Shown here: in pieces, positions 1 to 51,390 of the stretch
Numbering within the stretch: position 1 is the stretch's first letter
How the letters are laid out: every line of letters starts with the position of its first letter
Assembly: GCA_964619325.1 (NCBI GenBank)
Contig: CAZUEL010000001.1
Coordinates: 10,168 to 61,557, forward strand
Direction: 5' to 3'
Origin: Candidatus Woesearchaeota archaeon
GTDB lineage: Archaea; Nanobdellota; Nanobdellia; UBA10117
DNA length: 51,390 bases
Program-made: the position numbers and the translations under genes
The notes under the pieces: model-generated
Database searches by the model: none
What the model was told of the DNA's origin: nothing
Seen by the model: the letters and a program-made list of their open reading frames with translations, nothing else

Positions 1-4
1 AGGA

Positions 5-382
5 TTGATAATAAAAGAAAAGAAAGGAATTTACCCAACATACAAAGCCAACAGAGAGGGCGAATTATTTAAAGAGTATAAGAAATCATACATCCTGCTT
101 GTGATTAAACAAACTGGATTGGCGGGCCATATTTATGATTTATGCCAGCCGGATGTGATTGTTTTATTCGGCTCCAGCTCAAAGGGCGAGGATATAGAGA
201 CAAGCGATATTGATCTATTCATACAAGCGCCAGAAAAAAAGATTAATCTCTCATCGTATGAGAAAAAGCTCAATCGAAAAATAAATTTATTTTTTGAAGA
301 AAACTTTTCGCGCCTGAGCAAAGAATTAAAAAATAATGTTATAAACGGAATAATATTAAAAGGCTATTTGAAGGTGTTTTAA
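5..382 (+). CDS. Minimal nucleotidyltransferase (MNT) domain protein, probably 5'-truncated by the window edge
   Basis: LFGSSSKGEDIETSDIDLFI matches the GS...DxD nucleotidyltransferase signature. The frame is open back to position 2. A HEPN-like ORF follows after 4 nt. Confidence 0.75.
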   Translation: MIIKEKKGIYPTYKANREGELFKEYKKSYILLVIKQTGLAGHIYDLCQPDVIVLFGSSSKGEDIETSDIDLFIQAPEKKINLSSYEKKLNRKINLFFEENFSRLSKELKNNVINGIILKGYLKVF

Positions 383-386
383 GAAA

Positions 387-785
387 ATGGATTTGATAAA
401 AATAACTCCGGATAAGGAACGGGCGAGGAATATTTTGAACATGATAGCTTTAATCGAAGAGAGAGTAAAATTGCAAAATGCCGAAAAAATGGCAGCCTTA
501 ATTATTTCAGATTATTACGAAATAATCAAGGAGCTAATCACGGCGATTCTTTTGGTTGATGGATACAAAACGCTTAGCCACAAAGATTTGATTGATTATG
601 TTAAAGAAAATTACAAAGAGTTTTCCCAACACGAAATTTCTGTTCTAGACAATTTAAGAATTTTAAGAAACAGGATTGCATATGAGGGATTTAACATAGA
701 AAAACCATACTTTAGCAGAAATGAATCTTTATTTAAGTCAATTATTATAAAATTAAGAAAAATTTTGGAGGAAAAGCAAAGTTAA
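387..785 (+). CDS. HEPN domain protein (partner of the MNT gene)
   Basis: 132-aa all-helical ORF tightly linked to the MNT gene. LRILRNRIAYEG resembles the HEPN R-x(4-6)-H/Y region. Confidence 0.7.
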   Translation: MDLIKITPDKERARNILNMIALIEERVKLQNAEKMAALIISDYYEIIKELITAILLVDGYKTLSHKDLIDYVKENYKEFSQHEISVLDNLRILRNRIAYEGFNIEKPYFSRNESLFKSIIIKLRKILEEKQS

Positions 786-1121
786 ATGCGCGCGCCCATA
801 AAAAATAACATCCGCCGCAACCAAGACCCAAAGCTCCAGCAGATTGCCAGAGAGAGAATTGACATTCTGTTTAGAGAGGCAAAGCTAAATCCAGAGTACG
901 CGAACCGTTATGTATTTCTTGCGCGGAAGATTGCGATGAAACTCAACGTGAAAATCCCGAAGGAGTACAAGATGCGCTACTGCCACAAGTGTTACAAATA
1001 TTTTTCCGGAAATAATTTTTCCGTCAGGACAAACGCAAAGACGAAAGCAGTTGAGTACAAGTGCCTTAATTGCAAACACGTTAATCGGTATGGATATGCA
1101 AGGGAGAAAAAAGTTAATTAA
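786..1121 (+). CDS. rnp4: RNase P protein component 4 (Rpp21/Rpr2 family)
   Basis: N-terminal helical RIDILF...ANRYVFLARKIAMK followed by a zinc ribbon CHKC...x(n)...CLNC, the typical Rpp21 architecture. The start abuts the HEPN stop. Confidence 0.85.
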   Translation: MRAPIKNNIRRNQDPKLQQIARERIDILFREAKLNPEYANRYVFLARKIAMKLNVKIPKEYKMRYCHKCYKYFSGNNFSVRTNAKTKAVEYKCLNCKHVNRYGYAREKKVN

Positions 1122-1543
1122 GTATTTGCAAGCTGTAAAATTTCTCTTGGCGAGAGTGATAATACTTCTTGCATGCGTTTTTCTAAAGAATCGTAGTGTG
1201 TGCCCAATACATCTTTTAAGTGCCTGCGGAATAAAATTTCAAACGAGACTGCGCCATACTCTGTGAGCATTGGCGAAGCAGGCTGCTCGCCACGGCTGCC
1301 ATCGCCACGCAATAATCGACGGCTGACCATGTTTTCAAAATCAATTTGTAGTTGTTCATCGTACGGTCCGAAAACTCGTCCGGCAAATTTATAGCCTGTC
1401 GTAAACCCACATTCAGCAAGATATTTTTCTATTATCGCAATCATATGGTGTTTATCCCAACTACCTAGGCTTTTTCCAATGGAATCTACAAAATTATAAA
1501 ACCAAAGCAAAAATTCCTCTTTATTGAGCGCTTGCATAAGCAT
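1118..1543 (-). CDS. Hypothetical protein (weak resemblance to Panacea/SocA-type antitoxin domain)
   Basis: 141-aa ORF convergent with rnp4. The FGPYDEQL segment resembles the GPxxxxL core of DUF4065. No stronger evidence. Confidence 0.4.
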   Translation of the reverse strand: MLMQALNKEEFLLWFYNFVDSIGKSLGSWDKHHMIAIIEKYLAECGFTTGYKFAGRVFGPYDEQLQIDFENMVSRRLLRGDGSRGEQPASPMLTEYGAVSFEILFRRHLKDVLGTHYDSLEKRMQEVLSLSPREILQLANT

Positions 1544-1743
1544 GTAAATAATTTAGACTTAATAAATCTTATTATGCTAGGGAGAAAGCTGCACGATAGT
1601 ATTTTTATTTAATTCCAAAAATTCCTTCTTCCACCTGTAATTTTCAAACAGCGAATCATCCCGCTTGCCAGTGAAACAAAGCCCACCGCACCTCTTCGGA
1701 CTTTCATTGAAATCTTTAATAATAGTAATTTTCATTTTGTTGT

Positions 1744-2751
1744 ATGAAAATAAAACACAAGTTATTAATCTTTGTCTTCACATTTGCAGTCGTGTTTGGC
1801 GTCTGGTTTTTATATCAAAACTTTTCCGGCATCACTGGCGCCGCAGTTGCAGAAAATAAAATTATTCCGTCGGAAGAGGGCGCGCCAGTCCAGGTTTACT
1901 TCTGCCCGCGGGATAACTGCGCCGAGAAATTAGTTGGGTTACTTGCCGGTGCGCAGTCGGTGGACTGCGCGATTTACGATTTAACGCTGCCGGATGTGAA
2001 AGCCGCCCTGAACAAAACAAATTATAGATTAGTCGTTGATCAAGCAAATGCAAAATACGTGAAAAATATGAATTACAAAACAAATTCCGGCGCAAGTGGA
2101 TTGATGCACAATAAGTTCTGTGTGTTTGGCAATCAAACTGTTCTGACTGGCTCATTCAACCCAACAAATAAACAAAACACAGTTGACAATAACAATATGA
2201 TTATAATTAGTTCAAAATATTTGGTAGAGAACTACAATGCAGAGTTTGAAGAGCTATGGGCTAGCCAGTTCGCTACCGGCAATCCAGTAAAATATCCGAA
2301 GATAATTTACAACGGCGAGATGATTGAGAATTATTTCTGCCCGGACGATGACTGCACCTCGCGCCTGATTGAAACTTTATCCGGGGCGCAGGCAGAAATA
2401 AAGTTTTTGGTTTACGCGTTTACGGAAAATAAAATTGGCGACTTGCTGCTAAGTAAAGTAAAAAAAAATATTTCTGTGCGCGGCGTGTTTGACAAGTCGC
2501 AGTCATACTCGCAGTACTCAGAATTTGCAAGGCTGAACGGGACCGCAGACGTGCGGGTTGAGAACTCCAAGGGCCTGCTGCACCACAAGGTTTTCATAAT
2601 TGACCAAAAGATTGTGGCGACCGGTTCTTTTAACCCAACCCTGTCAGCAAACACAAAGAACGATGAGAACCTGCTGATAATCCACAGCCCAGCGGTTGCA
2701 GAAAAGTATTTAGAGGAATTTGAGTTTGTGTGGAAGAATGAAACTGCTTAA
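1744..2751 (+). CDS. Phospholipase D-like (HKD superfamily) protein with N-terminal membrane anchor
   Basis: Two HKD motifs, HNKFCVFGNQTVLTGSFNPT and HHKVFIIDQKIVATGSFNPT. N-terminal hydrophobic helix LLIFVFTFAVVFGVWFL. Confidence 0.85.
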   Translation: MKIKHKLLIFVFTFAVVFGVWFLYQNFSGITGAAVAENKIIPSEEGAPVQVYFCPRDNCAEKLVGLLAGAQSVDCAIYDLTLPDVKAALNKTNYRLVVDQANAKYVKNMNYKTNSGASGLMHNKFCVFGNQTVLTGSFNPTNKQNTVDNNNMIIISSKYLVENYNAEFEELWASQFATGNPVKYPKIIYNGEMIENYFCPDDDCTSRLIETLSGAQAEIKFLVYAFTENKIGDLLLSKVKKNISVRGVFDKSQSYSQYSEFARLNGTADVRVENSKGLLHHKVFIIDQKIVATGSFNPTLSANTKNDENLLIIHSPAVAEKYLEEFEFVWKNETA

Positions 2752-2950
2752 TGTAAAAGTAAAGCCAAATGCTCGTGAGACGAAAGTTATTTCTCAGTCT
2801 AGCAATGAGTTAGTTATTGCAGTCCACGCGCCGCCCGAAGATAATAAGGCAAACATCGAGCTGATTAAATTTCTTTCAAGGAAGTTTGGGGCGGAGGTGA
2901 GGATTGTGAGGGGGCTGAAGGGCAGGAATAAGGTTGTTGAAATACAATAA
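2738..2950 (+). CDS. DUF167 (YggU-like) protein
   Basis: MKLLNVKVKPNARETKV...PEDNKANIELIKFLSRKFG...IVRGLKGRNKVVEI matches the YggU/DUF167 pattern. I chose the internal ATG at 2738 (track start is 2720), which overlaps the PLD stop. Confidence 0.8.
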   Translation: MKLLNVKVKPNARETKVISQSSNELVIAVHAPPEDNKANIELIKFLSRKFGAEVRIVRGLKGRNKVVEIQ

Positions 2951-2961
2951 ATAATTGCGCA

Positions 2962-3291
2962 TTATAATTCTTGATAAGAGCATCCGTCTTTATCATATTT
3001 AATATTTTTAATTAATGTTCTATTTAACACATCATCCATTACCCAATATCTGTGCCTATCTAAATAAAAATATTTATTTTTGTATTTAGTAGTTCCAAGC
3101 TTAAAAAATTCTTCGTTTCCTTCTTTAGCAATGGCTTTGCTGAGCGCCGCATAAAGTTTTTTATTCCATTGTTTAATAAAATATTCATGTGGTGCAATTC
3201 TCTCATACGTTTTTGCGATCTGCCAATATTGTTTTTCAATTTCTTTTTTCAAATATACAAGTTCTTTGGCAGATAAGCTTGCTCGCGCCAT
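2962..3291 (-). CDS. Hypothetical protein, operonic with the upstream nuclease-like gene
   Basis: The internal ATG at 3291 gives a 109-aa product (MARASLSAKEL...). This start lies 1 nt after the stop of ORF 3293..4390. The longer track version (to 3447) would overlap that gene. Confidence 0.55.
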   Translation of the reverse strand: MARASLSAKELVYLKKEIEKQYWQIAKTYERIAPHEYFIKQWNKKLYAALSKAIAKEGNEEFFKLGTTKYKNKYFYLDRHRYWVMDDVLNRTLIKNIKYDKDGCSYQEL

Positions 3292-3292
3292 T

Positions 3293-4390
3293 TTATTTTG
3301 ATTCGGTTTGTAATTGTTTTTTAATCCACAGTAGAACAGCAAAAAATTTATCTTTTGCCCTGCTATCTGCGAGCGCGCCGAGCGGTAATACGAGCGAATT
3401 GTAATTATTAATATTTTTAATATCTGAGTCGACCTTGGCGCCAGCAATAGATTTTAATTGTTTTAATATTTCAATTCGTTTTTCGGGCATATCAAACGGA
3501 GCCGGTGCTGTGCTTTTTCTATGGTTAGTTACGTGATGGGGCGCATTCCAAGTAATTTCTGCATCGCCAGTTATTGAAAATGGGCAAAACCATGTTTTTT
3601 TATTGGCATAAAACACAGGAATGAAACCACCGCGCTGGCTTGTGCTCCAGCTAATCTCAATACTATTTTTTTCAGCCCAATCAATTATCTGCTGTGCGGC
3701 AGTTACTTCTTTATTGCCGAACTTTTCTTCTAAGTGCTGTTTAAATGATTCCCAGTCCCAGTGCTTTCCAGCACTAGGTGATTTTATATCTTTTTTAACT
3801 TCATCACCATATAATTTCGGAATTATGATTTCATAAGAATCATATTTATAATATTCCAATTGAACTGCATAAATGCTAAACTTACTTTTTTGATTGATAT
3901 AAACAATTAAATCTTTTAGTGCATCATCTATTTTATCCATTATTATTACTAATTTTATATTACCTTGTTCAAAATTTGTTCTTATTTTATCGATAATTAT
4001 TTTGATTTGTTCTTCATCGATTTTGAAAAAATCTTTTACTTTTTCTTCATTAATTTTTATTTTAAGGTCATCAAAATCGCCGTGGCGCCATAGTGATGCA
4101 CCATAATCTAAGGTCTGAGCAACAGCCTCTCTCCGATCAGAGTTTTTATATAATTTAGTTTCGACAACGTAAATATCCCCATCATTGTCAATGGCTAAAG
4201 CGTCGATTGGGCCAGATTCTGTTGAAAATTCTCTTGCTACTACGAAAAGCCTCTTATCTTCATCTATTTCGTAGATTGGAATTGACTCCGGATTATCATG
4301 GATGTATTTTTGCATATAACTTTCTTTCTCAAAACCCAATTTTTTAATCACTTGCGTTCCTTTTCCATTTTTAGTTATTATTATTGCCAT
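3293..4390 (-). CDS. PD-(D/E)xK nuclease-like protein (NucS/DUF91-type core) with extra C-terminal domain
   Basis: GPIDALAIDNDGDIYVVETKL matches the D...(D/E)xK strand pattern of NucS/DUF91-type endonuclease folds. 365-aa ORF. Confidence 0.5.
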   Translation of the reverse strand: MAIIITKNGKGTQVIKKLGFEKESYMQKYIHDNPESIPIYEIDEDKRLFVVAREFSTESGPIDALAIDNDGDIYVVETKLYKNSDRREAVAQTLDYGASLWRHGDFDDLKIKINEEKVKDFFKIDEEQIKIIIDKIRTNFEQGNIKLVIIMDKIDDALKDLIVYINQKSKFSIYAVQLEYYKYDSYEIIIPKLYGDEVKKDIKSPSAGKHWDWESFKQHLEEKFGNKEVTAAQQIIDWAEKNSIEISWSTSQRGGFIPVFYANKKTWFCPFSITGDAEITWNAPHHVTNHRKSTAPAPFDMPEKRIEILKQLKSIAGAKVDSDIKNINNYNSLVLPLGALADSRAKDKFFAVLLWIKKQLQTESK

Positions 4391-4407
4391 TTTATCTTCT
4401 TTAATAC

Positions 4408-6333
4408 CTAAACTTTCTTCTCAATCTCGTCCTTAACTTGATTTACAAAAGCATCAAGCTTAATTCCGAATTGCACCCTTGCAGTCCCCCGCTTCCTGAC
4501 AGCAACCGTTCCTCTCTCCTCTTCCTTATCACCAATAACTAAAATGTACGGCACTTTTTCCAGCTCGGCTGCGCGGACTTTATATTCAACGGTGTTGTTT
4601 GAATAATCTGCTTCCACACGCACGCTGGCATTAAATAATTCCTTCTCAACCTTCTGGCAGGCCGGAATATTTCTGTCAGTAAATGATAGGACCTTCGCTT
4701 GCACGGGAGCAAGCCACAGGGGGAAAGCGCCGGCATAGTTCTCGATCAAAATACCAATAAATCTTTCAAGTGAGCCATATATTACTCTGTGAACTACCAC
4801 CGGAGTCCGCTCTTTATTTTCTTTGTCAACATATTTTAGGTTAAACCGCTTTGGCTGCTGGAAATCAAGCTGCGCCGTGCCCATCTGCCACTCGCGGCCA
4901 ATCGCATCGGTCATCAATATATCTATCTTTGGCCCATAGAATGCGCCATCGCCTTCGGCTATCGAGTAATTGCCCTTGCCAGCACGCTTTTCCAGTATTC
5001 TTTTTAGCGCTGCCTCTGCGTCATTCCAAGTCTTAACATCACCCATAAACTTCTCAGGTCTCGTGCCTAACCTGAGTTTGTATTTCATGCCAAAAATTCC
5101 GTAAAATAATTCGGCAATTTCAAAAATATTATCATATTCCTGCTCTATCTGGTCTTCAGAAATAAAATTGTGTGAGTCGTCCTGCCTAAATTCGCGAACT
5201 CTTAGTAATCCATTCAACGCACCAGAGGCCTCATACCTATGCAAGATATCCGTATCCGAAAATCTTAACGGCAGCTCCCTGTAACTCCTTGCCTTGCTGC
5301 CAAAAACTATCATCGCGTTTGGGCAGTTCATCGCTTTTACGCCGTAAATTTCATTCTTGCCCAAATCCGCAATAAACATATCGTTGCGATAATGCTCCCA
5401 GTGGCCCGATTTTTCCCAGAGCTCTTTTTTATTTATCAGCGGCGTTGATATCTCCTTATAGCCGCGCTTAGCGTGCTCCTGCCTCCAGAAATTTATCAGC
5501 TCGTTGAGAATTACCATTCCCTTTGGCAACCAATACGGCATGCCTGGCGCGGTCTCGTGGAACATGAACAGCTCATGCCTCGGCCCAAGTATTCTGTGAT
5601 TGCGCTTCTCTGCTTCCTCACGAAGTTTCAAAAAGTTATCCAGCTCTTTCTGGCTCGGGAAAGAAATTCCGTAAATCCTTTGCAGCTGGCCCTTGTTTGA
5701 ATCGCCGCGCCAGTACGCGCCTGCGATTGATAAAAGTTTTACAACTCCAATTTGCCCAGTGTTCTGAACTACCGGATTATTGCACAAATCATAAAAATTT
5801 CCGTGCTTGTGGAAACTGACTTTATCTTCCTTAACATCATTCTTCAAAATGTCTAATTTAAATTGTTCCTTCGCTAATAATTTTTCTGCCTCCTTGCGCG
5901 AGAGGAAGACGTGCTCATACTTTGAATCGTCTTTGATTATTTTTTTCATCACGTCTTCAATTTTTTTCAAATCGGCTTCGGCAAATGGCTCTTTCTTGTC
6001 AAAGTCGTAGTAGAAACCATCATCTATAGCAGGCCCGATTCCTAACTTGGTGTCAGGCCACAATCTTTTGACAGCATCCGCAAGAATGTGCGAGCTGGAG
6101 TGCCAGTAGGCCAGCTTTCCTTCCGCGTCCGCGAACTTCAAAATCTTGATTGTTGCATCTTCGTTGATTGGGTCTGGCAGGTCTTGGAGCTTATCGTTGA
6201 CTTTTATTGCTAACGCCTCCTTCAAAAGCTTCTGGGAGATTTGTTTTGCTATCTCAAGGCCGGTGATGCCTTTTGGATATTCTTTACTAGTGCCATCGGG
6301 GAAAGTGAGTTTTATTTTAGCTGCCTTAGCCAT
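4408..6333 (-). CDS. thrS: Threonyl-tRNA synthetase
   Basis: 641 aa. N-terminal TGS-like segment, editing-domain HSSSHILA motif, class II core (FRQDDSH, GAFYGPKID) and C-terminal anticodon-binding domain. TATA TTTTAAATA lies about 26 nt upstream of the ATG. Confidence 0.95.
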   Translation of the reverse strand: MAKAAKIKLTFPDGTSKEYPKGITGLEIAKQISQKLLKEALAIKVNDKLQDLPDPINEDATIKILKFADAEGKLAYWHSSSHILADAVKRLWPDTKLGIGPAIDDGFYYDFDKKEPFAEADLKKIEDVMKKIIKDDSKYEHVFLSRKEAEKLLAKEQFKLDILKNDVKEDKVSFHKHGNFYDLCNNPVVQNTGQIGVVKLLSIAGAYWRGDSNKGQLQRIYGISFPSQKELDNFLKLREEAEKRNHRILGPRHELFMFHETAPGMPYWLPKGMVILNELINFWRQEHAKRGYKEISTPLINKKELWEKSGHWEHYRNDMFIADLGKNEIYGVKAMNCPNAMIVFGSKARSYRELPLRFSDTDILHRYEASGALNGLLRVREFRQDDSHNFISEDQIEQEYDNIFEIAELFYGIFGMKYKLRLGTRPEKFMGDVKTWNDAEAALKRILEKRAGKGNYSIAEGDGAFYGPKIDILMTDAIGREWQMGTAQLDFQQPKRFNLKYVDKENKERTPVVVHRVIYGSLERFIGILIENYAGAFPLWLAPVQAKVLSFTDRNIPACQKVEKELFNASVRVEADYSNNTVEYKVRAAELEKVPYILVIGDKEEERGTVAVRKRGTARVQFGIKLDAFVNQVKDEIEKKV

Positions 6334-6430
6334 AATAGTAGTTGGCGCTATGTGTTTTAAATAGTTTGGGTGTGGTAGATGGGTGACGTGGGCGGACAGA
6401 AACTTATTTAAGGTTAACTAATCCTGATTT

Positions 6431-6793
6431 TTGATGGGCGAACAAGACTTAACTCATTATTTTAACTGCAGAAGTAGGGAGCTGAGCATTGCCACAACTG
6501 GTGCGGGCGCAACTGCACAAATGTTATCAGGGTTTGGCACTCTCAAACTAGCACTATATTGCCAACATTATGGAGGGGGCTTGATACTAGATTTAACCCC
6601 AAAACAGCTAAAAGCAGCAACAGGTTTAGACAGTTTGGCGCAGCCAACCGGCCAACGCGGCAGTTTGGAAGATTGGGCTAATGAAGTTGCTCGCAAAATT
6701 CCAGCAGCGCAACAAGTATTAAGCTGGGTAAAAGTAAATTCTGCCCAAATTAAAACACATTCTGCAGGTAGGCCTGCCATTGATTGGGATTAG
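6431..6793 (+). CDS. Hypothetical protein
   Basis: 120-aa ORF with no recognisable motif. The antisense ORF is less plausible. Confidence 0.4.
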   Translation: MMGEQDLTHYFNCRSRELSIATTGAGATAQMLSGFGTLKLALYCQHYGGGLILDLTPKQLKAATGLDSLAQPTGQRGSLEDWANEVARKIPAAQQVLSWVKVNSAQIKTHSAGRPAIDWD

Positions 6794-7011
6794 TTTTGTT
6801 TAGCCAATAAATTATTTGATTCTATATTTCTTCGTAAGCTTTATTAATACACTTGTCTAATAAATAGGCAACTGAAGCCGAAAATACAAATCGGATTTAG
6901 TACAAAAGCTAGAATGGTAAAAACCGCCATATTGCACTCAATAGAAAGGTTTAAATAAGACATTTGTCTAACATATTAGAACAGCGTTCCGAATTTGAAG
7001 CGTTGTTATGT

Positions 7012-7080
7012 TCGCAAAGCACGGTGCTTTGCGACGCAAGCTGAGCACAGCTCAGCTGCGCCTCGCCCGCGGAGGCGGGC
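7012..7080 (+). promoter_or_regulatory. Three consecutive hairpins/palindromes in the leader of the wHTH gene
   Basis: 7012-7034 TCGCAAAGCAC-G-GTGCTTTGCGA. 7036-7059 GCAAGCTGAGC-ACA-GCTCAGCTGC (one bulged A). 7065-7080 GCCCGC-GGAG-GCGGGC. The cluster ends 6 nt before the ATG at 7087. TATA-like TTTAAATA at about 6950-6957. Confidence 0.6.
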
Positions 7081-7086
7081 TCTGGT

Positions 7087-7377
7087 ATGGCAGGCCGTCC
7101 ACCAAAAGCAAACCAAAAGATTCTGAAGAAGCTCATGGAAGCGCTAGCCAGCAACCCGGAAGGCCTGTGGGTGCGTGAGCTAGCCCGCATCACAAAACTG
7201 GACAAGTCCACCGTCTCGCTCTACCTGAGGAAGTGGCTCTGGGAGGATTTGGAAATCTTCCACGGCAGTCCAAAACCGTTCAAGCTAGTCAGGCTGAAAG
7301 CGTATAAGCATGACGAGTCTGGACACGGAATGAAAGCAGTTACTAGTGAAGAAGCGGTGGCGAGCTACATCGGCTAG
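7087..7377 (+). CDS. Winged-helix (HTH) DNA-binding protein
   Basis: ILKKLMEALASNPEGLWVRELARITKLDKSTVSLYLRKW is a typical wHTH (ArsR/MarR-like) recognition segment. 96 aa. Confidence 0.65.
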   Translation: MAGRPPKANQKILKKLMEALASNPEGLWVRELARITKLDKSTVSLYLRKWLWEDLEIFHGSPKPFKLVRLKAYKHDESGHGMKAVTSEEAVASYIG

Positions 7378-7413
7378 CAAACAATTTTTAAACCTATTTA
7401 CTGCAGCAAATCG

Positions 7414-8034
7414 ATGTCAGATGTCAATGTGAGTGTGATAATCCCATTTTACAACGCAGCACCTACGTTAGAGCGAGCCATAAATTCCGCATTTGCACAG
7501 AGGTTTCGGGGTACATTTGAAATTATTTTAGTGGATGATCACTCTACAGATGGATCTCGCGGATTTGCAAAAGGACTTTTGGAAAAACAGCCCGAAAAAG
7601 TAAAGCGGTTTCGCCATCAAGTGAACCGCGGCCTAGCTGCAGCCAAAAACACAGGTATGCACTCTGCAAGAGGCCTGCGGATAATGTTTCTCGATGCAGA
7701 TGATGAAATCGCGCCAAACCTAATAGCAACACTCTACGCCGCGCTGCAGCAAAATCCAGGCGTTTCATATGTCTGGCCGACCTACCACATATTAACTGAA
7801 CATGGCGATACTATCCGACAGCAATCAGAAAGAAATGGTTCTGGTGTCCTCTTCCGGAGGGCTGAATTATTTGAAGTCGGCTTTTTCAACGAAGATCTCA
7901 CTATTGGCGAAGAGGCGGATATGTACAAGCGTATGGATGCCGCTGGCCTCAAAGGCATACACGTGCCTGCTGCAACATATTATTACTACCAAACCCCAAA
8001 CTCACTTACCCGCTCAAATGGCCGGCCTAAGTAA
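7414..8034 (+). CDS. Glycosyltransferase family 2
   Basis: VSVIIPFYNAAPTLERAINS...EIILVDDHSTDGS...FLDADDE are GT-A/GT2 signatures. Confidence 0.9.
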   Translation: MSDVNVSVIIPFYNAAPTLERAINSAFAQRFRGTFEIILVDDHSTDGSRGFAKGLLEKQPEKVKRFRHQVNRGLAAAKNTGMHSARGLRIMFLDADDEIAPNLIATLYAALQQNPGVSYVWPTYHILTEHGDTIRQQSERNGSGVLFRRAELFEVGFFNEDLTIGEEADMYKRMDAAGLKGIHVPAATYYYYQTPNSLTRSNGRPK

Positions 8035-8065
8035 ACCTTATAAATTCTTTTAGATTTCACTTTAC

Positions 8066-9031
8066 ATGCCAACAGTCCCAAATGTGTGGTGGTTGAAAAT
8101 CAGGATGTTCCTGCTAGTTGTAGTGCTGTTTGGCATAATTTATGGACTTGTTTCTGCAGTTAGTTTTTATCTCGGCATTTCAAACTTTATTTTCTACGGC
8201 GTGCTCGCCATTGGAATGATGCTGCTGCAATACTTGATCGGCCCAAAAATTGTTGAGTGGTCAATGGGTGTGAAATATGTTTCTGAAAAAGAGGAGCCTG
8301 AACTGCATGCAATGGTTGAAAGGCTCGCGAAGAAGTCAGGTATTCCAAAACCGCGCGTTGGAATTTCAAGCCTGCAACTCCCAAACGCATTTGCATTTGG
8401 CCGCTGGGCCTCAGACGGGCGAATCTGTTTCACCCAGGGAATTTTGGATTTACTAAGTAAAAAAGAATTGGAAGCGGTTGCTGGACATGAATTGTCACAC
8501 CTCAAGCATCGCGATGTCGCAGTCATAACTTTGATCTCTGTCATTCCGATGATTGCATGGTACGTCGCATGGAATTTGATGTGGTCGCGCAGCGATAACA
8601 GGAGCAACGCCGCGGCCATTGGTATTTTTGCGTTTATACTTTATTTTGTAACTAATCTTTTGGTTTTGTATGCCTCCCGCATTCGCGAGTACTATGCAGA
8701 TGCCGGCTCGGTCGCGCTGGGGAATGAGCCGCACTCCCTCGCATCTGCTCTGTTCAAATTGGTTTACGGCGCGGCAAAATCCTCGCCACAGCAACTGAAA
8801 CGCGTGGAAGGCATGAAAGCCTTTTTCGCAAATGACATCTCGCGGGCGCACCACGATATTCAGGAGCTGGCCGCGCTGGATTTGGACAAGAGCGGGCATA
8901 TCGACGCTGAAGAGCTGGTACGCCTCAGTGAAAGGCACATCAAGCTGTCCGGTCTTGACAGGATGATGGAGCTGATGAGCACACACCCGAACATGCTGAA
9001 GAGGATTAAAGTTCTGAGTGGGATGAAGTAA
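8066..9031 (+). CDS. htpX: HtpX-like M48 zinc metalloprotease
   Basis: HELSHLKHRD (HExxH), four hydrophobic helices, NAFAFG segment and C-terminal THPNMLKRI. Confidence 0.85.
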   Translation: MPTVPNVWWLKIRMFLLVVVLFGIIYGLVSAVSFYLGISNFIFYGVLAIGMMLLQYLIGPKIVEWSMGVKYVSEKEEPELHAMVERLAKKSGIPKPRVGISSLQLPNAFAFGRWASDGRICFTQGILDLLSKKELEAVAGHELSHLKHRDVAVITLISVIPMIAWYVAWNLMWSRSDNRSNAAAIGIFAFILYFVTNLLVLYASRIREYYADAGSVALGNEPHSLASALFKLVYGAAKSSPQQLKRVEGMKAFFANDISRAHHDIQELAALDLDKSGHIDAEELVRLSERHIKLSGLDRMMELMSTHPNMLKRIKVLSGMK

Positions 9032-9054
9032 TAAAATAATCTTATGGTTGCGTA

Positions 9055-9237
9055 ATGGAAAAACAAACATTCCTTATTATTGGTATAATCTCTTTACTAA
9101 TTACCATATCAGGCTTCGCCGCTGCGTTTTTCAACCAGCTGGCCTCGCTTCTTCTCATCGCAGTCGGTGGTATAATTTTCTGGCTTTTGCTCAGAAAGGC
9201 TAAAAAGGAGGCTTGGTTCGGAAAGCCCACAACATGA
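9055..9237 (+). CDS. Small membrane protein (two helices)
   Basis: 60-aa ORF with two hydrophobic helices. Its stop overlaps the ATG of the next gene (ATGA). Confidence 0.45.
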   Translation: MEKQTFLIIGIISLLITISGFAAAFFNQLASLLLIAVGGIIFWLLLRKAKKEAWFGKPTT

Positions 9238-10496
9238 AAGTCACAATCAAAACCTGGGGCTGTTCTGCATCACAATCCGACAGTGAAATTATGGCGGGCC
9301 TGCTTGCACAGGCTGGCCATGAATTAGTTGAGGATGAAAATTCTGCTGAGATTGTTATTGCAAACACCTGCACCGTAAAACACAGGGTTGAGATTGACGA
9401 GCTAAAAGAAATCAGCAGGTTAAAATCCAAAAACAAAAAGGTAATTGCAACTGGCTGTCTCGTGCAAGACAAACAGCACCTACACAAATTTGATGGGATT
9501 TCCTATGTTGGATTGAACAGTCAGGATGAAATTGCAAAATATGTTGGTGAAGTTGTGCGCGGAGAAGTTGTGCAGGTTTTCTCAGGCAAAAAGTTAGACC
9601 GCGCTGGCCTGCCGCGACTGAGAAAAAATCGGGCAATTGAAACGGTTCAGATTTTGCAGGGCTGCCTGTCAAACTGCACATTCTGCGCCACGAAATTGGC
9701 GAAGGGTAATACTTACTCATTCTCAGAGCAAAGAATTCTCGCGCAGTCGGAGTCCGCTATCAAGGCAGGCTGCAAAGAGATTTGGTTAACATCGCAAGAC
9801 AATGGCACGTATGGCATCGATCGCAAGACAAATATTGCAAATCTTTTAGAAAAGATCTGTAAAATTAATGGAAATTTTTTCATCAGAAATGGAATGTCAA
9901 ATCCACAATGGATTAAAAAGTTTCAGAAAGAATTAATCGCTGCGTACAAAAATGAAAAGCTGTTTAAGTTCCTGCACATTCCAGTCCAATCCGGCAGTGA
10001 TAAAATTTTGAAAGATATGAACCGCGGCTACACAATTGGGGATTTCAAGAAAATTATTGAAGAGTTTAGAAAAAATATCCCAGAACTTACCATTTGCACT
10101 GATATTATTTGCGGCTTCCCGACCGAAACAGAAGAGGATTTTAAAGAAACAATCGAATGCCTAAACTGGCTGCAACCTGATGCGATAAACATCTCGCAGT
10201 TCTGGCCGCGCCCCGGCACCAAAGCAGCTGAACTGGAGCAGCTTTCGGGGGCAGAGAAAAAGGAGAGAAGCAGAAAGCTGACAAAACTCTGTGATGAAAT
10301 TACTTTTGAAAAGAATAAAAAATGGATTGGCAGAACTTGCAAAGCAGTAGTTGATGAGCAGAACGAGGATGGGACTTTTGTGGCCCGCAACGCAAGCTAC
10401 AAGCCGATTTTGCTGAAAGGTAACTTAATGTTAGGAGATTTCGTGACCACAACAATTAAAAACGCAGAAACGAAGTACCTGGTTGGAGAATTGTGA
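9234..10496 (+). CDS. MiaB-like radical SAM tRNA methylthiotransferase (archaeal/CDKAL1-type)
   Basis: N-terminal MTTase domain (KTWGCSASQSD, NTCTV), radical SAM CLSNCTFC and a C-terminal TRAM-like segment. Start taken at the internal ATG 9234 (MKVTIKTWGC). Confidence 0.9.
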   Translation: MKVTIKTWGCSASQSDSEIMAGLLAQAGHELVEDENSAEIVIANTCTVKHRVEIDELKEISRLKSKNKKVIATGCLVQDKQHLHKFDGISYVGLNSQDEIAKYVGEVVRGEVVQVFSGKKLDRAGLPRLRKNRAIETVQILQGCLSNCTFCATKLAKGNTYSFSEQRILAQSESAIKAGCKEIWLTSQDNGTYGIDRKTNIANLLEKICKINGNFFIRNGMSNPQWIKKFQKELIAAYKNEKLFKFLHIPVQSGSDKILKDMNRGYTIGDFKKIIEEFRKNIPELTICTDIICGFPTETEEDFKETIECLNWLQPDAINISQFWPRPGTKAAELEQLSGAEKKERSRKLTKLCDEITFEKNKKWIGRTCKAVVDEQNEDGTFVARNASYKPILLKGNLMLGDFVTTTIKNAETKYLVGEL

Positions 10497-10596
10497 AATG
10501 GGGCGGCAATCAAACAATAAGCGGAAGCAAAGGCAGCAAAGAAGAAAGCGGTAGGCTTAAAAGATTTTCTGATTTATTTTAGGTCGAGGTGTAGAT

Positions 10597-11571
10597 TTGA
10601 GAATTTTGGTCACTGGAGCCGGCGGATTTATGGGTTCGCATCTCGTGGATACGCTTGCAGATGCAGGCCACGAGGTGCATGGTACATACTACGGTTCTGT
10701 AAATTTAGTTAATGAGATAAAAAATAGGGCGAATCTAGTGCAATGTGACGTTAGTAATTTCCCAATTGTGCGCAGGCTGATTGCGGAAGTCATGCCGGAG
10801 CAGATTTACCACCTTGCTGCCCAGTCCTACCCAACAAAATCGTGGCAGGACCCTTGGGATACAATCCAGACAAACATAACTGGGACTGCAAATGTGTTTG
10901 AATCAATTAAAGAATTAAAATTAAAGTGCCGCGTCCTGGTGGCTGGCTCGTCAGCACAGTACGGCTTTGTTGATGCGAAGGATGTTCCGGTCAAAGAGAC
11001 GCACCCGATGAAGCCGCTGCACCCATACGGCGTCAGTAAAGTCGCGCAAGAGGGATTAACACACCAATACTGGAAAAACTTTGGAATAGATGGTTTCACG
11101 ATGCGCATCTTCAATACGACTGGCCCGCGAAAGACGGGTGATGTGTGCGCAGACTTTACAAAACAGCTTGCGGCGATAGATTTAGGTTTGCAAGCACCAG
11201 TAATTAAAGTTGGAAATTTGGAGACAAAGCGCGCGATTACAGATGTTCGCGATGAGATTCGCGGTTTCGTGCTGGCAATGGAAAAAGCCAAAGCGGGAGA
11301 GGCGTACAACATCTCGGGCTCGCATGCATACTTGATTAAAGATATTTTAGAAACTGCGATCTCGTTCTGCAAAATAAAACCAAAAGTTGAAGTCGATACG
11401 AAGCTGCTCAGGCCGACTGATGAGACAATAATATTCGGTGATTCCTCAAAATTAATCGCGGAGACAGGCTGGCAGCCAGCGATAGCACTAGAAAAGACAT
11501 TAAAAGATATGCTGGAGTGGTGGAAAAATAAATTGTCCACAACAATAGCAAGAACAGGGGAAATTAAATGA
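10597..11571 (+). CDS. NAD-dependent NDP-sugar epimerase/dehydratase (SDR family)
   Basis: ILVTGAGGFMGSHL Rossmann motif and YGVSK catalytic YxxxK. TTG start preceded by GAGGTG. Confidence 0.9.
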   Translation: MRILVTGAGGFMGSHLVDTLADAGHEVHGTYYGSVNLVNEIKNRANLVQCDVSNFPIVRRLIAEVMPEQIYHLAAQSYPTKSWQDPWDTIQTNITGTANVFESIKELKLKCRVLVAGSSAQYGFVDAKDVPVKETHPMKPLHPYGVSKVAQEGLTHQYWKNFGIDGFTMRIFNTTGPRKTGDVCADFTKQLAAIDLGLQAPVIKVGNLETKRAITDVRDEIRGFVLAMEKAKAGEAYNISGSHAYLIKDILETAISFCKIKPKVEVDTKLLRPTDETIIFGDSSKLIAETGWQPAIALEKTLKDMLEWWKNKLSTTIARTGEIK

Positions 11572-12473
11572 TAGCTCCCTCACGATTTTACAGCGAGTAC
11601 ATGCGTGCTTCTGCTGCGATGGGAATACCGCCGCGCGCGCTGGAATTTCAAACAAGGCTTTTGTTGCCTTCGACACCACAGGGAATGCCGATTATGTTAG
11701 TAGCAAATCCACATAAAGAAACGCGGCCGTACGCTGCACCAACTCAACAGGCGATGCGGGTAGAAGGGTGTTTTTTGGATGCAGAACTGGAAAGAATGTC
11801 TGGGGGTGATGGGATAGGGATGTTTGCAGGCCAGTTTCCGCCCTATCAAGTTTTGCCAAACAGATACCCGTTTGGGCCAACGCACGTGGTGCTGGCACAC
11901 AACCGCCATTCGAAGAAGCCCGCGTCTGTTCCAACACTAAATGAGTTAGCCACACTAGACAGATTTTCCAGCGAGGCTGGCTGTCCAGTTTGGCGCAATG
12001 TGCTTGGCACAAACGCATCTGCACCATACCACGAACATGCGCACGCAATGAAAGATTACATCGTTTTTCCGGTCTCTTTGATGCAAGTCATTGGCGACAG
12101 CGATGGCGCCGGCCACCTGATAGATTTTCCCGGCCAGCATGCAGTTTTCTACGGGCCAGACAGAGTTGCGGCTGCACATGGACTGATGCAACGGCTTCAG
12201 GGAGCTACTCACCCCAGCAAGGAGATACAGCAGTACGGATTATTCCCGTTTGCAACCCTAATAGCTGCGGGTAGGATATTTGTTGCTCCGGTAAGAACGC
12301 CGCAGATATCACAGCAGCATAGGGTTGGCGCAGGTGAATTATTTGGCTATCACGCCGCGCCGGTGGAAACACTTGAACGCGCCACATACAGTGATGTTCG
12401 CGGTGGAATTGCGCGCGTTTTATTCCCCAACAACGATGCGAGATTTAATTTGTATACACTTTTACGCCGGTAG
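11568..12473 (+). CDS. HIT/GalT-superfamily-like nucleotidyl transferase or phosphorylase (uncharacterised)
   Basis: LPNRYPFGPTHVVLAHNRH followed by APYHEHAHAM (HxHxH-type histidine triad). ATGA overlap with the epimerase stop. Visibly more GC-rich than its neighbours. Confidence 0.5.
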   Translation: MIAPSRFYSEYMRASAAMGIPPRALEFQTRLLLPSTPQGMPIMLVANPHKETRPYAAPTQQAMRVEGCFLDAELERMSGGDGIGMFAGQFPPYQVLPNRYPFGPTHVVLAHNRHSKKPASVPTLNELATLDRFSSEAGCPVWRNVLGTNASAPYHEHAHAMKDYIVFPVSLMQVIGDSDGAGHLIDFPGQHAVFYGPDRVAAAHGLMQRLQGATHPSKEIQQYGLFPFATLIAAGRIFVAPVRTPQISQQHRVGAGELFGYHAAPVETLERATYSDVRGGIARVLFPNNDARFNLYTLLRR

Positions 12474-12500
12474 CGGGGTATAGGAACACTTAAAAGATTT

Positions 12501-12860
12501 TTGCATGATGTATTGTTGGCTGGAGTAAAACAAATAGATTTAGGCGCGTATCGCGGCGCAAGGGTTTGGGCATATGTCGTACGATACGATAGCAGAGGTT
12601 TATCGCGTTCACTTGAATTGTATATGCCCCGCGAGCCAAAGCGCGAGGTTTCGTTGGATATAATTTTAGGTGGTCATAAAAAAGATGTGCGCATCTCAAC
12701 ATGGGACGTCCAGGTAACGCTACCGCCACCACATGTTGAGCAACGGGCAGGCCAGCCACCAAAAATCACGGTGCGTGTTGAGTACGCTTCCGCAGTTTTA
12801 ACAAGTGCAGCGGTATCTGGCGGGCGAACAATAGTCTACTTGAATCGTGAATGTAGGTAA
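12501..12860 (+). CDS. Hypothetical protein
   Basis: 119-aa ORF between the HIT-like gene and the nucleotidyltransferase. No motif recognised. Confidence 0.4.
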   Translation: MHDVLLAGVKQIDLGAYRGARVWAYVVRYDSRGLSRSLELYMPREPKREVSLDIILGGHKKDVRISTWDVQVTLPPPHVEQRAGQPPKITVRVEYASAVLTSAAVSGGRTIVYLNRECR

Positions 12861-12902
12861 GATTAGCATAAATGTTAAAAATCCTTCTCTTGCTAAATTA
12901 TT

Positions 12903-13619
12903 ATGAAAATTAAAACTGCATTAGTTTTAGTTGGTGGGCTTGGCACGCGGCTAAGAGTGGTAACAGAGGATAAGCTGCCAAAACCGATGGTCGAAGTCAA
13001 TAAGCTGCCCTTCCTCGAGCATCTCGTGCTGCGGCTCAAGTCGCTTGGGATTTCGGAAATTATTTTTGCGACTGGCCATTTACACGAAAAAATAGAAAAT
13101 TATTTTGGCGATGGCTCAAAATTTGGCATACAAATAAAATACTCGCGCGAGCTCGAGCCGCTAGGCACTGGCGGCGCGCTGAAATTTGCACAGAAATTTA
13201 TTGGAGAAAAATTCCTGATGGTTAATGGCGATACATACTTCGACGGTAGTCTGGATTTGACGGAGCAAGCCCATAAAAAATATGGGGGTGTCGGTACACT
13301 AACGTTGACGTCAAAAGAAATAACAAAAGATTTTGGTCTCGTAATAACTGATGGAAACAAGGTACTTCGTTTTGTTGAGAAAGGTAACGTAATCCAAGGC
13401 GAAAACAAAATAAGTGTCGGCTACTATATATTAGAGCCAGAGATTTTCAACTATCTGCCCGCGGGAAGGAGCTCAATAGAACGAGACATATTTCCAAAAC
13501 TTGTGGCAGAGGGCAAGCTGTTCGCGGCTTCTGTGGCAGGCCGGCACGTGGATATCGGAACGCCGGAGGGTTATGAAGAATTCAAGCGCTACGTAAGTAA
13601 TAAAAGCGTTTCGCAATAA
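12903..13619 (+). CDS. Sugar-1-phosphate nucleotidyltransferase (NDP-sugar pyrophosphorylase)
   Basis: ALVLVGGLGTRLRVVTEDKLPKPMVEV is the G-x-G-T-R-L signature. 238 aa. Confidence 0.9.
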   Translation: MKIKTALVLVGGLGTRLRVVTEDKLPKPMVEVNKLPFLEHLVLRLKSLGISEIIFATGHLHEKIENYFGDGSKFGIQIKYSRELEPLGTGGALKFAQKFIGEKFLMVNGDTYFDGSLDLTEQAHKKYGGVGTLTLTSKEITKDFGLVITDGNKVLRFVEKGNVIQGENKISVGYYILEPEIFNYLPAGRSSIERDIFPKLVAEGKLFAASVAGRHVDIGTPEGYEEFKRYVSNKSVSQ

Positions 13620-13627
13620 AAATATTT

Positions 13628-14515
13628 ATGCTATCGGTCATAATAACAACGTTCTGCGAGCCAAACATACGCATGGCAATCAATGCTGTGCTGGAGCAGA
13701 AAATCCCTGATGACTTTGAACTGATAGTCGCCGCGCCGGATGTTGAAACCGAAAATCTTGTTACAGCATACAAAAAAACTTATCCGCAGATAAGATATTT
13801 CAAAGACCCTGGCCGCGGAAAGAGTTTTGCGCTGAATGTATTATTCAAAGAAGTTCGCGGCGATATTCTGATTTTTACGGATGGTGATGTTGTTTTAGGG
13901 AAAAACTCGGTAAAACGCATTTTGAAATACTTTTCTGATCCGGCGGTTGGTGTTGTGAGCGGCAGGCCGGTGCCATCAAACAGCAGAAACAATTTGTTTG
14001 GCTACTGGGCGCACCTTTTGTTTGAAGCTGGGGCGCATTCAATTAGAAAAAAACTATTTTCGCAGGAGAAGTTTTTAGAAGCATCAGGTTATTTGCTGGC
14101 AATTCGTGCCAATATTATCAACGAGATTCCGCTTGATGTCGCGGAGGATGCAATAATTCCATATTTATTCTGGAAGCGCGGCTACAAAATTGCCTACGCA
14201 GAAGATGCAGAAGTTTTTGTAAAGAGCGCAGATAATTTCCGGGATTTTGTAAAACAGCGTGTCCGCACGGCAAAGGCGCATGAAACACTAACAAAATACG
14301 CGCCGGACTTCCCGCGCGTGAAAAGCCTCTGGAACGAAATAATTTTTGGCTGGCATCCCGCGCTTAGCTACCCAAAAACTCCGCGTGAGTTGCTGTGGAC
14401 GCTCGCGCTTTTTCCGGCAAGGCTATACATCTGGGCGCGTGTGCACTACGAGCATAAAATAAAAAGAAAGCAGTATAATGATGCTTGGGAGCGCGTAGAA
14501 AGTACAAAAAAATAA
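13628..14515 (+). CDS. Glycosyltransferase family 2
   Basis: LSVIITTF...ELIVAAPD...FTDGD acidic motifs of the GT-A fold. C-terminal amphipathic/hydrophobic segment. Confidence 0.8.
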   Translation: MLSVIITTFCEPNIRMAINAVLEQKIPDDFELIVAAPDVETENLVTAYKKTYPQIRYFKDPGRGKSFALNVLFKEVRGDILIFTDGDVVLGKNSVKRILKYFSDPAVGVVSGRPVPSNSRNNLFGYWAHLLFEAGAHSIRKKLFSQEKFLEASGYLLAIRANIINEIPLDVAEDAIIPYLFWKRGYKIAYAEDAEVFVKSADNFRDFVKQRVRTAKAHETLTKYAPDFPRVKSLWNEIIFGWHPALSYPKTPRELLWTLALFPARLYIWARVHYEHKIKRKQYNDAWERVESTKK

Positions 14516-14528
14516 AATTAAAAAACTA

Positions 14529-14813
14529 TTAATCCAGATGCACCAAGCTGACCTTGCGCACAACTGGCCTCCAGACTTGTGCTGGCAACCAGGCTGGCCT
14601 GTCTGATGGGGCAGATGATTTTTTTCGCGAACCCTTAAATGAGTGTAACCTGTCCGTTCCGCGCTCTCGGAGCTTGATGTCCGTGAACCCGCGGGTTGCG
14701 GCTTTTAGTGCTGCTCTTCTTGGCGAGCTGCCTGTAAACACGTGGTCGGTTTCCTTGCTGCCTTGTACCAATACAAAATATCTTGTCATGTTTGTCCTCC
14801 AACGCTCTTTCAC
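14529..14813 (-). CDS. Chromosomal (non-histone) protein MC1
   Basis: FVL...HVFTGSSPRRAALKAATRG...KLRERGTDRLHSFKG...APSDRPAWLPAQVWRPVVRK aligns by eye along its whole length with Methanosarcina MC1 (recalled from memory). Confidence 0.85.
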   Translation of the reverse strand: MKERWRTNMTRYFVLVQGSKETDHVFTGSSPRRAALKAATRGFTDIKLRERGTDRLHSFKGSRKKSSAPSDRPAWLPAQVWRPVVRKVSLVHLD

Positions 14814-14837
14814 GAGGAGTGAGATTTATAAGCTTTA

Positions 14838-15170
14838 CTAAATTGATGGCCTGCCGACTGGTGCGCCCTGGCCTTCACGCGAGCGGTAATTATTAGAAAA
14901 CCCCGGTACTCCAGAGCGAACGACCTGCATAACTGCAACCCTTGTTGGGTCAATCAAAACTGATGGTGTGCTGCCAGAGCGAAGTTCGATATACGCGCAG
15001 CCGGCCCGTTCAACAAAGCCTGCAAATATTCCAAACACTGGGTCGCCAAGCCGATCCTCTAAAACAAAGTGTAAAACATCGCCGCGATTCGCGTGGCGAT
15101 TTACATCCGCAAGAACTGGATGTTCTCTTAGTTGCACCCTTACCCACTCTGACCAAATATAATCTGGCAT
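14838..15170 (-). CDS. Hypothetical protein
   Basis: 110-aa ORF directly upstream of MC1 on the same strand. No motif recognised. Confidence 0.4.
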   Translation of the reverse strand: MPDYIWSEWVRVQLREHPVLADVNRHANRGDVLHFVLEDRLGDPVFGIFAGFVERAGCAYIELRSGSTPSVLIDPTRVAVMQVVRSGVPGFSNNYRSREGQGAPVGRPSI

Positions 15171-15220
15171 ACTATGGCGTGCACCAATAAACTTTTAAGA
15201 TTTGCCATAGGTGCTGTGAT

Positions 15221-16492
15221 ATGGCTTCCGAATTAATATTTTATCCGGCAGTGTTCATTGGCCTTTTCACAACAATATTTTTCTTGATAACTTTTTTCGC
15301 TGACTTCAATCGACCACAGCGAGACCCAACTCTCCGGCCGAAAGTAACGGTGTGTGTGCCATGCTGGAACGATGCTGATACAATCGGGCGGACAATACAA
15401 TCTTTATTGGAGCTGGACTACCCAAAAGACAAACTGGAAATTATCGTCGTCGAAAACAACAAATCAACCGATGGCACTTACGAAGAGGCAAAAAAATACG
15501 AAAAGTTTGGTGTGAAGGTTTTCTCAATCAAAGAGGGTGGCAAGGGCCGCGCGATGAATTTTGCGATTACAAAAGCAACGGGCGAAATATTTGGCGGCTT
15601 GGATTCAGATTCGTACGTCACACCGGACGCACTGAAAAAGATGGTTGAACTTTTCGCGGATCCAAAAGTGATGGCAGTCACACCAACACTGAAAGTCTAC
15701 CAACCAAAAACAATATGGCAGCATGTCCAAGCAGTAGAATATTTGTATGGTATATTTTTGAAAAAAGTTTTTGCGCTTCTGGATAGTGTTTATGTCACGC
15801 CAGGACCGTTTTCAATGTATCGCAAAGAGTTCTTTGATAAGTTTGGTGGCTACGAACATAACAACATAACTGAAGACATTGAAGTTTCACTGCGGATACA
15901 AAGCCAGCATTACAGAATTGAAAATGCAATGGATGCAAACGTATACACTTCATCGCCGCAGAAATTTTTCCCACTGTTGCGCCAGAGAGTGCGCTGGCAA
16001 CTTGGTTTGATTGAAAATCTGCCACGCCACAAAAATCTCTTTAGTTTGGAGTACGGCGCCCTCGGGCTTTTTGTGTTGCCTCTTGCAGTCTACTCAATCG
16101 TTTTTGTAATATCTGCTTTTTCTTACACGCTGTACGAATTAATACACTCAAGCCTGCAGCAGTTCGCCGCGGCTGTGGCTGTAAATTTTGACTTGTTGGG
16201 CTTGATAAAAATAAGCGACTCGCACACGTTTTATCTTTTGCCGAACATAATAAGCGCACTAAACATAATGCTTATTTTGATGAGCCTAGTCTTTCTATAC
16301 ATCGCTGCAAAATATTCGCACGAAAATACTAAGATATTGTTTTCATATCCGTTTTATTACGTACTTTATTTTAGTGTGTATGCAATATGGTGGTTAGCCA
16401 CACTCTGGCAAAAATTATTCGGCAAAGAACTAAGGTTTGGTGGCGTTGTCTGGCGCAATAGCTGGAGGAACGCCTTGTTTAATAAGAGTTAG
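15221..16492 (+). CDS. Membrane-integrated processive glycosyltransferase family 2 (cellulose/chitin/PNAG-synthase-like)
   Basis: N-terminal TM, GT-A core (VCVPCWND, DSDS, TEDIE), QRVRWQLG = Q(R/Q)xRW motif, and several C-terminal TM helices. Confidence 0.85.
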   Translation: MASELIFYPAVFIGLFTTIFFLITFFADFNRPQRDPTLRPKVTVCVPCWNDADTIGRTIQSLLELDYPKDKLEIIVVENNKSTDGTYEEAKKYEKFGVKVFSIKEGGKGRAMNFAITKATGEIFGGLDSDSYVTPDALKKMVELFADPKVMAVTPTLKVYQPKTIWQHVQAVEYLYGIFLKKVFALLDSVYVTPGPFSMYRKEFFDKFGGYEHNNITEDIEVSLRIQSQHYRIENAMDANVYTSSPQKFFPLLRQRVRWQLGLIENLPRHKNLFSLEYGALGLFVLPLAVYSIVFVISAFSYTLYELIHSSLQQFAAAVAVNFDLLGLIKISDSHTFYLLPNIISALNIMLILMSLVFLYIAAKYSHENTKILFSYPFYYVLYFSVYAIWWLATLWQKLFGKELRFGGVVWRNSWRNALFNKS

Positions 16493-16526
16493 AAAGATTT
16501 ATAATACTTTGTGCCACAAAGCCTAT

Positions 16527-16784
16527 ATGCCATATTCAACAGATGGATACATACCGCCCACAGCGCGCCCCGCACCAGAAGTTATCCCGCGCGACATGAG
16601 CGGTGGCGTTCGTCCAGTACTTTCCCTAAAGGACGTACGAGTCGGCGACAGAGTTGCAGTCAGTGTAATACCAGGACATTTTGTTTCGGTAGATGATCTT
16701 CCGCGTAAGTGGGGAAATATAACTGAAATTTCTCCCGAAAACAACCGCTTTAGAATATCGCCATTCGCCAATAAAACATTATAA
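16527..16784 (+). CDS. Hypothetical protein
   Basis: Internal ATG at 16527 avoids overlap with the GT2 gene. 85 aa, no motif. Confidence 0.35.
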   Translation: MPYSTDGYIPPTARPAPEVIPRDMSGGVRPVLSLKDVRVGDRVAVSVIPGHFVSVDDLPRKWGNITEISPENNRFRISPFANKTL

Positions 16785-16882
16785 AGATTGTTGCCAATCG
16801 GCTGGGAGATTGATGTGGTAGCACATACAGTTCATGGAGTTTTATCCAACTATGGTTACATGGGTACAAACAGATACGTTTC

Positions 16883-17512
16883 TTAAGATTTAGTTTGTTG
16901 CAGCACCGCAGCTAATCTTTTTGCATTCTGCAGTCCCTCGTGCTTCTTGCCGGCAATCACAACTGTCGGCACCGTTGTTATATCATTCTCTGTTTTCAAA
17001 ATCTTGATTGCGGACAAATCTAAGTCAACATCAAACGAGTAAATCATCAGCTTCTGATTCAGCGTTTTCTGGTAGAGCAGCGCGACGCCCTGCTCGCCAC
17101 AGCCATCGCAGTTATTATTTGAGTAGAAGTACAACGCTGGCACGAAATCTGTGCCGCAGTTTTTGTTTGTGGCCTTGATTGCCAGCCAGTGCTTTATCTC
17201 AAGCAGCGAGTAATATTTTTTCAGATTTGCTAATTCTTCGGTTCTGGACTGCTTCTCCAAAAAGTCTATCTTCGGCCCAAGCTGTTCCATTCGCTTGGCG
17301 AGCTCTTCAAGGCTCGCTGAGCTGCACGGGCTCTCTGACAGAAGCTGTGATTCTATCTCCAGACTGACTGTATCAACTTGCAGTTCATCTTGTGTGGCCT
17401 GCAGCTGCGATATTTTTGACTGGAACAGTTGTGCGCCAAGCAGGAAGCCAACTATAAATATAATCACAGAAATGAACGCGGACAGCACGAGCCGGAACAC
17501 TAGGCGCCCCAT
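16883..17512 (-). CDS. Membrane-anchored thioredoxin-fold protein (CxxC)
   Basis: N-terminal TM helix, coiled segment, then YFYSNNNCDGCGEQ (CxxC) and VPTVVIAG (cis-Pro-like region). Confidence 0.6.
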   Translation of the reverse strand: MGRLVFRLVLSAFISVIIFIVGFLLGAQLFQSKISQLQATQDELQVDTVSLEIESQLLSESPCSSASLEELAKRMEQLGPKIDFLEKQSRTEELANLKKYYSLLEIKHWLAIKATNKNCGTDFVPALYFYSNNNCDGCGEQGVALLYQKTLNQKLMIYSFDVDLDLSAIKILKTENDITTVPTVVIAGKKHEGLQNAKRLAAVLQQTKS

Positions 17513-18201
17513 TACAACCGAATCCCTAACAGATGCATCCCAAGCTTATCGGCCGCGAGTATCAAGTCATTCACCGTCTTGCCGACGATGTGGACGCAGT
17601 TGCTGTCATAACTTATGGATGTATAGTTAGCAAGCGCCAGTGTGATAACTGTTGTGGTTTGGGCTGCATCTGCGCATGTTTTTATTGGAACGGTGGGGTT
17701 TATCGGATTAGAGTCGCGCAGGAATGCTGCAGTCGTTGGTATGTTGTACAAGCTCAGGACGCGAGAGATTTCTGCTGACGCAACACCAAAGTAACCGAGG
17801 TCTGGCTGGTTCGGGTCGAATACTATGTATGTTTTTGTTGCTGTTGCCAGCGAGTTTACCGCGCCGTCCGATAGGTAGATATTTTTTGCATTTCGCGGGT
17901 CTAATCTGAATTCGATTGGTATCAGCTTGCCGCCCAGCGTTACCTGAGTCGCGAACGTGCCCTGCGGCAGCGCGTAGAATGTATAGCCGGAAACTTGGAT
18001 TGCGCTTTTGTCTTCCTTTTGGGTGGGGTTTGTGAAATTGCCGTAGCCGAAACCAATTGCAGAACCTCCAAATACGATTACCACGAGAACAACAAAGAGC
18101 TTTATCCATAACTTTTTCTTCTTGTCCTGCTTCTCCCTATTCTGAATCTGCGGGAGATTTGTAACCGTCTGTGGATTTATCGGCTGCTGGCTTTCATCCA
18201 T
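17512..18201 (-). CDS. Membrane-anchored extracytoplasmic protein, unknown function
   Basis: K-rich N-terminus, one TM helix (LFVVLVVIVFGGSAIGFGY), and a beta-rich remainder. Its stop overlaps the start of the thioredoxin-like gene. Confidence 0.5.
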   Translation of the reverse strand: MDESQQPINPQTVTNLPQIQNREKQDKKKKLWIKLFVVLVVIVFGGSAIGFGYGNFTNPTQKEDKSAIQVSGYTFYALPQGTFATQVTLGGKLIPIEFRLDPRNAKNIYLSDGAVNSLATATKTYIVFDPNQPDLGYFGVASAEISRVLSLYNIPTTAAFLRDSNPINPTVPIKTCADAAQTTTVITLALANYTSISYDSNCVHIVGKTVNDLILAADKLGMHLLGIRL

Positions 18202-18253
18202 ACTAACACCTCAAACTGTAATATTTAGGGCAGCAAAAGGAATTTAAAGCTTT

Positions 18254-19504
18254 TTACGTGCCTTCCTCAAACCCTTCCAGATATTTTTTCTGCTCTGCTG
18301 TTAGATTGTCAATAGCAATGCCCATCGTTGCCAGCTTGATTTGCGCGACCTCCTCGTCCTGGCCTGCAGGGATTTTGTACACCTGCGGCGCCAGCTTTCC
18401 GCGGTTCTTTGCCAGCCACAAAATTGATAAGAATTGATTTGCAAACGACATGTCCATCACTTCTGACGGGTGGCCTTCTGCTGCGGCTAGGTTGACAAGC
18501 CTGCCCTCAGCGAGCAAGAATAATTTATTTCCATTCTGCAATGTGTACTCGACATTGTCTTTCCGAATTTCGCGCTTTGACTTCGCAATCTTTTCTAGCG
18601 CGGCGGCATCAATCTCCAGGTTGAAGTGGCCGGAGTTTGCGAGGACTGCGCCATTTTTCATCGAGCCGAAATGTTTTTCTGTAATTATGTTTTTGCAGCC
18701 GGTTGTTGTTATGAAAATGTCGCCAACCCTTGCTGCTTCGTGCATTGGCATTACCTTGAAGCCCTCCATTCTCGCGCGCAGTGCATTAATTGGGTTGACT
18801 TCTGTTATTATTACATCTGCACCCATGCCTTTCGCACGCATCGCCACGCCATGGCCGCAGTGGCCGTAGCCGGCAACGACAATATTTTTTCCAGCGAGCA
18901 TTATATTTGTGGCGCGTTTTATTCCATCCAACGTGGATTCGCCAGTCCCATAGACGTTATCGAAGTCCCACTTTGTTATAGCATCCGAGACAGCGACAAC
19001 TGGATATTTCAGCATCTTTGCGTTCGCCATTGCTTTAATTCTGTTGATTCCAGTTGTTGTCTCCTCACAGCCGCCGATAATATCTTTTACAAGCTCTGGA
19101 AACTTCTGGTGAATTGTGAAAACTAGGTCCGCACCATCATCAATTGTTAGGTGTGGCTTTGATTTCAGGGTTTGCTCGACGCACCAATAATACTCCTCGG
19201 ATGAAAGACCGCGCCACGCGTAAATGTCTACTCCATCCGCCGCCAATGCGGCAGCGACATCATCCTGTGTTGACAATGGATTGCAGCCAGACCATGCTGT
19301 TTGTGCGCCCGCCGCGTGCAATGCACGAACTAGGACTGCAGTCTCCTTTGTCACATGCAAACAGCCTGCAATCCTCAGGCCAGCCAGTGGTTTTGCCTGC
19401 TCAAATCTTTTTTTGAGTTCCATCAAGACGGGCATTCTTGATTCTGCCCACTCTATTTTCAACTTTCCTTGGGCCGCCAGGCCTGCGTTTAATATCTTGG
19501 CCAT
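18254..19504 (-). CDS. ahcY: S-adenosyl-L-homocysteine hydrolase
   Basis: 416 aa. CNPLSTQDDVAAAL, GYGHCGHGVA NAD-binding motif and HPSEVMDMSFANQ are all hallmark AhcY segments. Confidence 0.95.
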   Translation of the reverse strand: MAKILNAGLAAQGKLKIEWAESRMPVLMELKKRFEQAKPLAGLRIAGCLHVTKETAVLVRALHAAGAQTAWSGCNPLSTQDDVAAALAADGVDIYAWRGLSSEEYYWCVEQTLKSKPHLTIDDGADLVFTIHQKFPELVKDIIGGCEETTTGINRIKAMANAKMLKYPVVAVSDAITKWDFDNVYGTGESTLDGIKRATNIMLAGKNIVVAGYGHCGHGVAMRAKGMGADVIITEVNPINALRARMEGFKVMPMHEAARVGDIFITTTGCKNIITEKHFGSMKNGAVLANSGHFNLEIDAAALEKIAKSKREIRKDNVEYTLQNGNKLFLLAEGRLVNLAAAEGHPSEVMDMSFANQFLSILWLAKNRGKLAPQVYKIPAGQDEEVAQIKLATMGIAIDNLTAEQKKYLEGFEEGT

Positions 19505-19526
19505 CCGCAGTTTGAATTAGAAAGAA

Positions 19527-19534
19527 TTATAAAT
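19527..19534. promoter_or_regulatory. Shared TATA box for the divergent leaderless genes ahcY and the WCPDC gene
   Basis: TTATAAAT is centred about 26 nt from the ahcY ATG (19504) and about 24 nt from the ATG at 19554. The intergenic spacer is only 49 nt. Confidence 0.55.
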
Positions 19535-19553
19535 GTTTCTGCAAAACTGAAAT

Positions 19554-20060
19554 ATGCCAATTGAAGTTAAATGGGCGTACGATTCTAGGAACTTAACTCC
19601 AGTTGGGTCGGAACTTGTGCTAAGACAAACTCTCGGCGGCAGGCCTGCGCCAGTAATTTTAGTTTATTGCGAAGCCGCAACACCACAATTCACGCCGCCA
19701 GCCAGCGATGGGAAAGCAGATTCATGGTGCCCAGACTGTGCACAGAACGCGCCGCAATTGCAACGGTTCATTTCTGAAATACGTGGGCAGGAAAAAGATG
19801 TCACATTGGTAAGAACAATTGCCAGCTTCAGCAAGAGTGACTGGAAATATATTGATGGATCGCCGCACATGTATAATCCATTCCGGCGCAGGCCATGGAA
19901 TGAGTATGGCAATCCTGCCGGCCTGCCATTCGCGGTTGCCGCAGAGATTCACGGGGGCGAGCTATTTGTGACATATTTGGAAAGAAATCCAACGTACGAT
20001 AACTTGCTGGCATTATTAGGAAATGCAGCACAAAGGGCAAGCACGTTTAATCAAACTTAA
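19554..20060 (+). CDS. TXNDC17/TRP14-like thioredoxin-fold protein (DUF953-like)
   Basis: GKADSWCPDCAQNAP contains the WCPDC active site recalled from TXNDC17. The downstream DWKY...NPFRR resembles YWKDPNNDFR. Confidence 0.65.
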   Translation: MPIEVKWAYDSRNLTPVGSELVLRQTLGGRPAPVILVYCEAATPQFTPPASDGKADSWCPDCAQNAPQLQRFISEIRGQEKDVTLVRTIASFSKSDWKYIDGSPHMYNPFRRRPWNEYGNPAGLPFAVAAEIHGGELFVTYLERNPTYDNLLALLGNAAQRASTFNQT

Positions 20061-20397
20061 TATTTGTATCTAATAATTTGGGCGCGTTCGGCCCGCGGAG
20101 GTTTAGAAGCATGTGCCCTTGGAATTGGTCAGAGTGATAGAGGCAATACATAATCCCTGTCCTGAACTTTTTGTTTGTTTTGTCCATCAACGCGCTAAGC
20201 TTTTTCAAATCCTGCTCAGTGACGTGGATCTTGCCTAAATCCATATCTATTTCGGTCGCATCACTGAAAATGAGCTTGTATTTTATCTTTCCATATAATT
20301 TTAGTTTTGTTTTTGCAAACTCTTTCAGCAGGAAACCGAGAAATTTTTTGTTTGCGAATGGCTCTTTTTTATTGAGTGGCATAAAACTAAAATGCAA
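20047..20397 (-). CDS. Hypothetical protein
   Basis: 116-aa K-rich ORF, AT-rich, no motif. Confidence 0.4.
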   Translation of the reverse strand: MHFSFMPLNKKEPFANKKFLGFLLKEFAKTKLKLYGKIKYKLIFSDATEIDMDLGKIHVTEQDLKKLSALMDKTNKKFRTGIMYCLYHSDQFQGHMLLNLRGPNAPKLLDTNIKFD

Positions 20398-20555
20398 TTA
20401 TACTATAAAAATGCATGTGTACGTAAATTAACTCGCCGGTGGTTTAATTGCTTCTGCAATTCTGCGCTCAAGAGGGTTAGTTGGTGTTGTTAAATTTAAG
20501 CTTAATATGCCAGCTAACTCTGCTGCATACACTCTTTCGCCTGTCATAATCCAAA

Positions 20556-20750
20556 CTAGATATGAAGGGTATCCGCCCGAATGCCATAACCCAACTTCGT
20601 AGTGACCATACCCGCATCTACAACAGATAATGCTACTTGTCCGTCATGCACCAAATGCCAAAGACGTGGTGTTCGTTCCACCCACGATCCCTGCGCCGCC
20701 GCTTTAATAGCTTCTTCAATAGCTTGTTCGGAAACAGGCTGCATGAACAA
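20556..20750 (-). CDS. Hypothetical protein (possibly part of a disrupted gene)
   Basis: 64-aa ORF. A further 39-codon ORF follows on the same strand in another frame (about 20432-20550). Confidence 0.3.
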   Translation of the reverse strand: MFMQPVSEQAIEEAIKAAAQGSWVERTPRLWHLVHDGQVALSVVDAGMVTTKLGYGIRADTLHI

Positions 20751-20849
20751 ATTAGTGTGACAAAACTTTTAAACCTTTGTATGCGAATACATATACCAGC
20801 TATGTAATTTTATGTGCGTGTTTAAGCTTTTAAACAATAATTATTTATC

Positions 20850-21485
20850 TTGCTCATGCCAATCATAAACTTCCTGTTCCAGTATGCAGAGCATTTCGGA
20901 TACCTGGCGGTCTATGGCCTAATAACTGGCAGCAGCTTTGGCCTGCCAATCCCGGAGGATGCCACTTTACTTGTCGCTGGCTATGCCGCAAGCCAGCATT
21001 TTATCAAGCTCCCGTTCCTAATGATTGTCGCGGTGCTTGGCATTCTGACTGGAGACAATCTTGGCTACTGGCTCGGCCGCAGGCATGCCGACGACATACA
21101 GAACTTCCTATTCAGGCACGGCCATAAAATATTTCTAACGCCAGAGAAGGTGAACAAAATCTACCTGACTTTCAGAAAACACCCGGACTGGACAATTTTC
21201 CTCTCCCGGTTTGTGGTGGGTTTGCGGTTCATCGCCCCCCTGATTGCCGGCTCCTCAGGGATGAAGTGGCGCGAGTTCTTCCTCTTCAATTTAATTGGCG
21301 CAGTGCTTGTTGGCACTCTGATACCGTTGGGAGGTTGGTACTTCGGGCAGAACCTCGGAATGATTTCAAAATTTGTAAAGGATTTTTACTTAGTTATTAC
21401 TATAATTACTGCGGCAGTAATAATTCCAGCGATTTTTATGTACCGAAGGAAAAAGCGGGCAACGGCTGCTAAGAAAGGCTTATAA
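20850..21485 (+). CDS. DedA family membrane protein
   Basis: GLPIPEDATLLVAGY plus GDNLGYWLGRR and FLSRFVVGLRFIAPLIAG are typical DedA/SNARE-associated motifs. Confidence 0.85.
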   Translation: MLMPIINFLFQYAEHFGYLAVYGLITGSSFGLPIPEDATLLVAGYAASQHFIKLPFLMIVAVLGILTGDNLGYWLGRRHADDIQNFLFRHGHKIFLTPEKVNKIYLTFRKHPDWTIFLSRFVVGLRFIAPLIAGSSGMKWREFFLFNLIGAVLVGTLIPLGGWYFGQNLGMISKFVKDFYLVITIITAAVIIPAIFMYRRKKRATAAKKGL

Positions 21486-21507
21486 GAAGACGACTAAGCC
21501 ACAGCCC

Positions 21508-21789
21508 ATGGACTATGATTTAGAGCTCAACCGCATCGTTTCTGAAGTAAAGAAGCTAGACAAAGAAAAAGCTAAGGTCTGCCTGCAATTCCCTGATGGC
21601 TTAAAGGCAAATGCCACCCAGGCTGTGAAAGAGTTAGAAGAACTTACCGCCGGCAAGGCCAGCTTCTTCATCTGGGCCGGCTCGAACTTCGGCGGCTGTG
21701 ATTACCCTTGGTACCTGAAGGACTTAGGGTTTGACCTGCTTGTGAACTTCGGGCACTCGGTGTTCAAGAAATGGCCTGCCAAAAACTAA
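21508..21789 (+). CDS. Dph2-like N-terminal domain only (truncated diphthamide synthesis protein)
   Basis: KVCLQFPDGLK...FIWAGSNFGGCDYPWYLKDLGFDLLVNFGHS aligns by eye with residues about 20-95 of archaeal Dph2. The ORF stops after 93 aa and does not continue in any frame. Confidence 0.6.
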   Translation: MDYDLELNRIVSEVKKLDKEKAKVCLQFPDGLKANATQAVKELEELTAGKASFFIWAGSNFGGCDYPWYLKDLGFDLLVNFGHSVFKKWPAKN

Positions 21790-21884
21790 ATTCTCATACT
21801 TAAATCTCCCCCAGCCAGCAGTAACTAAATCTTATATAGCCAGCCCTCCTCCTAAAGAAGTTAGAAAACTAACGGAGGTAAGAT

Positions 21885-22172
21885 ATGGCCTTTTTGGAAG
21901 GTACAATTGGCGTAGGTGTTGGCCTACTAGTAGGACTAGCGCTGTTAAAGTACAGCGGATACGTTGACCAGCTCAAGAAAGAGCTCGGCTACTTCGCAGC
22001 GGGTGCGGTATTCCTGTTGCTAACTTCGGTGTTAGGAACAGTATCAGACGCGATCCCAAGCGTAGCAGGGGCAGTCGGCTGGATAAATATAATATTCGAC
22101 GTTATCGCGTTCATACTAGTGCTCATCGGCGCGATTGCAATGGCTATACAAATCTTCAGCAAGCTGAGGTAA
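21885..22172 (+). CDS. Small membrane protein (3 helices)
   Basis: 95-aa ORF preceded by GGAGGT. Three hydrophobic helices. Confidence 0.5.
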   Translation: MAFLEGTIGVGVGLLVGLALLKYSGYVDQLKKELGYFAAGAVFLLLTSVLGTVSDAIPSVAGAVGWINIIFDVIAFILVLIGAIAMAIQIFSKLR

Positions 22173-22202
22173 GTGTAAGCCCCGTTTATTTTGTTTTATT
22201 TT

Positions 22203-22889
22203 TTATTCAATTTTAAATTTTGTTAGCTTCGGCGAAGCCTCGACAGTTTTATTGAAAATCTGCCTGAGCTGTGAGATAACGCCGGCGTATTGCTCAATGC
22301 CAACGCCAGCTTTCCTCAAATCCGCATGGCCTGCAATTAGGTATGCGTGCATCTCGTCCAAGTAAGTTTCTTTGTGGTAGCCTGCGGTGCTGCCCAAGAA
22401 ATTCTGCAGGCCGGCCCGCTGTTCCTTGCTCAGGTGAGCCAGTGCCCTAAGGACTGCCCGTTTGTAATTGCGATCGGTATTGAACAGCCCATGCGCCACC
22501 TCATGCCTTAAGTCATGCTCGCTTCCATTCTTCCAGGTCGCGATGACATAAACTCCATCATCCACCCACGCTTTTAGTATTTTTAGGAGCGATTGCTCGC
22601 GCTGGCTTAGCGGATCGAATTCTCCAGATTGGAATGGCCTAAACGCTCTTGCTGGCAGATTGAACGCGTCCCAGTCAGTTGCATATGTAAACTTGCCAGT
22701 CTTTTGTCCATTTGGAGAGTTTGCGGTGTACCACGCAATAAACTCTTCAAGAGTAAAGCTGCGCCCCTTAAATTGCGGTGACTCAAAATGCTCTTGAATT
22801 CTTACAAATGCATACGCCAGCGCCTCACGCGAAGAGAATTCGACGAGCGTAAGCCTATCAGTCAGGTTTTCTAGTTTTAGCTGCATCAA
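22203..22889 (-). CDS. Hypothetical protein with HExxH motif
   Basis: 228 aa. LRHEVAHGLFNTD suggests a zincin-like site. No family recognised. Confidence 0.4.
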   Translation of the reverse strand: MMQLKLENLTDRLTLVEFSSREALAYAFVRIQEHFESPQFKGRSFTLEEFIAWYTANSPNGQKTGKFTYATDWDAFNLPARAFRPFQSGEFDPLSQREQSLLKILKAWVDDGVYVIATWKNGSEHDLRHEVAHGLFNTDRNYKRAVLRALAHLSKEQRAGLQNFLGSTAGYHKETYLDEMHAYLIAGHADLRKAGVGIEQYAGVISQLRQIFNKTVEASPKLTKFKIE

Positions 22890-22968
22890 CAGGCCAGCCA
22901 GAAACAGTTTTTAAGCTTTTTCCAGCAATTTAGAAAAACTTATATATGAGTGCGTTTGTAACTCGTGT

Positions 22969-23484
22969 ATGGTCGCTGCAAAAACTTATGTAAAAGTTCC
23001 GAATTACGTGTTAATTGTCAGTGTGCTTGCAGTCCTCATCGCAGTGGCCGCGCTCTCGCTGGCACTGCAAAAGGAAAAGACAGCGCCAATTGTCAAAACG
23101 CAGGAAACCGAGTTGGCACCGTACCAAGAGTCAACAAGCGCTGAAGTTCCGCTGAAATATGTCGTGACCGAGGCAAATAACATAACGCGCTACTACAATT
23201 ACTCAACTTATGTTGTCGGTAATGTGTGGTTGAAAAATGTTGACACTGAGACTGGCGAGTTTCGTGTTGCTGCAGATTTAACTGTGAATGGCAAGACAAC
23301 CACCCACACTTTGGCATATGTATTAACATCCGGTGCCGCAAAGAGATTCTACTTTGAGTTCCAACTGCCGCACGACGGTGCGAGTTTTGGCTATAAATAT
23401 ACGGTCACGCCACCGACAAAGACAGTAACGCAGACAACAACAAAGTACAAGCAGGTTGTAAAGACGACTGAGAACTCAAGCTAG
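22969..23484 (+). CDS. Membrane-anchored extracytoplasmic protein
   Basis: N-terminal TM (VLIVSVLAVLIAVAALSLAL), then a T/Y/V-rich beta-type sequence. Confidence 0.5.
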   Translation: MVAAKTYVKVPNYVLIVSVLAVLIAVAALSLALQKEKTAPIVKTQETELAPYQESTSAEVPLKYVVTEANNITRYYNYSTYVVGNVWLKNVDTETGEFRVAADLTVNGKTTTHTLAYVLTSGAAKRFYFEFQLPHDGASFGYKYTVTPPTKTVTQTTTKYKQVVKTTENSS

Positions 23485-24426
23485 TGTAAACACAATTCTG
23501 TGCAAGAATCCGAACACCATCAGTATTATCACTGCCGCCGCGAGGACAGCAGGCTCGTGCTTCCTCAAAATCGAGCCACGTAGGTAAGATTCAATCGCAA
23601 AATAGACAAACCCAGAGAGCGCGGCCAGCGTTAGCGTGAAGTACGGCATACCTAAGCTTGTTGGGATAACATTTGACAACATCGCCGCGAAAAGAATGCC
23701 TGCCGAACTAATCAGAAGCTGTACAGATTTTTTCTCCTGTTTTAGGCCGATGTATGTCCCGTACAAACCGAGATAGATTGGAATCACGCCGGCCAGCACA
23801 AACAGGCTCCTCAACGTCAGCCTCTCTCCAATGACAGAATAATAGTTTGCACTTATGTGCTCTTTTATCAGCAAGTAAAGTGTTGGCGTAAGTCGCAACA
23901 CCAAAAACACCGCGAGTAGAACTGCTGTGGAAGTAAGTATGAAATAAAACTCATCCCGCGACATCTCCTTCTTCTCAAGCCACATCACAAACGAGTATAA
24001 TAAAAATATCGGTACTAGGGCGAGGCTGTATACGTGCAGCAGTGAAAACGTAAGCACCGGAATCACAAGCAACGTCCACTGGATTTCCTTGACATACAAA
24101 AGTGCAAGAATTGACAATAAGAAGAAGAATAATGAAACCGTGTGTGTAAGCTGGGCGACTGTTTTCCAGCCATATAATTGAATTGTGGATGCCATCGCCG
24201 TAGAAAATAATCCTGCGCCAGCACTGCCCGTAATATTTTCGGAAATTTTATAGACTAACAATAAAACCAGCAGGCCAACCGCACCAGAAACAACATAATC
24301 CGCAAGATTTTCTGCCGGTGGTGGAATAATTCCATAGAGGAATACCAGCAGGCCAGCACTCGCAAGTAAGATGAGGGCTAGCACATAGTACTTGTACTCT
24401 TCGACAACTGAGTCTAATGGGGCCAC
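23476..24426 (-). CDS. Polytopic membrane protein, unknown function
   Basis: 316 aa with about 9 hydrophobic helices. No catalytic motif recognised. Confidence 0.55.
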   Translation of the reverse strand: MAPLDSVVEEYKYYVLALILLASAGLLVFLYGIIPPPAENLADYVVSGAVGLLVLLLVYKISENITGSAGAGLFSTAMASTIQLYGWKTVAQLTHTVSLFFFLLSILALLYVKEIQWTLLVIPVLTFSLLHVYSLALVPIFLLYSFVMWLEKKEMSRDEFYFILTSTAVLLAVFLVLRLTPTLYLLIKEHISANYYSVIGERLTLRSLFVLAGVIPIYLGLYGTYIGLKQEKKSVQLLISSAGILFAAMLSNVIPTSLGMPYFTLTLAALSGFVYFAIESYLRGSILRKHEPAVLAAAVIILMVFGFLHRIVFTLA

Positions 24427-24505
24427 AAGTTGGCTTGGGATTTGCGTTTAAATAGTTAGCGCAGGCCATCGAAAGTATTTTAAGATTAACACCGCAGGAA
24501 AATAT

Positions 24506-24853
24506 ATGGATGAAAACAAGGCACGGGAAATATTAAGGCGAATTGGCGAAGGCGGAAAATTAGAAGTTAAATTGTATGCAAGAGTATGCAGCAGCGTAGA
24601 CGACGATGGATTTGATTGTACTGATGGTAGTACCAGCGGGCGCTCAGGAGACTCGCTGATTGGCAGACTAACAGAGATAGGGCAGAAGGACGAGAACGAA
24701 CTCTCTTTCATAATTGATGATGGTACTGGTAATAATGGAACTCGCATTTATTATGCACACGTGCATTCAATTTATCAATTAATTAGAAAACCTTCGTCGC
24801 CACTTGCGACAGCCGATCAACGGTTCCGGCTTATTAGACAAGAGGCACACTAG
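24506..24853 (+). CDS. Hypothetical protein
   Basis: 115-aa acidic ORF, no motif. Confidence 0.4.
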   Translation: MDENKAREILRRIGEGGKLEVKLYARVCSSVDDDGFDCTDGSTSGRSGDSLIGRLTEIGQKDENELSFIIDDGTGNNGTRIYYAHVHSIYQLIRKPSSPLATADQRFRLIRQEAH

Positions 24854-25929
24854 TTGCCCAATTGCCTTACCAGCTCCGTTGCATACGCACCCTTCGGCAG
24901 CTCAAACTTCAAAACAACTTTATACTTCCCGCGATTTAATTCATCCTTCTCAGGCTCGCCAGCCTCAAAATGTTTTGCTTTCACAAGTGCAGGCCTGCTT
25001 GCTCCCTCGCTGGCAAGCTCTGGCATGCTCACACAGCGGAATGAGTCTAAAGTTAAATTGTCAGCAACTAACAATTCTTTTATCTTTTTAGAAAAAATAT
25101 CTTCTCCTAGTTTTGTTTTGAAACCCGGTATGTGGTATTCTTTCTTCAATCTACCTCTTACCACTGCTAATCCAGAATTCCACAAATAGCTCTGATATGC
25201 GTGTACATACATCCTACGCGTTGGCTTCGGTAGCCTTCGCAGCGCACCGGCAAAATCTGTTGGGACTTGGCTAAGATGTTTTAGCACGGTTGTTTCAATG
25301 CTGAGGAATTTCGGGCAGATATTTAGGATTGCTTGCCAATCGCCGAAATGTTTTTTGGCAAACTTGCGGAAGGTGCTTGCCTCTTTATTCTCCTGCTCTG
25401 AATATGTCAGCAAGTAGTAAACCGCATCCCGAAAATAGCCGCGGATGATCTCGCGGCCCACTAACGCTGAGTTCCCGCCGCCGAACCGCTGCTCGCCGAA
25501 GTAATTGAGAAAGCATGCCTTATTTAATATTACATAATTATATTTAGCACTATTTAATTCTTTTTTATTTAAATCTCGCAGAACGATCTCAAACCTATTT
25601 CCAGTTAAATCGCCGAGTGCCAGCCTATCAGCAAACCTGCCAGCCACTTCAATCTCAATATCCTTGAGTTTTAAATTTTGTAATTTCTCCTCGCTAACCT
25701 GAAACGCAGAAACTAATTGTTTTGTTATTGCACTCGCATCCTTTGTGCCGGCAAAGTGAAACCGTGCGAAGGAAACATTCAAGGCTTTTGCAATTGCCAT
25801 AATTGCGCGGACAGTTGTGTAATTCCGCTTGGTCAGCCAGAAGTAAGTGTACGCGCCATCTATTGCCAGCTTAGGCAGCTTGATTAGTTCGTCAACCTTG
25901 AAGTCTTCAGGGATTTGTTTTAGTTTCAT
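24850..25929 (-). CDS. truD: tRNA pseudouridine synthase D (TruD/Pus7 family)
   Basis: IPEDFKVDE at the N-terminus, FAGTKDASAITKQ (GxKD catalytic Asp motif), NYFGEQRFG. Confidence 0.9.
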   Translation of the reverse strand: MKLKQIPEDFKVDELIKLPKLAIDGAYTYFWLTKRNYTTVRAIMAIAKALNVSFARFHFAGTKDASAITKQLVSAFQVSEEKLQNLKLKDIEIEVAGRFADRLALGDLTGNRFEIVLRDLNKKELNSAKYNYVILNKACFLNYFGEQRFGGGNSALVGREIIRGYFRDAVYYLLTYSEQENKEASTFRKFAKKHFGDWQAILNICPKFLSIETTVLKHLSQVPTDFAGALRRLPKPTRRMYVHAYQSYLWNSGLAVVRGRLKKEYHIPGFKTKLGEDIFSKKIKELLVADNLTLDSFRCVSMPELASEGASRPALVKAKHFEAGEPEKDELNRGKYKVVLKFELPKGAYATELVRQLGN

Positions 25930-25932
25930 AAC

Positions 25933-26526
25933 TCACGCCATAGAAGCTAGTATGTGCATTCTGGCAACAAAATACCGTTTAATTAATTTGAAATTGTCTG
26001 CAATTGCTTTTGTATCCCTGAACACAATTGCTTCACCAATCTTGGTGAGCTTTCTCGCGTGATTTATCTGCGCAGCCATATTCTCATCAGTGTATTGACC
26101 CTTGCCGGCCCGCCGATTAGCAACTTCAGTGCGTATCAAGCTGATTATTATAAACAGCTGCTCAAATATGTGTATTAGTATCACGTCATCGTGCAGTAAA
26201 TTTTCTAACACTGAATCAATCGCACTGACAGAAATCAATGATCTCGTTGCAGCATCGCGCAGCGCAGCCTGTCTCGTAAGGCTGAACGCAGAGTTCACTA
26301 AGCGCAATTCTGCTTCTTCTCCGCCGCGCTCATGACGGACTAAAGTCATGCCCTGATTTGCCAATGCCTCGCCGTTTTCTGCATTTTTAGCTATGCCAGT
26401 TAGGTTGTTAGAAACTATCTTCCGCAGCGTTTTGCATATTTCTTCCAATGCGCGTTGTTCTTTTACAAGTTCGCTAGCCAGTTGTTCTGCACTGACAGGT
26501 TGCAGCCTGCCGGCACCAATTGTCAT
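25933..26526 (-). CDS. Hypothetical helical protein, operonic with truD
   Basis: 197-aa ORF ending 3 nt before the truD start. No motif. Confidence 0.45.
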   Translation of the reverse strand: MTIGAGRLQPVSAEQLASELVKEQRALEEICKTLRKIVSNNLTGIAKNAENGEALANQGMTLVRHERGGEEAELRLVNSAFSLTRQAALRDAATRSLISVSAIDSVLENLLHDDVILIHIFEQLFIIISLIRTEVANRRAGKGQYTDENMAAQINHARKLTKIGEAIVFRDTKAIADNFKLIKRYFVARMHILASMA

Positions 26527-26574
26527 ACAGTATAAATTTCAACTAACTTTATAAAGTTTTACAACAAGAATAAT

Positions 26575-27201
26575 TTATTGTGTGTTTGTTTCATTTTTTG
26601 ACATTTGTTTTTCGCGCAGTCCCTTCCAAATCCACCATACTATAAAAATAACAATGCCAGCGATTACAACATACTGAAATTTGTCAAACGCGCCAATGAT
26701 AGATTGCCAGCCAGCACCCAATCTGAAGCCAATATAAACCAAAAATAAGGTCCAGGGGATGATTCCGAGCAAGCTATACAGCACGAACTTCGAAAAGTTC
26801 ATGCGTGCAATTCCGGCAGGCAGCGATATCACAGTTCGGACAACTGGCAGGAGCCGCGAGAAAAATATCACGAACTCGCCGTGCTGGTTAAACCACCGCT
26901 CCGAGTGCTCAAAATGCTTGTGATTTAGGAAAAAGTATTTTCCATAGTTTAGCACAAACGGCCTGCCGCCGTATTTTCCTATCGCGTACGCTACCATCGA
27001 GCCGAACAGTTGGCCAATAGTCGTTGCAACAACAACCGCCCAGAAGTTCAACTTGCCAAGATAGGCAAGATAGCCCGCAAACGGCAGCACAATTTCAGAA
27101 GGAATTGGAAGTAGCGCGGATTCACCGGCAATAAGCCAGAACAAGCCTGTGTACCCCATGCTGGCAATCAAATTTACTATCGAAGAAGCCAGCTGTAACA
27201 T
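26575..27201 (-). CDS. DedA family membrane protein (second paralog)
   Basis: LLPIPSEIVLPFAGYL and FFSRLLPVVRTVISLPAG. Start moved to ATG 27201, which lies about 26 nt from the TATA TTTATAA at 27225-27231. The track start is a TTG at 27219. Confidence 0.8.
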   Translation of the reverse strand: MLQLASSIVNLIASMGYTGLFWLIAGESALLPIPSEIVLPFAGYLAYLGKLNFWAVVVATTIGQLFGSMVAYAIGKYGGRPFVLNYGKYFFLNHKHFEHSERWFNQHGEFVIFFSRLLPVVRTVISLPAGIARMNFSKFVLYSLLGIIPWTLFLVYIGFRLGAGWQSIIGAFDKFQYVVIAGIVIFIVWWIWKGLREKQMSKNETNTQ

Positions 27202-27260
27202 GGTGGTGTGTTTAATCAATATCTTTATAAATCCACCATTTCAGCCCCTCTTATGATACA

Positions 27261-27380
27261 ATCTGAACAACCAAGCGAACAAAGTTCGCTGGATCCAGAA
27301 AATTGCAAACAATTTTCTCGGAGTTCAGATGTGCATCAAAATCCCGGGGGATTTTGATTGTAAAGCGAACAAGGTTCGCT
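27261..27380 (+). promoter_or_regulatory. Structured leader: closing stem plus two hairpins (three-way junction) followed by two more hairpins
   Basis: Closing stem ATCTGAAC (27261-27268) / GTTCAGAT (27323-27330). Hairpins 27271-27292 CCAAGCGAAC-AAA-GTTCGCTGG, 27294-27322 (AGAAAATTG...CAATTTTCT), 27335-27358 (ATCAAAATCC-CGGG-GGATTTTGAT) and 27364-27380 AGCGAAC-AAG-GTTCGCT. Confidence 0.6.
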
Positions 27381-27394
27381 AATCATTTCACGAA

Positions 27395-27550
27395 ATGAAA
27401 ACCTGTACCTCATGCAAATCAGACATCACCAATGATAGAGAGGGTACTGGCTTTGCCTGCCCTGCCTGTTCAGAATCAGTTGTAAGATGCGGGCACTGCC
27501 GCAAGACAGGCGCACCATACAAATGTAAGTGCGGATTCGAGGGACCATAG
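27395..27550 (+). CDS. Small zinc-ribbon protein (COG2888-like, commonly next to aEF-1beta)
   Basis: 51 aa, hand-translated: MKTCTSCKSD...FACPACSESVVRCGHCRKTGAPYKCKCGFEGP, with four CxxC-type pairs. Below the ORF-track size cutoff. Confidence 0.7.
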   Translation: MKTCTSCKSDITNDREGTGFACPACSESVVRCGHCRKTGAPYKCKCGFEGP

Positions 27551-27618
27551 TTTCATGCAAACTAAAATTTTAGCCGTTCGTTTAATTTTAGTTGCACCTC
27601 GCCACGGAGGTGGCTCTG

Positions 27619-27894
27619 GTGGCTGAAGTTATAATCAAATTGAGAGTTATGCCAGTTTCACCGGAGTCAGATTTAGCTAAGATAGAGCAATTCTGCCGCG
27701 AGAAGATCGCCGCTGCGGGTGGCAAGCTGCACTCCATCGTCCCAGAGGAGATGGCGTTTGGGCTGAAATCACTTACGTTCACGTTCTTCGGGGATGAGAA
27801 AACGTTGAACCCGGATAAAATAGAGGAAGCGATAAAAACAGATAATCATGTTTCTTCAACTGAAGTGGTTGATGTCAGGCGGGCCCTGGGTTAA
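27619..27894 (+). CDS. Translation elongation factor aEF-1 beta
   Basis: AEVIIKLRVMPVSPESDL...EEMAFGLKSLTFTF...VDVRRA matches the archaeal EF-1beta pattern. I prefer the GTG start at 27619, preceded by GGAGG. The track start is a TTG at 27592. Confidence 0.85.
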   Translation: MAEVIIKLRVMPVSPESDLAKIEQFCREKIAAAGGKLHSIVPEEMAFGLKSLTFTFFGDEKTLNPDKIEEAIKTDNHVSSTEVVDVRRALG

Positions 27895-28441
27895 GCTTTT
27901 CCAGTTCCGAAATAATATTCTGGACTGCTTCTTGTAGCGTGCCAGCATTCTTCACTACAACATTTGCCAGATCTTTCTGCTTTGAGTACTGGCTGAACTC
28001 GGGGTACATACGAGACCACTCTGTTGTTTCCAGCTGTGCCCGCTGGCTTAGCTTAAGTTTTATCTGCTCGGGGTCCTCGCTTGTCTTCAATCTGGCTAGC
28101 TCAACTCTTTTTTCAAAGTCAGCATCAACCCACACTTTCACAACATTCGACATATCTTTGGTTAGAAAAATACCGAGCTTTGCATCAATCACTACATTTC
28201 CAGCAGCTGCTTTTTTCAGAACCCGCGAGTTTAGATGTTCGTGTAGGTCGGTGCTCCTGCCCGCAGTCTGCCAGATTTGTAAAGTAGCATCGAGCTCACT
28301 GTTTGCGGTAGTCGCCAAGCGTTTGAACTCATCGCCAGCAGAAAAGCGAGCCCAGCCATAATGTTTCGCTAATTCATCTGCGATTGCAGACGAGCCTGAC
28401 TTTGACATCGCCGATACAACAATCGTATTAAACCGGAGCAT
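27875..28441 (-). CDS. Archaeal-type cytidylate kinase-like protein with degenerate P-loop
   Basis: Length and layout are like archaeal Cmk (…ADELAKHYGWARFSAGDEFKRLA…NVVIDAKL…). The Walker A position reads SAMSKSGSS and lacks the GxxGxGK(T/S) lysine arrangement. Confidence 0.5.
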   Translation of the reverse strand: MLRFNTIVVSAMSKSGSSAIADELAKHYGWARFSAGDEFKRLATTANSELDATLQIWQTAGRSTDLHEHLNSRVLKKAAAGNVVIDAKLGIFLTKDMSNVVKVWVDADFEKRVELARLKTSEDPEQIKLKLSQRAQLETTEWSRMYPEFSQYSKQKDLANVVVKNAGTLQEAVQNIISELEKLNPGPA

Positions 28442-28486
28442 GGCTTGATAAAACAGTTTTTATTAAAAAAGATTTGTATTGTCTAA

Positions 28487-31400
28487 TTAAGAGTTTTGAA
28501 TATCCTGCAGCTGTCCACGTATCCATGCAAGCCATTGGTCTAGTGTTTCCTTATCCATCTGCCCACCCTCCCAACTGTGAACCGCCCAATCGCGGATGGC
28601 GTACAAATGCTCTCTCGTATATGGCTCTTGCGACTCTCGAGTTGCTGTCGCCTCGACTTCTTGCACATCTGCCTCCGGCGGTGGCACATCTTGGTGCTCT
28701 GTCATTGGCTGGGCAGCCAACTGCGGCCAGCCTGCCCGTAGCTCGCTCTGTTGCCAGGCCTGCGGCTGTGGTGAATACACCAACGGACCTGGTGGCGACC
28801 ATTGCTCCCTCTGAGGCCATGCAAACTGCTGCTGTTTTCTCTTCCTGCGGCCATATTCATAAACTCCAAGGCCGGCTGCGCCACCCCCGCCAACAAGTCC
28901 ACCTAATATTAGTGCAAGCGGCAGCTCCTGTTTGTTATTGTTCGGCTTCTTTGCGGTTGCTTCAATATACGCGCGCTCGAATTCATCGCCTGTTATTATT
29001 GGTTTAATGTTAAATGCAACGGGCTTAGCATTAACCCTATCAATAAATACATTCAATGCGCTGGCGCTTCCGTTCGCGACTAAATTCCAGTTGGGTGTTA
29101 CTTCTATGACTTCACCCTGCTTTATTGGAATATCATCCAAAGTAAAGTTCGCAAACCGGCCATTTGTCTGCCCCATTAAGTAACCGCGTAAGTCAAAAGT
29201 CCCATTCGCCGTACCAACCAGCTTGACTTTTGGTTCCACCGGCAAACTAGATGCGATCAGTGCAAAGTGGCTGTCAACTGCGGATCGCGGAATCTCTCGA
29301 CTAGTAGTATTAGACACTTTGCCGTCGAGCTGTAGGGACATATCTGCGGGGCTACCAAGCTCAAAGAGGACTGCATATGCATTAGATAATGTCTTTGTTA
29401 GTATAGAATCTGGATTTCTGTATTCTGGCAACAACCATGGCGCGACAGGTGGCGGGCTAGTAATATTAGCAATTCCATGCAGCCCATTGGCTTTGTATTC
29501 GCCATTAAGGTTAACATCTCCATTATTTATTATTGCACTTAAGTCCACTAACGCGGTGTTGCCGCGATTCAAGACCAAACCCCGGCCATCCCTCCAGACT
29601 GGCGCAGCTGGATTTATGTCGAAGCCGAGCTCGCCCGAACGCCACTGGCCTGCCGCAACAAGTTCTGAAACATTGCTAACATCTTTCTGCTGCCAGACAG
29701 AGTCCCACAATGGAATTGCATGGTCGCGGACCGCAAAGTGGAATGGCTTGCCCGTACTCTTATTCACCCAAACCGCAGAAACCAGCCAGTCATGTTCGTG
29801 ATAGAATGAATCTTCAAACTTACCATAGCCAGAATTTTCAGTTCTATAATAAAAATACATGAACACTTGATGGTCTTGGTAATCCGCCACGTGGGTAAAC
29901 ACCGGATATGCACCATTTAATTTGAATTTCTCCTTGCCTCCGGTGTAGTTATAAAATCGATCAAAGTTAAACGCATTGTTCGTAACATCATTGTCATCGC
30001 CCTGGCCAGCCACCACTCTCGGTAGTGCTGGGTTATGGAACGCAACACTTTGTGTCTCAGGCCGACTGTCAAACTTTATCGTCGGCATAAAATTTGCTAT
30101 GAGTACATCCAGGCCGCTGTCAAGGCCTTTAAAATTGCCAAAGCGCAATCTTTCGGGTTCAGTCCAGGCAACCATATTTTTATTTAATTTAAAACCATCG
30201 CTGCCGTAGCAACCAACATAGTTTGAAAGCATTGTTGCATTACCATTACGCACTAATACTTCGTCAGTACAAGCTCGATAAATTATGTATGTGCTAGCCT
30301 CAAGCGGGAGAAATTCTGTGAGGTCGCGTTCGATCACTCTACTTCTACCAGTTGTTGTATCCAAATGAATGAGTGAATTATTTCTCATTGCTAAAATGTT
30401 ACTGCCTTCGAAAAACGGAACGTTCTTAGCATCTAGTGGATTATAAACTAAATCAATATTTGCCACAAGTTGTCCATTAAGCATGTCTAAAACCGAGAGC
30501 GAATTAATCACATCGTAGGCAACAATCGCCTTGCCTGCTTGTGTGTTAATAAATACACCATCGAATGCACCGCCGCTAATTGATACCGGTACTCCAAAAC
30601 GCGAGACCAGTTGGCCATCGAATTTTAGTAGCGTCAAATCCCGCTCGCTGCTCCCGTTATTTAGGCTGCCACCAAATATCAAATTACCTGCATTGTCATT
30701 GTAGCCCTGTAATGGTAATTTAACTTTTTTAATTGGTAATCCGGTGACAAATACACTATCTCGCCTGAATAAGTTGACCCCCTGTGGGAGCGGTACGTTC
30801 GCCTTCCACGTTCTACTTGAAAAGTCATACGTTGCTAACCCGCCAATGGCTTGTCCAGGCGATACATTTGCAAATAGGATTGTATCACGCCACTGGGCTA
30901 TTGGGTCATATCTGGCATCTGTTTCCAAAAGTCTGCTGCCATTATTATCGAATAAATATCTCATTTCGCCAGCCGGTGTTTCTGCAGCCACAACAAAACC
31001 ATCATCAAAGAATCTCAAAACCTTGCCACAGGTGTTATCTAGAATGAGACTGGTCTTTAAAGAATTTAGAGTAATTCTTTTCAACAGCGTGGCATCACTG
31101 CCGTTCCACTTTGCGCAATAAACTAAATTGCTACCATCTGCGCCGAACAAGTCTTTAGCGTCTGAGATTGACGTAATAAGACTGCCATTCACACCGTATA
31201 CAAATATACGTCCAAGCCCAAGCGTTGAAACTGCAACGAAATTATCCCCAAGCTCAACTTTTGCATTGCCTTGATCTATTGGCACGGTATGAACCGAATG
31301 TAGCGCCGCATTAAAATCCCCTGCAACATCGCTGGCGTTCTTTCCCTCTGGCCAGCTAACCTCGGCTGCTGCGCCCCAGTCAGATCCATCACCAAGAATA

Positions 31401-32092
31401 TAATCAAGTGTGTGCAAAGCCGCGGCTGCTGCCGCACCAACCATCAAGGCTGAAGCTCCAACACTTGCAGCTTTTTTTGCAACGCTCGTTTCTTTTTCTA
31501 GCTCTGCGGGCGCCCCTGATAGGTTCCAAAACTTACTAACAACATCATAAAGCCAGGTTGTAGCTGGCAGGCCGTGCCTATCTGCATAACCTATTTTTGC
31601 ATTAAGTATTGCCTGATACAATCGCGGCGCCCTTTTGCGAAGCAGTCCAGAGAAACGATGATAGACTTCAGTAAACCTTGAATTTGCCACGGCTGGTTTT
31701 AGTATATCTGCAAACGTTTCAAGTAGTGTATCCTCGAGGCCTGCGAGTTCATGCCTTGTGACATCCAATACTTTTCCAGCAGGCAGTACTATTCCCCATG
31801 CAATTTTATCGATTAACTGCGGCAGTCTTTCCCGGAGTTCTGGCAATTCTCCATAAAATGCGTCATAGCTACCTGCAAAATGTGGCTCTCCAGTATCACG
31901 CGCGTAAATCTCTACTTCTGTTGGCGTGGCCTTAGTTCCATTGAATTTATACATAACATCTACTACGCAGTCTCCGACAGTAAACGTATGAACAATGTCG
32001 TGCCTGCCAGCAGCCAAATCTGCCTTCGCTCGTGCATACCGCCTCGCGGCGGTTTCGAGGCTTACTAGCTTCTGACTTAGCTCGTTTGTCAT
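28487..32092 (-). CDS. Giant (~1200 aa) surface protein with two TM helices and both termini predicted cytoplasmic
   Basis: About 220-aa N-terminal soluble domain, then Ala-rich TM SVGASALMVGAAAAAALHTL. An ~800-aa beta-rich region with many N-x-S/T sequons follows, then TM LPLALILGGLVGGGGAAGLGVY and RRKRK plus a P/Q/W-rich tail. ATG 32092 lies about 26 nt from the palindromic TATA. The ATG at 32125 lies inside that TATA. Confidence 0.75.
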   Translation of the reverse strand: MTNELSQKLVSLETAARRYARAKADLAAGRHDIVHTFTVGDCVVDVMYKFNGTKATPTEVEIYARDTGEPHFAGSYDAFYGELPELRERLPQLIDKIAWGIVLPAGKVLDVTRHELAGLEDTLLETFADILKPAVANSRFTEVYHRFSGLLRKRAPRLYQAILNAKIGYADRHGLPATTWLYDVVSKFWNLSGAPAELEKETSVAKKAASVGASALMVGAAAAAALHTLDYILGDGSDWGAAAEVSWPEGKNASDVAGDFNAALHSVHTVPIDQGNAKVELGDNFVAVSTLGLGRIFVYGVNGSLITSISDAKDLFGADGSNLVYCAKWNGSDATLLKRITLNSLKTSLILDNTCGKVLRFFDDGFVVAAETPAGEMRYLFDNNGSRLLETDARYDPIAQWRDTILFANVSPGQAIGGLATYDFSSRTWKANVPLPQGVNLFRRDSVFVTGLPIKKVKLPLQGYNDNAGNLIFGGSLNNGSSERDLTLLKFDGQLVSRFGVPVSISGGAFDGVFINTQAGKAIVAYDVINSLSVLDMLNGQLVANIDLVYNPLDAKNVPFFEGSNILAMRNNSLIHLDTTTGRSRVIERDLTEFLPLEASTYIIYRACTDEVLVRNGNATMLSNYVGCYGSDGFKLNKNMVAWTEPERLRFGNFKGLDSGLDVLIANFMPTIKFDSRPETQSVAFHNPALPRVVAGQGDDNDVTNNAFNFDRFYNYTGGKEKFKLNGAYPVFTHVADYQDHQVFMYFYYRTENSGYGKFEDSFYHEHDWLVSAVWVNKSTGKPFHFAVRDHAIPLWDSVWQQKDVSNVSELVAAGQWRSGELGFDINPAAPVWRDGRGLVLNRGNTALVDLSAIINNGDVNLNGEYKANGLHGIANITSPPPVAPWLLPEYRNPDSILTKTLSNAYAVLFELGSPADMSLQLDGKVSNTTSREIPRSAVDSHFALIASSLPVEPKVKLVGTANGTFDLRGYLMGQTNGRFANFTLDDIPIKQGEVIEVTPNWNLVANGSASALNVFIDRVNAKPVAFNIKPIITGDEFERAYIEATAKKPNNNKQELPLALILGGLVGGGGAAGLGVYEYGRRKRKQQQFAWPQREQWSPPGPLVYSPQPQAWQQSELRAGWPQLAAQPMTEHQDVPPPEADVQEVEATATRESQEPYTREHLYAIRDWAVHSWEGGQMDKETLDQWLAWIRGQLQDIQNS

Positions 32093-32114
32093 TCCCGTCC
32101 ATGGCACGAAAAGG

Positions 32115-32122
32115 TTTATAAA
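32115..32122. promoter_or_regulatory. Palindromic TATA box shared by the divergent giant-protein and pilin-like genes
   Basis: TTTATAAA is centred about 26 nt from ATG 32092 (minus strand). On the plus strand it lies about 27 nt upstream of the AGAGG-ATG region at 32146-32157. Confidence 0.5.
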
Positions 32123-32154
32123 CATCTCGCTGCTTATTCAGCTTAAGAGGTAAA

Positions 32155-32634
32155 ATGATGGCCACGAAAGGACAGGGCTTGCCACTAAACTTAATAGTTT
32201 TAGCAATAATTGCAGCGCTAGTTTTAGTGCTGGTAATCGCATTCACTGTTGGTGGCGGTGGCGCAGCATTCAGCAGGATTTTCAAGGTCGGCTCGACGGC
32301 AGTCGGAGAGGATATCGACTCTGTCCGAGCAGTATGCAGGAATGCATGTTCAAATGCAGAGCTAAGTGTACAAAGTGCACCACAGTGGCCGAGCGCGGAG
32401 TACTGCAAAAAGGGGTTTAACATAGACAGAAACGGCGATGGGAAGATTGAAGATACGGTTGCCGGCGGCGCGACAACAAAAGAACGCAGCATAAGGTGTT
32501 GGGACGAGCCAGTGTCGGTTAGTTGCCAGTTTTCAACCACCGGAACAACCTCGCTATTAGTGAAAAGCCCGGATACAATACTTACAAAGGTTGACAAATC
32601 AAAGTGTGATACCGAAGACGTGACTGCAAGCTAA
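32155..32634 (+). CDS. Pilin-like protein with class III signal peptide and EF-hand-like loop
   Basis: MMATKGQ-GLPLNLIVLAIIAALVLVLVIAF. Cys pairs CRNAC...YC. DRNGDGKIEDTV loop (32425-32460), then RCWDEPVSVSC. Confidence 0.7.
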   Translation: MMATKGQGLPLNLIVLAIIAALVLVLVIAFTVGGGGAAFSRIFKVGSTAVGEDIDSVRAVCRNACSNAELSVQSAPQWPSAEYCKKGFNIDRNGDGKIEDTVAGGATTKERSIRCWDEPVSVSCQFSTTGTTSLLVKSPDTILTKVDKSKCDTEDVTAS

Positions 32635-32635
32635 A

Positions 32636-33031
32636 ATGAAGCGTGGTGTTATAACATTTGATGTTATTGTGTATGCCATAATTGCAATTGTTCTGTTAGC
32701 AGTTGTTCTATTTTTCATTTCCGGTCCCGTAAGTGCGAGTTTCAAGCAGGCAAAGGCAGCTTCGGAGCCTACAGAAGGCGATGTAGTTGCTGCACAAAGC
32801 AGGTGCAACCAATACTGCCTGCAAGCCGGCAGTTTAAGCAATTCGGAATTCTGGCAGCGCTCGTCCTACTGTACAATAACCTCTGCATTTGATAAAAATA
32901 AAGATGGGCGAATTTCAGCAGACGAAAAAATTAATTGCTGGCAAGCACCAATACTAGTGGACTGCTCGACTAAGATAAGTGGAATATCTGTCGATCAAAA
33001 TAGCTGTCAACCGGCTGTTGTTGTTCCTTAA
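32636..33031 (+). CDS. Pilin-like protein with class III signal peptide and canonical EF-hand loop (paralog of previous)
   Basis: MKRG-VITFDVIVYAIIAIVLLAVV. CNQYC...YC. DKNKDGRISADE (32891-32926) fits D-x-N-x-D-G-x-I-x-x-x-E. Followed by NCWQAPILVDC. Confidence 0.7.
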   Translation: MKRGVITFDVIVYAIIAIVLLAVVLFFISGPVSASFKQAKAASEPTEGDVVAAQSRCNQYCLQAGSLSNSEFWQRSSYCTITSAFDKNKDGRISADEKINCWQAPILVDCSTKISGISVDQNSCQPAVVVP

Positions 33032-33078
33032 CAAAATTATTCGCCCAGTCATTGACACACATACAAGGCATGCATAAT

Positions 33079-34482
33079 TTAGGTGGTAGGGTTCAAGAAT
33101 GACATTACAAGTTCTTCCGTATCAAAAATTAAGCCTATCTGCGCGGTGGAAGAGTCCGCTGGCGTAGCAAGCAGATATGCAACGTGCCAGGCATCGCCAT
33201 CTTTGATCTCTGGAGCCACGAGGCCCTTTAACCAAAGTTGATTTGAGTAACCACAGCGTGGCTGGCAGGCCCCCGGATCGGTACACTCATTATTCTCTAG
33301 CGTACTGCATAGGTTTGTCTGTTCCATAACTCGCGTAATGTCTGCTTCAGTTATTTTTAAATCACCAATGTTTTCTATCTTTGCTTTGAAACACGCGTGA
33401 TTCGAATGTGCGCGGGCGTTGTCTTCTGCGCCTGCACCGTAAGTTAACCAACAATCTGCAGCAAGATTCGCAAGCTGTGCTGCCCCGCAAGAAACCCTAT
33501 CGCCCTCATCCGCCGCTTGCGTATTTGATGCTACGGGAGTAGTTTCCCCAACTAGTTGTGGCATAGAACTTTGCGCCCGTAATTGTGAGCTGGGCTTCCA
33601 GCCATAACTACCATCAGGATCGCAGGCAGACCAGTCACTGGCGCTGATCGTTACCTCGGTCTCACTATCTTCTGTAGCCTTGGCTCTGCTCGCAAAAGTT
33701 GATATCACTTCAACTGAGTCCGCGGGTAAATTACCTAAATCACAGCCGAAATCATTTATCAAAACAGCATCCTCCCAGCTCGCCCGTTCGTCAAAACACA
33801 TGACGTTATATTTTGACCTAACTACGTTTGGCCAAATCAGTGAGATTGGGCCATTATCTTTAGTATGAACATTTCCACGCCATACGACATTCTCAGAATT
33901 ACCGCAATATATTGGACAGCTGCCCCATGGATCTGTTATAGTACCTGACCCGCCACAATACTTATTGTTGAATCGGCTCGCTTCAGTACAATAACCAAGT
34001 GTATCCATGCCCTTAGTAAAATCAAGTTCCGAGAATTCTCGATTAGCCAACCCTTTGATCGCAAACGAGAAGCATGGGTACTTACCAGTTTCGTGGGCAC
34101 TAAGCTTCCATGTATCTTCACCATACATATAAAAGCACGTTTTTGCTAACTGTGCAATCTGTATTTTCGCACAATTGAATTTATCTTTGTTTTTTTTCAA
34201 ACTGAGAGCTTCATCCGGGTCACATTTCTTCCATGCGCCCGCGTCTATATCTAAAGATTGCGCGTGGCAGAATAGATTTACGACCGCCCACTTTGTTCCA
34301 ACAGGTGCCTGATTTTTGACGTGCATATTAAACCGACATAAATCAGTCAGCGATTGAGATATGCCTGGGCCGCCAACCGCTTCTGCGATCGGCGCAAAAA
34401 CACTAATTATTAGTACACCAACAACTATCGCTACTATTATAACTGCGAGCAGCGTGGTGGTTATACCTTTCCTTGACATCAT
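33079..34482 (-). CDS. Large Cys-rich pilin-like protein (class III signal peptide, internal duplication)
   Basis: MMSRKG-ITTTLLAVIIVAIVVGVLII. About 20 Cys by hand count. Two related modules (LAKTCFYMYGE...CFSFAIKGL... and LAADCWLTYGA...CFKAKIENI...). Confidence 0.7.
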   Translation of the reverse strand: MMSRKGITTTLLAVIIVAIVVGVLIISVFAPIAEAVGGPGISQSLTDLCRFNMHVKNQAPVGTKWAVVNLFCHAQSLDIDAGAWKKCDPDEALSLKKNKDKFNCAKIQIAQLAKTCFYMYGEDTWKLSAHETGKYPCFSFAIKGLANREFSELDFTKGMDTLGYCTEASRFNNKYCGGSGTITDPWGSCPIYCGNSENVVWRGNVHTKDNGPISLIWPNVVRSKYNVMCFDERASWEDAVLINDFGCDLGNLPADSVEVISTFASRAKATEDSETEVTISASDWSACDPDGSYGWKPSSQLRAQSSMPQLVGETTPVASNTQAADEGDRVSCGAAQLANLAADCWLTYGAGAEDNARAHSNHACFKAKIENIGDLKITEADITRVMEQTNLCSTLENNECTDPGACQPRCGYSNQLWLKGLVAPEIKDGDAWHVAYLLATPADSSTAQIGLIFDTEELVMSFLNPTT

Positions 34483-35165
34483 CTGCCTGAGGCCTCCTTA
34501 AAGTTTTTGTAATTGTCACATGTTACTGCTATTTTAATGTTTGCGCCGCCTGCTGCCATGAGCGAAGGCACATCGACAATATCCCAACAAGAATCTGCTA
34601 TTTTCTTTCCGTTTTCGGTTCTACCAGAACATATTTTATTTTCGCCAAAGCAAAATAATTTTCCGCCGGTATTTGTGCATTCTAGACCAGTTGCATCCAC
34701 CTGTCCCGGTGTGGCAATTCGTTCCTTCTGACCTATCCCTGACACTTGAATGTTTCGTGCAGAGCCCAAAATCTCAATCTGATTTTGCGAAACTATTGTC
34801 TGGAAATCATATGCGGGCGGTAAGTCTACTATGTGCATACCCGTGCTCAGGTTCACGCCCAAGAACTGGCGCATATTTGATGTTAGCTTTGCATCAAATT
34901 CCTCTTTATTCAAGGTTGAAAAGCAGCCTGCGGGCCGCGAGTCATCAAGCGCACTGTATGCCGCATACTTCACAGCATTTTCTAGGTATGCTCTTGCGCC
35001 TTCAAGTTCGTAGTAGCTTTTCAGTGCCATTGATTGTTTTAATCCAATGCTTGCGGTAAATTCGAAGTCACTGGCCTGCTTGCCGCCAAGCAATGCAATC
35101 ACACCGATTATTACTAGCAGCTCTATGAAGGCGAGCTGTCCCTTTCTGTTTCTTAAATCAAACAT
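34479..35165 (-). CDS. Pilin-like protein (class III signal peptide, KGQ type)
   Basis: MFDLRNRKGQ-LAFIELLVIIGVIALLGG. ATG 35165 lies 1 nt after the upstream stop. Its stop overlaps the next ATG (ATGATG/TGA). Confidence 0.7.
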   Translation of the reverse strand: MFDLRNRKGQLAFIELLVIIGVIALLGGKQASDFEFTASIGLKQSMALKSYYELEGARAYLENAVKYAAYSALDDSRPAGCFSTLNKEEFDAKLTSNMRQFLGVNLSTGMHIVDLPPAYDFQTIVSQNQIEILGSARNIQVSGIGQKERIATPGQVDATGLECTNTGGKLFCFGENKICSGRTENGKKIADSCWDIVDVPSLMAAGGANIKIAVTCDNYKNFKEASGR

Positions 35166-35166
35166 C

Positions 35167-35730
35167 TTAGTGCTCCAACGCCAATTCAATGCTTATTGGC
35201 AATTCTGGCTCACGCGATGGAACCGTTTTTGAACAAATATCGAGCTCGGATGCTTTTTCCAGCGTACCAAATATGCGCGGCGCCCCAATGTCTTTTACAG
35301 TTATGCGCCACTGGCTTGGGGAATTATCCCATCTCCGGTAGTTATTATTCATAAAGACGGTTGTGGCGTCTTCGAACTTTTTTGCATACGCGGGATTATC
35401 TGATGCGATTGCAAGCAATTCTGCAAACGTAAATGTTCTCTCAAAAGATGACTGCGCGGCTGTGATGCCGTGGAGGCTCGGTAGGCTTTGCGTATCACCG
35501 TCTAATACAGCACCAGAATCTGCGCGCAGGAAATTTATCAGGCCAATATCACACACTCGCGATACAGATACTTCCTCTATTTTTGCTTTTATGCTAATAT
35601 CTGAACTAGCATGATTGAAAACTGTGAGGGCCAGCCCAATTATTAGTAACACTATTACAACACCAATTATCTCCGGAATATGTTCTGCAAACACGCCGCC
35701 GCGCTTGTTTAGTTTAAACACACCTATCAC
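35167..35730 (-). CDS. Pilin-like protein (class III signal peptide)
   Basis: (GTG start) IGVFKLNKRGG-VFAEHIPEIIGVVIVLLIIGLAL. Overlaps the upstream gene by 17 nt. Confidence 0.65.
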   Translation of the reverse strand: MIGVFKLNKRGGVFAEHIPEIIGVVIVLLIIGLALTVFNHASSDISIKAKIEEVSVSRVCDIGLINFLRADSGAVLDGDTQSLPSLHGITAAQSSFERTFTFAELLAIASDNPAYAKKFEDATTVFMNNNYRRWDNSPSQWRITVKDIGAPRIFGTLEKASELDICSKTVPSREPELPISIELALEH

Positions 35731-36280
35731 CCTCTGACATATTTATTGCAATTTTTATACGCCCATCGCTAAACTTTCCATTTTCAAAGAATTTTACTAT
35801 GTATGTTTCTACAAACGAAGTTTTAAGATTTTGCAGGCCTATACTTGCCTTTTTATCACCTAACGCGCCATAGGCTTCAACCACAAACCTATCTGTTTCG
35901 AGACAGCTTCTTACTCTTGTTCCACCATCTGCAGAAGTAAGTTTAGCTAAATCAATTATGCCTGCGCGGACTTGGTGCTTTTGCGCTGAAGAAACGGCGG
36001 AATCAAACCAAGTTTTGCTGCCGTACAAAATATCGCCGCTTGGCAGGCCTCCAACCGGTTCTTCCCATGCCAGGCAAGTTGCAGAATTTATCACTCGCGC
36101 GGCGAGCAGCGTGAACTCGATATTTTTTGTGTGGCAGGTTTTTTCAACAGTAATGTTTTCAGCAAATCTATTCACACCCATTATCGCAGCCAACAATATC
36201 AGCATACATACGAATACATAAACAATGACCTGGTTTACTTCCGTCTCCTCCGACTGGCCTTTTTTTCCAACAAATATCAT
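35714..36280 (-). CDS. Pilin-like protein (class III signal peptide, KGQ type)
   Basis: MIFVGKKGQ-SEETEVNQVIVYVFVCMLILLAAIMG. Confidence 0.6.
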   Translation of the reverse strand: MIFVGKKGQSEETEVNQVIVYVFVCMLILLAAIMGVNRFAENITVEKTCHTKNIEFTLLAARVINSATCLAWEEPVGGLPSGDILYGSKTWFDSAVSSAQKHQVRAGIIDLAKLTSADGGTRVRSCLETDRFVVEAYGALGDKKASIGLQNLKTSFVETYIVKFFENGKFSDGRIKIAINMSEGDRCV

Positions 36281-36281
36281 T

Positions 36282-36914
36282 TTAATTAATTATAACTGGA
36301 TTTAATACGGCATAATTTTTTTCACTCCAGCAAGCATCACAATGTGCACGCATTATGAAAAGCGTGTTTGCCTGCGCCGCTTCGCCCTGCACGAAAACAT
36401 TTTCATCTTTGTTAAATTCTGTAATTGCCTTTCTAATTTTCACACCAGCAACTTCCGCACTGCACTCGCCCTGCGCGCCACTAACATAACAAGCATTGTA
36501 CTGTAACATATCACTGCCAATCGCGTACGCGCCATATATTGGAATAACAAACTTCATCGATGTGCCAAACGTTTCCCAAAAACCCTGCTTTTCCAGCGAA
36601 ACGCCTTCTGCAGTCCCCCGCATAAAATTAACCTTGCCAAAGTACGCGATAGTTTTACGTGGCCCGCCGATACCTACCTGTTGGTATATGCTTTTTCGCT
36701 CCTTGAACGCGGGTGCCTTTGCTGTCAAAACAACATCCTCTGGAGCTGCGAGAACTGTCATTCCAGTGAGCGCAAACTCTTTAGCAATTACTGCTGGCTC
36801 CTCCTTAATTATAAACGAAAAAATCTTCAGGCCGATGACAAGCGTCATTGCTATTATAATCATTACGCCGATCGCTAATATCAGGCTTGTTACGCCTGTT
36901 TTGTTATTTGTCAT
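36282..36914 (-). CDS. Pilin-like protein (class III signal peptide)
   Basis: MTNNKTG-VTSLILAIGVMIIIAMTLVIGL. 1-nt gap to the next gene. Confidence 0.65.
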   Translation of the reverse strand: MTNNKTGVTSLILAIGVMIIIAMTLVIGLKIFSFIIKEEPAVIAKEFALTGMTVLAAPEDVVLTAKAPAFKERKSIYQQVGIGGPRKTIAYFGKVNFMRGTAEGVSLEKQGFWETFGTSMKFVIPIYGAYAIGSDMLQYNACYVSGAQGECSAEVAGVKIRKAITEFNKDENVFVQGEAAQANTLFIMRAHCDACWSEKNYAVLNPVIIN

Positions 36915-37222
36915 TGGTATAGCAGCTTGCTAAGCACTGCCCAGAGTACGATAATAAAAATTGTGAGCAGTACGAGGCCAATTATTGTCATGACGGCTGG
37001 GTCCATGCCATGCTTGTTTTTCTTGAATAGTCTACCGAGCGGCGCAAACGCAAGCGGTGCGATTAGTGGCACCTTCTCTTTTAACTGCGCAGAACGATCT
37101 TTCCAGATAGAGTAACCGAAATAAGCAATTAAGGCAAACGCAGCTAGTGTTATCACTAAGTAAAATAATATTCTTCCGGTTTCCCACTGTCCTTTTCTAT
37201 TGTTTTTGCCAATTTTTTCCAT
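36911..37222 (-). CDS. Small two-helix membrane protein with KGQ-type N-terminus
   Basis: MEKIGKNNRKGQ-WETGRILFYLVITLAAFALIAY plus a second C-terminal helix. 4-nt overlap with the downstream gene. Confidence 0.55.
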   Translation of the reverse strand: MEKIGKNNRKGQWETGRILFYLVITLAAFALIAYFGYSIWKDRSAQLKEKVPLIAPLAFAPLGRLFKKNKHGMDPAVMTIIGLVLLTIFIIVLWAVLSKLLYQ

Positions 37223-37238
37223 TTTTCACCTCACTACA

Positions 37239-38039
37239 CTAAGTAACGTAATGGCACTCATACGTACAGTAAACCTGACCTGTTTGTGCAGACATGCCTG
37301 TCGATCCTGAATTAACCATGCATGGGCCAATCTCCCCTCGTTTGTGTTCTGTGAGAATCGGCTGGCCAGACAACGTGCTAGTAACTTCTGTAATATCACT
37401 TGCAAACTTACTTGGTCCGCACTCGATTCTTCGAGGCCGGCCTGCGGAATCAACTAAATAATTATTTTCTTCATCTAATTCTTCAACGCCACTTGTGCAC
37501 GCGCGGGGCGTAAACATGAATTTAGCCGGGCATGTCCACAGCCTCGCAACGAATGGAACTGAGCTGCGTTCGTTTGCTTCTATGTCAGTTGGTGGCGCCG
37601 GGTAAAAATCAAAATTATCTTCGCCCCCGTACGTGCTAAACGACGCGCCATTCCAATATGCAATCTGCGAGTTTTCGCCGCAAACAGCAACATCTGCGCC
37701 GGAAATACCAGACTCGCCAACATTAGAGACAACTGCTTGCGATTCCATCACGCCATCGCTCATGACACTGCCGCCACTAGCGCTTTCGGGATCGCCTATT
37801 TTAGGTGACCTACAACTTGCTCTTAGTGGAAAGCTGTCGAGTTTAATATCTGGCAGGTCCCGCGTTTGTATTAAATACGCGCGCCGCGATTCCTTGAATG
37901 CCTTGTTCTCTATGATGTCTTTGGACTTTTTTGTAAGGCCAGCTTGCACGCTCCCCACTATCCACAGAGAGACTGCCAGCACAATCAATATGACAAGTAT
38001 GAACATCACTATCGAGATGCCCCCTTTCCTCGTAGCCAT
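37239..38039 (-). CDS. Pilin-like protein (class III signal peptide) with CARDB-like end motif
   Basis: MATRKGG-ISIVMFILVILIVLAVSLWIVG. VEELDEENNY motif. ATG 38039 is about 26 nt from the TATA at 38062-38069 (leaderless). Confidence 0.7.
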   Translation of the reverse strand: MATRKGGISIVMFILVILIVLAVSLWIVGSVQAGLTKKSKDIIENKAFKESRRAYLIQTRDLPDIKLDSFPLRASCRSPKIGDPESASGGSVMSDGVMESQAVVSNVGESGISGADVAVCGENSQIAYWNGASFSTYGGEDNFDFYPAPPTDIEANERSSVPFVARLWTCPAKFMFTPRACTSGVEELDEENNYLVDSAGRPRRIECGPSKFASDITEVTSTLSGQPILTEHKRGEIGPCMVNSGSTGMSAQTGQVYCTYECHYVT

Positions 38040-38061
38040 GTTAATTTGAATGCCATATTAG

Positions 38062-38091
38062 TTTATAAAACTTCACAGAAATCTTATAAAC
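38062..38091. promoter_or_regulatory. Two back-to-back TATA boxes for divergent leaderless pilin-operon genes
   Basis: TTTATAAA (38062-38069) serves minus ATG 38039. TTATAAA (38084-38090) serves plus ATG 38112. Both sit at about 25-27 nt. Confidence 0.55.
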
Positions 38092-38111
38092 GCCGGCATA
38101 GTACATCTGTT

Positions 38112-39332
38112 ATGGCCGCTAATCAGGTTCCCGCAACACTCGTGGTAATCAGTATAGCGATTGTCGCACTGATATTTTTTTTAGGATTATCGGGAATTTC
38201 CGGTGCCAAAATTTCAAACATTTTCGCCCCGCTGCTAAGTTCTGTGTCTGAGCCCGCCAAGCCTGAACTAGTTGCGAGCGTCAGTTGCATTAACGAAGAC
38301 TTCCCGGCCGGCAGCCCGCTGAACGGCGTGGCAACGCACTCCACACTTACAATTACCGCAAAAAACAGCGGTGAAACAGACGCTAGGCCCAGCAGAGGAA
38401 TTACAGCAAGGGTTTTCTGGTCCGGCTTTACGTACATCGCACCAAGCGGTCAGGTTACGTCTCTTTTCTTAAGCACCAGAAACAAAATCGAAAAATTTGT
38501 GGCTGCAGATATAAGCCACGCAAGGCCTGCGACGGGCTCGTACGCCACCCCATATTCACAGTGCCTTGATGACGGCCTGTCCAAGAGCGAAGTATGCCTG
38601 CTCTATGTTCTTGGGGAAGACCAGCTTCCGATAAATGATAACGCGCCGCCCGGAACATATGAAATAGAGCTAGACGCGCCGGCCCCGGGCAATGTTATAG
38701 AAGCAAAACAAGAATTAAACAAAGATAGCACTGAGTGTGCTGGCACAGTTATGAAAGATTGCCTTACACAACCCGCACAGGCATCTGGCGCAGTGTTCTG
38801 TAAACCTGAGTGCAGGAATTATGAGCGCAGTGGTTTTAGACAGACCGTTGGCTATGACTGCGGTGGCTGTATTAATCCAAAACAAATTACGCAGCCGGAA
38901 GTCGATGATAGTGATCCGGTCTGCACGGACAGCTGCGGCTGTGCCTGCCCACCAGAAAGCCTGAATTATGAAAAGTACGGCCCGCGCTATGACAAATACC
39001 ACCAGATACCACCTGGCGAGCGCTGCGGAAGAAAACTGCCGGACATAATTATGTTGTTAGATACACAAAATTCCCTGCGCGCATATAACAATGGACTTGG
39101 TGATACAAAACAACCATTTGTTGTCTGCATAGATGTGAAGCGCACGAGTGACGGCCTGCCAGTACGACAAACCGAGGAGCATACAGTGAACAGCAACATA
39201 CCGCCAGGCGGATTTGCCTCTCTAAACTATCAAAAAGCCACACTTGGAACAACTGTAGAAGTTACTGCAGACTGCCAAGAAGAAATAAAAGAACTAGACG
39301 AGACAAATAATGGGGCAACAAAGCAGTTTTAA
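38112..39332 (+). CDS. Cys-rich secreted/anchored protein with CARDB-like motif
   Basis: I chose the in-frame ATG 38112 (MAANQVPATLVVISIAIVALIFFLGL). The track start at 37944 overlaps the divergent gene and both TATA boxes. About 17 Cys, including CTDSCGCACPP. C-terminal KELDETNNGATKQF. Confidence 0.7.
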   Translation: MAANQVPATLVVISIAIVALIFFLGLSGISGAKISNIFAPLLSSVSEPAKPELVASVSCINEDFPAGSPLNGVATHSTLTITAKNSGETDARPSRGITARVFWSGFTYIAPSGQVTSLFLSTRNKIEKFVAADISHARPATGSYATPYSQCLDDGLSKSEVCLLYVLGEDQLPINDNAPPGTYEIELDAPAPGNVIEAKQELNKDSTECAGTVMKDCLTQPAQASGAVFCKPECRNYERSGFRQTVGYDCGGCINPKQITQPEVDDSDPVCTDSCGCACPPESLNYEKYGPRYDKYHQIPPGERCGRKLPDIIMLLDTQNSLRAYNNGLGDTKQPFVVCIDVKRTSDGLPVRQTEEHTVNSNIPPGGFASLNYQKATLGTTVEVTADCQEEIKELDETNNGATKQF

Positions 39333-39354
39333 AGTTCGGAGTTATGGTGGCAAC

Positions 39355-39627
39355 ATGAATAAAACGGGCGCGTCGCTATTTGAAGTTTTGATAGCAGTCA
39401 TAGTTGCAGTTGTTTTATTTTTCCTTTTCATAAATTTTTTAACTGAAACTGTTGGCGGTGCCGGCAAGCAGACACTCAAATCTACCGATGTTGTAAATGC
39501 TTCGGAGTGTATTCCAACGCAAAGACTGGCTGGTTGCAGCGATGTATGCGAGCAGTCCTGCTGCCATTGTCCAACATACTGCGGACGGGCAGATGAAACC
39601 ATCCGGCAAGGGGAAACCTGCAGTTAA
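39355..39627 (+). CDS. Small pilin-like protein, Flp/type-IV-like N-terminus with Glu at +5
   Basis: MNKTG-ASLFEVLIAVIVAVVLFFLF (internal ATG 39355). Cys-rich C-terminus CSDVCEQSCCHCPTYC. Confidence 0.65.
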   Translation: MNKTGASLFEVLIAVIVAVVLFFLFINFLTETVGGAGKQTLKSTDVVNASECIPTQRLAGCSDVCEQSCCHCPTYCGRADETIRQGETCS

Positions 39628-39629
39628 AT

Positions 39630-39761
39630 CTATTTGGCGAATTTGAAGAGTTCTAACACTGCATCAAACGCCTTGTCCAAAGTTCCCGTGACAACGAGTG
39701 CAATTAATATAACTGCTATCACAACAATTGCAACTACAATTAAATAGTTTATTATTTCCAT
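39630..39761 (-). CDS. Tiny single-helix protein (43 aa)
   Basis: Hand-translated MEIINYLIVVAIVVIAVILIALVVTGTLDKAFDAVLELFKFAK. Sits 6 nt downstream of the stop of gene 39768..41132. Below the track cutoff. Confidence 0.45.
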   Translation of the reverse strand: MEIINYLIVVAIVVIAVILIALVVTGTLDKAFDAVLELFKFAK

Positions 39762-39767
39762 GTTTAT

Positions 39768-41132
39768 TTACCTGGACAGCAGTAATGCCGACGGCCTTGC
39801 TGCACTACCGCCCGCATCCAATGCATATATATCGCTTTGCGGTCCGTACACTGTCGCCTGACAGACTGTAGCCGGATTTTCTACATTTAAATCTATTGAT
39901 TTTGAAGGTGAATCACGTATTTCATCCAGATTTATAGAAAATATGTGGCCAGATACGTAGGGCAATAATAACTCGCCATCCATCGCGGAGAAGCCCTCGA
40001 GGGTTACACCAAGTGGAGTTGAAATTGTCAGTTGCACATGCTCTGGCCTATCAAAACAAACATAATCCTTGGTATTTCCCTTCCTGAAGCAAGCATACTT
40101 GTTTGATAAAACTATTGCGCCGGGCTCATAATCAAGCTGGCCTTTAATTTGTGTCACTGCACCCGTTTTAAGATTTTTTACGCCAACAGACCATTTGCCT
40201 GCAGACAGTTGCGCGTACGGCAGCTCATCGCCAGAGAGCCTGCCTGCCACAATCTTGCCTGGCGCACTAATTGCCGGCAGCGCCCCTGCTTCGGTTAGGC
40301 ATTGCAAAACATTTTGTGCGGAATTATAACATAAATACTTGTCACTTCCCGTTGCCGGCGCGCTAATGTCATAGACAGTAGATTCAGCGACGCTTGGGCG
40401 CGCATCTTTCTTGACTTTTACTTTATCTAATTCATAGCGATTTAATATTACTCTGCCAAGCACATCTCTTGCAAAAACATGAACGCTATTACCCAAGACT
40501 GCTGGACTTTTGAGCACAGGTACAAATTCTTTTGTTGTCAGAATAACTGTACCGTCAGAGTTTCTGGCACAAAATGTGCGGCTCCTTTCCGTGTGATCTA
40601 TAGATACACCATCGCGAAACTCAGTTGGGTAAAACGTTCCGCAAGTATAATCTGAACTTGCTGCCAGGTATTGAATTTTCAAATCTTTGCCTAATCGCCC
40701 AGTACACCACTCTCGCCCACTCAGGGAAAACTTGCATAATTGTCTGCCGAGGCCGGCATATAGTGCCTCGGGGCGGAGCTCCAGAGCTGCGCCGCCGGCA
40801 CTAGCGCCCTTAGTCGCGGTAACCTCGAAAATTTTATTGCAGCTGCGCTTGTTTGCACATGCTACGCCAGATGTGAGCGTTGGCAGTGTCTCAAATGCAC
40901 CGACAAAGCAAACATCATCTGCGGTACCTCCTACGTTTCCTATGGGCAAGATTTCTGGTGCCCCCGCTCTTAATATGTTTGCGACGATGTTTTCGCGCTC
41001 TTCAAAAAGCCGTGGGCCTGCCTGAAAACCCAAAAACGATAGTGCCACAATAAGCACGATTATAACTAGTAGCAAACCACCGAACCATGACGGAAACATA
41101 TATCCACGTTTCAACTTGAATTTCATCTTCAA
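39768..41132 (-). CDS. Large pilin-like protein (class III signal peptide)
   Basis: (TTG) KMKFKLKRG-YMFPSWFGGLLLVIIVLIVALSFLG. An ATG alternative exists at 41126. Beta-rich, 454 aa. Confidence 0.65.
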   Translation of the reverse strand: MKMKFKLKRGYMFPSWFGGLLLVIIVLIVALSFLGFQAGPRLFEERENIVANILRAGAPEILPIGNVGGTADDVCFVGAFETLPTLTSGVACANKRSCNKIFEVTATKGASAGGAALELRPEALYAGLGRQLCKFSLSGREWCTGRLGKDLKIQYLAASSDYTCGTFYPTEFRDGVSIDHTERSRTFCARNSDGTVILTTKEFVPVLKSPAVLGNSVHVFARDVLGRVILNRYELDKVKVKKDARPSVAESTVYDISAPATGSDKYLCYNSAQNVLQCLTEAGALPAISAPGKIVAGRLSGDELPYAQLSAGKWSVGVKNLKTGAVTQIKGQLDYEPGAIVLSNKYACFRKGNTKDYVCFDRPEHVQLTISTPLGVTLEGFSAMDGELLLPYVSGHIFSINLDEIRDSPSKSIDLNVENPATVCQATVYGPQSDIYALDAGGSAARPSALLLSR

Positions 41133-41287
41133 CCAAACCCCTTTATCGGCCTGCCAGCTAGCGCCTGCAGGCCACCGCCTTTTACTAACACCAGCCAGCC
41201 GACCAACAATGCGGCTATTATTATTATCAACACCGTTGCCAAAACCAATAGGGCAAAATTGCTTGTTGCAGCGCTTTCGTCAGTCAT
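41129..41287 (-). CDS. Tiny single-helix protein (52 aa)
   Basis: Hand-translated MTDESAATSNFALLVLATVLIIIIAALLVGWLVLVKGGGLQALAGRPIKGFG. Overlapping start/stop with both neighbours. Confidence 0.45.
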   Translation of the reverse strand: MTDESAATSNFALLVLATVLIIIIAALLVGWLVLVKGGGLQALAGRPIKGFG

Positions 41288-41388
41288 GTTAGCGTTACCA
41301 CCGTCAATGCTATTGCTATCGCGACCAAGATTGCAATGATTGCGATCACGCTTCTAACTATCCAAAGCTTCCATGCGGTTTCTGCCAT
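41284..41388 (-). CDS. Tiny single-helix protein (34 aa)
   Basis: Hand-translated MAETAWKLWIVRSVIAIIAILVAIAIALTVVTLT. ATGA overlap with the next tiny ORF. Starts 5 nt after the platform-gene stop. Confidence 0.4.
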   Translation of the reverse strand: MAETAWKLWIVRSVIAIIAILVAIAIALTVVTLT

Positions 41389-41393
41389 ATTAC

Positions 41394-43502
41394 CTACTCG
41401 AACTTAAGTTGTGTTATTGGGCCGACCAGTGCACCAAGCAGCAGCGATATGAGTACAGCAGCGATTACATAAAATGGCGTCGCCATCAGGAAGTTTTTTG
41501 CCATGCTATCCTTCTGCTCTATCTCATCGTGGCCATATATTATGCCGGATAATAGGAATGTTAGTATATAAATTATTTCTATTATGTAAATGCCAACAAC
41601 AAACTGGAAAATAAACTGCGGCACCATCGAATCTATTTGAAAGATATCAATTAGGCCAGAGCCGCCGGCACCGCTCAGTGCAGAACTTGTATCTGAGCCT
41701 GGCAGTTGCGTGCTAAACGTTTTGATTTGCCTGCTCAGGTTTATCATTATCGTTGTTGTCAACGAGGCTAAGCCGACGACGATCGCAGATATGAGCGGCA
41801 CAAATACCTTTACTTGAGAAATCATCGATGAAACTGTTTCTGTGAGAAGATCCTGAAGCCGCCTGCTCACCCGCTGCACTGTTTCTAGATATTCTGAAAT
41901 TGTTAACATAGCGCGGCCTGCAATTACTGGGCCTTTCTTGGCGCTTTCAACAAAAAGCGAGAGCGTGCTCTTGATTATTGCACTTGGGTAAAATGTTACC
42001 GCGCCGTACTGCTTGTTGAAAATTGCTTCCTTGAGACTTGCACCGAGGCTTGTCATATTGTATGCAATCGCTTTAAACATCTTGGAAATTTCTGAGGCCT
42101 GCATGGTTTCTGAAAGTGTTATTATAACTTTCTCTGGCGGCTGGTGCTGCTCCAGTTTTTCGCCAAGTTGGAATACCGCTGCGGAAAACTCGCCCTCCAT
42201 TTTTTCTATATCTTTCTTGACTTGTATTATGTGCCTAACCGCCCACCAGTAATACGCCCCGAAACCGAGGCCGAGCCCCAACACAAAATCCAGGCTGAAG
42301 AGCAGTGCCCTTGTGGAGTATAATTCTGCTACAAACCCCTCGCCAACCAAGCTAAACATGTACGGGAAATAAATGAACGCCGGCAGCGATAATAATACAA
42401 ACACTAAAATACCAACAAACCATGCAGGCATCGTAATCTCAGTACCAAATAGATTTACGGTCGGTGTTTTGTATTTCTGCTGGATGTATTTGTAAACATC
42501 GCTTATATCTGAACCGGCCGGCCTGGTAGCCAGGACAGACCTGCCTATTGCGTAAACAATTATTGGAAGCAGCACGTTGTAAAACAGTGCGACGTAATAC
42601 CACTTAACAGATTCGCCCATGAACGCGCTTATCATAGGCAGCATTACAAGGCCCATGACAGGCAGGACAACACCAAGCATGTGCAGTGCCTCCATTGGGC
42701 CCTGCAGCTGGTGTGCATAATCCAGCATATGATTCTGCGTACCATCAAGAATTATTTTAATAGAATTATCAAGCAATTCACGTTTTCTTCGTATATCGGG
42801 CTCCGAAAGAGATGACTTAATTAGGTGTATAGACTCTATGAATTCATCATCCCAGCCACGCCACGTTACTATGTACTCCTCAAGCGCATCTTCTATCGTG
42901 CTATATTTTTTGGTGTCTATATCCCATAATATTTTCATAAAATCCAATGAGAGGGGCGGGCCCATATGCTCTGCAACAAATTTTATCGCCCGTTCTAAAT
43001 TCGGCGTATGTTGCATATAGATTACTATGTATAGCACTGCGAGAACAAGCTGGTCAGACGTACGCGCGCGCCATGATGCTAAAATCAATTTTGGTATTGA
43101 TGGCACGTAGAGGAGGCCAATAATTGTTATAACGAGCCCAACTGCTATCACGTACACATTCCTTAAAGCCAATGATAACGCGCCTGATATCACAACGGAT
43201 GCTATTGCCAGCAAGTATGCAAGTGCATAAACATTTTGCGGAGTTGTTTCCAGGTGGGCGAGCTTCATATCGCCAAAGAGCTTATAGTACTCACCCTCTG
43301 CTACCTGAATCCGCAGGATGCCGCCAGCCCAGTTACACAAGCGCTCAAAGAGAAGGTGGCTCTTGCCTATCTGCTCCTGTTTAAATATTTCGTACTCACG
43401 TGAGTAGCTTGCTTCTGTTTCCTGCGCGTACTCCTGATAGCCCACAAGCTCTCTTTCTATCTTCCGCTTATACTCTGATACGAGCTGGTGATCAATCGCC
43501 AT
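41394..43502 (-). CDS. Polytopic membrane protein in FlaJ/TadC/PilC (platform) position
   Basis: 702 aa with about 9-10 hydrophobic helices separating two helical soluble regions. Lies two genes downstream of the secretion ATPase. The assignment rests on architecture and context only. Confidence 0.6.
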   Translation of the reverse strand: MAIDHQLVSEYKRKIERELVGYQEYAQETEASYSREYEIFKQEQIGKSHLLFERLCNWAGGILRIQVAEGEYYKLFGDMKLAHLETTPQNVYALAYLLAIASVVISGALSLALRNVYVIAVGLVITIIGLLYVPSIPKLILASWRARTSDQLVLAVLYIVIYMQHTPNLERAIKFVAEHMGPPLSLDFMKILWDIDTKKYSTIEDALEEYIVTWRGWDDEFIESIHLIKSSLSEPDIRRKRELLDNSIKIILDGTQNHMLDYAHQLQGPMEALHMLGVVLPVMGLVMLPMISAFMGESVKWYYVALFYNVLLPIIVYAIGRSVLATRPAGSDISDVYKYIQQKYKTPTVNLFGTEITMPAWFVGILVFVLLSLPAFIYFPYMFSLVGEGFVAELYSTRALLFSLDFVLGLGLGFGAYYWWAVRHIIQVKKDIEKMEGEFSAAVFQLGEKLEQHQPPEKVIITLSETMQASEISKMFKAIAYNMTSLGASLKEAIFNKQYGAVTFYPSAIIKSTLSLFVESAKKGPVIAGRAMLTISEYLETVQRVSRRLQDLLTETVSSMISQVKVFVPLISAIVVGLASLTTTIMINLSRQIKTFSTQLPGSDTSSALSGAGGSGLIDIFQIDSMVPQFIFQFVVGIYIIEIIYILTFLLSGIIYGHDEIEQKDSMAKNFLMATPFYVIAAVLISLLLGALVGPITQLKFE

Positions 43503-43675
43503 TATAATTTTATCTTAAAGAATTTTGTGTGCTTGTCCTCCTTCAATCGTTCGTGAACCGCTTCATTGATAAACGCAGAAATAGAATTATATTTGTATTT
43601 AAATTCTGGCTTCTTGATCAACCTAACTACTTCGCGATATAATTCACTGTCGATCTTAACTGCTTTATTAGCCAT
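43502..43675 (-). CDS. Ribbon-helix-helix (CopG-like) small DNA-binding protein
   Basis: Hand-translated 57 aa: MANKAVKIDSELYREVVRLIKKPEFKYKYNSISAFINEAVHERLKEDKHTKFFKIKL, with a beta-strand / helix / helix pattern. Its stop shares one base with the platform ATG (TAATG). Confidence 0.6.
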   Translation of the reverse strand: MANKAVKIDSELYREVVRLIKKPEFKYKYNSISAFINEAVHERLKEDKHTKFFKIKL

Positions 43676-43676
43676 G

Positions 43677-43713
43677 GGTTACTGTTAGTTACTTTTAGTA
43701 ACTTTTGGTTACT
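43677..43713 (-). promoter_or_regulatory. Four heptamer repeats at exact 10-bp phasing (putative RHH operator)
   Basis: GGTTACT (43677-83), AGTTACT (43687-93), AGTAACT (43697-703), GGTTACT (43707-13). The central pair forms a palindrome. The array fills the 43-nt gap between the ATPase stop and the RHH start. Confidence 0.6.
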
Positions 43714-43718
43714 TGTTT

Positions 43719-45998
43719 TTAAATCTTGCCTTTCTTCACTTGCTGCTTAAACCAGTCATTCCAGGCTGCGAACACCCTATCTGAGTCTGTAGTGCCAACT
43801 TCTTCCGAGACTGCTTGGGAAATCTTATGGAATTCCTCATTTGACGCTACGACAAACTGCGCCTCGAGTATATCCGGATTGCCGGTCTTGCCTGCTGCCT
43901 CAACAACTGCTTCTTTTATCTTTGCCCGCAATTCGATATTTTTCCAGATTGCATCCCAGTTGCCTGCCCACTCTTTAACTCTTCCCCCGATAGCCTTTAT
44001 AATTTCAGACTCGCCTTCGGTAAGGACTTCCGTTGGTTCAATCCGATCTAATTTTACATCATAATTCATAAGGTCTGCAAATCCTTTTTCTTGCAAGGGA
44101 TCTTCTGTCCAGTGCTTCCTTACTTCCGCAATCTGGACTAATCTTTTGGACTGCTGCAGTCCGCTTGGAGAGGTTATTGGATTTGCAACTGCAATAATAT
44201 CCGTCGCTTTGAAACTCGTTTTCGGAACGCCCAAATCATTTACCACACGATCGAAGACCGAATATGGCGAATCACCATGGATTGTACCTGCCACAACCTT
44301 TGCGAGCGCGCCGACACGCATCGCTTCATAGAGCGCGAGCGCTTCCTTACTTCTTACCTCACCAACGATTAATGCAGAATCCCCCAACCGAAGCGCGGTG
44401 CGAATGCCTTGCTCTGCTGGCACCTCAGATTCTGTCGGTGTTATTACCGAACGCACTTTCATTGACTGCACATCATAGCCCAGTCTTCTAAGTTGGTCAA
44501 CTGGAAGCTCAAGCGTATCCTCAACAGTTAAGATTCTGTTCGAGCGCATTATTTCAACTAATAGCGAGCCTAGTAGCGATGTTTTTCCTGCACTTCTGGT
44601 TCCCGCGATTAAGATTGTTCGCGCGCCATCAATCAAAAACGAAAACAGGCCTGCTGCGAGCGGTGTTAGCATGCCTGCCTTTATGAACAACGGCAGCGTC
44701 CAAGGTTTATCGCGATGTCTTCTGAATGCATATGCCAGACCACTTGGTGAAAGGGGCTGCTGGATTACTGCGACTCGCGCCCTGCCCGCAGGCACGATGA
44801 GCTCTGAATCAAGAACTGGGTTTGCTTCATCCAATGGCCTGCCGGACATCAGCCTGAGTTTAGTTGCCCATGACTGGCCTTCCTTATATGTTGGTGTTAT
44901 GTTTGTCCTGCACTCGCCATAAACCGCATGCATAACAGAAATTGGTGCCTGCCCGATCGGCGCATTAACCACTATATCTTGTATGTTTGTATCAGAGAGC
45001 AAAACTTCTATTAAGCCAAAGCCAAGCGTGTAGCGAAGCAGTATTTTTGCGAGCTTGTCTATATCTATATAATTTAATTTAACGCCACGCGCGTTCGCGA
45101 TATCTTTCAAAAGGTCGCGGCCGATGCTAAGAAATGTCTGTCGCGTTCTTGTCAGATTTAGATAATCTGTTTTTTGTGGCTGATGCTCCTCCAGCACCTG
45201 TCTTGCTTCGATCAACAACTCGTACAGATCTTCTGAAAGGTTAAACTCTTCTGGTGCCACGTGATAGAGCAGCCGCAAATCGTGCGGCATCTTCAGTATG
45301 AGCACTTGAGCATTATCAGACAATGTGTATTTGTCTAGCTCCTCCGCACCTGCGGGGTATGATGTTACTAGTTTGGTGTACATGAAAAATGGCCTGACCT
45401 GTACTTTTAGCAGCCGCTTGTAAACATCCCTGCTTCCTGTCTTGTAGCCATCCAACTCTGGGCTTGCAAGCTGTATCAACTTGCACCCATCTAACAAATC
45501 AATAATATGCCTCAATAGAATTGTGTACGTGCCCGCGCACTGCGCATAATTTGGCATAGGCTCCTTGCTTTGTTTTGCAAGTTCCTCGCGCAGTTGCCGC
45601 TTGACCATTACGTATGCACCAATCGGGTCGCTCTTCAGATTTCCAATCACTGCTTCCTGAAGAAAGGCATGCCAGCCACCAACAAAGCGCTCACACTCCG
45701 TTCCAAATAAGCCAGAGAAGTCAAGAATATTTTCTTCACGCACGAGCTTGCCATACACATCTTTGATCTCAAGCAGCATGTTGACTTGGGTTTCATCGTA
45801 TAGGTATTCCTCGCGCTGTATAAACGCAATTCTATTTACACGGCCAGCCTCGAGCAAAAGATCGATAACAAACGCCATTGTCTGCGGGTCGTCTTCTATT
45901 GAAGGTGAATATATTGAGTCTTCATAGTTGATTTTTAATGTACGTAAGCCGCCCTCGTGCACAATTTTGTACTCTGGCGGCGCATTGTCTGTGGCCAT
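43719..45998 (-). CDS. FlaI/VirB11/GspE-type secretion (type IV pilus-like) ATPase
   Basis: Walker A AGTRSAGKTS, Asp box ILTVEDTLEL, Walker B ALIVGEVRSKEA, His box AGTIHGDSPYS. Long N-terminal domain, 759 aa. ATG lies about 26 nt from the palindromic TATA ATTTAAAT. Confidence 0.9.
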   Translation of the reverse strand: MATDNAPPEYKIVHEGGLRTLKINYEDSIYSPSIEDDPQTMAFVIDLLLEAGRVNRIAFIQREEYLYDETQVNMLLEIKDVYGKLVREENILDFSGLFGTECERFVGGWHAFLQEAVIGNLKSDPIGAYVMVKRQLREELAKQSKEPMPNYAQCAGTYTILLRHIIDLLDGCKLIQLASPELDGYKTGSRDVYKRLLKVQVRPFFMYTKLVTSYPAGAEELDKYTLSDNAQVLILKMPHDLRLLYHVAPEEFNLSEDLYELLIEARQVLEEHQPQKTDYLNLTRTRQTFLSIGRDLLKDIANARGVKLNYIDIDKLAKILLRYTLGFGLIEVLLSDTNIQDIVVNAPIGQAPISVMHAVYGECRTNITPTYKEGQSWATKLRLMSGRPLDEANPVLDSELIVPAGRARVAVIQQPLSPSGLAYAFRRHRDKPWTLPLFIKAGMLTPLAAGLFSFLIDGARTILIAGTRSAGKTSLLGSLLVEIMRSNRILTVEDTLELPVDQLRRLGYDVQSMKVRSVITPTESEVPAEQGIRTALRLGDSALIVGEVRSKEALALYEAMRVGALAKVVAGTIHGDSPYSVFDRVVNDLGVPKTSFKATDIIAVANPITSPSGLQQSKRLVQIAEVRKHWTEDPLQEKGFADLMNYDVKLDRIEPTEVLTEGESEIIKAIGGRVKEWAGNWDAIWKNIELRAKIKEAVVEAAGKTGNPDILEAQFVVASNEEFHKISQAVSEEVGTTDSDRVFAAWNDWFKQQVKKGKI

Positions 45999-46016
45999 AG
46001 TTTTTTGATAAGTTAG

Positions 46017-46033
46017 GCGGATTTAAATGTTTG
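46017..46033. promoter_or_regulatory. TATA-containing motif GCGGATTTAAATGTTTG (repeated at 50337-50354)
   Basis: The palindromic ATTTAAAT core at 46021-46028 fits a leaderless ATPase transcript. A near-identical 17-18 nt string occurs at 50337-50354. Confidence 0.55.
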
Positions 46034-46080
46034 TGTACACGCAAGCGAAGGTTTTTATATGCCCGTCTAGTGTATTGATT

Positions 46081-46593
46081 ATGGCCCTTTTCAGTCCAAC
46101 ACAATCCCAGCAGCAGAGCCCATCCTACCCACCCGCAGGCATGTCTGCTTACCCTGCCCAGCAATTTCCGCAGCAGGGATTTTTCCAGCAGGGCCCGCCA
46201 AAGGAACTGGTGAATCTCCAACATGATGTTAAAACACAGGTTTCAGGCATTTCAGCAAGAATGAAACTAGTGGAGAATCACATCGATACTCTGCGCTCAC
46301 ACATTGACCTTCTGGACAACTCGCTGATAGAGAAACACAAGGCGATTGTTGAGGAAGTCCGTTCGGTTGAGTATTCTGTGCGAGGACTGCGTGCAGACAT
46401 TGATATGGTAAAAGATTTGACGGAGCGAATCGCAAAGAGATTGGAGGAGCTTGCCTCCCGCGAGCAGGTTAAGATTCTCGAAAGATACGTGAGCTTATGG
46501 CAGCCGCTGAACTTCGTGACGCGTTCAGAGGTTGAAACAGTTGTGAAAAACATACTCGCCGATGTGGGTGTGAAAATAAAGGAGAAAGAATAG
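46081..46593 (+). CDS. Q/P-rich N-terminus plus coiled-coil protein
   Basis: Start taken at ATG 46081, about 24 nt after TTTATAT. The track ATG at 46027 lies inside the TATA motif. SPTQSQQQSPSYPPAG...QQGFFQQGPP, then heptad-rich sequence ending ILERYVSLWQPLNFV. Confidence 0.6.
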   Translation: MALFSPTQSQQQSPSYPPAGMSAYPAQQFPQQGFFQQGPPKELVNLQHDVKTQVSGISARMKLVENHIDTLRSHIDLLDNSLIEKHKAIVEEVRSVEYSVRGLRADIDMVKDLTERIAKRLEELASREQVKILERYVSLWQPLNFVTRSEVETVVKNILADVGVKIKEKE

Positions 46594-46602
46594 ATTTTTA
46601 AA

Positions 46603-47340
46603 ATGGCAAACCAAAAGAGAGCTAGTGAGGTAAGAATGCCACAACAATCACCGCCACAACCACCGCCCGGCATGCCAGCACTGCCGCCGCCTATGTTTGT
46701 GCCCCAGACATTAAAGATACCAAACAGCCCGCTCATCATCCAGCACCCTGGCCTGCCGCCGCTGGAATCGAGAATGGCAGAGCTGAAGGCCGCAGGCCTC
46801 AGGGACTCAGAAGTAAGGCGGCAGATGTTAAGCGAGGGCTATTCGTCACAGGACTTGTTGACTTATTTTCAAACGCAGCAGTTTGCGCCGACGCAAGGGC
46901 CAACGGAGATGCCAATGATGCAGGGCATGCCAATGGCGCTGCCACCACCACCGCCACGCTACGAGCAGGAGGGCAGGAAGGAGGATGTCATAACTTTACT
47001 TACAGAAGATATTCAGGAAATTTCTGAGGCAATAATTGCAGAGAAGTGGGGCCAGGCAAAAAAGGAGATCGAGGCGATGGCAAACTGGAGAGAAGACGCA
47101 GAGTCAAAGATGTCTGGCATGCAAGACCAGCTCAAGGCGCTCGAGGCAAAAATGGATTCACTGGAGAAGGCAATTTTTGGAAAGGTTGAAGAATACTCGC
47201 GCGGCATATCTGATGTGAACGCTGAACTGAAAGCGATGCAGCGCGTCTTTTCTACGGTGATGCCAACCTTCACGGCGAATATTAAAGAGTTACAGGGATT
47301 AGTAGAAGACACCAAAGAAAAGAAGAAAAGTAAAAAGTAG
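46603..47340 (+). CDS. Pro-rich N-terminus plus coiled-coil protein
   Basis: MPQQSPPQPPPGMPALPPPMF..., then a second P-rich stretch ALPPPPPRYE. Coiled coil follows, ending MQRVFSTVMPTFTANIKEL and a K-rich tail. Confidence 0.6.
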   Translation: MANQKRASEVRMPQQSPPQPPPGMPALPPPMFVPQTLKIPNSPLIIQHPGLPPLESRMAELKAAGLRDSEVRRQMLSEGYSSQDLLTYFQTQQFAPTQGPTEMPMMQGMPMALPPPPPRYEQEGRKEDVITLLTEDIQEISEAIIAEKWGQAKKEIEAMANWREDAESKMSGMQDQLKALEAKMDSLEKAIFGKVEEYSRGISDVNAELKAMQRVFSTVMPTFTANIKELQGLVEDTKEKKKSKK

Positions 47341-47343
47341 TTT

Positions 47344-47961
47344 TTAAGAAATCCGTTCTCTTGTTATGAAATAAACACTAATCGCTAATATCATAAATAG
47401 CACAACGAGCGCGACGATTGTTGGGTGGAATATTACACCAATTGCCTGTTGGAAAGCAAACTGCTGCGCTGCGGTTTGCACAGTTGTTGGTGCGCCAGGC
47501 CTGCCCTCCAAGCCAGTTGCAAAGGTTGCATTTTCGGGGGCCAGCTCAGGGGCAGACGCATAGGAAAATTCTGGAAATACCTGCTGGACTGATATCACAA
47601 CAATTATTATTATGATAAAAATAAATATCAAATAGCCAGAAGTTTCCTTTGTCATCGCCTTCATCATGTCCTCGCCTTTTACGCCAATAAACAAGAATGT
47701 CATGAATAGGAACAAGAACATAATCAGGAAAATTGTTAACATCGGCATCGCATAGCTGAGGAACTGCGATGTCTTTACAAATGAGATGAAAATCATGCCT
47801 GTTACTGCACCGACGATTATGTTTACAATTTGCTTATCGCCAAAGATCTGCCACTTGGAAAGCAGGCCATACACAATCGCAGTCACAAGCAGGAACGGAA
47901 ATACTGTTTCGTAGAAACCTAATCCCTTTAACAAACCGACTGCATCAATCAGTGAGGCCAT
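47344..47961 (-). CDS. Membrane protein (paralog of 47999..48625)
   Basis: 205 aa, about 5 helices. N-terminus AVGLLKGLGFYETVFPFLLVTAIVYGLLSKWQIFG parallels NVLNLLTAFGFFRVVLPFLLIFAILYGIILKTGILG. Confidence 0.55.
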   Translation of the reverse strand: MASLIDAVGLLKGLGFYETVFPFLLVTAIVYGLLSKWQIFGDKQIVNIIVGAVTGMIFISFVKTSQFLSYAMPMLTIFLIMFLFLFMTFLFIGVKGEDMMKAMTKETSGYLIFIFIIIIIVVISVQQVFPEFSYASAPELAPENATFATGLEGRPGAPTTVQTAAQQFAFQQAIGVIFHPTIVALVVLFMILAISVYFITRERIS

Positions 47962-47998
47962 GCTAAACGATTATGAAATGTAATTAAAAAGCTTTGCC

Positions 47999-48625
47999 CT
48001 AAGTGCCGTCGGGTCTTCCGCCGCCCCATATAACTAATGCAATCACAACTAACGGGATTGCAATAACTATGCCCAACCCAATCAAGGTATTCATTAGTTC
48101 TGGGCTGATGTTTATGCCGCCGCCCGCGCCAATCAAGAAGTTTGTGAAGCCTGCCAATGCTGGAATGCTATTGCCCGTTGCTGCACCGACAATGCCAATA
48201 AAAATTACTAACACTGGTAGTGCCAAGAGCCAGACATACCACTTGGGCCCAGTGGTTCCGCCCCAGAGATTTTCCAGCGGAACACCAAACATAGATAGCA
48301 ACATAAGGAATAACAATGCTACGACTAACAAGAAAGATGCCTGTGGTATCAAGGTTGCCAGCGCGCTCACAACCGGGCTGTACCCAATTACCAGAAATGC
48401 AGTTGCCAGGGAAATAATTGCTGCGATTGATTTGACCTGCGGCTGTGCATCGTTTCCTACGTTACTTCCTAAGATGCCCGTCTTCAGGATTATTCCGTAA
48501 AGGATTGCAAATATCAACAGGAAGGGCAGAACCACTCGGAAGAATCCAAATGCTGTTAATAAGTTTAGAACATTATCAACCGGGCTGGCGGTTATGACGA
48601 CTTGTGCAATTTCTTCCGCGACCAT
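47999..48625 (-). CDS. Membrane protein (paralog of 47344..47961)
   Basis: 208 aa, about 5-6 helices, with the shared N-terminal motif described for 47344..47961. Confidence 0.55.
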   Translation of the reverse strand: MVAEEIAQVVITASPVDNVLNLLTAFGFFRVVLPFLLIFAILYGIILKTGILGSNVGNDAQPQVKSIAAIISLATAFLVIGYSPVVSALATLIPQASFLLVVALLFLMLLSMFGVPLENLWGGTTGPKWYVWLLALPVLVIFIGIVGAATGNSIPALAGFTNFLIGAGGGINISPELMNTLIGLGIVIAIPLVVIALVIWGGGRPDGT

Positions 48626-48676
48626 ATCTTACCTCGAATAATATTAACGGGATTGGTATATAAAGATTGTGATTTA

Positions 48677-48853
48677 CTAGTTCTCGCCGCCTAACTCTCT
48701 TATCCTGTCGCTGATGCGCCCCAAGTTGTCTTCCATGCGTCTGATCTGCCTGTCAAGTTCATCTCTCGAGCTCTTCAAGCGCTTAATCGCTTTTTCTACG
48801 TCAAGCTTTTGATTTTTTAAACCGATAATTGCATCTTCAATGCGTGAGCCCAT
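48677..48853 (-). CDS. Small coiled-coil protein (58 aa)
   Basis: Hand-translated MGSRIEDAIIGLKNQKLDVEKAIKRLKSSRDELDRQIRRMEDNLGRISDRIRELGGEN. Below the track cutoff. Confidence 0.4.
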   Translation of the reverse strand: MGSRIEDAIIGLKNQKLDVEKAIKRLKSSRDELDRQIRRMEDNLGRISDRIRELGGEN

Positions 48854-48931
48854 TTTACATCGCTAGAATAAATGCTGGCGTATTAATAAGGATTGCGGTT
48901 GTAAAGAAAATAAAGACTAAGAAAAAATAGA

Positions 48932-50218
48932 TTATGTGTGCGCAACACTTGCAATCTCGTGGTCAACTTTTCTAAGCAGTGTTTTGATTCTCTCTTGCAG
49001 CGCAATCTCTTTACCCAAAAAGTTGGCTGCTTTTTCCAACGCGGTAATTACTGTAGTGCGTACACCTGCCGTCCAGCCGCCTTGGTTTATTGCTACCCCA
49101 AGATTCTCGTATGCTGCAGTTAGATCTGCAAAGACTGCCTGCTCGTCTGTGGCCTGCTGGCCCGCGAGCTGCTCTATCTCTTGCAGTTCTGAATCTACTT
49201 GGCCATACACATGTCTATATGTGACCGCCATACCTGTAGTGGGCACGGACTTAAATACATTCAACTCGTGTCCTATTCGCGCCATCAAATCGCCCCTGAA
49301 GCGCCTCGCCATCTTCCACTTAGCAAATACTATGCGCAAGGTGCTATACGCGAGCCTCGCCGTAGCTAGCACGCCAGATGCGGGAGCCCATGTTCCTGTT
49401 GCAGGTATTTTCTTGGCTAAACTAACTGCCTTTCGGACATAAGTTGTAGCACTTTCGGTATCACCTAACTCTGACTGTATGTCTCTAAACGCACCACCGA
49501 GGTCATGCAACGCCTCTACTGAGAGATTTTCAGACAGTTTACCAAGCACCCTTGCCCGCGTGCGCCTGAATATAAGTGCTAAACCGATTGCAATTAATGG
49601 TATTCCAAGCCAGACGGTTCCAAAAAATGTTTCTGTGCCAGCACTTACGCCACCAATGCTATAAAAGGTTGGCAAAACCACTACTGAGATAACTCCGGCA
49701 AGAATGAATCCAATGCCTCGCCATCTCCAATTCCACGGCGGATCGTTCCCTGAAAGTTTCCACGACATTGCTATTACCGTAATTGGGACTGCATACGTTA
49801 TTGCGAGACTAATTGCGGTTCCGACTGATGTTGCTAGGTATAATATTGGCGCGGATGGAACGTACCTCATCGCAAAGATTGCCAGCACAAACGCGACCAA
49901 CCCTGCTGCGCCTTTGTTCTCTTTCAAAAAATCTATCCGCAAGACTAACAAAGCAAACAACGTTACTAACAGCGTCCAAATTAAAAATCTGAGCGGCAAA
50001 ACGGAAGATGGCTCGGCAGGATTATAGCCAACCAACAGCTGCATTGCCGGGACGATATACGCAGATAAATCTGGGAACGGTGGAAGATTTATTGGTGCTG
50101 GTTGCTCTAACTCTACAGCAAGTGTTGCAACGGCAGAACTCGCTAATCCAAGCGCGGCTAAGCCAGATGTTTTTATGAAATCTTTTAAGGCCATTTTGTT
50201 TTTGCAACGCGAAAACAA
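48932..50218 (-). CDS. Membrane protein with C-terminal helical cytoplasmic domain
   Basis: 428 aa. N-terminal half has about 6-7 hydrophobic helices. C-terminal ~190 aa is helical and charged. Preceded by a hairpin-rich leader. Confidence 0.55.
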   Translation of the reverse strand: MFSRCKNKMALKDFIKTSGLAALGLASSAVATLAVELEQPAPINLPPFPDLSAYIVPAMQLLVGYNPAEPSSVLPLRFLIWTLLVTLFALLVLRIDFLKENKGAAGLVAFVLAIFAMRYVPSAPILYLATSVGTAISLAITYAVPITVIAMSWKLSGNDPPWNWRWRGIGFILAGVISVVVLPTFYSIGGVSAGTETFFGTVWLGIPLIAIGLALIFRRTRARVLGKLSENLSVEALHDLGGAFRDIQSELGDTESATTYVRKAVSLAKKIPATGTWAPASGVLATARLAYSTLRIVFAKWKMARRFRGDLMARIGHELNVFKSVPTTGMAVTYRHVYGQVDSELQEIEQLAGQQATDEQAVFADLTAAYENLGVAINQGGWTAGVRTTVITALEKAANFLGKEIALQERIKTLLRKVDHEIASVAHT

Positions 50219-50222
50219 ACGC

Positions 50223-50291
50223 TAGAAAATTGCTCTGCAATTTTCTGCGCGCAGCCGAACTTAGTTCAGCTTGCGACCCGCAAACAAGCGG
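50223..50291 (-). promoter_or_regulatory. Three consecutive hairpins in the putative leader of gene 48932..50218
   Basis: 50223-50245 AGAAAATTGC-TCT-GCAATTTTCT. 50250-50273 reads on the minus strand as GCAAGCTGAAC-TAA-GTTCGGCTGC. 50274-50291 ACCCGC-AAACAA-GCGGGT. Confidence 0.55.
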
Positions 50292-50336
50292 GTGAAGTTT
50301 GCGTTGTCTTACACTCCAACTCTCCAGATAAGAGCG

Positions 50337-50354
50337 GGCGGTATTTAAATGTTT
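50337..50354. promoter_or_regulatory. TATA-containing motif GCGGTATTTAAATGTTTG (copy of 46017-46033)
   Basis: Same string as at 46017-46033 apart from one inserted T. Palindromic ATTTAAAT core. Confidence 0.5.
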
Positions 50355-50433
50355 GCACACTTCTGTGTTTCAAAACTTTACTACACTGCGAAATATAGAA
50401 ACATTTAAAAACCCTTCTTTATTTGAAAAATAT

Positions 50434-51132
50434 ATGGCAACGCTCGCTCAGCTATTGCGCGGTTTCCAGAATAGCCACCCAGGCGCAAGCTATAGTTTTT
50501 CTCCAACCGGGTTGACAATAACATCTACGCTTGATGATTTGACAGAAGCACGAGCACATGCGATTGCAGACAGGATGAACAGCCGGCTCGATCGGCCGCG
50601 TGGCTTCTGGCGCTACGCCCCGACGCTGGGGCTGGCCGGCATTGGCACACTACTGCTGCCTGGACTTGGCACGTTGATTGGCGCGGCAATTGGCGCGGCA
50701 CAGTATTACCGTAGGCAACCAGAGGCGGAATCCTTTGCTCTTGGAACAGAAACCTACACCTTCAGAAACTTAACCTGGAAGGGCATAAGAAACTTGTTAA
50801 ACCGAAATTTATTTGAAGGCGATTCATCTGCACTAGCTGTTAGCAGAAATCGTTTCCGCGCAATTCCAATAGAAGAAAGAAATGAGCGCACGGTTAAGTA
50901 CGACGTGCAGGCTTACACTGCTAATGTTGGTGGAAACAACGTAACAAAATATAAGTTGGTTATAAATTACGCGGCCAACCCAGCGCAAACACACCTGAAA
51001 TACATAAAAGAAGACTTAGCATACATAACACAAACAGTTTCGGAAGCGAGACCGAGACCGCGACTAGGCTTTTTCCAAAGCATTGCAAACGCGTTCAGGG
51101 GTCTGCTTGGCAGGCCTGCACTGACACCATAA
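50434..51132 (+). CDS. Hypothetical protein with one central hydrophobic/Gly-rich helix
   Basis: First ATG downstream of the TATA motif (MATLAQLLRG...). The track start at 50353 abuts the motif. Central segment LGLAGIGTLLLPGLGTLIGAAIGAA. Confidence 0.5.
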   Translation: MATLAQLLRGFQNSHPGASYSFSPTGLTITSTLDDLTEARAHAIADRMNSRLDRPRGFWRYAPTLGLAGIGTLLLPGLGTLIGAAIGAAQYYRRQPEAESFALGTETYTFRNLTWKGIRNLLNRNLFEGDSSALAVSRNRFRAIPIEERNERTVKYDVQAYTANVGGNNVTKYKLVINYAANPAQTHLKYIKEDLAYITQTVSEARPRPRLGFFQSIANAFRGLLGRPALTP

Positions 51133-51144
51133 CAAACAATATTA

Positions 51145-51390
51145 TTATATTTTAACGCTCGTGCGCCGCAGTCCAGCCTCTCGCCGGCCTTCGGTGTTTA
51201 ACATCGCGGCCATTTCTTTAATTAGCTCTGGGATGGGCCAACCCTGCTTGTTACAAAGTGTTTTAATTTTATTTACTAATGCGCGTGCTTCTGAGACTAA
51301 TAGCATTGCCTTTTGCGCCTGCCCTCCAGCCTGCACAAGACCTTTTATGTCATGCCGCCCGATGCCTGCCCACGCGCCTTGCTGCAGCGC
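51145..51390 (-). CDS. Hypothetical protein, 5'-truncated by the window end
   Basis: The frame stays open from 51336 to the window end. The track M at 51336 is a GTG. No motif recognised. Confidence 0.4.
   Translation of the reverse strand, partial: ALQQGAWAGIGRHDIKGLVQAGGQAQKAMLLVSEARALVNKIKTLCNKQGWPIPELIKEMAAMLNTEGRREAGLRRTSVKI

Follow-up and report, generated by a model that had tools for sequence, protein, structure and literature searches.

Bacterial repetitive extragenic palindromes (REP) and the mosaic clusters that they form (BIME) are among the closest known counterparts of the sequences reported here (PMC3733652, PMC2817692). They are imperfect palindromes, 20-40 nt long and with a bulge or mismatch that is conserved, fall into sub-families that differ by complementary stem changes, occur as opposite-orientation dimers and in larger mosaic clusters, sit occasionally in frame within genes, and are co-transcribed with neighbouring genes. 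A conserved GTAG or CGTC tetranucleotide marks one end of a REP, outside the stem (PMC3733652). Genomes hold tens to hundreds of REP copies or more, 3′ of genes, together with a genome-associated RAYT; the REP/RAYT-type systems treated in PMC3733652 and PMC2817692 are bacterial. Rickettsia palindromic elements (RPE), likewise bacterial and ~100-150 bp long (PMC10969869; PMC3733652), lie in frame in unrelated housekeeping genes, to which they add a peptide segment, and also in non-coding DNA. Two further comparisons are useful: prokaryotic MITEs, including Correia elements and the archaeal MITEs of Sulfolobus and haloarchaea (PMC10969869), and structured 5′ leaders such as riboswitches, RNA thermometers and ribosomal-protein leaders. 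Our literature searches returned no description of such palindromic repeats in DPANN archaea, a result that is not proof of their absence.

We analysed a 51,390-nt stretch of DNA, hereafter the window, from a Candidatus Woesearchaeota archaeon (GCA_964619325.1, contig CAZUEL010000001.1). In it, three genes (loci A, B and C) carry an array of short hairpins between promoter and start codon; the genes around them, and at one locus also the orthologues, are leaderless. A preliminary description had taken the hairpins of locus A and their relatives for a conserved RNA element or a dyad operator family; the conserved hairpin family is real, and neither of the two proposed identities is supported. 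We consider instead, with a probability of roughly 0.72, that the hairpins are copies of dispersed, apparently mobile short palindromic DNA modules in groundwater DPANN archaea. REP/BIME elements and RPE are the closest known kinds, and REP/BIME- or RPE-like selfish repeats are apparently the best reading. The features of the three loci are as follows.

6950-6957, plus strand: TATA box TTTAAATA of the winged-helix (wHTH) gene, kept in the orthologues L001, L002 and L003
6958-6969, no strand assigned: palindrome AGACA-TT-TGTCT, outside the hairpin repeat family; a candidate operator, judging by its position
7012-7034, plus strand: hairpin 1, TCGCAAAGCAC-G-GTGCTTTGCGA, with a CGC/GCG base
7035-7060, plus strand: hairpin 2, an X module, C-GC-[A]-AGCTGAGC ACA GCTCAGCT-GC-G; first half of an X-Y doublet
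7061-7085, plus strand: linker CCTC, hairpin 3 and tail TCTGG; second half of the doublet
7087-7377, plus strand: gene for a 96-aa winged-helix protein with a weak HTH_IclR/ArsR match, 3′ of the array
27224-27232, plus strand: TATA box TTTATAAAT of the Zn-ribbon/aEF-1beta operon
27259-27360, plus strand: 102-nt hairpin array, present or absent in the population
27364-27397, plus strand: a shorter X-like hairpin and the last hairpin (27384-27397), which takes in the ATG at 27395
27395-27550, plus strand: gene for a 51-aa HVO_2753-like zinc-finger protein; aEF-1beta is next, at 27592-27894
50195-50293, minus strand: array of locus C, directly before the ATG at 50194; TATA box at 50349-50342

The three adjoining hairpins of locus A (7012-7034, 7036-7059 and 7065-7080) agree in coordinates and letters with the preliminary description, the last one stopping 6 nt 5′ of the ATG at 7087, and the TATA-like box placed there at about 6950 is TTTAAATA. 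The core of hairpin 2 (7036-7059) reads GCAAGCTGAGC-ACA-GCTCAGCTGC and has an unpaired A in its 5′ arm; hairpin 3 (7065-7080) reads GCCCGC-GGAG-GCGGGC. This middle hairpin does recur on the plus strand at 27271-27292, as CCAAGCGAAC-AAA-GTTCGCTGG. The minus-strand copy, GCAAGCTGAAC-TAA-GTTCGGCTGC, is also present, at 50251-50274, one base off the position first given for it (50250-50273). At locus B, an outer hairpin, ATCTGAAC/GTTCAGAT, whose 8-bp helix joins 27261-27268 to 27323-27330, encloses in its loop an X-Y doublet (X at 27271-27292, Y at 27297-27318); a hairpin at 27335-27358 follows, and then a fourth, shorter X-like copy at 27364-27380 (AGCGAAC-AAG-GTTCGCT). The array of locus C, read on the minus strand, consists of a hairpin ACCCGC..GCGGGT (50293-50276), an X module (50275-50250), the Y module AGAAAATTGC-AGA-GCAATTTTCT (50246-50224) and a last hairpin TTTGTTTT..AAAACAAA (50219-50195).

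The basic module is a hairpin of ~22-26 nt with a stem of 8-11 bp, a loop of 3-4 nt and a conserved bulged A. Its best-defined form, X, is CGC-[A]-AGC-N-GARC / loop / GYTC-N'-GCT-GCG, and is usually followed by Y, a related hairpin in opposite orientation, to give a doublet of ~50 nt (48-56 nt). At three loci the X model also picks up the hairpin that follows X, on the opposite strand and with 28-30 bits, which indicates that X and Y are related hairpins placed head to head. Doublets and other hairpins are joined, sometimes nested in loops, into mosaic arrays of 2-7 hairpins. X (GCAAGC..GCTGC) is common to loci A, B and C, Y (AGAAAATTGC..GCAATTTTCT) to B and C, and a GC-rich hairpin (RCCCGC..GCGGGY) to A and C, with the order of modules differing among the three. 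Mosaic arrays were seen in the window and in L058, and a Micrarchaeota contig carries two of them, with 4-7 hairpins and modules in common. The arrangement of X, GCCTC, GC-rich hairpin and T(A/C)(C/T)GG found at locus A occurs also in L003, L121, L147 and other contigs of the same runs, and the X-Y doublet of locus C is likewise found in other contigs of these runs.

Short palindromes with a conserved bulge, sub-families with complementary stem changes, opposite-orientation dimers, larger mosaic clusters, occasional in-frame copies within genes (below) and, by prediction, co-transcription with neighbouring genes are all shared with REP/BIME. The REP tag is missing here: there is no GTAG, and four of ten copies have GACG (CGTC in reverse complement) before X, with its CG belonging to the stem. 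The elements described here also differ in being DPANN-archaeal, in forming arrays that in the window lie in 5′ leaders and not 3′ of genes, and in their apparently modest copy number (the window has three arrays in 51 kb, and each run adds no more than a handful of contigs with near-identical copies). The window sequence revealed no RAYT gene, and none of its ORFs has a RAYT-type domain (IS200/IS605-type tyrosine transposase).

Scanning a genome collection (one genome per species) with the X pattern gave 116 matches, mostly chance occurrences in high-GC bacteria, and the chance matches served as a control set. A metagenome scan gave 24 matches, of which about 3-4, on groundwater metagenome contigs, are apparently true family members; the single match in a viral-contig scan was a chance one. 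Clear family members from the genome scan lie in MAGs with the labels Nanobdellati (one MAG, two contigs), Woesearchaeota and Micrarchaeota. In the sequencing runs, contigs that belong to more abundant organisms and reach 6.3 kb matched in the X or X-Y region only, their flanks being unrelated. Across ten archaeal copies, 99% of pair cells are paired, bearing out the earlier claim of a conserved hairpin family with compensatory changes. Twenty of 30 positions are invariant, including the stem-base CGC-A-AGC and GCT-GCG and the GC that comes after, and covariation is seen at two places in the stem (UA/AU/CG/GC/UG and AU/GC). At the two free stem positions, 9/10 and 10/10 archaeal copies are paired, compared with 28% and 52% of 127 chance matches. 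A covariance model built from the ten copies (R1) gave strong matches in the window only at hairpin 2 of locus A (47.8 bits) and the X module of locus C (46.5 bits).

Covariation alongside an invariant stem base also speaks for the best-surviving rival explanation, a conserved cis-acting RNA element. On this view, the invariant CGC-A-AGC/GCU-GCG base and bulged A of the X hairpin would be the recognition site of a shared RNA-binding protein or of the ribosome, and the array would be a functional leader controlling the translation or stability of a set of mRNAs. We judge this unlikely, yet it has the most in its favour among the alternatives. All window copies are sense to their downstream gene, as had been noted, and by our own tally the doublet is sense to its host gene in about nine of ten contexts, a bias that would also suit a role at the RNA level. 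The X module of locus C contains one U.G pair, which is tolerated on the sense strand only, since the opposite strand would have an A.C mismatch, and the motif is kept across MAGs of distant DPANN lineages. If the dispersed-module reading is right, covariation among paralogous hairpins should not be taken as proof of a regulatory RNA. The doublet reading frames are mostly stop-free, from which we draw no conclusion because sequences so short are often open by chance.

The TATA-like box lies 137 nt (A), 171 nt (B) and 155 nt (C) upstream of the ATG. None of these loci has another such box closer to the start codon, so the arrays should be transcribed. Many genes of the window have a TATA-like box 26-32 nt before the ATG, in line with the proposal that the neighbouring genes are leaderless. 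Judging by the position of its TATA box, transcription of the wHTH gene would start at ~6978-6984, and its mRNA should bear a ~105-nt leader with three or four stable hairpins. The GGAG reported in the loop of hairpin 3, 11 nt from the ATG, is part of a GGAGG (7071-7075, loop and 3′ arm) that ends 11 nt before the ATG; elsewhere in the window, genes with leaders have GGAGGT-like sequences 6-10 nt 5′ of the ATG. Given the GGAGG in the last hairpin and these sites in other leadered genes, the locus A array may be retained for supplying or modulating ribosome binding. The display of GGAGG in a loop is a further point for a cis-acting RNA. Against it, there is no Shine-Dalgarno sequence near the ATG at loci B and C, and the genes downstream of the three arrays have no common function; the 420-aa protein encoded 3′ of the locus C array (48932-50194) has no Pfam domain and no homologue but itself among 5.8 billion clustered proteins.

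Comparison of the wHTH leader among relatives gave evidence in both directions. An exact look-up of the window's wHTH protein and ThrRS returned no record, and the wHTH protein has only three homologues in a large protein collection. One of them, L003 (81% amino-acid identity, on a short metagenome scaffold), retains all three hairpins. Its hairpin block is 91% identical to that of the window, compared with 65% for the unstructured part of the leader, and every difference keeps pairing: the stem of hairpin 1 is 2 bp shorter at the apex, symmetrically, and hairpin 2 shows a compensatory T-A to G-C change. This contrast is consistent with selection on structure, counts in favour of a cis-acting RNA, and fits the idea that the array supplies or modulates ribosome binding. 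By contrast, L001 and L002 (79% amino-acid identity, GCA_023245115.1) keep the TATA box and AGACA-N2-TGTCT but lack the whole block, which appears as a clean 61-column alignment gap. A ~85% identical relative, present in all four groundwater metagenome runs that hold the window, has 31 unrelated bases instead of 6994-7085; the boundaries at locus A are therefore not clean (92 nt in place of 31 nt). Its absence from L001, L002 and this co-occurring relative indicates that the hairpin block is not fixed in the wHTH leader. A gene-specific leader should be conserved across orthologues, and this one is not.

Variation at locus B is more sharply delimited. The array there ends in CAATC...GATTG and has TA on each side. 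Contigs of more abundant relatives match the locus B promoter (27213-27247/52) and then continue as TTGCATGGATAGAAAGTGTG; in these contigs the ATG lies ~28 nt 3′ of the TATA box and ATGGATAGAAAGTGTGTATCGTGCAA reads MDRKCVSC. On this spacing, the zinc-finger gene is leaderless in those relatives. In run X1, a unitig joins 27256 directly to 27361 at a depth of 3.4, against 6.9 for the full form, marking a minor allele; the 104 nt missing from it (27257-27360) are the 102-nt element plus one flanking TA copy. Another contig, in which ACAATCTGAACAA is followed by GTTCAGAT..., has the outer hairpin without the nested X-Y, indicating that in the window the doublet occupies the loop of a hairpin older than itself. 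Another copy has CA on both sides. Leaderless relatives and an allele lacking 104 nt of the array again count against a cis-acting RNA as the primary nature of the hairpins.

Presence/absence polymorphism at orthologous sites is a trait shared with MITEs, as are small size, a non-autonomous nature and, by prediction, the capacity to be transcribed in mRNAs and to alter expression. The element of locus B, for its part, shows 5-nt inverted ends and a TA on either side. The differences are that most copies here have no clear terminal inverted repeats or target duplications, that the units are far shorter, and that no parent insertion sequence is known.

As a separate observation, the leaderless ATG of the relatives persists in the window at 27253, where it now opens a 34-codon ORF through the hairpins (27253-27357). 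In the allele without 27257-27360, this upstream ORF has 13 codons and an ATGA overlap with the real start at 27395, an arrangement that suggests termination-reinitiation translation.

Copies within coding genes, all of them outside the window, argue further against a leader RNA and link the modules to RPE. In L121, a doublet lies in frame within a Nudix (Ap4A hydrolase-like) gene, and comparison with PDB 3u53 and 3i7u revealed a ~20-aa insertion exactly there. In orthologues of this Nudix gene (70-80% identity), in-frame insertions occur at three independent sites, each of them a hairpin doublet. Among the close orthologues, two have the L121-type insertion and two have none, while one orthologue carries a different 54-nt X-Y doublet elsewhere, CCAAAGCCGAGC-AAA-GCTCGGCTTGG CCC AGAAAACGC-AAG-GCGTTTTCT TGGG. 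In the Nudix gene of L146 (1880-1995), a hairpin insertion near the C-terminus lies between the duplicated GCAGAAAAATACCTA / GCGGAAAAATATCTT (AEKYL). A doublet in an EndoIII gene (L008) coincides with ~24 additional N-terminal residues, and one in antisense in an Rpp30 gene (L136) with ~26 additional residues; both are probably insertions. A doublet that is translated in Nudix, and probably in EndoIII, and antisense in Rpp30 is hard to reconcile with a regulatory leader. Palindromic repeats in frame in unrelated housekeeping genes, adding a peptide segment, and occurring also in non-coding DNA, are shared with RPE. The size is not: the units here are ~50-nt doublets of two ~24-nt hairpins, assembled into mosaic arrays.

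The L146 insertion shows a peculiarity of its own, in that the original coding sequence forms one arm of the new hairpin. Such an origin of the arm hints at template-switch or snap-back synthesis for some hairpins.

Comparison with known RNA families did not identify the hairpins as a described element. An Rfam search of the whole window gave no matches at gathering thresholds, and in E-value mode the three leaders gave only chance-level matches at E up to 1, the best sub-threshold match being CRISPR-DR28 (23.8 bits against a threshold of 35). The arrays share with structured 5′ leaders the stable hairpins between a transcription start, here predicted, and the start codon, and the involvement of one hairpin with a Shine-Dalgarno-like GGAGG. 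They differ in that the hairpins are not bound to a gene family, are absent in close orthologues and occur also in coding regions. With the block missing in relatives, coding and antisense copies, and no Rfam match, a gene-specific cis-regulatory RNA is not supported as the primary nature of the hairpins. A secondary effect on expression at the RNA level is possible, given the 91% conservation of the block in one orthologue and the GGAGG in the loop.

Several other candidates were considered and rejected. CRISPR repeats do not apply because there is no spacer array and the Rfam match is sub-threshold; H/ACA or C/D sRNAs have the wrong size, and their boxes are missing; intrinsic terminators are excluded by a divergent upstream gene; and split-tRNA leaders were also discarded. 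A tRNA/tmRNA scan gave no match.

The window encodes no transposase or HUH endonuclease, and under the mobile-module reading we therefore infer mobility from presence/absence differences and from the multiple contexts in which the modules occur. As the REP tag and the RPE size are lacking, no transposase is found in the window and locus B alone has clean insertion ends, we propose a mechanism of spread by analogy. The modules would spread as selfish or recombination-prone DNA, like REP/BIME and RPE, with a hairpin-recognising enzyme acting in trans as the likely agent. As a consequence, normally leaderless genes would gain structured leaders of ~100-140 nt, and an inserted array may, as a secondary effect, alter translation or the stability of the mRNA.

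A dyad operator family was the second identity put forward in the preliminary description. We regard such DNA operators, to which the wHTH protein or some other dimeric regulator would bind, as highly improbable. The sequences are palindromic and one array lies upstream of a wHTH gene, as such operators might be. However, the hairpins of locus A lie ~30-100 nt 3′ of the predicted transcription start, beginning ~30 nt from it and reaching the ATG; stem letters change with pairing kept, a form of compensation that operators do not need; and the conserved one-sided bulged A breaks the dyad symmetry. Copies within coding sequences and in distant lineages are a further objection. Archaeal repressor operators are expected as a dyad over the TATA/BRE or the start, with conserved half-sites, which describes the palindrome at 6958-6969 and not the hairpins. 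AGACA-N2-TGTCT, beside the TATA box, is thus the better operator candidate: its AGACA/TGTCT arms, directly 3′ of the box, are invariant in four of four orthologues, with TT, AT or TC at the centre.

Independently of the hairpins, the position of this palindrome beside the TATA box of a wHTH gene makes it a likely autoregulatory operator, as a candidate. About 115 nt further upstream, a block at 6833-6857 conserved with L001 (TTTATTAATACACTTGTCTAATAAAT) contains a TATA-like run and, after it, ACACTTGTCT, which is similar; the block is possibly a second promoter/operator that serves an unannotated transcript.

An origin of the hairpins by chance, as unrelated palindromes in GC-rich intergenic DNA, would suit the total of eight perfect hairpins with stems of at least 8 bp, which does not exceed shuffles (5.6 ± 2.8), but this explanation can be set aside, since five of the eight fall in three leaders making up ~0.6% of the window, the X pattern has four matches in the window against none expected (100 shuffles), the leaders fold with z = -3.7 (A), -6.7 (B) and -4.0 (C) against dinucleotide shuffles, near-identical modules occur in other genomes, and X-pattern counts, pairing relative to control matches and covariance-model scores together refute it. 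The total hairpin count is not significant alone; the signal lies in clustering and sequence relatedness. None of 200 shuffles reached the observed fold energy for leader A, B or C, so the structure first claimed for locus A stands. When both strands of the window were folded in sliding segments of 70 nt, these leaders ranked among the most extreme outliers.

A broader proposal, to which we give somewhat less than even odds, is that the modules are a hitherto undescribed family and the first REP-/RPE-like system to be reported from archaea, mobile across DPANN and entering hairpin loops, the 5′ ends of leaderless genes and, in frame, housekeeping ORFs, with some copies co-opted as translation-control leaders. 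Such arrays might, for instance, expose a Shine-Dalgarno sequence or be coupled to a leaderless upstream ORF that has been retained. If the dispersed-module reading is right, small-genome DPANN archaea bear active or recently active tiny palindromic repeats, which would remodel 5′ ends from leaderless to long structured leaders and add peptide loops to conserved enzymes. Annotation would be affected, with arrays creating false ORF extensions and false "riboswitch-like" leaders, and the arrays would bear on how archaeal initiation copes with a suddenly acquired leader.

Some minor observations were made along the way. In L001, two similar hairpins, CAAACCC..GGGTTTG and ATCAAAACC..GGTTTTGAT, lie at 3425-3490, ~250 nt further upstream, and are bordered by an 8-nt direct repeat, ATGTCACA, that resembles a target duplication. 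In the window, a 119-aa ORF (6434-6793) separates ThrRS from the wHTH gene and has no Pfam match; it may not be a real gene, and L001 has no gene called in the matching 600-nt spacer. A 93-aa ORF at 21508-21789 matches only the first 58 of 302 positions of a diphthamide synthesis profile and is perhaps a gene fragment or split gene. Finally, 13 consecutive predicted ORFs without a Pfam match, including ones of 1212, 702, 467, 452 and 406 aa, occupy 28487-43502 and adjoin a T2SSE-type secretion/pilus ATPase gene (43719-45998), raising the possibility of a lineage-specific cell-surface locus.

Follow-up and report, generated by a model that had tools for sequence, protein, structure and literature searches.

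Between two divergent genes of a DPANN-type archaeon, a block of stable hairpins stands in front of an operon that encodes a small zinc-finger protein and the translation factor aEF-1beta. The question raised by this locus is whether the block is an RNA leader that serves the operon. The earlier note, made from the sequence, had suggested autoregulation by the operon or a shared cis-regulator. Coordinates given below refer to the window, the whole stretch of 51,390 nt that was analysed. The host genome measures 0.78 Mb in 51 contigs, is 92% complete and has a G+C content of 45.8%.

Positions 27221-27394 make up the entire spacer that separates the DedA/VTT-domain gene on the minus strand from the gene of the HVO_2753-like protein (Zn-ribbon gene) on the plus strand (Table 1). 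The palindromic TATA box lies 22 nt from the ATG of the DedA/VTT gene (27201-27199, minus strand) and 21 nt from a plus-strand ATG at 27253. Because the box is palindromic and its spacing to the two ATGs is nearly equal, it probably works in both directions. The near-symmetric spacing (22 and 21 nt) is also present in the relatives of genus g9 (G008, G014 and G016). The start codon of the aEF-1beta gene is probably GTG 27619. In most relatives the Zn-ribbon and aEF-1beta genes directly abut, unlike in the genome studied here, where they are separated by 68 nt. This short spacer contains a 10-bp hairpin and a second hairpin, GCCAC-ggag-GTGGC, which covers the Shine-Dalgarno-like sequence GGAGGTGG.

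Table 1. Features of the locus and further element copies in the window (DHE, double-hairpin element; R1, covariance model described in the text)
Feature	Position	Strand	Basis
DedA/VTT-domain membrane protein gene	26575..27201	-	Pfam PF09335 VTT_dom, E = 1.5e-29
Palindromic TATA box TTTATAAA	27224..27231		sequence; box and spacing alignable in G008, G014, G016
Upstream ATGA copy, ancestral leaderless start position	27253..27256	+	aligned with the start ATG of relatives
Predicted 34-codon upstream ORF through the hairpins, from ATG 27253	27253..27357	+	ORF list
Putative outer DHE	27257..27360		alignment and blast to C34; same fold
8-bp closing stem ATCTGAAC with GTTCAGAT	27261-27268 with 27323-27330		sequence
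Inner DHE, in the loop of outer hairpin 1	27270..27322		strict shape scan and model R1
Hairpin CC-a-AGCGAAC aaa GTTCGCT-GG	27271-27292		sequence
Hairpin TCC-AGAAAATTG caaa CAATTTTCT-c-GGA	27294-27322		sequence
10-bp GC-clamped hairpin ATCAAAATCC cggg GGATTTTGAT	27335-27358		sequence
Solo-hairpin module TAAAGCGAAC aag GTTCGCTAAT (27361-27383) with tail catttcacgaa	27361..27394		pattern family
Second AGCGAAC-aag-GTTCGCT copy	27364-27380		sequence
HVO_2753-like small zinc-finger protein gene, 51 aa	27395..27550	+	Pfam PF07754, E = 6.8e-10
Zn-ribbon/aEF-1beta spacer, 68 nt, hairpin-rich	27551..27618	+	sequence and folds
aEF-1beta gene	27619..27894	+	Pfam PF00736 EF1_GNE, E = 1.5e-13
Third DHE copy in the window	7035..7085		R1 29-30 bits, E about 2e-6; inverted-repeat listing
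DHE copy at a pilus-like locus, in the leader of its first gene	50220..50275		R1 48-49 bits, E about 2e-11

Results

Folding of the block

The TATA box, stems and hairpins that the earlier note had listed are all present in the sequence, and folding of 27250-27397 as RNA reproduced the described arrangement of a three-way junction followed by two hairpins. The minimum free energy (MFE) of this segment was -53.1 kcal/mol, compared with -27.8 +/- 3.4 kcal/mol for shuffled sequences (z = -7.4; none of 200 shuffles was as good). The opposite strand of the same segment reached an MFE of -52.2 (z = -6.6). That both strands fold nearly equally well was the first hint that the block is palindromic DNA rather than a strand-specific RNA. 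A short hairpin had also been proposed to overlap the ATG. A 5-bp A/U-rich pairing does exist there, but it is indistinguishable from chance. In the MFE structure the main AUG is unpaired, and it is not preceded by a Shine-Dalgarno-like sequence.

The palindrome AGCGAAC-N3-GTTCGCT has two exact matches, where 0.18 would be expected. The half-site AGCGAAC alone is not enriched (7 matches against 7.2 expected), which places the signal in the hairpins and not in the word. A search of Rfam 15 gave no match, either for the whole window at gathering scores or for 27150-27700 at E <= 1. No tRNA was found by a tRNA scan of the window, thus the leader hairpins are not part of a tRNA or of its intron. 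A scan for sigma-70 promoters and terminators is uninformative for an archaeon; its one terminator-like match was the AGCGAAC hairpin itself.

The site in related genomes

Orthologues of the Zn-ribbon gene were found in 55 of 61 genomes, and the aEF-1beta gene followed in 30 of 30 loci. In all 29 relatives compared, which belong to other genera only, a TATA-like box begins 26-32 nt upstream of the Zn-ribbon ATG, a distance that argues for leaderless mRNA; the genome studied here is the sole exception. About 140 bases of extra sequence are present at this site in our genome and in none of the 29 relatives. Likewise, the divergent gene and the Zn-ribbon ATG stand about 30-51 bp apart in close relatives and 193 bp apart here. 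When the orthologous spacers were compared, the pairings of the block were not conserved. The earlier note had named a lack of the pairings in relatives as the observation that would speak against its reading, and this is what the comparison revealed.

The promoter of the closest relatives, those of genus g9 (AATCAATATCTTTATAAATCCA..), can be aligned with our sequence, and their start ATG matches, column for column, the ATG at 27253. The tetranucleotide ATGA at 27253-27256 is repeated at 27395-27398, where it forms the first four bases of the Zn-ribbon gene. Deletion of 27257-27398 would leave the TATA box, 21 nt and ATGAAAACCTGT, which is the layout of the relatives. The only TATA-like candidate inside the insert is TTGTAAAG at 27357-27364.

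A probable nest of three modules

Most probably the block consists of small palindromic modules, apparently mobile and nested in three layers, which were inserted at the 5' end of a previously leaderless operon. Two of the layers are double-hairpin elements (DHEs). We define a DHE as two adjacent hairpins, 51-60 nt in all, of the form NNN-a-AG..CT-N'N'N' followed by NNN-AG..CT-t/c-N'N'N'. Hairpin 1 carries a bulged A on the 5' side; in hairpin 2, its mirror form, the bulge lies on the 3' side, hence a DHE looks alike on both strands.

The inner DHE comprises a bulged-A hairpin with the AGCGAAC stem and a hairpin with a 3'-side bulge and the AGAAAATTG stem. The covariance model R1, built from 20 other copies with the leader locus left out, recognized it on both strands with 34-35 bits (E about 1e-7).

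The outer, putative DHE surrounds the inner one. Its hairpin 1 is TAC-a-ATCTGAAC...GTTCAGAT-GTG, with an interrupted loop, and its hairpin 2 is C-ATCAAAATCC cggg GGATTTTGAT-t-G. An intact DHE on contig C34 (about 4411-4464) consists of CAC-a-ATCTGAAC gaa GTTCAGAT-GTG and CAA-CAAAATTC ttt GAATTTTG-c-TTG. Since the closing stem recurs there as the stem of a family hairpin, the 'three-way junction' is probably an element within an element. Alignment of 27257-27362, less 27271-27321, with C34:4411-4464 gave identity at 44 of 55 positions (80%), a score that none of 2000 shuffles reached, and points to the 'GC-clamped hairpin' as hairpin 2 of the outer DHE. The changes between the two copies in hairpin 2 are compensated (ATCC/GGAT versus ATTC/GAAT). 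Model R1 matched hairpin 2 only (11.7 bits, E = 0.28), and the outer DHE fits the shape test only with two G-T wobbles allowed. Likeness to one intact copy, that on C34, suggests that 27257-27360 is a DHE interrupted by another.

The third layer is the solo-hairpin module, whose general form is TAAAGCGAA..TTCGCTAAT, with a conserved base and a variable top. The pattern has 6 copies in our genome and one or two in each of 7 of the 16 genomes of the same family, whereas the reversed control pattern had no match. A solo hairpin typically has a TATA-proximal ATG on one side and the real start codon of a gene on the other. Translation genes (the aEF-1beta operon, uS12 and a class I aaRS) follow three of the five strict pre-gene copies, which leaves some room for a co-opted role.

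A blast search with the whole 179-nt block retrieved only pieces and no second copy of the composite. The block was put together at this site instead of arriving as one piece.

Distribution of DHEs

A genome search for AGAAAATTG-loop-CAATTTTCT with mismatches allowed found dozens of similar hairpins, the stem tops of which vary yet stay complementary. Perfect hairpins of at least 7 bp number 524 in the genome versus 229 in a shuffle. The strict DHE shape is represented by 27 units, 27271-27322 among them, and by none in the shuffled genome. RNAalifold applied to the 20 other copies (A1) recovered the two bulged hairpins, with double changes in 15 of 21 pairs, a count that is partly circular because the copies had been picked by a perfect-stem filter. 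In its own genome R1 gave 76 hits at about 38 loci. Matches were also found in 22 of 60 relatives, including 12 of the 16 within the same family, at none to about 37 loci per genome. The hairpin pair that the earlier note had described in the same order on the minus strand was confirmed and corresponds to the copy at the pilus-like locus (Table 1).

The copies are not confined to spacers. The 41 R1 intervals in the genome comprise 21 within open frames, 17 in intergenic DNA and 3 that overlap the end of an ORF. Several of the 21 are situated in large, real proteins of 385-882 aa and have lengths divisible by 3. Some of the DHE-bearing 'ORFs' are tRNA introns: ARAGORN predicted only 8 tRNAs in the genome, and one of them, tRNA-Gly(CCC) at C6:2420-2651, has a DHE within its intron of 139 nt.

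When about 37 DHE loci were folded on both strands, only 15 G-U pairs were counted in total, the stems being almost purely Watson-Crick; these are too few for G-U asymmetry to be used in calling the transcribed strand. The scarcity of G-U pairs points to a palindrome constrained on both DNA strands and not to a typical functional RNA. R1 scores were likewise nearly equal on the two strands.

A filled and an empty site were found in related sequences. A metagenome scan yielded one contig, L067, which is of another lineage than our genome and is related to G009. Its promoter site is empty, and a precise 54-nt DHE occupies the spacer between the Zn-ribbon and aEF-1beta genes; the corresponding locus of G009 (L023) is without it. 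Both flanks can be aligned, and the pair displays no target duplication beyond a 1-nt ambiguity. In our genome R1 gave a weak match in the same spacer (27556-27619, 16 bits, E = 0.016). DHE matches within 1.5 kb of the Zn-ribbon gene were detected at 4 of the 29 loci of relatives (L008, L015, L019 and L021), all in non-homologous positions. It is the filled and empty sites, and not a mechanism, that suggest mobility of the DHEs. The 92%-complete genome gave no match to PF01797 (Y1/RAYT), to which control genomes do respond, and none to PF07282 (TnpB) or PF01609 (DDE_Tnp_1); a cognate transposase, as an IS200/IS605- or DDE-type MITE would require, was thus not found in it.

Duplications of start regions

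Taken alone, the 4-nt ATGA repeat is unconvincing and could reflect chance or selection for a start codon. Start-region duplications recur elsewhere, which makes the pair more than a coincidence. On contig C9 (17571/17621) a solo hairpin is placed between perfect 11-nt copies of ATGCCTGAAGA, the first of which is 19 nt after a TATA box. Start-region duplications of 8 nt and 9 nt are present at C3:7588/7652 and C32:614/664, respectively. ATGA stands on both sides of an insert on C16, as does ATGACA in the relative G016, and a hairpin insert in G021 lies between copies of the aEF-1beta start that are at least 16 nt long. A genome scan for such repeats, 8 nt or longer and accompanied by a TATA box, yielded 6 cases; 30 word-swap controls averaged 1.3, with a maximum of 4.

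These duplications may mean either that insertion beside a leaderless start is survivable only if the ATG is doubled, or that the solo module targets transcription starts. It is possible, though on balance doubtful, that the DPANN hairpin modules represent a new kind of transposase-less mobile DNA, of which the solo branch targets the transcription start and start codon of leaderless genes and duplicates 4-16 nt of their 5' end. If so, each insertion would add three things to a leaderless mRNA: a mini-ORF that is itself leaderless, a stable hairpin and a re-created start codon. This would amount to a ready-made heritable re-tuning of translation, repeatedly tolerated or exploited by host genes.

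Proposed history of the insertions

The nested arrangement suggests the following history. The solo-hairpin module (27361-27394), probably the first insertion at this site, would have entered directly behind the start codon with duplication of ATGA, and by this duplication the new ATG at 27395 heads an intact Zn-ribbon gene. A DHE of 51-55 nt (27257-27360) would have followed, inserting between the old ATGA and the solo module. A second DHE (27270-27322) would then have entered the loop of hairpin 1 of the first, and through this insertion an ordinary hairpin stem would have become the 'closing stem' of a three-way junction. This order is likely and is deduced from the nesting alone.

The earlier note had predicted a transcription start site (TSS) near 27255. 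Such a start is plausible, as the TATA box precedes ATG 27253 by 21 nt and this ATG is aligned to the start of the relatives. If the old bidirectional promoter fires near 27253, the operon mRNA would begin at the AUG of 27253 or directly beside it and have a stably folded leader of about 142 nt. The upstream ORF that begins at 27253 ends with TGA 27355-27357, 37 nt before the real start codon, and may be translated. Before arrival of the DHEs, the stop codon of the upstream ORF (MIKRTRFANHFTK) would have been a UGA that shared bases with the main AUG. The same UGA/AUG overlap exists at the uS12 gene on C25, and on C16 the stop is located 1 nt before the ATG. By insertion of the 104-nt DHE pair this AUGA coupling was lost at the Zn-ribbon locus. 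Any effect of the block on expression is most probably a by-product of insertion and not a control device evolved for the operon.

Alternative explanations

Whatever their origin, the hairpin modules might have been co-opted as general cis-acting RNA elements, a possibility that we regard as unlikely. They could serve as 5' stabilisers against exonucleases or as a landing pad for one RNA-binding protein, or the solo hairpin TAAAGCGAA..TTCGCTAAT could, together with the leaderless upstream ORF, couple translation to the main ORF. Many intergenic copies are indeed situated in 5' regions between divergent starts, and the AUGA overlap reconstructed here and repeated at uS12 would suit such coupling, but the frame of the upstream ORF varies, the C9 hairpin is read in another frame that continues past the ATG, and at the Zn-ribbon locus the later insertion of 104 nt broke the coupling. 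Three of five strict solo hairpins precede translation genes, yet this proportion is not above expectation for a DPANN genome, which is rich in such genes. The two plus-strand G-U wobbles of the outer DHE become A-C mismatches on the minus strand, which speaks for an RNA function; across the family, however, pairing is just as good on either strand and G-U pairs are nearly absent, and copies in coding regions keep the frame. Finally, the element is absent at the Zn-ribbon gene of all 29 relatives. Of the shared cis-regulator suggested in the earlier note, the part that stands is that the hairpins belong to a repeated family; dedicated control does not agree with the lack of the pairings in 29 of 29 relatives.

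An autoregulatory leader specific for the operon, whose three-way junction would be the binding site of aEF-1beta, of the Zn-finger protein or of a ribosomal component, is very improbable. It would account for the very stable fold and for its position ahead of a translation-factor operon. The same operon is nevertheless leaderless in 29 of 29 relatives, Rfam contains no match, and the same elements occur at about 38 unrelated places, among them coding regions, tRNA introns and spacers. The suggestion of autoregulation made in the earlier note was abandoned on these grounds.

There is next to no likelihood that a dimeric transcription factor controls the divergent promoter by using as operators the two identical AGCGAAC-N3-GTTCGCT palindromes, which lie 90 bp apart: they are perfect 7-3-7 palindromes, far in excess of expectation and located in a divergent promoter region, but both lie downstream of the TATA box and TSS within larger hairpin modules, they are absent from the promoters of relatives, and elsewhere the same stems carry loops of 3 to about 20 nt and show compensated changes, as hairpins do and fixed-spacing operators do not. 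Equally implausible is the reading of the block as an intron that the archaeal splicing endonuclease cuts out of the RNA to restore a leaderless mRNA; DHEs do reside inside long tRNA introns here, as in tRNA-Gly(CCC), and removal of 27257-27398 would restore AUGAAAACC at the 5' end, but the ATGA flanks cannot form a bulge-helix-bulge (by eye, the upstream cccctctt is without a complement after 27398), the helix that closes the block in the MFE structure is a plain one of 5 bp (AUGAU/AUCAU), and coding-region copies keep the frame, which would be needless if they were spliced out.

Discussion

Insertion of nested mobile modules, the reading that we prefer, has consequences for annotation: stable multi-hairpin 'leaders' of DPANN genes should not be taken as riboswitch-like unless they are conserved at orthologous genes. 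The locus is a clean natural experiment: a predicted leader of 142 nt (-53 kcal/mol) with an upstream ORF now precedes a translation operon that is essential and normally leaderless, and the genes are still intact. This gain of a leader bears on the coexistence of leaderless and leadered initiation in archaea. The nesting of one element in the loop of another and the repeated duplications of start-codon regions are concrete clues to the mechanism of insertion.

Comparison with known systems

The block resembles the autoregulatory leaders of ribosomal protein and translation factor genes, as well as riboswitch-like 5' UTRs, in that a stable multi-helix structure is placed between promoter and start codon. 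Autoregulatory leaders are conserved at orthologous genes and display covariation, whereas this block is missing from 29 of 29 relatives and is built of dispersed repeat modules.

Palindromic repeats that occur both within protein genes and between genes are known from bacteria as well. The Rickettsia palindromic elements (RPEs) of Ogata et al. 2000 reportedly insert in frame into protein genes and also between genes. RPEs are about 100-150 bp long and are found in the reduced genome of a host-dependent organism. DHEs share with them the dual location; the leader copy of the DHE differs in lying outside a coding region.

For the mitochondrial double-hairpin elements, we know of no reported bulge or AG...CT signature and of no nesting in each other's loops. 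These repetitive hairpin-forming elements of fungi and sponges are dispersed and, like DHEs, consist of two adjacent hairpins of about 50 nt; they insert between genes and in tolerant genic places, stay in transcripts, and are not known to depend on an enzyme or to serve an adaptive role (PMC2800124). DHEs are similarly dispersed in genes and spacers, but the mitochondrial elements reside in eukaryotic organelle genomes and are unrelated in sequence. A full-text search of a paper library found no paper linking double-hairpin repeats to DPANN or archaea.

REP, BIME and REPIN sequences are short hairpin repeats with tens of copies per genome, often arranged as pairs in opposite orientation; they are non-coding, lie mostly between genes and, when present in transcripts, can alter the fate of the mRNA as a by-product (PMC3116915, PMC3733652). 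REPINs, the closest analogue among bacteria, were stated to be undetected in archaea (10.1101/2021.07.10.451892), and the host of the DHEs is an archaeon. DHEs are likewise short hairpin-forming repeats with tens of copies per genome. They differ in the lack of a GTAG/CGTC tag, the DHE consensus (20 copies) starting with CCCAAG and ending with CTTGGG, and in the lack of a RAYT/Y1 transposase in their 92%-complete genome. Unlike the one long hairpin of a REPIN, the two hairpins of a DHE fold separately, each with a one-base bulge, and, in contrast to extragenic REPs, many DHE copies are situated in coding regions and tRNA introns.

Duplicated start regions and inserted elements

Leaderless genes gain leaders by a recurring route, a hairpin module combined with a duplication of the start region. 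At all the module loci listed in the table, perfect duplications on both sides of the module correspond to the first 4-16 nt of the gene. In the window, the palindromic TATA box, which is kept in relatives of genus g9, looks from its position to serve two leaderless genes transcribed in opposite directions.

The double-hairpin element (DHE) was found in filled and empty state. A metagenome contig related to G009 (L067) carries the element, which is missing from the otherwise alignable spacer of G009 itself (L023). Comparison of these two sequences revealed no target-site duplication at the 54-nt DHE.

Across about 37 loci of the archaeon's own genome (G000), copy-to-copy differences in the DHE stems are fully compensated, and G-U pairs are nearly missing (15 over both strands). 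The two arms change together, and one may have been copied from the other. The DHE at 50220-50275 shares the leader of the pilus-like locus with a GC hairpin and one further hairpin; the sense strand of the first gene is the only one on which this DHE has a G-U pair.

In most relatives the Zn-ribbon and aEF-1beta genes abut, the aEF-1beta match starting 33-47 nt past the end of the Zn-ribbon match. Different long inserts occupy this junction in several relatives (G014, G007, G005, G006, G009, G021). In the window one hairpin of the spacer, GCCAC-ggag-GTGGC, overlies the Shine-Dalgarno-like GGAGGTGG of aEF-1beta. The spacer matched R1, the covariance model built from 20 DHE copies, weakly (16 bits).

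Features and their locations (C, contigs of G000; L, loci of relatives or metagenome contig)
Feature	Location	Strand	Remarks
Hairpin-rich Zn-ribbon/aEF-1beta spacer	window 27551-27618		68 nt
Divergent promoter region with a single palindromic TATA box (TTTATAAA)	window 27199-27256; L006-L008		box 21-22 nt away from the start codon of each divergent gene
Leader, first gene of pilus-like locus	window 50193-50350	minus	about 125 nt, TATA (about 50339-50347) to ATG (50193)
DHE, precise	L067:290-345	minus	54 nt; vs L023:~1030
Hairpin module between TATA-proximal ATG and real start codon	C9:17571-17631		11-nt flanking duplication ATGCCTGAAGA
Same	C3:7588-7659
Same	C32:614-672
Same	C16:16314-16381
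Same	L058 (G016)
Same	L028 (G021)
CCTTTCTTT-loop-AAAGAAAGG hairpin, example	C5:31187-31206
Same	C11:19002-19023
Same	C16:895-916
Same	C19:1741-1761
Same	C25:8199-8221
Same	C39:3593-3616

tRNA genes and their introns

ARAGORN, run on the whole of the 92%-complete genome, found only 8 tRNA genes. In several of these the introns measure 95-255 nt, and three calls of larger size were artefacts. Many tRNAs evidently escaped detection because their introns are long or multiple and bear hairpin modules. Hairpins built as CCTTTCTTT-loop-AAAGAAAGG, with GTAGAGCA/GGCTGTAC-like flanks, number about a dozen in the genome. They apparently lie within tRNA-like genes, and are a repeated kind of intron or hairpin distinct from the others.

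Follow-up and report, generated by a model that had tools for sequence, protein, structure and literature searches.

The locus at 28,487–50,218 of the analysed window, a stretch of 51,390 nucleotides (51 kb) from a Candidatus Woesearchaeota archaeon, raises the question of whether it encodes a new surface apparatus, as an earlier note on this DNA had proposed, or a variant of a known one. Judged from its genes, the locus encodes an assembly machine of the type-IV-pilus-like kind, and roughly a dozen of these genes are pilin-like. As the note had described, genes for an ATPase and a platform are accompanied by many pilin candidates with class-III-like leaders (Table 1); the platform is of T2SSF type. 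The system is probably a machine for type IV filaments (TFF), of a kind specific to Woesearchaeota/Nanoarchaeia-type DPANN archaea. Filaments, leader cleavage and polymerisation are predictions here. The gene calls and coordinates of the earlier note hold, as do its stop/start overlaps and abutments.

Table 1. Features of the locus in window coordinates (slash, predicted cleavage site; a single number gives the start position of a pilin-like N-terminus)
Feature	Position	Strand	Basis or remark
Neighbouring two-TM protein, 1201/1212 aa	28487..32125	-	topology
Two paralogous small pilins, 158/159 and 131 aa	32155..33031	+	KG/QGLPLNLIVLA N-terminus
Seven consecutive pilin-like genes	33079..38039	-	N-termini, overlaps
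Inverted two-gene block	38112..39627	+	406-aa protein and 90-aa pilin-like protein
Micro-ORF, 43 aa	39630..39761	-	single helix directly from Met-Glu
Large pilin-like protein, 452-454 aa, 12 Cys	39768..41132	-	KRG leader
Two micro-ORFs, 34 aa (41284-41388) and 52 aa (41129-41287)	41129..41388	-	overlapping stop/start codons
Polytopic platform, 702 aa	41394..43502	-	FlaJ/TadC/PilC type; two T2SSF repeats, single gene
Small ribbon-helix-helix-type protein, 57 aa	43502..43675	-	family HMM and neighbourhood
Promoter/operator-like site	43677..43723	-	TATA-like TTTAAAAA and GTWACY array
Secretion ATPase, 759 aa	43719..45998	-	FlaI/TadA/CpaF family
Two cytoplasmic proteins, P/Q-rich N-termini, coiled-coil C-termini	46081..47340	+	divergent from ATPase
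Two paralogous five-TM membrane proteins, 205 and 208 aa	47344..48625	-	paralogy
58-aa coiled-coil ORF and 428-aa membrane protein	48677..50218	-	adjacency
Pilin-like N-terminus MATKG/QGLPLNLIVLA	32158	+	
Pilin-like N-terminus MKRG/VITFDVIV	32636	+	
Pilin-like N-terminus MMSRKG/ITTTLLAV	34482	-	
Pilin-like N-terminus MFDLRNRKG/QLAFIELLV	35165	-	
Pilin-like N-terminus ..KLNKRG/GVFAEHIPEIIGVV	35730	-	
Pilin-like N-terminus MIFVGKKG/QSEETEVNQVIVYV	36280	-	
Pilin-like N-terminus MTNNKTG/VTSLILAI	36914	-	
Pilin-like N-terminus ..NNRKG/QWETGRILFYLV	37222	-	
Pilin-like N-terminus MATRKG/GISIVMFIL	38039	-	
Pilin-like N-terminus MNKTG/ASLFEVLIAV	39355	+	
Pilin-like N-terminus MKFKLKRG/YMFPSWFGGLLLV	41126	-	

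The ATPase core (residues ~294–629) is flanked by an N-terminal domain specific to the family (~290 aa) and a C-terminal extension (~130 aa). Consistent with the FlaI/VirB11-type enzyme claimed earlier, all four boxes were located and are intact (Walker A at residue 466, Asp box at 489, Walker B at 542 and His box at 569), and the protein matches PF00437 (E=8.5e-17). The NCBIfam models TadA (1e-33) and FlaI (2.7e-33) are both matched far under their equivalog cut-offs, the latter with 115 bits against 550 bits, and the PDB matches include afGspE (2oap, 4.8e-24), CpaF (3.8e-21) and FlaI (6e-17). Full-length orthologues share 54–79% identity. The platform, whose gene is the neighbour of the ATPase gene in 30 of the 31 full loci, occupies the FlaJ/TadC position as noted earlier and has about nine TM segments. 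It gives no direct Pfam or NCBIfam match itself; PF00482 is matched by 7 of 35 members of its family (best 4e-8), with repeats at ~148–280 and ~470–580. In a Foldseek search, its AF2 model (pLDDT 80.7) retrieved the cytoplasmic domains of EpsF and OutF (probability 0.96–1.0, target-normalised TM 0.67–0.73) and a PilC model (probability 0.82). Transitive homology, the two repeats and the modelled fold thus point to a T2SSF protein.

The 57-aa gene is wedged between these two genes, as reported before. Its product shows no significant match; the ribbon-helix-helix (RHH) type comes from its family, in which PF01402 RHH_1 matches 10 of 17 members (E=1.3e-3 at best) and CopG is the highest-ranking PDB match (E=0.22). 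Among the 87 related loci screened, the family HMM finds exactly one copy in 46, each time adjoining the ATPase gene. The TATA-like element at 43716–43723 overlaps the ATPase stop codon, and four GTWACY half-sites with 10-bp spacing (43677–43712) stop 1 nt short of the RHH start codon (ATG). The pattern GTWACYN4GTWACY has six overlapping matches, all in this array, against 0.04 expected, and the array is kept upstream of RHH orthologues in related loci L004, L008, L088 and L090. The RHH protein is a predicted autoregulator of the platform/pilin transcription unit. The earlier reading of one long coupled operon gives way to several transcription units, because the strand switches in the locus (at 32.1, 33.05, 38.05, 39.63 and 46.0 kb) and this internal promoter-like site lies before the RHH gene.

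The pilin-like proteins are recognised by their N-termini. Eleven ORFs at 32.1–41.1 kb, read with likely start codons, carry a short basic leader with [K/R]-x0-1-G at its end and then a hydrophobic helix, in agreement with the number given earlier; a twelfth (38112, plus strand, 406 aa) has the helix without the basic-G leader, which its orthologues carry. A six-frame rule ([KR][KRTSNQ]?[GA], then a 15-residue hydrophobic stretch, ATG starts only) gave 12 matches in the window, of which 10 are annotated pilin-like starts and two are false positives internal to polytopic proteins, with no match in bases 1–32,000 and a mean of 0.23 (maximum 2) in 40 shuffles. The N-termini are class-III-like in that the rule finds 10 of the 11; a strict regular expression of the FlaFind type matches only 1 of 13, which speaks against pilins. 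In five related loci, [KR][KR]?[GA] leaders occur on every pilin-like gene and on most micro-ORFs. Five pilins of the window have Gln directly behind the predicted cleavage site (+1). None of the pilins resembles a family or fold already known, and the pilin and archaellin families of Pfam and NCBIfam gave no match even at E<=10.

Two small paralogues with the QGLPL N-terminus are the best conserved pilin-like genes, with 52% identity to L002 and L005 as compared with 23–44% for the others. They share six invariant Cys and a DxDxDG loop, and relatives have tandem copies, an arrangement typical of major pilins according to PMC4858521. Column identity in the family is 0.87 over residues 5–36 versus 0.24–0.60 in the remainder, so the N-terminal helix, as in filament-forming pilins, is conserved far more strongly than the globular part. 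The two are candidate major subunits. In the AF2 model (pLDDT 72.8), a Gly-rich break separates a short helix (11–31) from a small domain of helix and loops, and the PDB offers no fold match; the pilin label therefore denotes candidate status, not a fold.

The run of seven genes (266, 103, 210, 188, 187, 228–236 and 467 aa) has a basic-G leader throughout, Gln at +1 in three members and a second, C-terminal TM helix in the 103-aa protein. It keeps the same order in L002 and L005 at 23–44% identity and matches no Pfam pilin family at E<=10; these proteins are predicted minor pilins or adhesins. In the inverted block, behind a TATA-like CTTATAAA at 38083–38090, the 406-aa protein (38112–39332) is Cys-rich (16 Cys) with a weak CARDB match, and the 90-aa protein (39355–39627) has 8 Cys; their L002 orthologues, of 363 and 306 aa, run in the same direction as the operon and have RKA or SRG leaders. 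The large pilin-like protein has positional orthologues of 417–609 aa in L002, L005 and L006, those of L002 and L006 with faint or weak beta-propeller Pfam marks; it gives no PDB or Pfam match itself and is a candidate tip or adhesin subunit.

Our comparison of related loci reveals which flanking genes belong. As the note had suggested, the right-flank pairs are among the most conserved partners of the system. The P/Q-rich coiled-coil proteins (~170 aa from 46081, a start chosen to fit the lengths of the orthologues and a TATA-like site, and 245 aa from 46603) occur in 24 and 26 of the 31 full loci at a constant position; their Pfam matches are weak and of coiled-coil type, and they are predicted scaffold or regulatory partners. 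The five-TM paralogues share the N-terminal motif G-F-F-x-V-x-L-P-F-L-L and occur in 14 and 25 of the 31 loci, with three copies in L054; they match no consistent Pfam family, and their family is narrow (334 representative clusters at E<=1e-3 among 1.84 billion). By comparison, three genes counted as parts of the system earlier recur in few loci: the 1212-aa gene in 1, the 58-aa ORF in none and the 428-aa gene in 2 of 31 (the latter two within 10 kb). The first, more likely starting at 32092 (1201 aa), encodes what is probably a surface protein, with TM helices at 219–237 and 1068–1086, 18 N-x-S/T sequons and no Pfam, NCBIfam or PDB match. The shared TATA described between it and the divergent pilin gene is present as TTTATAAA at 32115–32122 and recurs at 38062–38069. 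Membership of the 58-aa ORF and the 428-aa protein is doubtful; the latter has no Pfam family, and in L002 its homologue lies 3.4 kb off, beyond six other genes.

The conserved core, by sequence comparison, is thus (RHH)–ATPase–platform, joined by the coiled-coil pair and by the five-TM paralogues in two or three copies. The ATPase recurs at >50% identity in at least 555 species genomes, labelled mostly Woesearchaeota, Nanoarchaeia or Pacearchaeota, and gene order is kept among close relatives. Together with the full-length ATPase orthologues, this assigns the locus to a DPANN archaeon. Clusters of 6–13 pilin-like genes, found with the same scan, lie beside the core in roughly one in three related loci; about two thirds have none next to it. 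With its motor genes kept in hundreds of Woesearchaeota-type DPANN archaea, the apparatus is a lineage-specific form of an already known kind and not a new one, and the terms 'oversized' and 'novel surface apparatus' used earlier are not supported; the available text of PMC6393860 (Fig. 2A text) had outlined DPANN T4P islands with FlaI, TadC and unrecognisable 'dark-matter' pilins in 2019. These islands favour the TFF reading, as does the finding that most Woesearchaeota MAGs contain flaI, flaJ and flaK, with 'archaellin type IV' genes that are highly expressed (PMC11606122). An A24 search confirmed that the window has no prepilin peptidase, and a motif-plus-TM screen reaching 10 kb from the ATPase was likewise negative in all 87 related loci.

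The same ATPase and platform could instead drive a short pseudopilus, a piston for DNA uptake (competence-type) or for protein export or surface display (T2SS-/bindosome-type) and not a long adhesive pilus, which would suit a genome-reduced symbiont scavenging nucleotides and other building blocks. Com and T2SS systems have many minor-pilin-like genes relative to major pilins, as does this locus relative to its major-pilin candidates; T2SS pseudopilins also carry a Ca site, which the DxDxDG loop of the candidate major subunit may recall. Furthermore, one pilin has a bacterial-style G/xxxxE motif (MNKTG/ASLFE), and SPIII-bearing binding proteins have been proposed on archaeal TFF machines (bioRxiv 10.64898/2026.04.22.720090). 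However, the locus and related loci contain no ComEC-, DprA- or nuclease-like gene, secreted-substrate gene or substrate-binding-protein domain, and the large Cys-rich, CARDB-like and propeller-like pilins resemble adhesins; we consider a piston unlikely. It is far less probable still that the 'pilins' are surface proteins held by uncleaved N-terminal signal anchors beside an ATPase/platform pair with another substrate. The missing homology or fold evidence for the pilins, the locus without a peptidase and the lack of adjacent pilin genes in most related cores would fit this reading, but a [KR][GA] dipeptide stands directly before the helix on essentially all these proteins in six independent loci, the QGLPL-family helix is very strongly conserved, gene order is kept and translation is coupled to the platform gene.

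Hardly any weight falls on a divergent archaellum-like rotary motility organelle with the coiled-coil and membrane proteins as a FlaC/D/E/X-type motor scaffold. Archaella have accessory proteins, which the conserved cytoplasmic coiled-coil partners may recall by analogy, and FlaI scores the ATPase about as well as TadA does. In addition, Woesearchaeota MAG work annotates fla genes and discusses motility (PMC11606122). Yet the 115-bit FlaI score is far under the cut-off, and the large extra N- and C-terminal ATPase domains are of a sort tied to non-rotary systems in a 2026 survey. As the note had concluded, no archaellin or FlaF/G/H match occurs anywhere in the 51-kb window; it also has no FlaH/KaiC-like ATPase, and no such mark appears on called genes of the related loci examined.

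The preferred reading, a lineage-specific TFF machine, resembles archaeal type IV pili (the 'Archaeal-T4P' of Denise et al. 2019, PMC6668835, and the clades of Makarova et al. 2016, PMC4858521). Both have a FlaI/TadA-family ATPase, a long unsplit platform protein that contains two T2SSF domains and a number of rapidly evolving pilins that bear leaders of class III type, and the prepilin peptidase is usually encoded elsewhere. The locus differs in the conserved ATPase extensions and in pilins that match no arCOG-derived Pfam family, and the available text of the 2016 census and of the 2026 MacSyFinder survey makes no mention of its accessory set (RHH, P/Q-rich coiled-coil pair, two or three five-TM paralogues). 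The Epd pilus of Methanococcus maripaludis ('System 1', for which the 2026 survey lists DPANN among the hosts) and the Tad/Flp pilus that bacteria derived from it likewise come from many-gene clusters with numerous minor pilins. Gln at +1 is a further likeness, CpaF ranks high among the PDB matches of the ATPase, and the very short helix-only ORFs recall Flp/EpdE-type subunits. The locus nevertheless falls outside the Epd/Tad definition, which has two single-T2SSF genes where the platform here is one fused 702-aa gene; the locus also lacks a FlaH/TadZ-like second ATPase and a dedicated EppA-type peptidase. Compared by text description, the islands of PMC6393860 (Makarova, Wolf and Koonin 2019) are of the same kind, alike in FlaI, TadC, surface proteins and many small, unannotatable signal-peptide proteins read as divergent pilins; the available text gives one illustrative example and does not analyse conserved core, regulator/operator, micro-ORFs or distribution. 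By analogy, the locus may recall the minor-pilin/PilY1 tip complexes of bacterial T4aP and T2SS. It has about eight minor pilin-like proteins whose order is fixed, a Ca-binding-type loop in one pilin and, behind the platform gene, a large protein that may be propeller-like; the comparison gave no sequence or fold homology, and secretin, PilM/N/O/P and retraction ATPase are absent here.

In the machine that we propose, pilin-like proteins would first be inserted into the membrane, an A24 prepilin peptidase encoded elsewhere would cut the short basic leader after Gly, and the hexameric ATPase docked on the platform would drive polymerisation into a surface filament. The two QGLPL pilins would form the shaft, and the seven to nine other pilin-like proteins, large Cys-rich ones included, a priming or tip complex with adhesive domains. 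The GTWACY array, which separates the TATA box from the RHH start codon, would be bound by the RHH protein, and the platform and pilin genes would be autoregulated in this way. The coiled-coil and five-TM proteins would surround the motor as a scaffold. Most likely the machine would serve an episymbiotic lifestyle by making contact with host cells or surfaces, the least supported step of all; the host attachment or uptake that the note suggested is a reasonable proposal.

The three single-helix ORFs pointed out earlier (34, 52 and 43 aa) exist, and their position is kept in relatives. Unlike Epd/Tad subunits, none carries a basic-G leader; the 34- and 52-aa products have one TM helix each and an acidic N-terminus. 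ORFs of 31–35 and 48–52 aa with a weak common C-terminal motif fill the same slot after the platform gene in L089 and L090, ORFs of 54–56 aa with similar N-termini take the position of the 43-aa one in L002, L005 and L006, and related loci also hold 46–59-aa ORFs with KKA or KKG leaders.

Two hallmarks of type IV filament (TFF) machinery are seen at the locus, an ATPase of the PilB/FlaI/TadA family with all four boxes and a polytopic platform protein of the T2SSF type, and the gene positions of the earlier note were confirmed on the window sequence (see the table). The ATPase matches Pfam T2SSE (PF00437, E=8.5e-17) and carries Walker A at residue 466, the Asp box at 489, Walker B at 542 and the His box at 569, which bears out its description as a FlaI/VirB11-type ATPase with intact boxes. 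Among solved structures it is closest to Archaeoglobus GspE, CpaF and FlaI, to which it aligns over residues ~294–629. In addition, ~290 extra N-terminal and ~130 extra C-terminal residues are kept across the ATPase family, and the score of the protein falls well short of the equivalog thresholds for FlaI and TadA (FlaI, 115 against a cut-off of 550). The ATPase gene, highly conserved, is invaded by an intein in some lineages; the orthologues P0034, P0037 and P0055 reach 1263–1267 aa, with intein and LAGLIDADG homing-endonuclease domains (PF14890, PF14528).

Features of the locus, their positions in the window and their occurrence in 31 loci examined over 10 kb on either side of the ATPase gene
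Feature	Position	Strand	Length (aa)	Loci with homologue
ATPase	43719..45998	-	759	31/31
Platform	41394..43502	-	702	30/31
RHH gene	43502..43675	-	57	
GTWACY array	43677-43712			
GTWACY array with TATA-like element	43677-43723			
Coiled-coil pair	46081..47340	+		24/31 and 26/31
Five-TM pair	47344..48625	-		25/31 and 14/31
QGLPL pilins (two paralogues)	32155..33031	+		8/31
Basic-leader ORFs (11)	32.1-41.1 kb			
Two-TM neighbour	28487..32125	-	1212 (or 1201)	1/31
Two further flanking genes	48677..50218	-	58 and 428	0/31 and 2/31
Inverted blocks	38112-39627 and 32155-33031			
Palindrome TTTATAAA	32115-32122 and 38062-38069			
Low-G+C segment	1-4400			

The platform protein itself matched no Pfam or NCBIfam family above threshold, and its profile retrieved nothing useful from PDB sequences. 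Among 35 full-length relatives, seven match T2SSF (PF00482), two of them over the Pfam threshold, and those passing this cut-off are full length and 29–38% identical to the window protein. The family contains two T2SSF repeats, at ~148–280 and ~470–580, and an AlphaFold model of the protein (pLDDT 80.7) matches the cytoplasmic domains of EpsF and OutF (probability 0.96–1.0) and a PilC model (0.82). The T2SSF-matching relatives, the two repeats and the model fold together identify the 702-aa protein as a FlaJ/TadC/PilC-type platform in which two repeats are fused, in agreement with the FlaJ/TadC position first assigned to it. Two micro-ORFs follow the platform gene, and their position, length and hydrophobicity are kept in the closest relatives while their sequences diverge. 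The helix-only micro-ORFs of the window (34–52 aa) lack the basic-G, class-III-type leader, which suggests that those after the platform gene may be assembly factors instead of Flp-like subunits; similar micro-ORFs in the related loci L004–L006 carry KKA or KKG leaders.

The ATPase matches place the organism among DPANN archaea of the Woesearchaeota/Nanoarchaeia type. Full-length ATPase orthologues at 54–79% identity are very numerous. When each species was represented by one genome and scanned with the ATPase alignment, that of the platform having no conserved stretch, at least 555 species proved to be carriers. The carriers are mostly labelled Woesearchaeota, Nanoarchaeia, Nanoarchaeota or Pacearchaeota; among the matches listed, about 20 of 80 are named 'uncultured Methanosarcinales'. 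Among contigs with the locus, such as L015, L018, L021, L056 and others, many bear this last label and one is labelled 'Armatimonadota bacterium'; wrong taxonomic labels or wrongly binned contigs are the probable cause. Outside DPANN, the nearest relative seen is a Hadarchaeum contig (L091, 4757–9512), whose 727-aa ATPase is 37% identical over its full length, N-terminal domain included, and thus the enlarged ATPase type is not strictly limited to DPANN. The same contig encodes a 503-aa platform, with small helical or coiled-coil ORFs upstream.

The high counts across the 31 loci mark the coiled-coil and five-TM genes on the right flank as core partners of the ATPase and platform. The five-TM family is unannotated and narrow, accounting for 334 of 1.84 billion representative clusters, and Pfam scans assigned it to no consistent family. 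Accordingly, among the accessory modules that the earlier note had attached to the apparatus, these two pairs hold up, while the 58-aa and 428-aa genes do not; the ~1200-aa two-TM protein transcribed divergently has to be withdrawn from it as well, and on conservation all three genes are regarded as neighbours only. At both divergent junctions, the palindromic TTTATAAA lies 23 nt 5' of the likely start codons, a spacing that fits leaderless transcripts and would place the true start of the 1212-aa ORF at 32092.

In about one third of 32 loci, the core has a pilin cluster next to it, with 6–13 matches each to the leader rule described below, plus one locus with 4, and in loci lacking a cluster the platform gene is followed by housekeeping genes. 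The gene order of the clustered relatives is that of the window, namely micro-ORF(s), a 417–609-aa protein, a micro-ORF, two to three QGLPL pilins and ~8 further pilin-like genes, and the window departs from it solely by two inverted blocks. A reading of these blocks as invertible switches was rejected, because the only flanking inverted repeats found were likenesses among pilin helix-coding regions.

The pilin-like ORFs are candidates for a further TFF hallmark, pilin subunits with a class III signal peptide (basic leader, Gly/Ala at −1, hydrophobic helix). They share a short basic leader ending in [K/R]-x0-1-G, with a hydrophobic helix following directly or within a few residues, and Gln occupies position +1 in five of the 11. 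A strict FlaFind-like regular expression matched 1 of 13 and was replaced by a relaxed rule with shuffle and whole-window controls. This rule, a leader motif plus a hydrophobic 15-mer with ATG starts only, gave 12 matches over six frames of the whole 51-kb window: 10 annotated pilin-like starts and two internal sites in polytopic proteins. Shuffled sequence gave a mean of 0.23 matches and the first 32 kb of the window gave none, so the clustering of leaders is real and the claim of about 11 pilin-like N-termini is upheld. Furthermore, a [KR][KR]?[GA] leader is found on every pilin-like gene and on most micro-ORFs of five related loci. Searched against Pfam and NCBIfam at permissive E-values, the pilin-like proteins matched no pilin, archaellin or class-III family, and PDB sequence searches with the 454- and 467-aa proteins and the 1212-aa neighbour found nothing. 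The number of Cys residues is even (2–20) in all pilin-like proteins but one, and the 1212-aa neighbour has five. Characterised archaeal pilins are typically glycosylated. The pilin-like proteins contain 0–2 N-x-S/T sequons each, as compared with 18 in the 1212-aa neighbour, a scarcity that appears unusual in this respect.

The QGLPL proteins form the best conserved pilin-like family (52% identity, as compared with 23–44% for the others), and their genes are tandemly duplicated. Their N-terminal segment, QGLPLNLIVLAIIAALVLVLVIAFTVGG, has a column identity of 0.87 against 0.24–0.60 in the remaining protein. A helix in the core of a filament would be expected to show such a contrast, and we propose the QGLPL pilin as the candidate major subunit. 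The family alignment further shows six invariant Cys residues and a D-x-[DN]-x-[DS]-G-x-[ILV] loop (DxDxDG) with weak EF-hand matches, suggesting that the globular domain may be stabilised by disulfides and calcium. A model of the pilin (pLDDT 72.8) found no match in a PDB fold search.

A putative regulator sits within the core. Ribbon-helix-helix (RHH) regulators of the CopG/MetJ/Arc kind have a beta-alpha-alpha fold of ~45 aa and bind operators made of repeated half-sites. According to an HMM of the family to which the 57-aa protein belongs, 46 of 87 loci have a single copy each, in every case directly beside the ATPase gene; it lies upstream of that gene in most loci and downstream in the window and the relatives closest to it. 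RHH_1 (PF01402) is matched by 10 of 17 family members (best 1.3e-3) and not significantly by the 57-aa window protein alone; the top PDB match of the family, a weak one, is CopG (E=0.22). The RHH start codon is preceded by four GTWACY half-sites, spaced at exactly 10 bp, and these in turn by a TATA-like element that overlaps the stop codon of the ATPase gene. No second copy of this pattern exists in the window (0.04 expected), and it is kept in the related loci L004, L008, L088 and L090; a second RHH subfamily has different A/T-rich palindromes in front. The array probably serves the RHH protein as operator, and its conservation together with the TATA-like element points to an autoregulated internal promoter that would serve the platform and pilin genes. 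In two of the closest relatives, L089 (4786–5145) and L090 (4747–5151), a 23S_rRNA_IVP (four-helix-bundle) gene lies between the ATPase and RHH genes; the window has none.

Of the known systems compared, the archaellum was rejected: no locus gene matches FlaH (KaiC-like), FlaF/FlaG or archaellin (PF01917) in Pfam or NCBIfam, and the FlaI score is below its cut-off, as the earlier note had anticipated in setting the locus apart from archaella. With the Epd/System 1/Tad group the locus shares Gln at +1, a large number of minor pilins and very short ORFs that encode little more than a helix. That group is defined by two single-T2SSF platform genes and a secondary ATPase (PMC6668835; bioRxiv 10.64898/2026.04.22.720090). 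Its two platform genes are adjacent, whereas the window has one gene with both repeats, and neither a secondary ATPase of the Epd/Tad type (FlaH/TadZ-like) nor an EppA-type peptidase was found in the window or the related loci examined; with a single fused platform gene and no secondary ATPase, the locus falls outside the definition. The short Epd/Tad major pilin has no globular domain; the helix-only ORFs of the window, which are positionally conserved, may or may not correspond to it, as they have no class-III-type leader and similar ORFs of L004–L006 do. The Aap/Ups pili of Sulfolobales are encoded by small operons of four to five genes with AapX/UpsX, whereas the window locus comprises at least 20 genes; by size and content it differs from them.

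In line with the earlier reading, no A24 prepilin peptidase was found in the 51-kb window, and a screen of 87 loci for a GxGD-type motif with at least four TM segments gave no candidate up to 10 kb from the ATPase gene. According to the 2016 census, archaeal prepilin peptidase genes are commonly located elsewhere in the genome (PMC4858521); most Woesearchaeota MAGs are reported to carry flaK (PMC11606122).

The genes, leaders and core described in the earlier note are thus confirmed, while its interpretation of them as a novel surface apparatus is supported only in part. Makarova, Wolf and Koonin illustrated in 2019 DPANN islands in which FlaI and TadC accompany unrecognisable pilins (PMC6393860), so this kind of locus is known in outline and the claim to novelty is not supported. 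The 2016 census did not include Woesearchaeota (PMC4858521), and a 2026 survey makes no mention, in the sections examined, of the accessory set of coiled-coil, five-TM and RHH genes (bioRxiv 10.64898/2026.04.22.720090). We conclude that the locus is a lineage-specific, widely conserved and previously uncharacterised variant of archaeal type IV filament machinery, and that its mechanism remains within the already known class. A bolder joint reading, which we consider rather unlikely as a whole, would make it a distinct TFF subtype near-universal in Woesearchaeota/Pacearchaeota-type DPANN and their principal host-contact organelle. What would define this subtype is the conserved core, made up of the ~760-aa ATPase with private N- and C-terminal domains, the fused platform, two P/Q-rich coiled-coil proteins, two to three five-TM proteins and a dedicated RHH autoregulator; its shaft would be a disulfide- and calcium-stabilised pilin of new fold, and its motor would have a scaffold of a kind not seen before, formed by the coiled-coil and five-TM proteins. 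As a variant of the known machinery, the conserved core still adds gene families apparently missing from current TFF classification models. No member of the Woesearchaeota is in culture, and how DPANN archaea find and attach to hosts is still to be explained; the locus supplies concrete candidates for this contact, and the ATPase, platform, RHH protein with its operator, coiled-coil and five-TM proteins and QGLPL pilin are targets for metatranscriptomics, metaproteomics, cryo-ET and heterologous assays.

The presence of the ATPase–platform core in DPANN also contradicts a groundwater study in which type IV pilus components were stated to be 'missing in DPANN genomes' and imaged ultra-small cells were assigned to CPR bacteria by their pili (bioRxiv 10.1101/2020.05.14.094862). 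The core is found in MAGs named NC_groundwater_..._Ag (loci L008, L020, L037, L039, L041, L054 and L072), and in L008 a pilin-like gene cluster adjoins it. These 'Ag' MAGs are taken to be from the agricultural groundwater site of that study; if so, pili would be an unsafe criterion for CPR.

The left half of the window is occupied by housekeeping genes, including those for threonyl-tRNA synthetase, S-adenosyl-L-homocysteine hydrolase, the tRNA pseudouridine synthase TruD and glycosyltransferases. A tRNA and Rfam search of the window gave no match, and an exact-protein look-up for flanks beyond it returned only a 3.9-kb contig of another assembly. The G+C content of the window is ~45%, and falls to 0.37 in its first ~4 kb (1–4400), whose small ORFs resemble a nucleotidyltransferase/HEPN-type pair and a PLD-family protein, next to one of 365 aa without a family match; this segment may be a foreign island.
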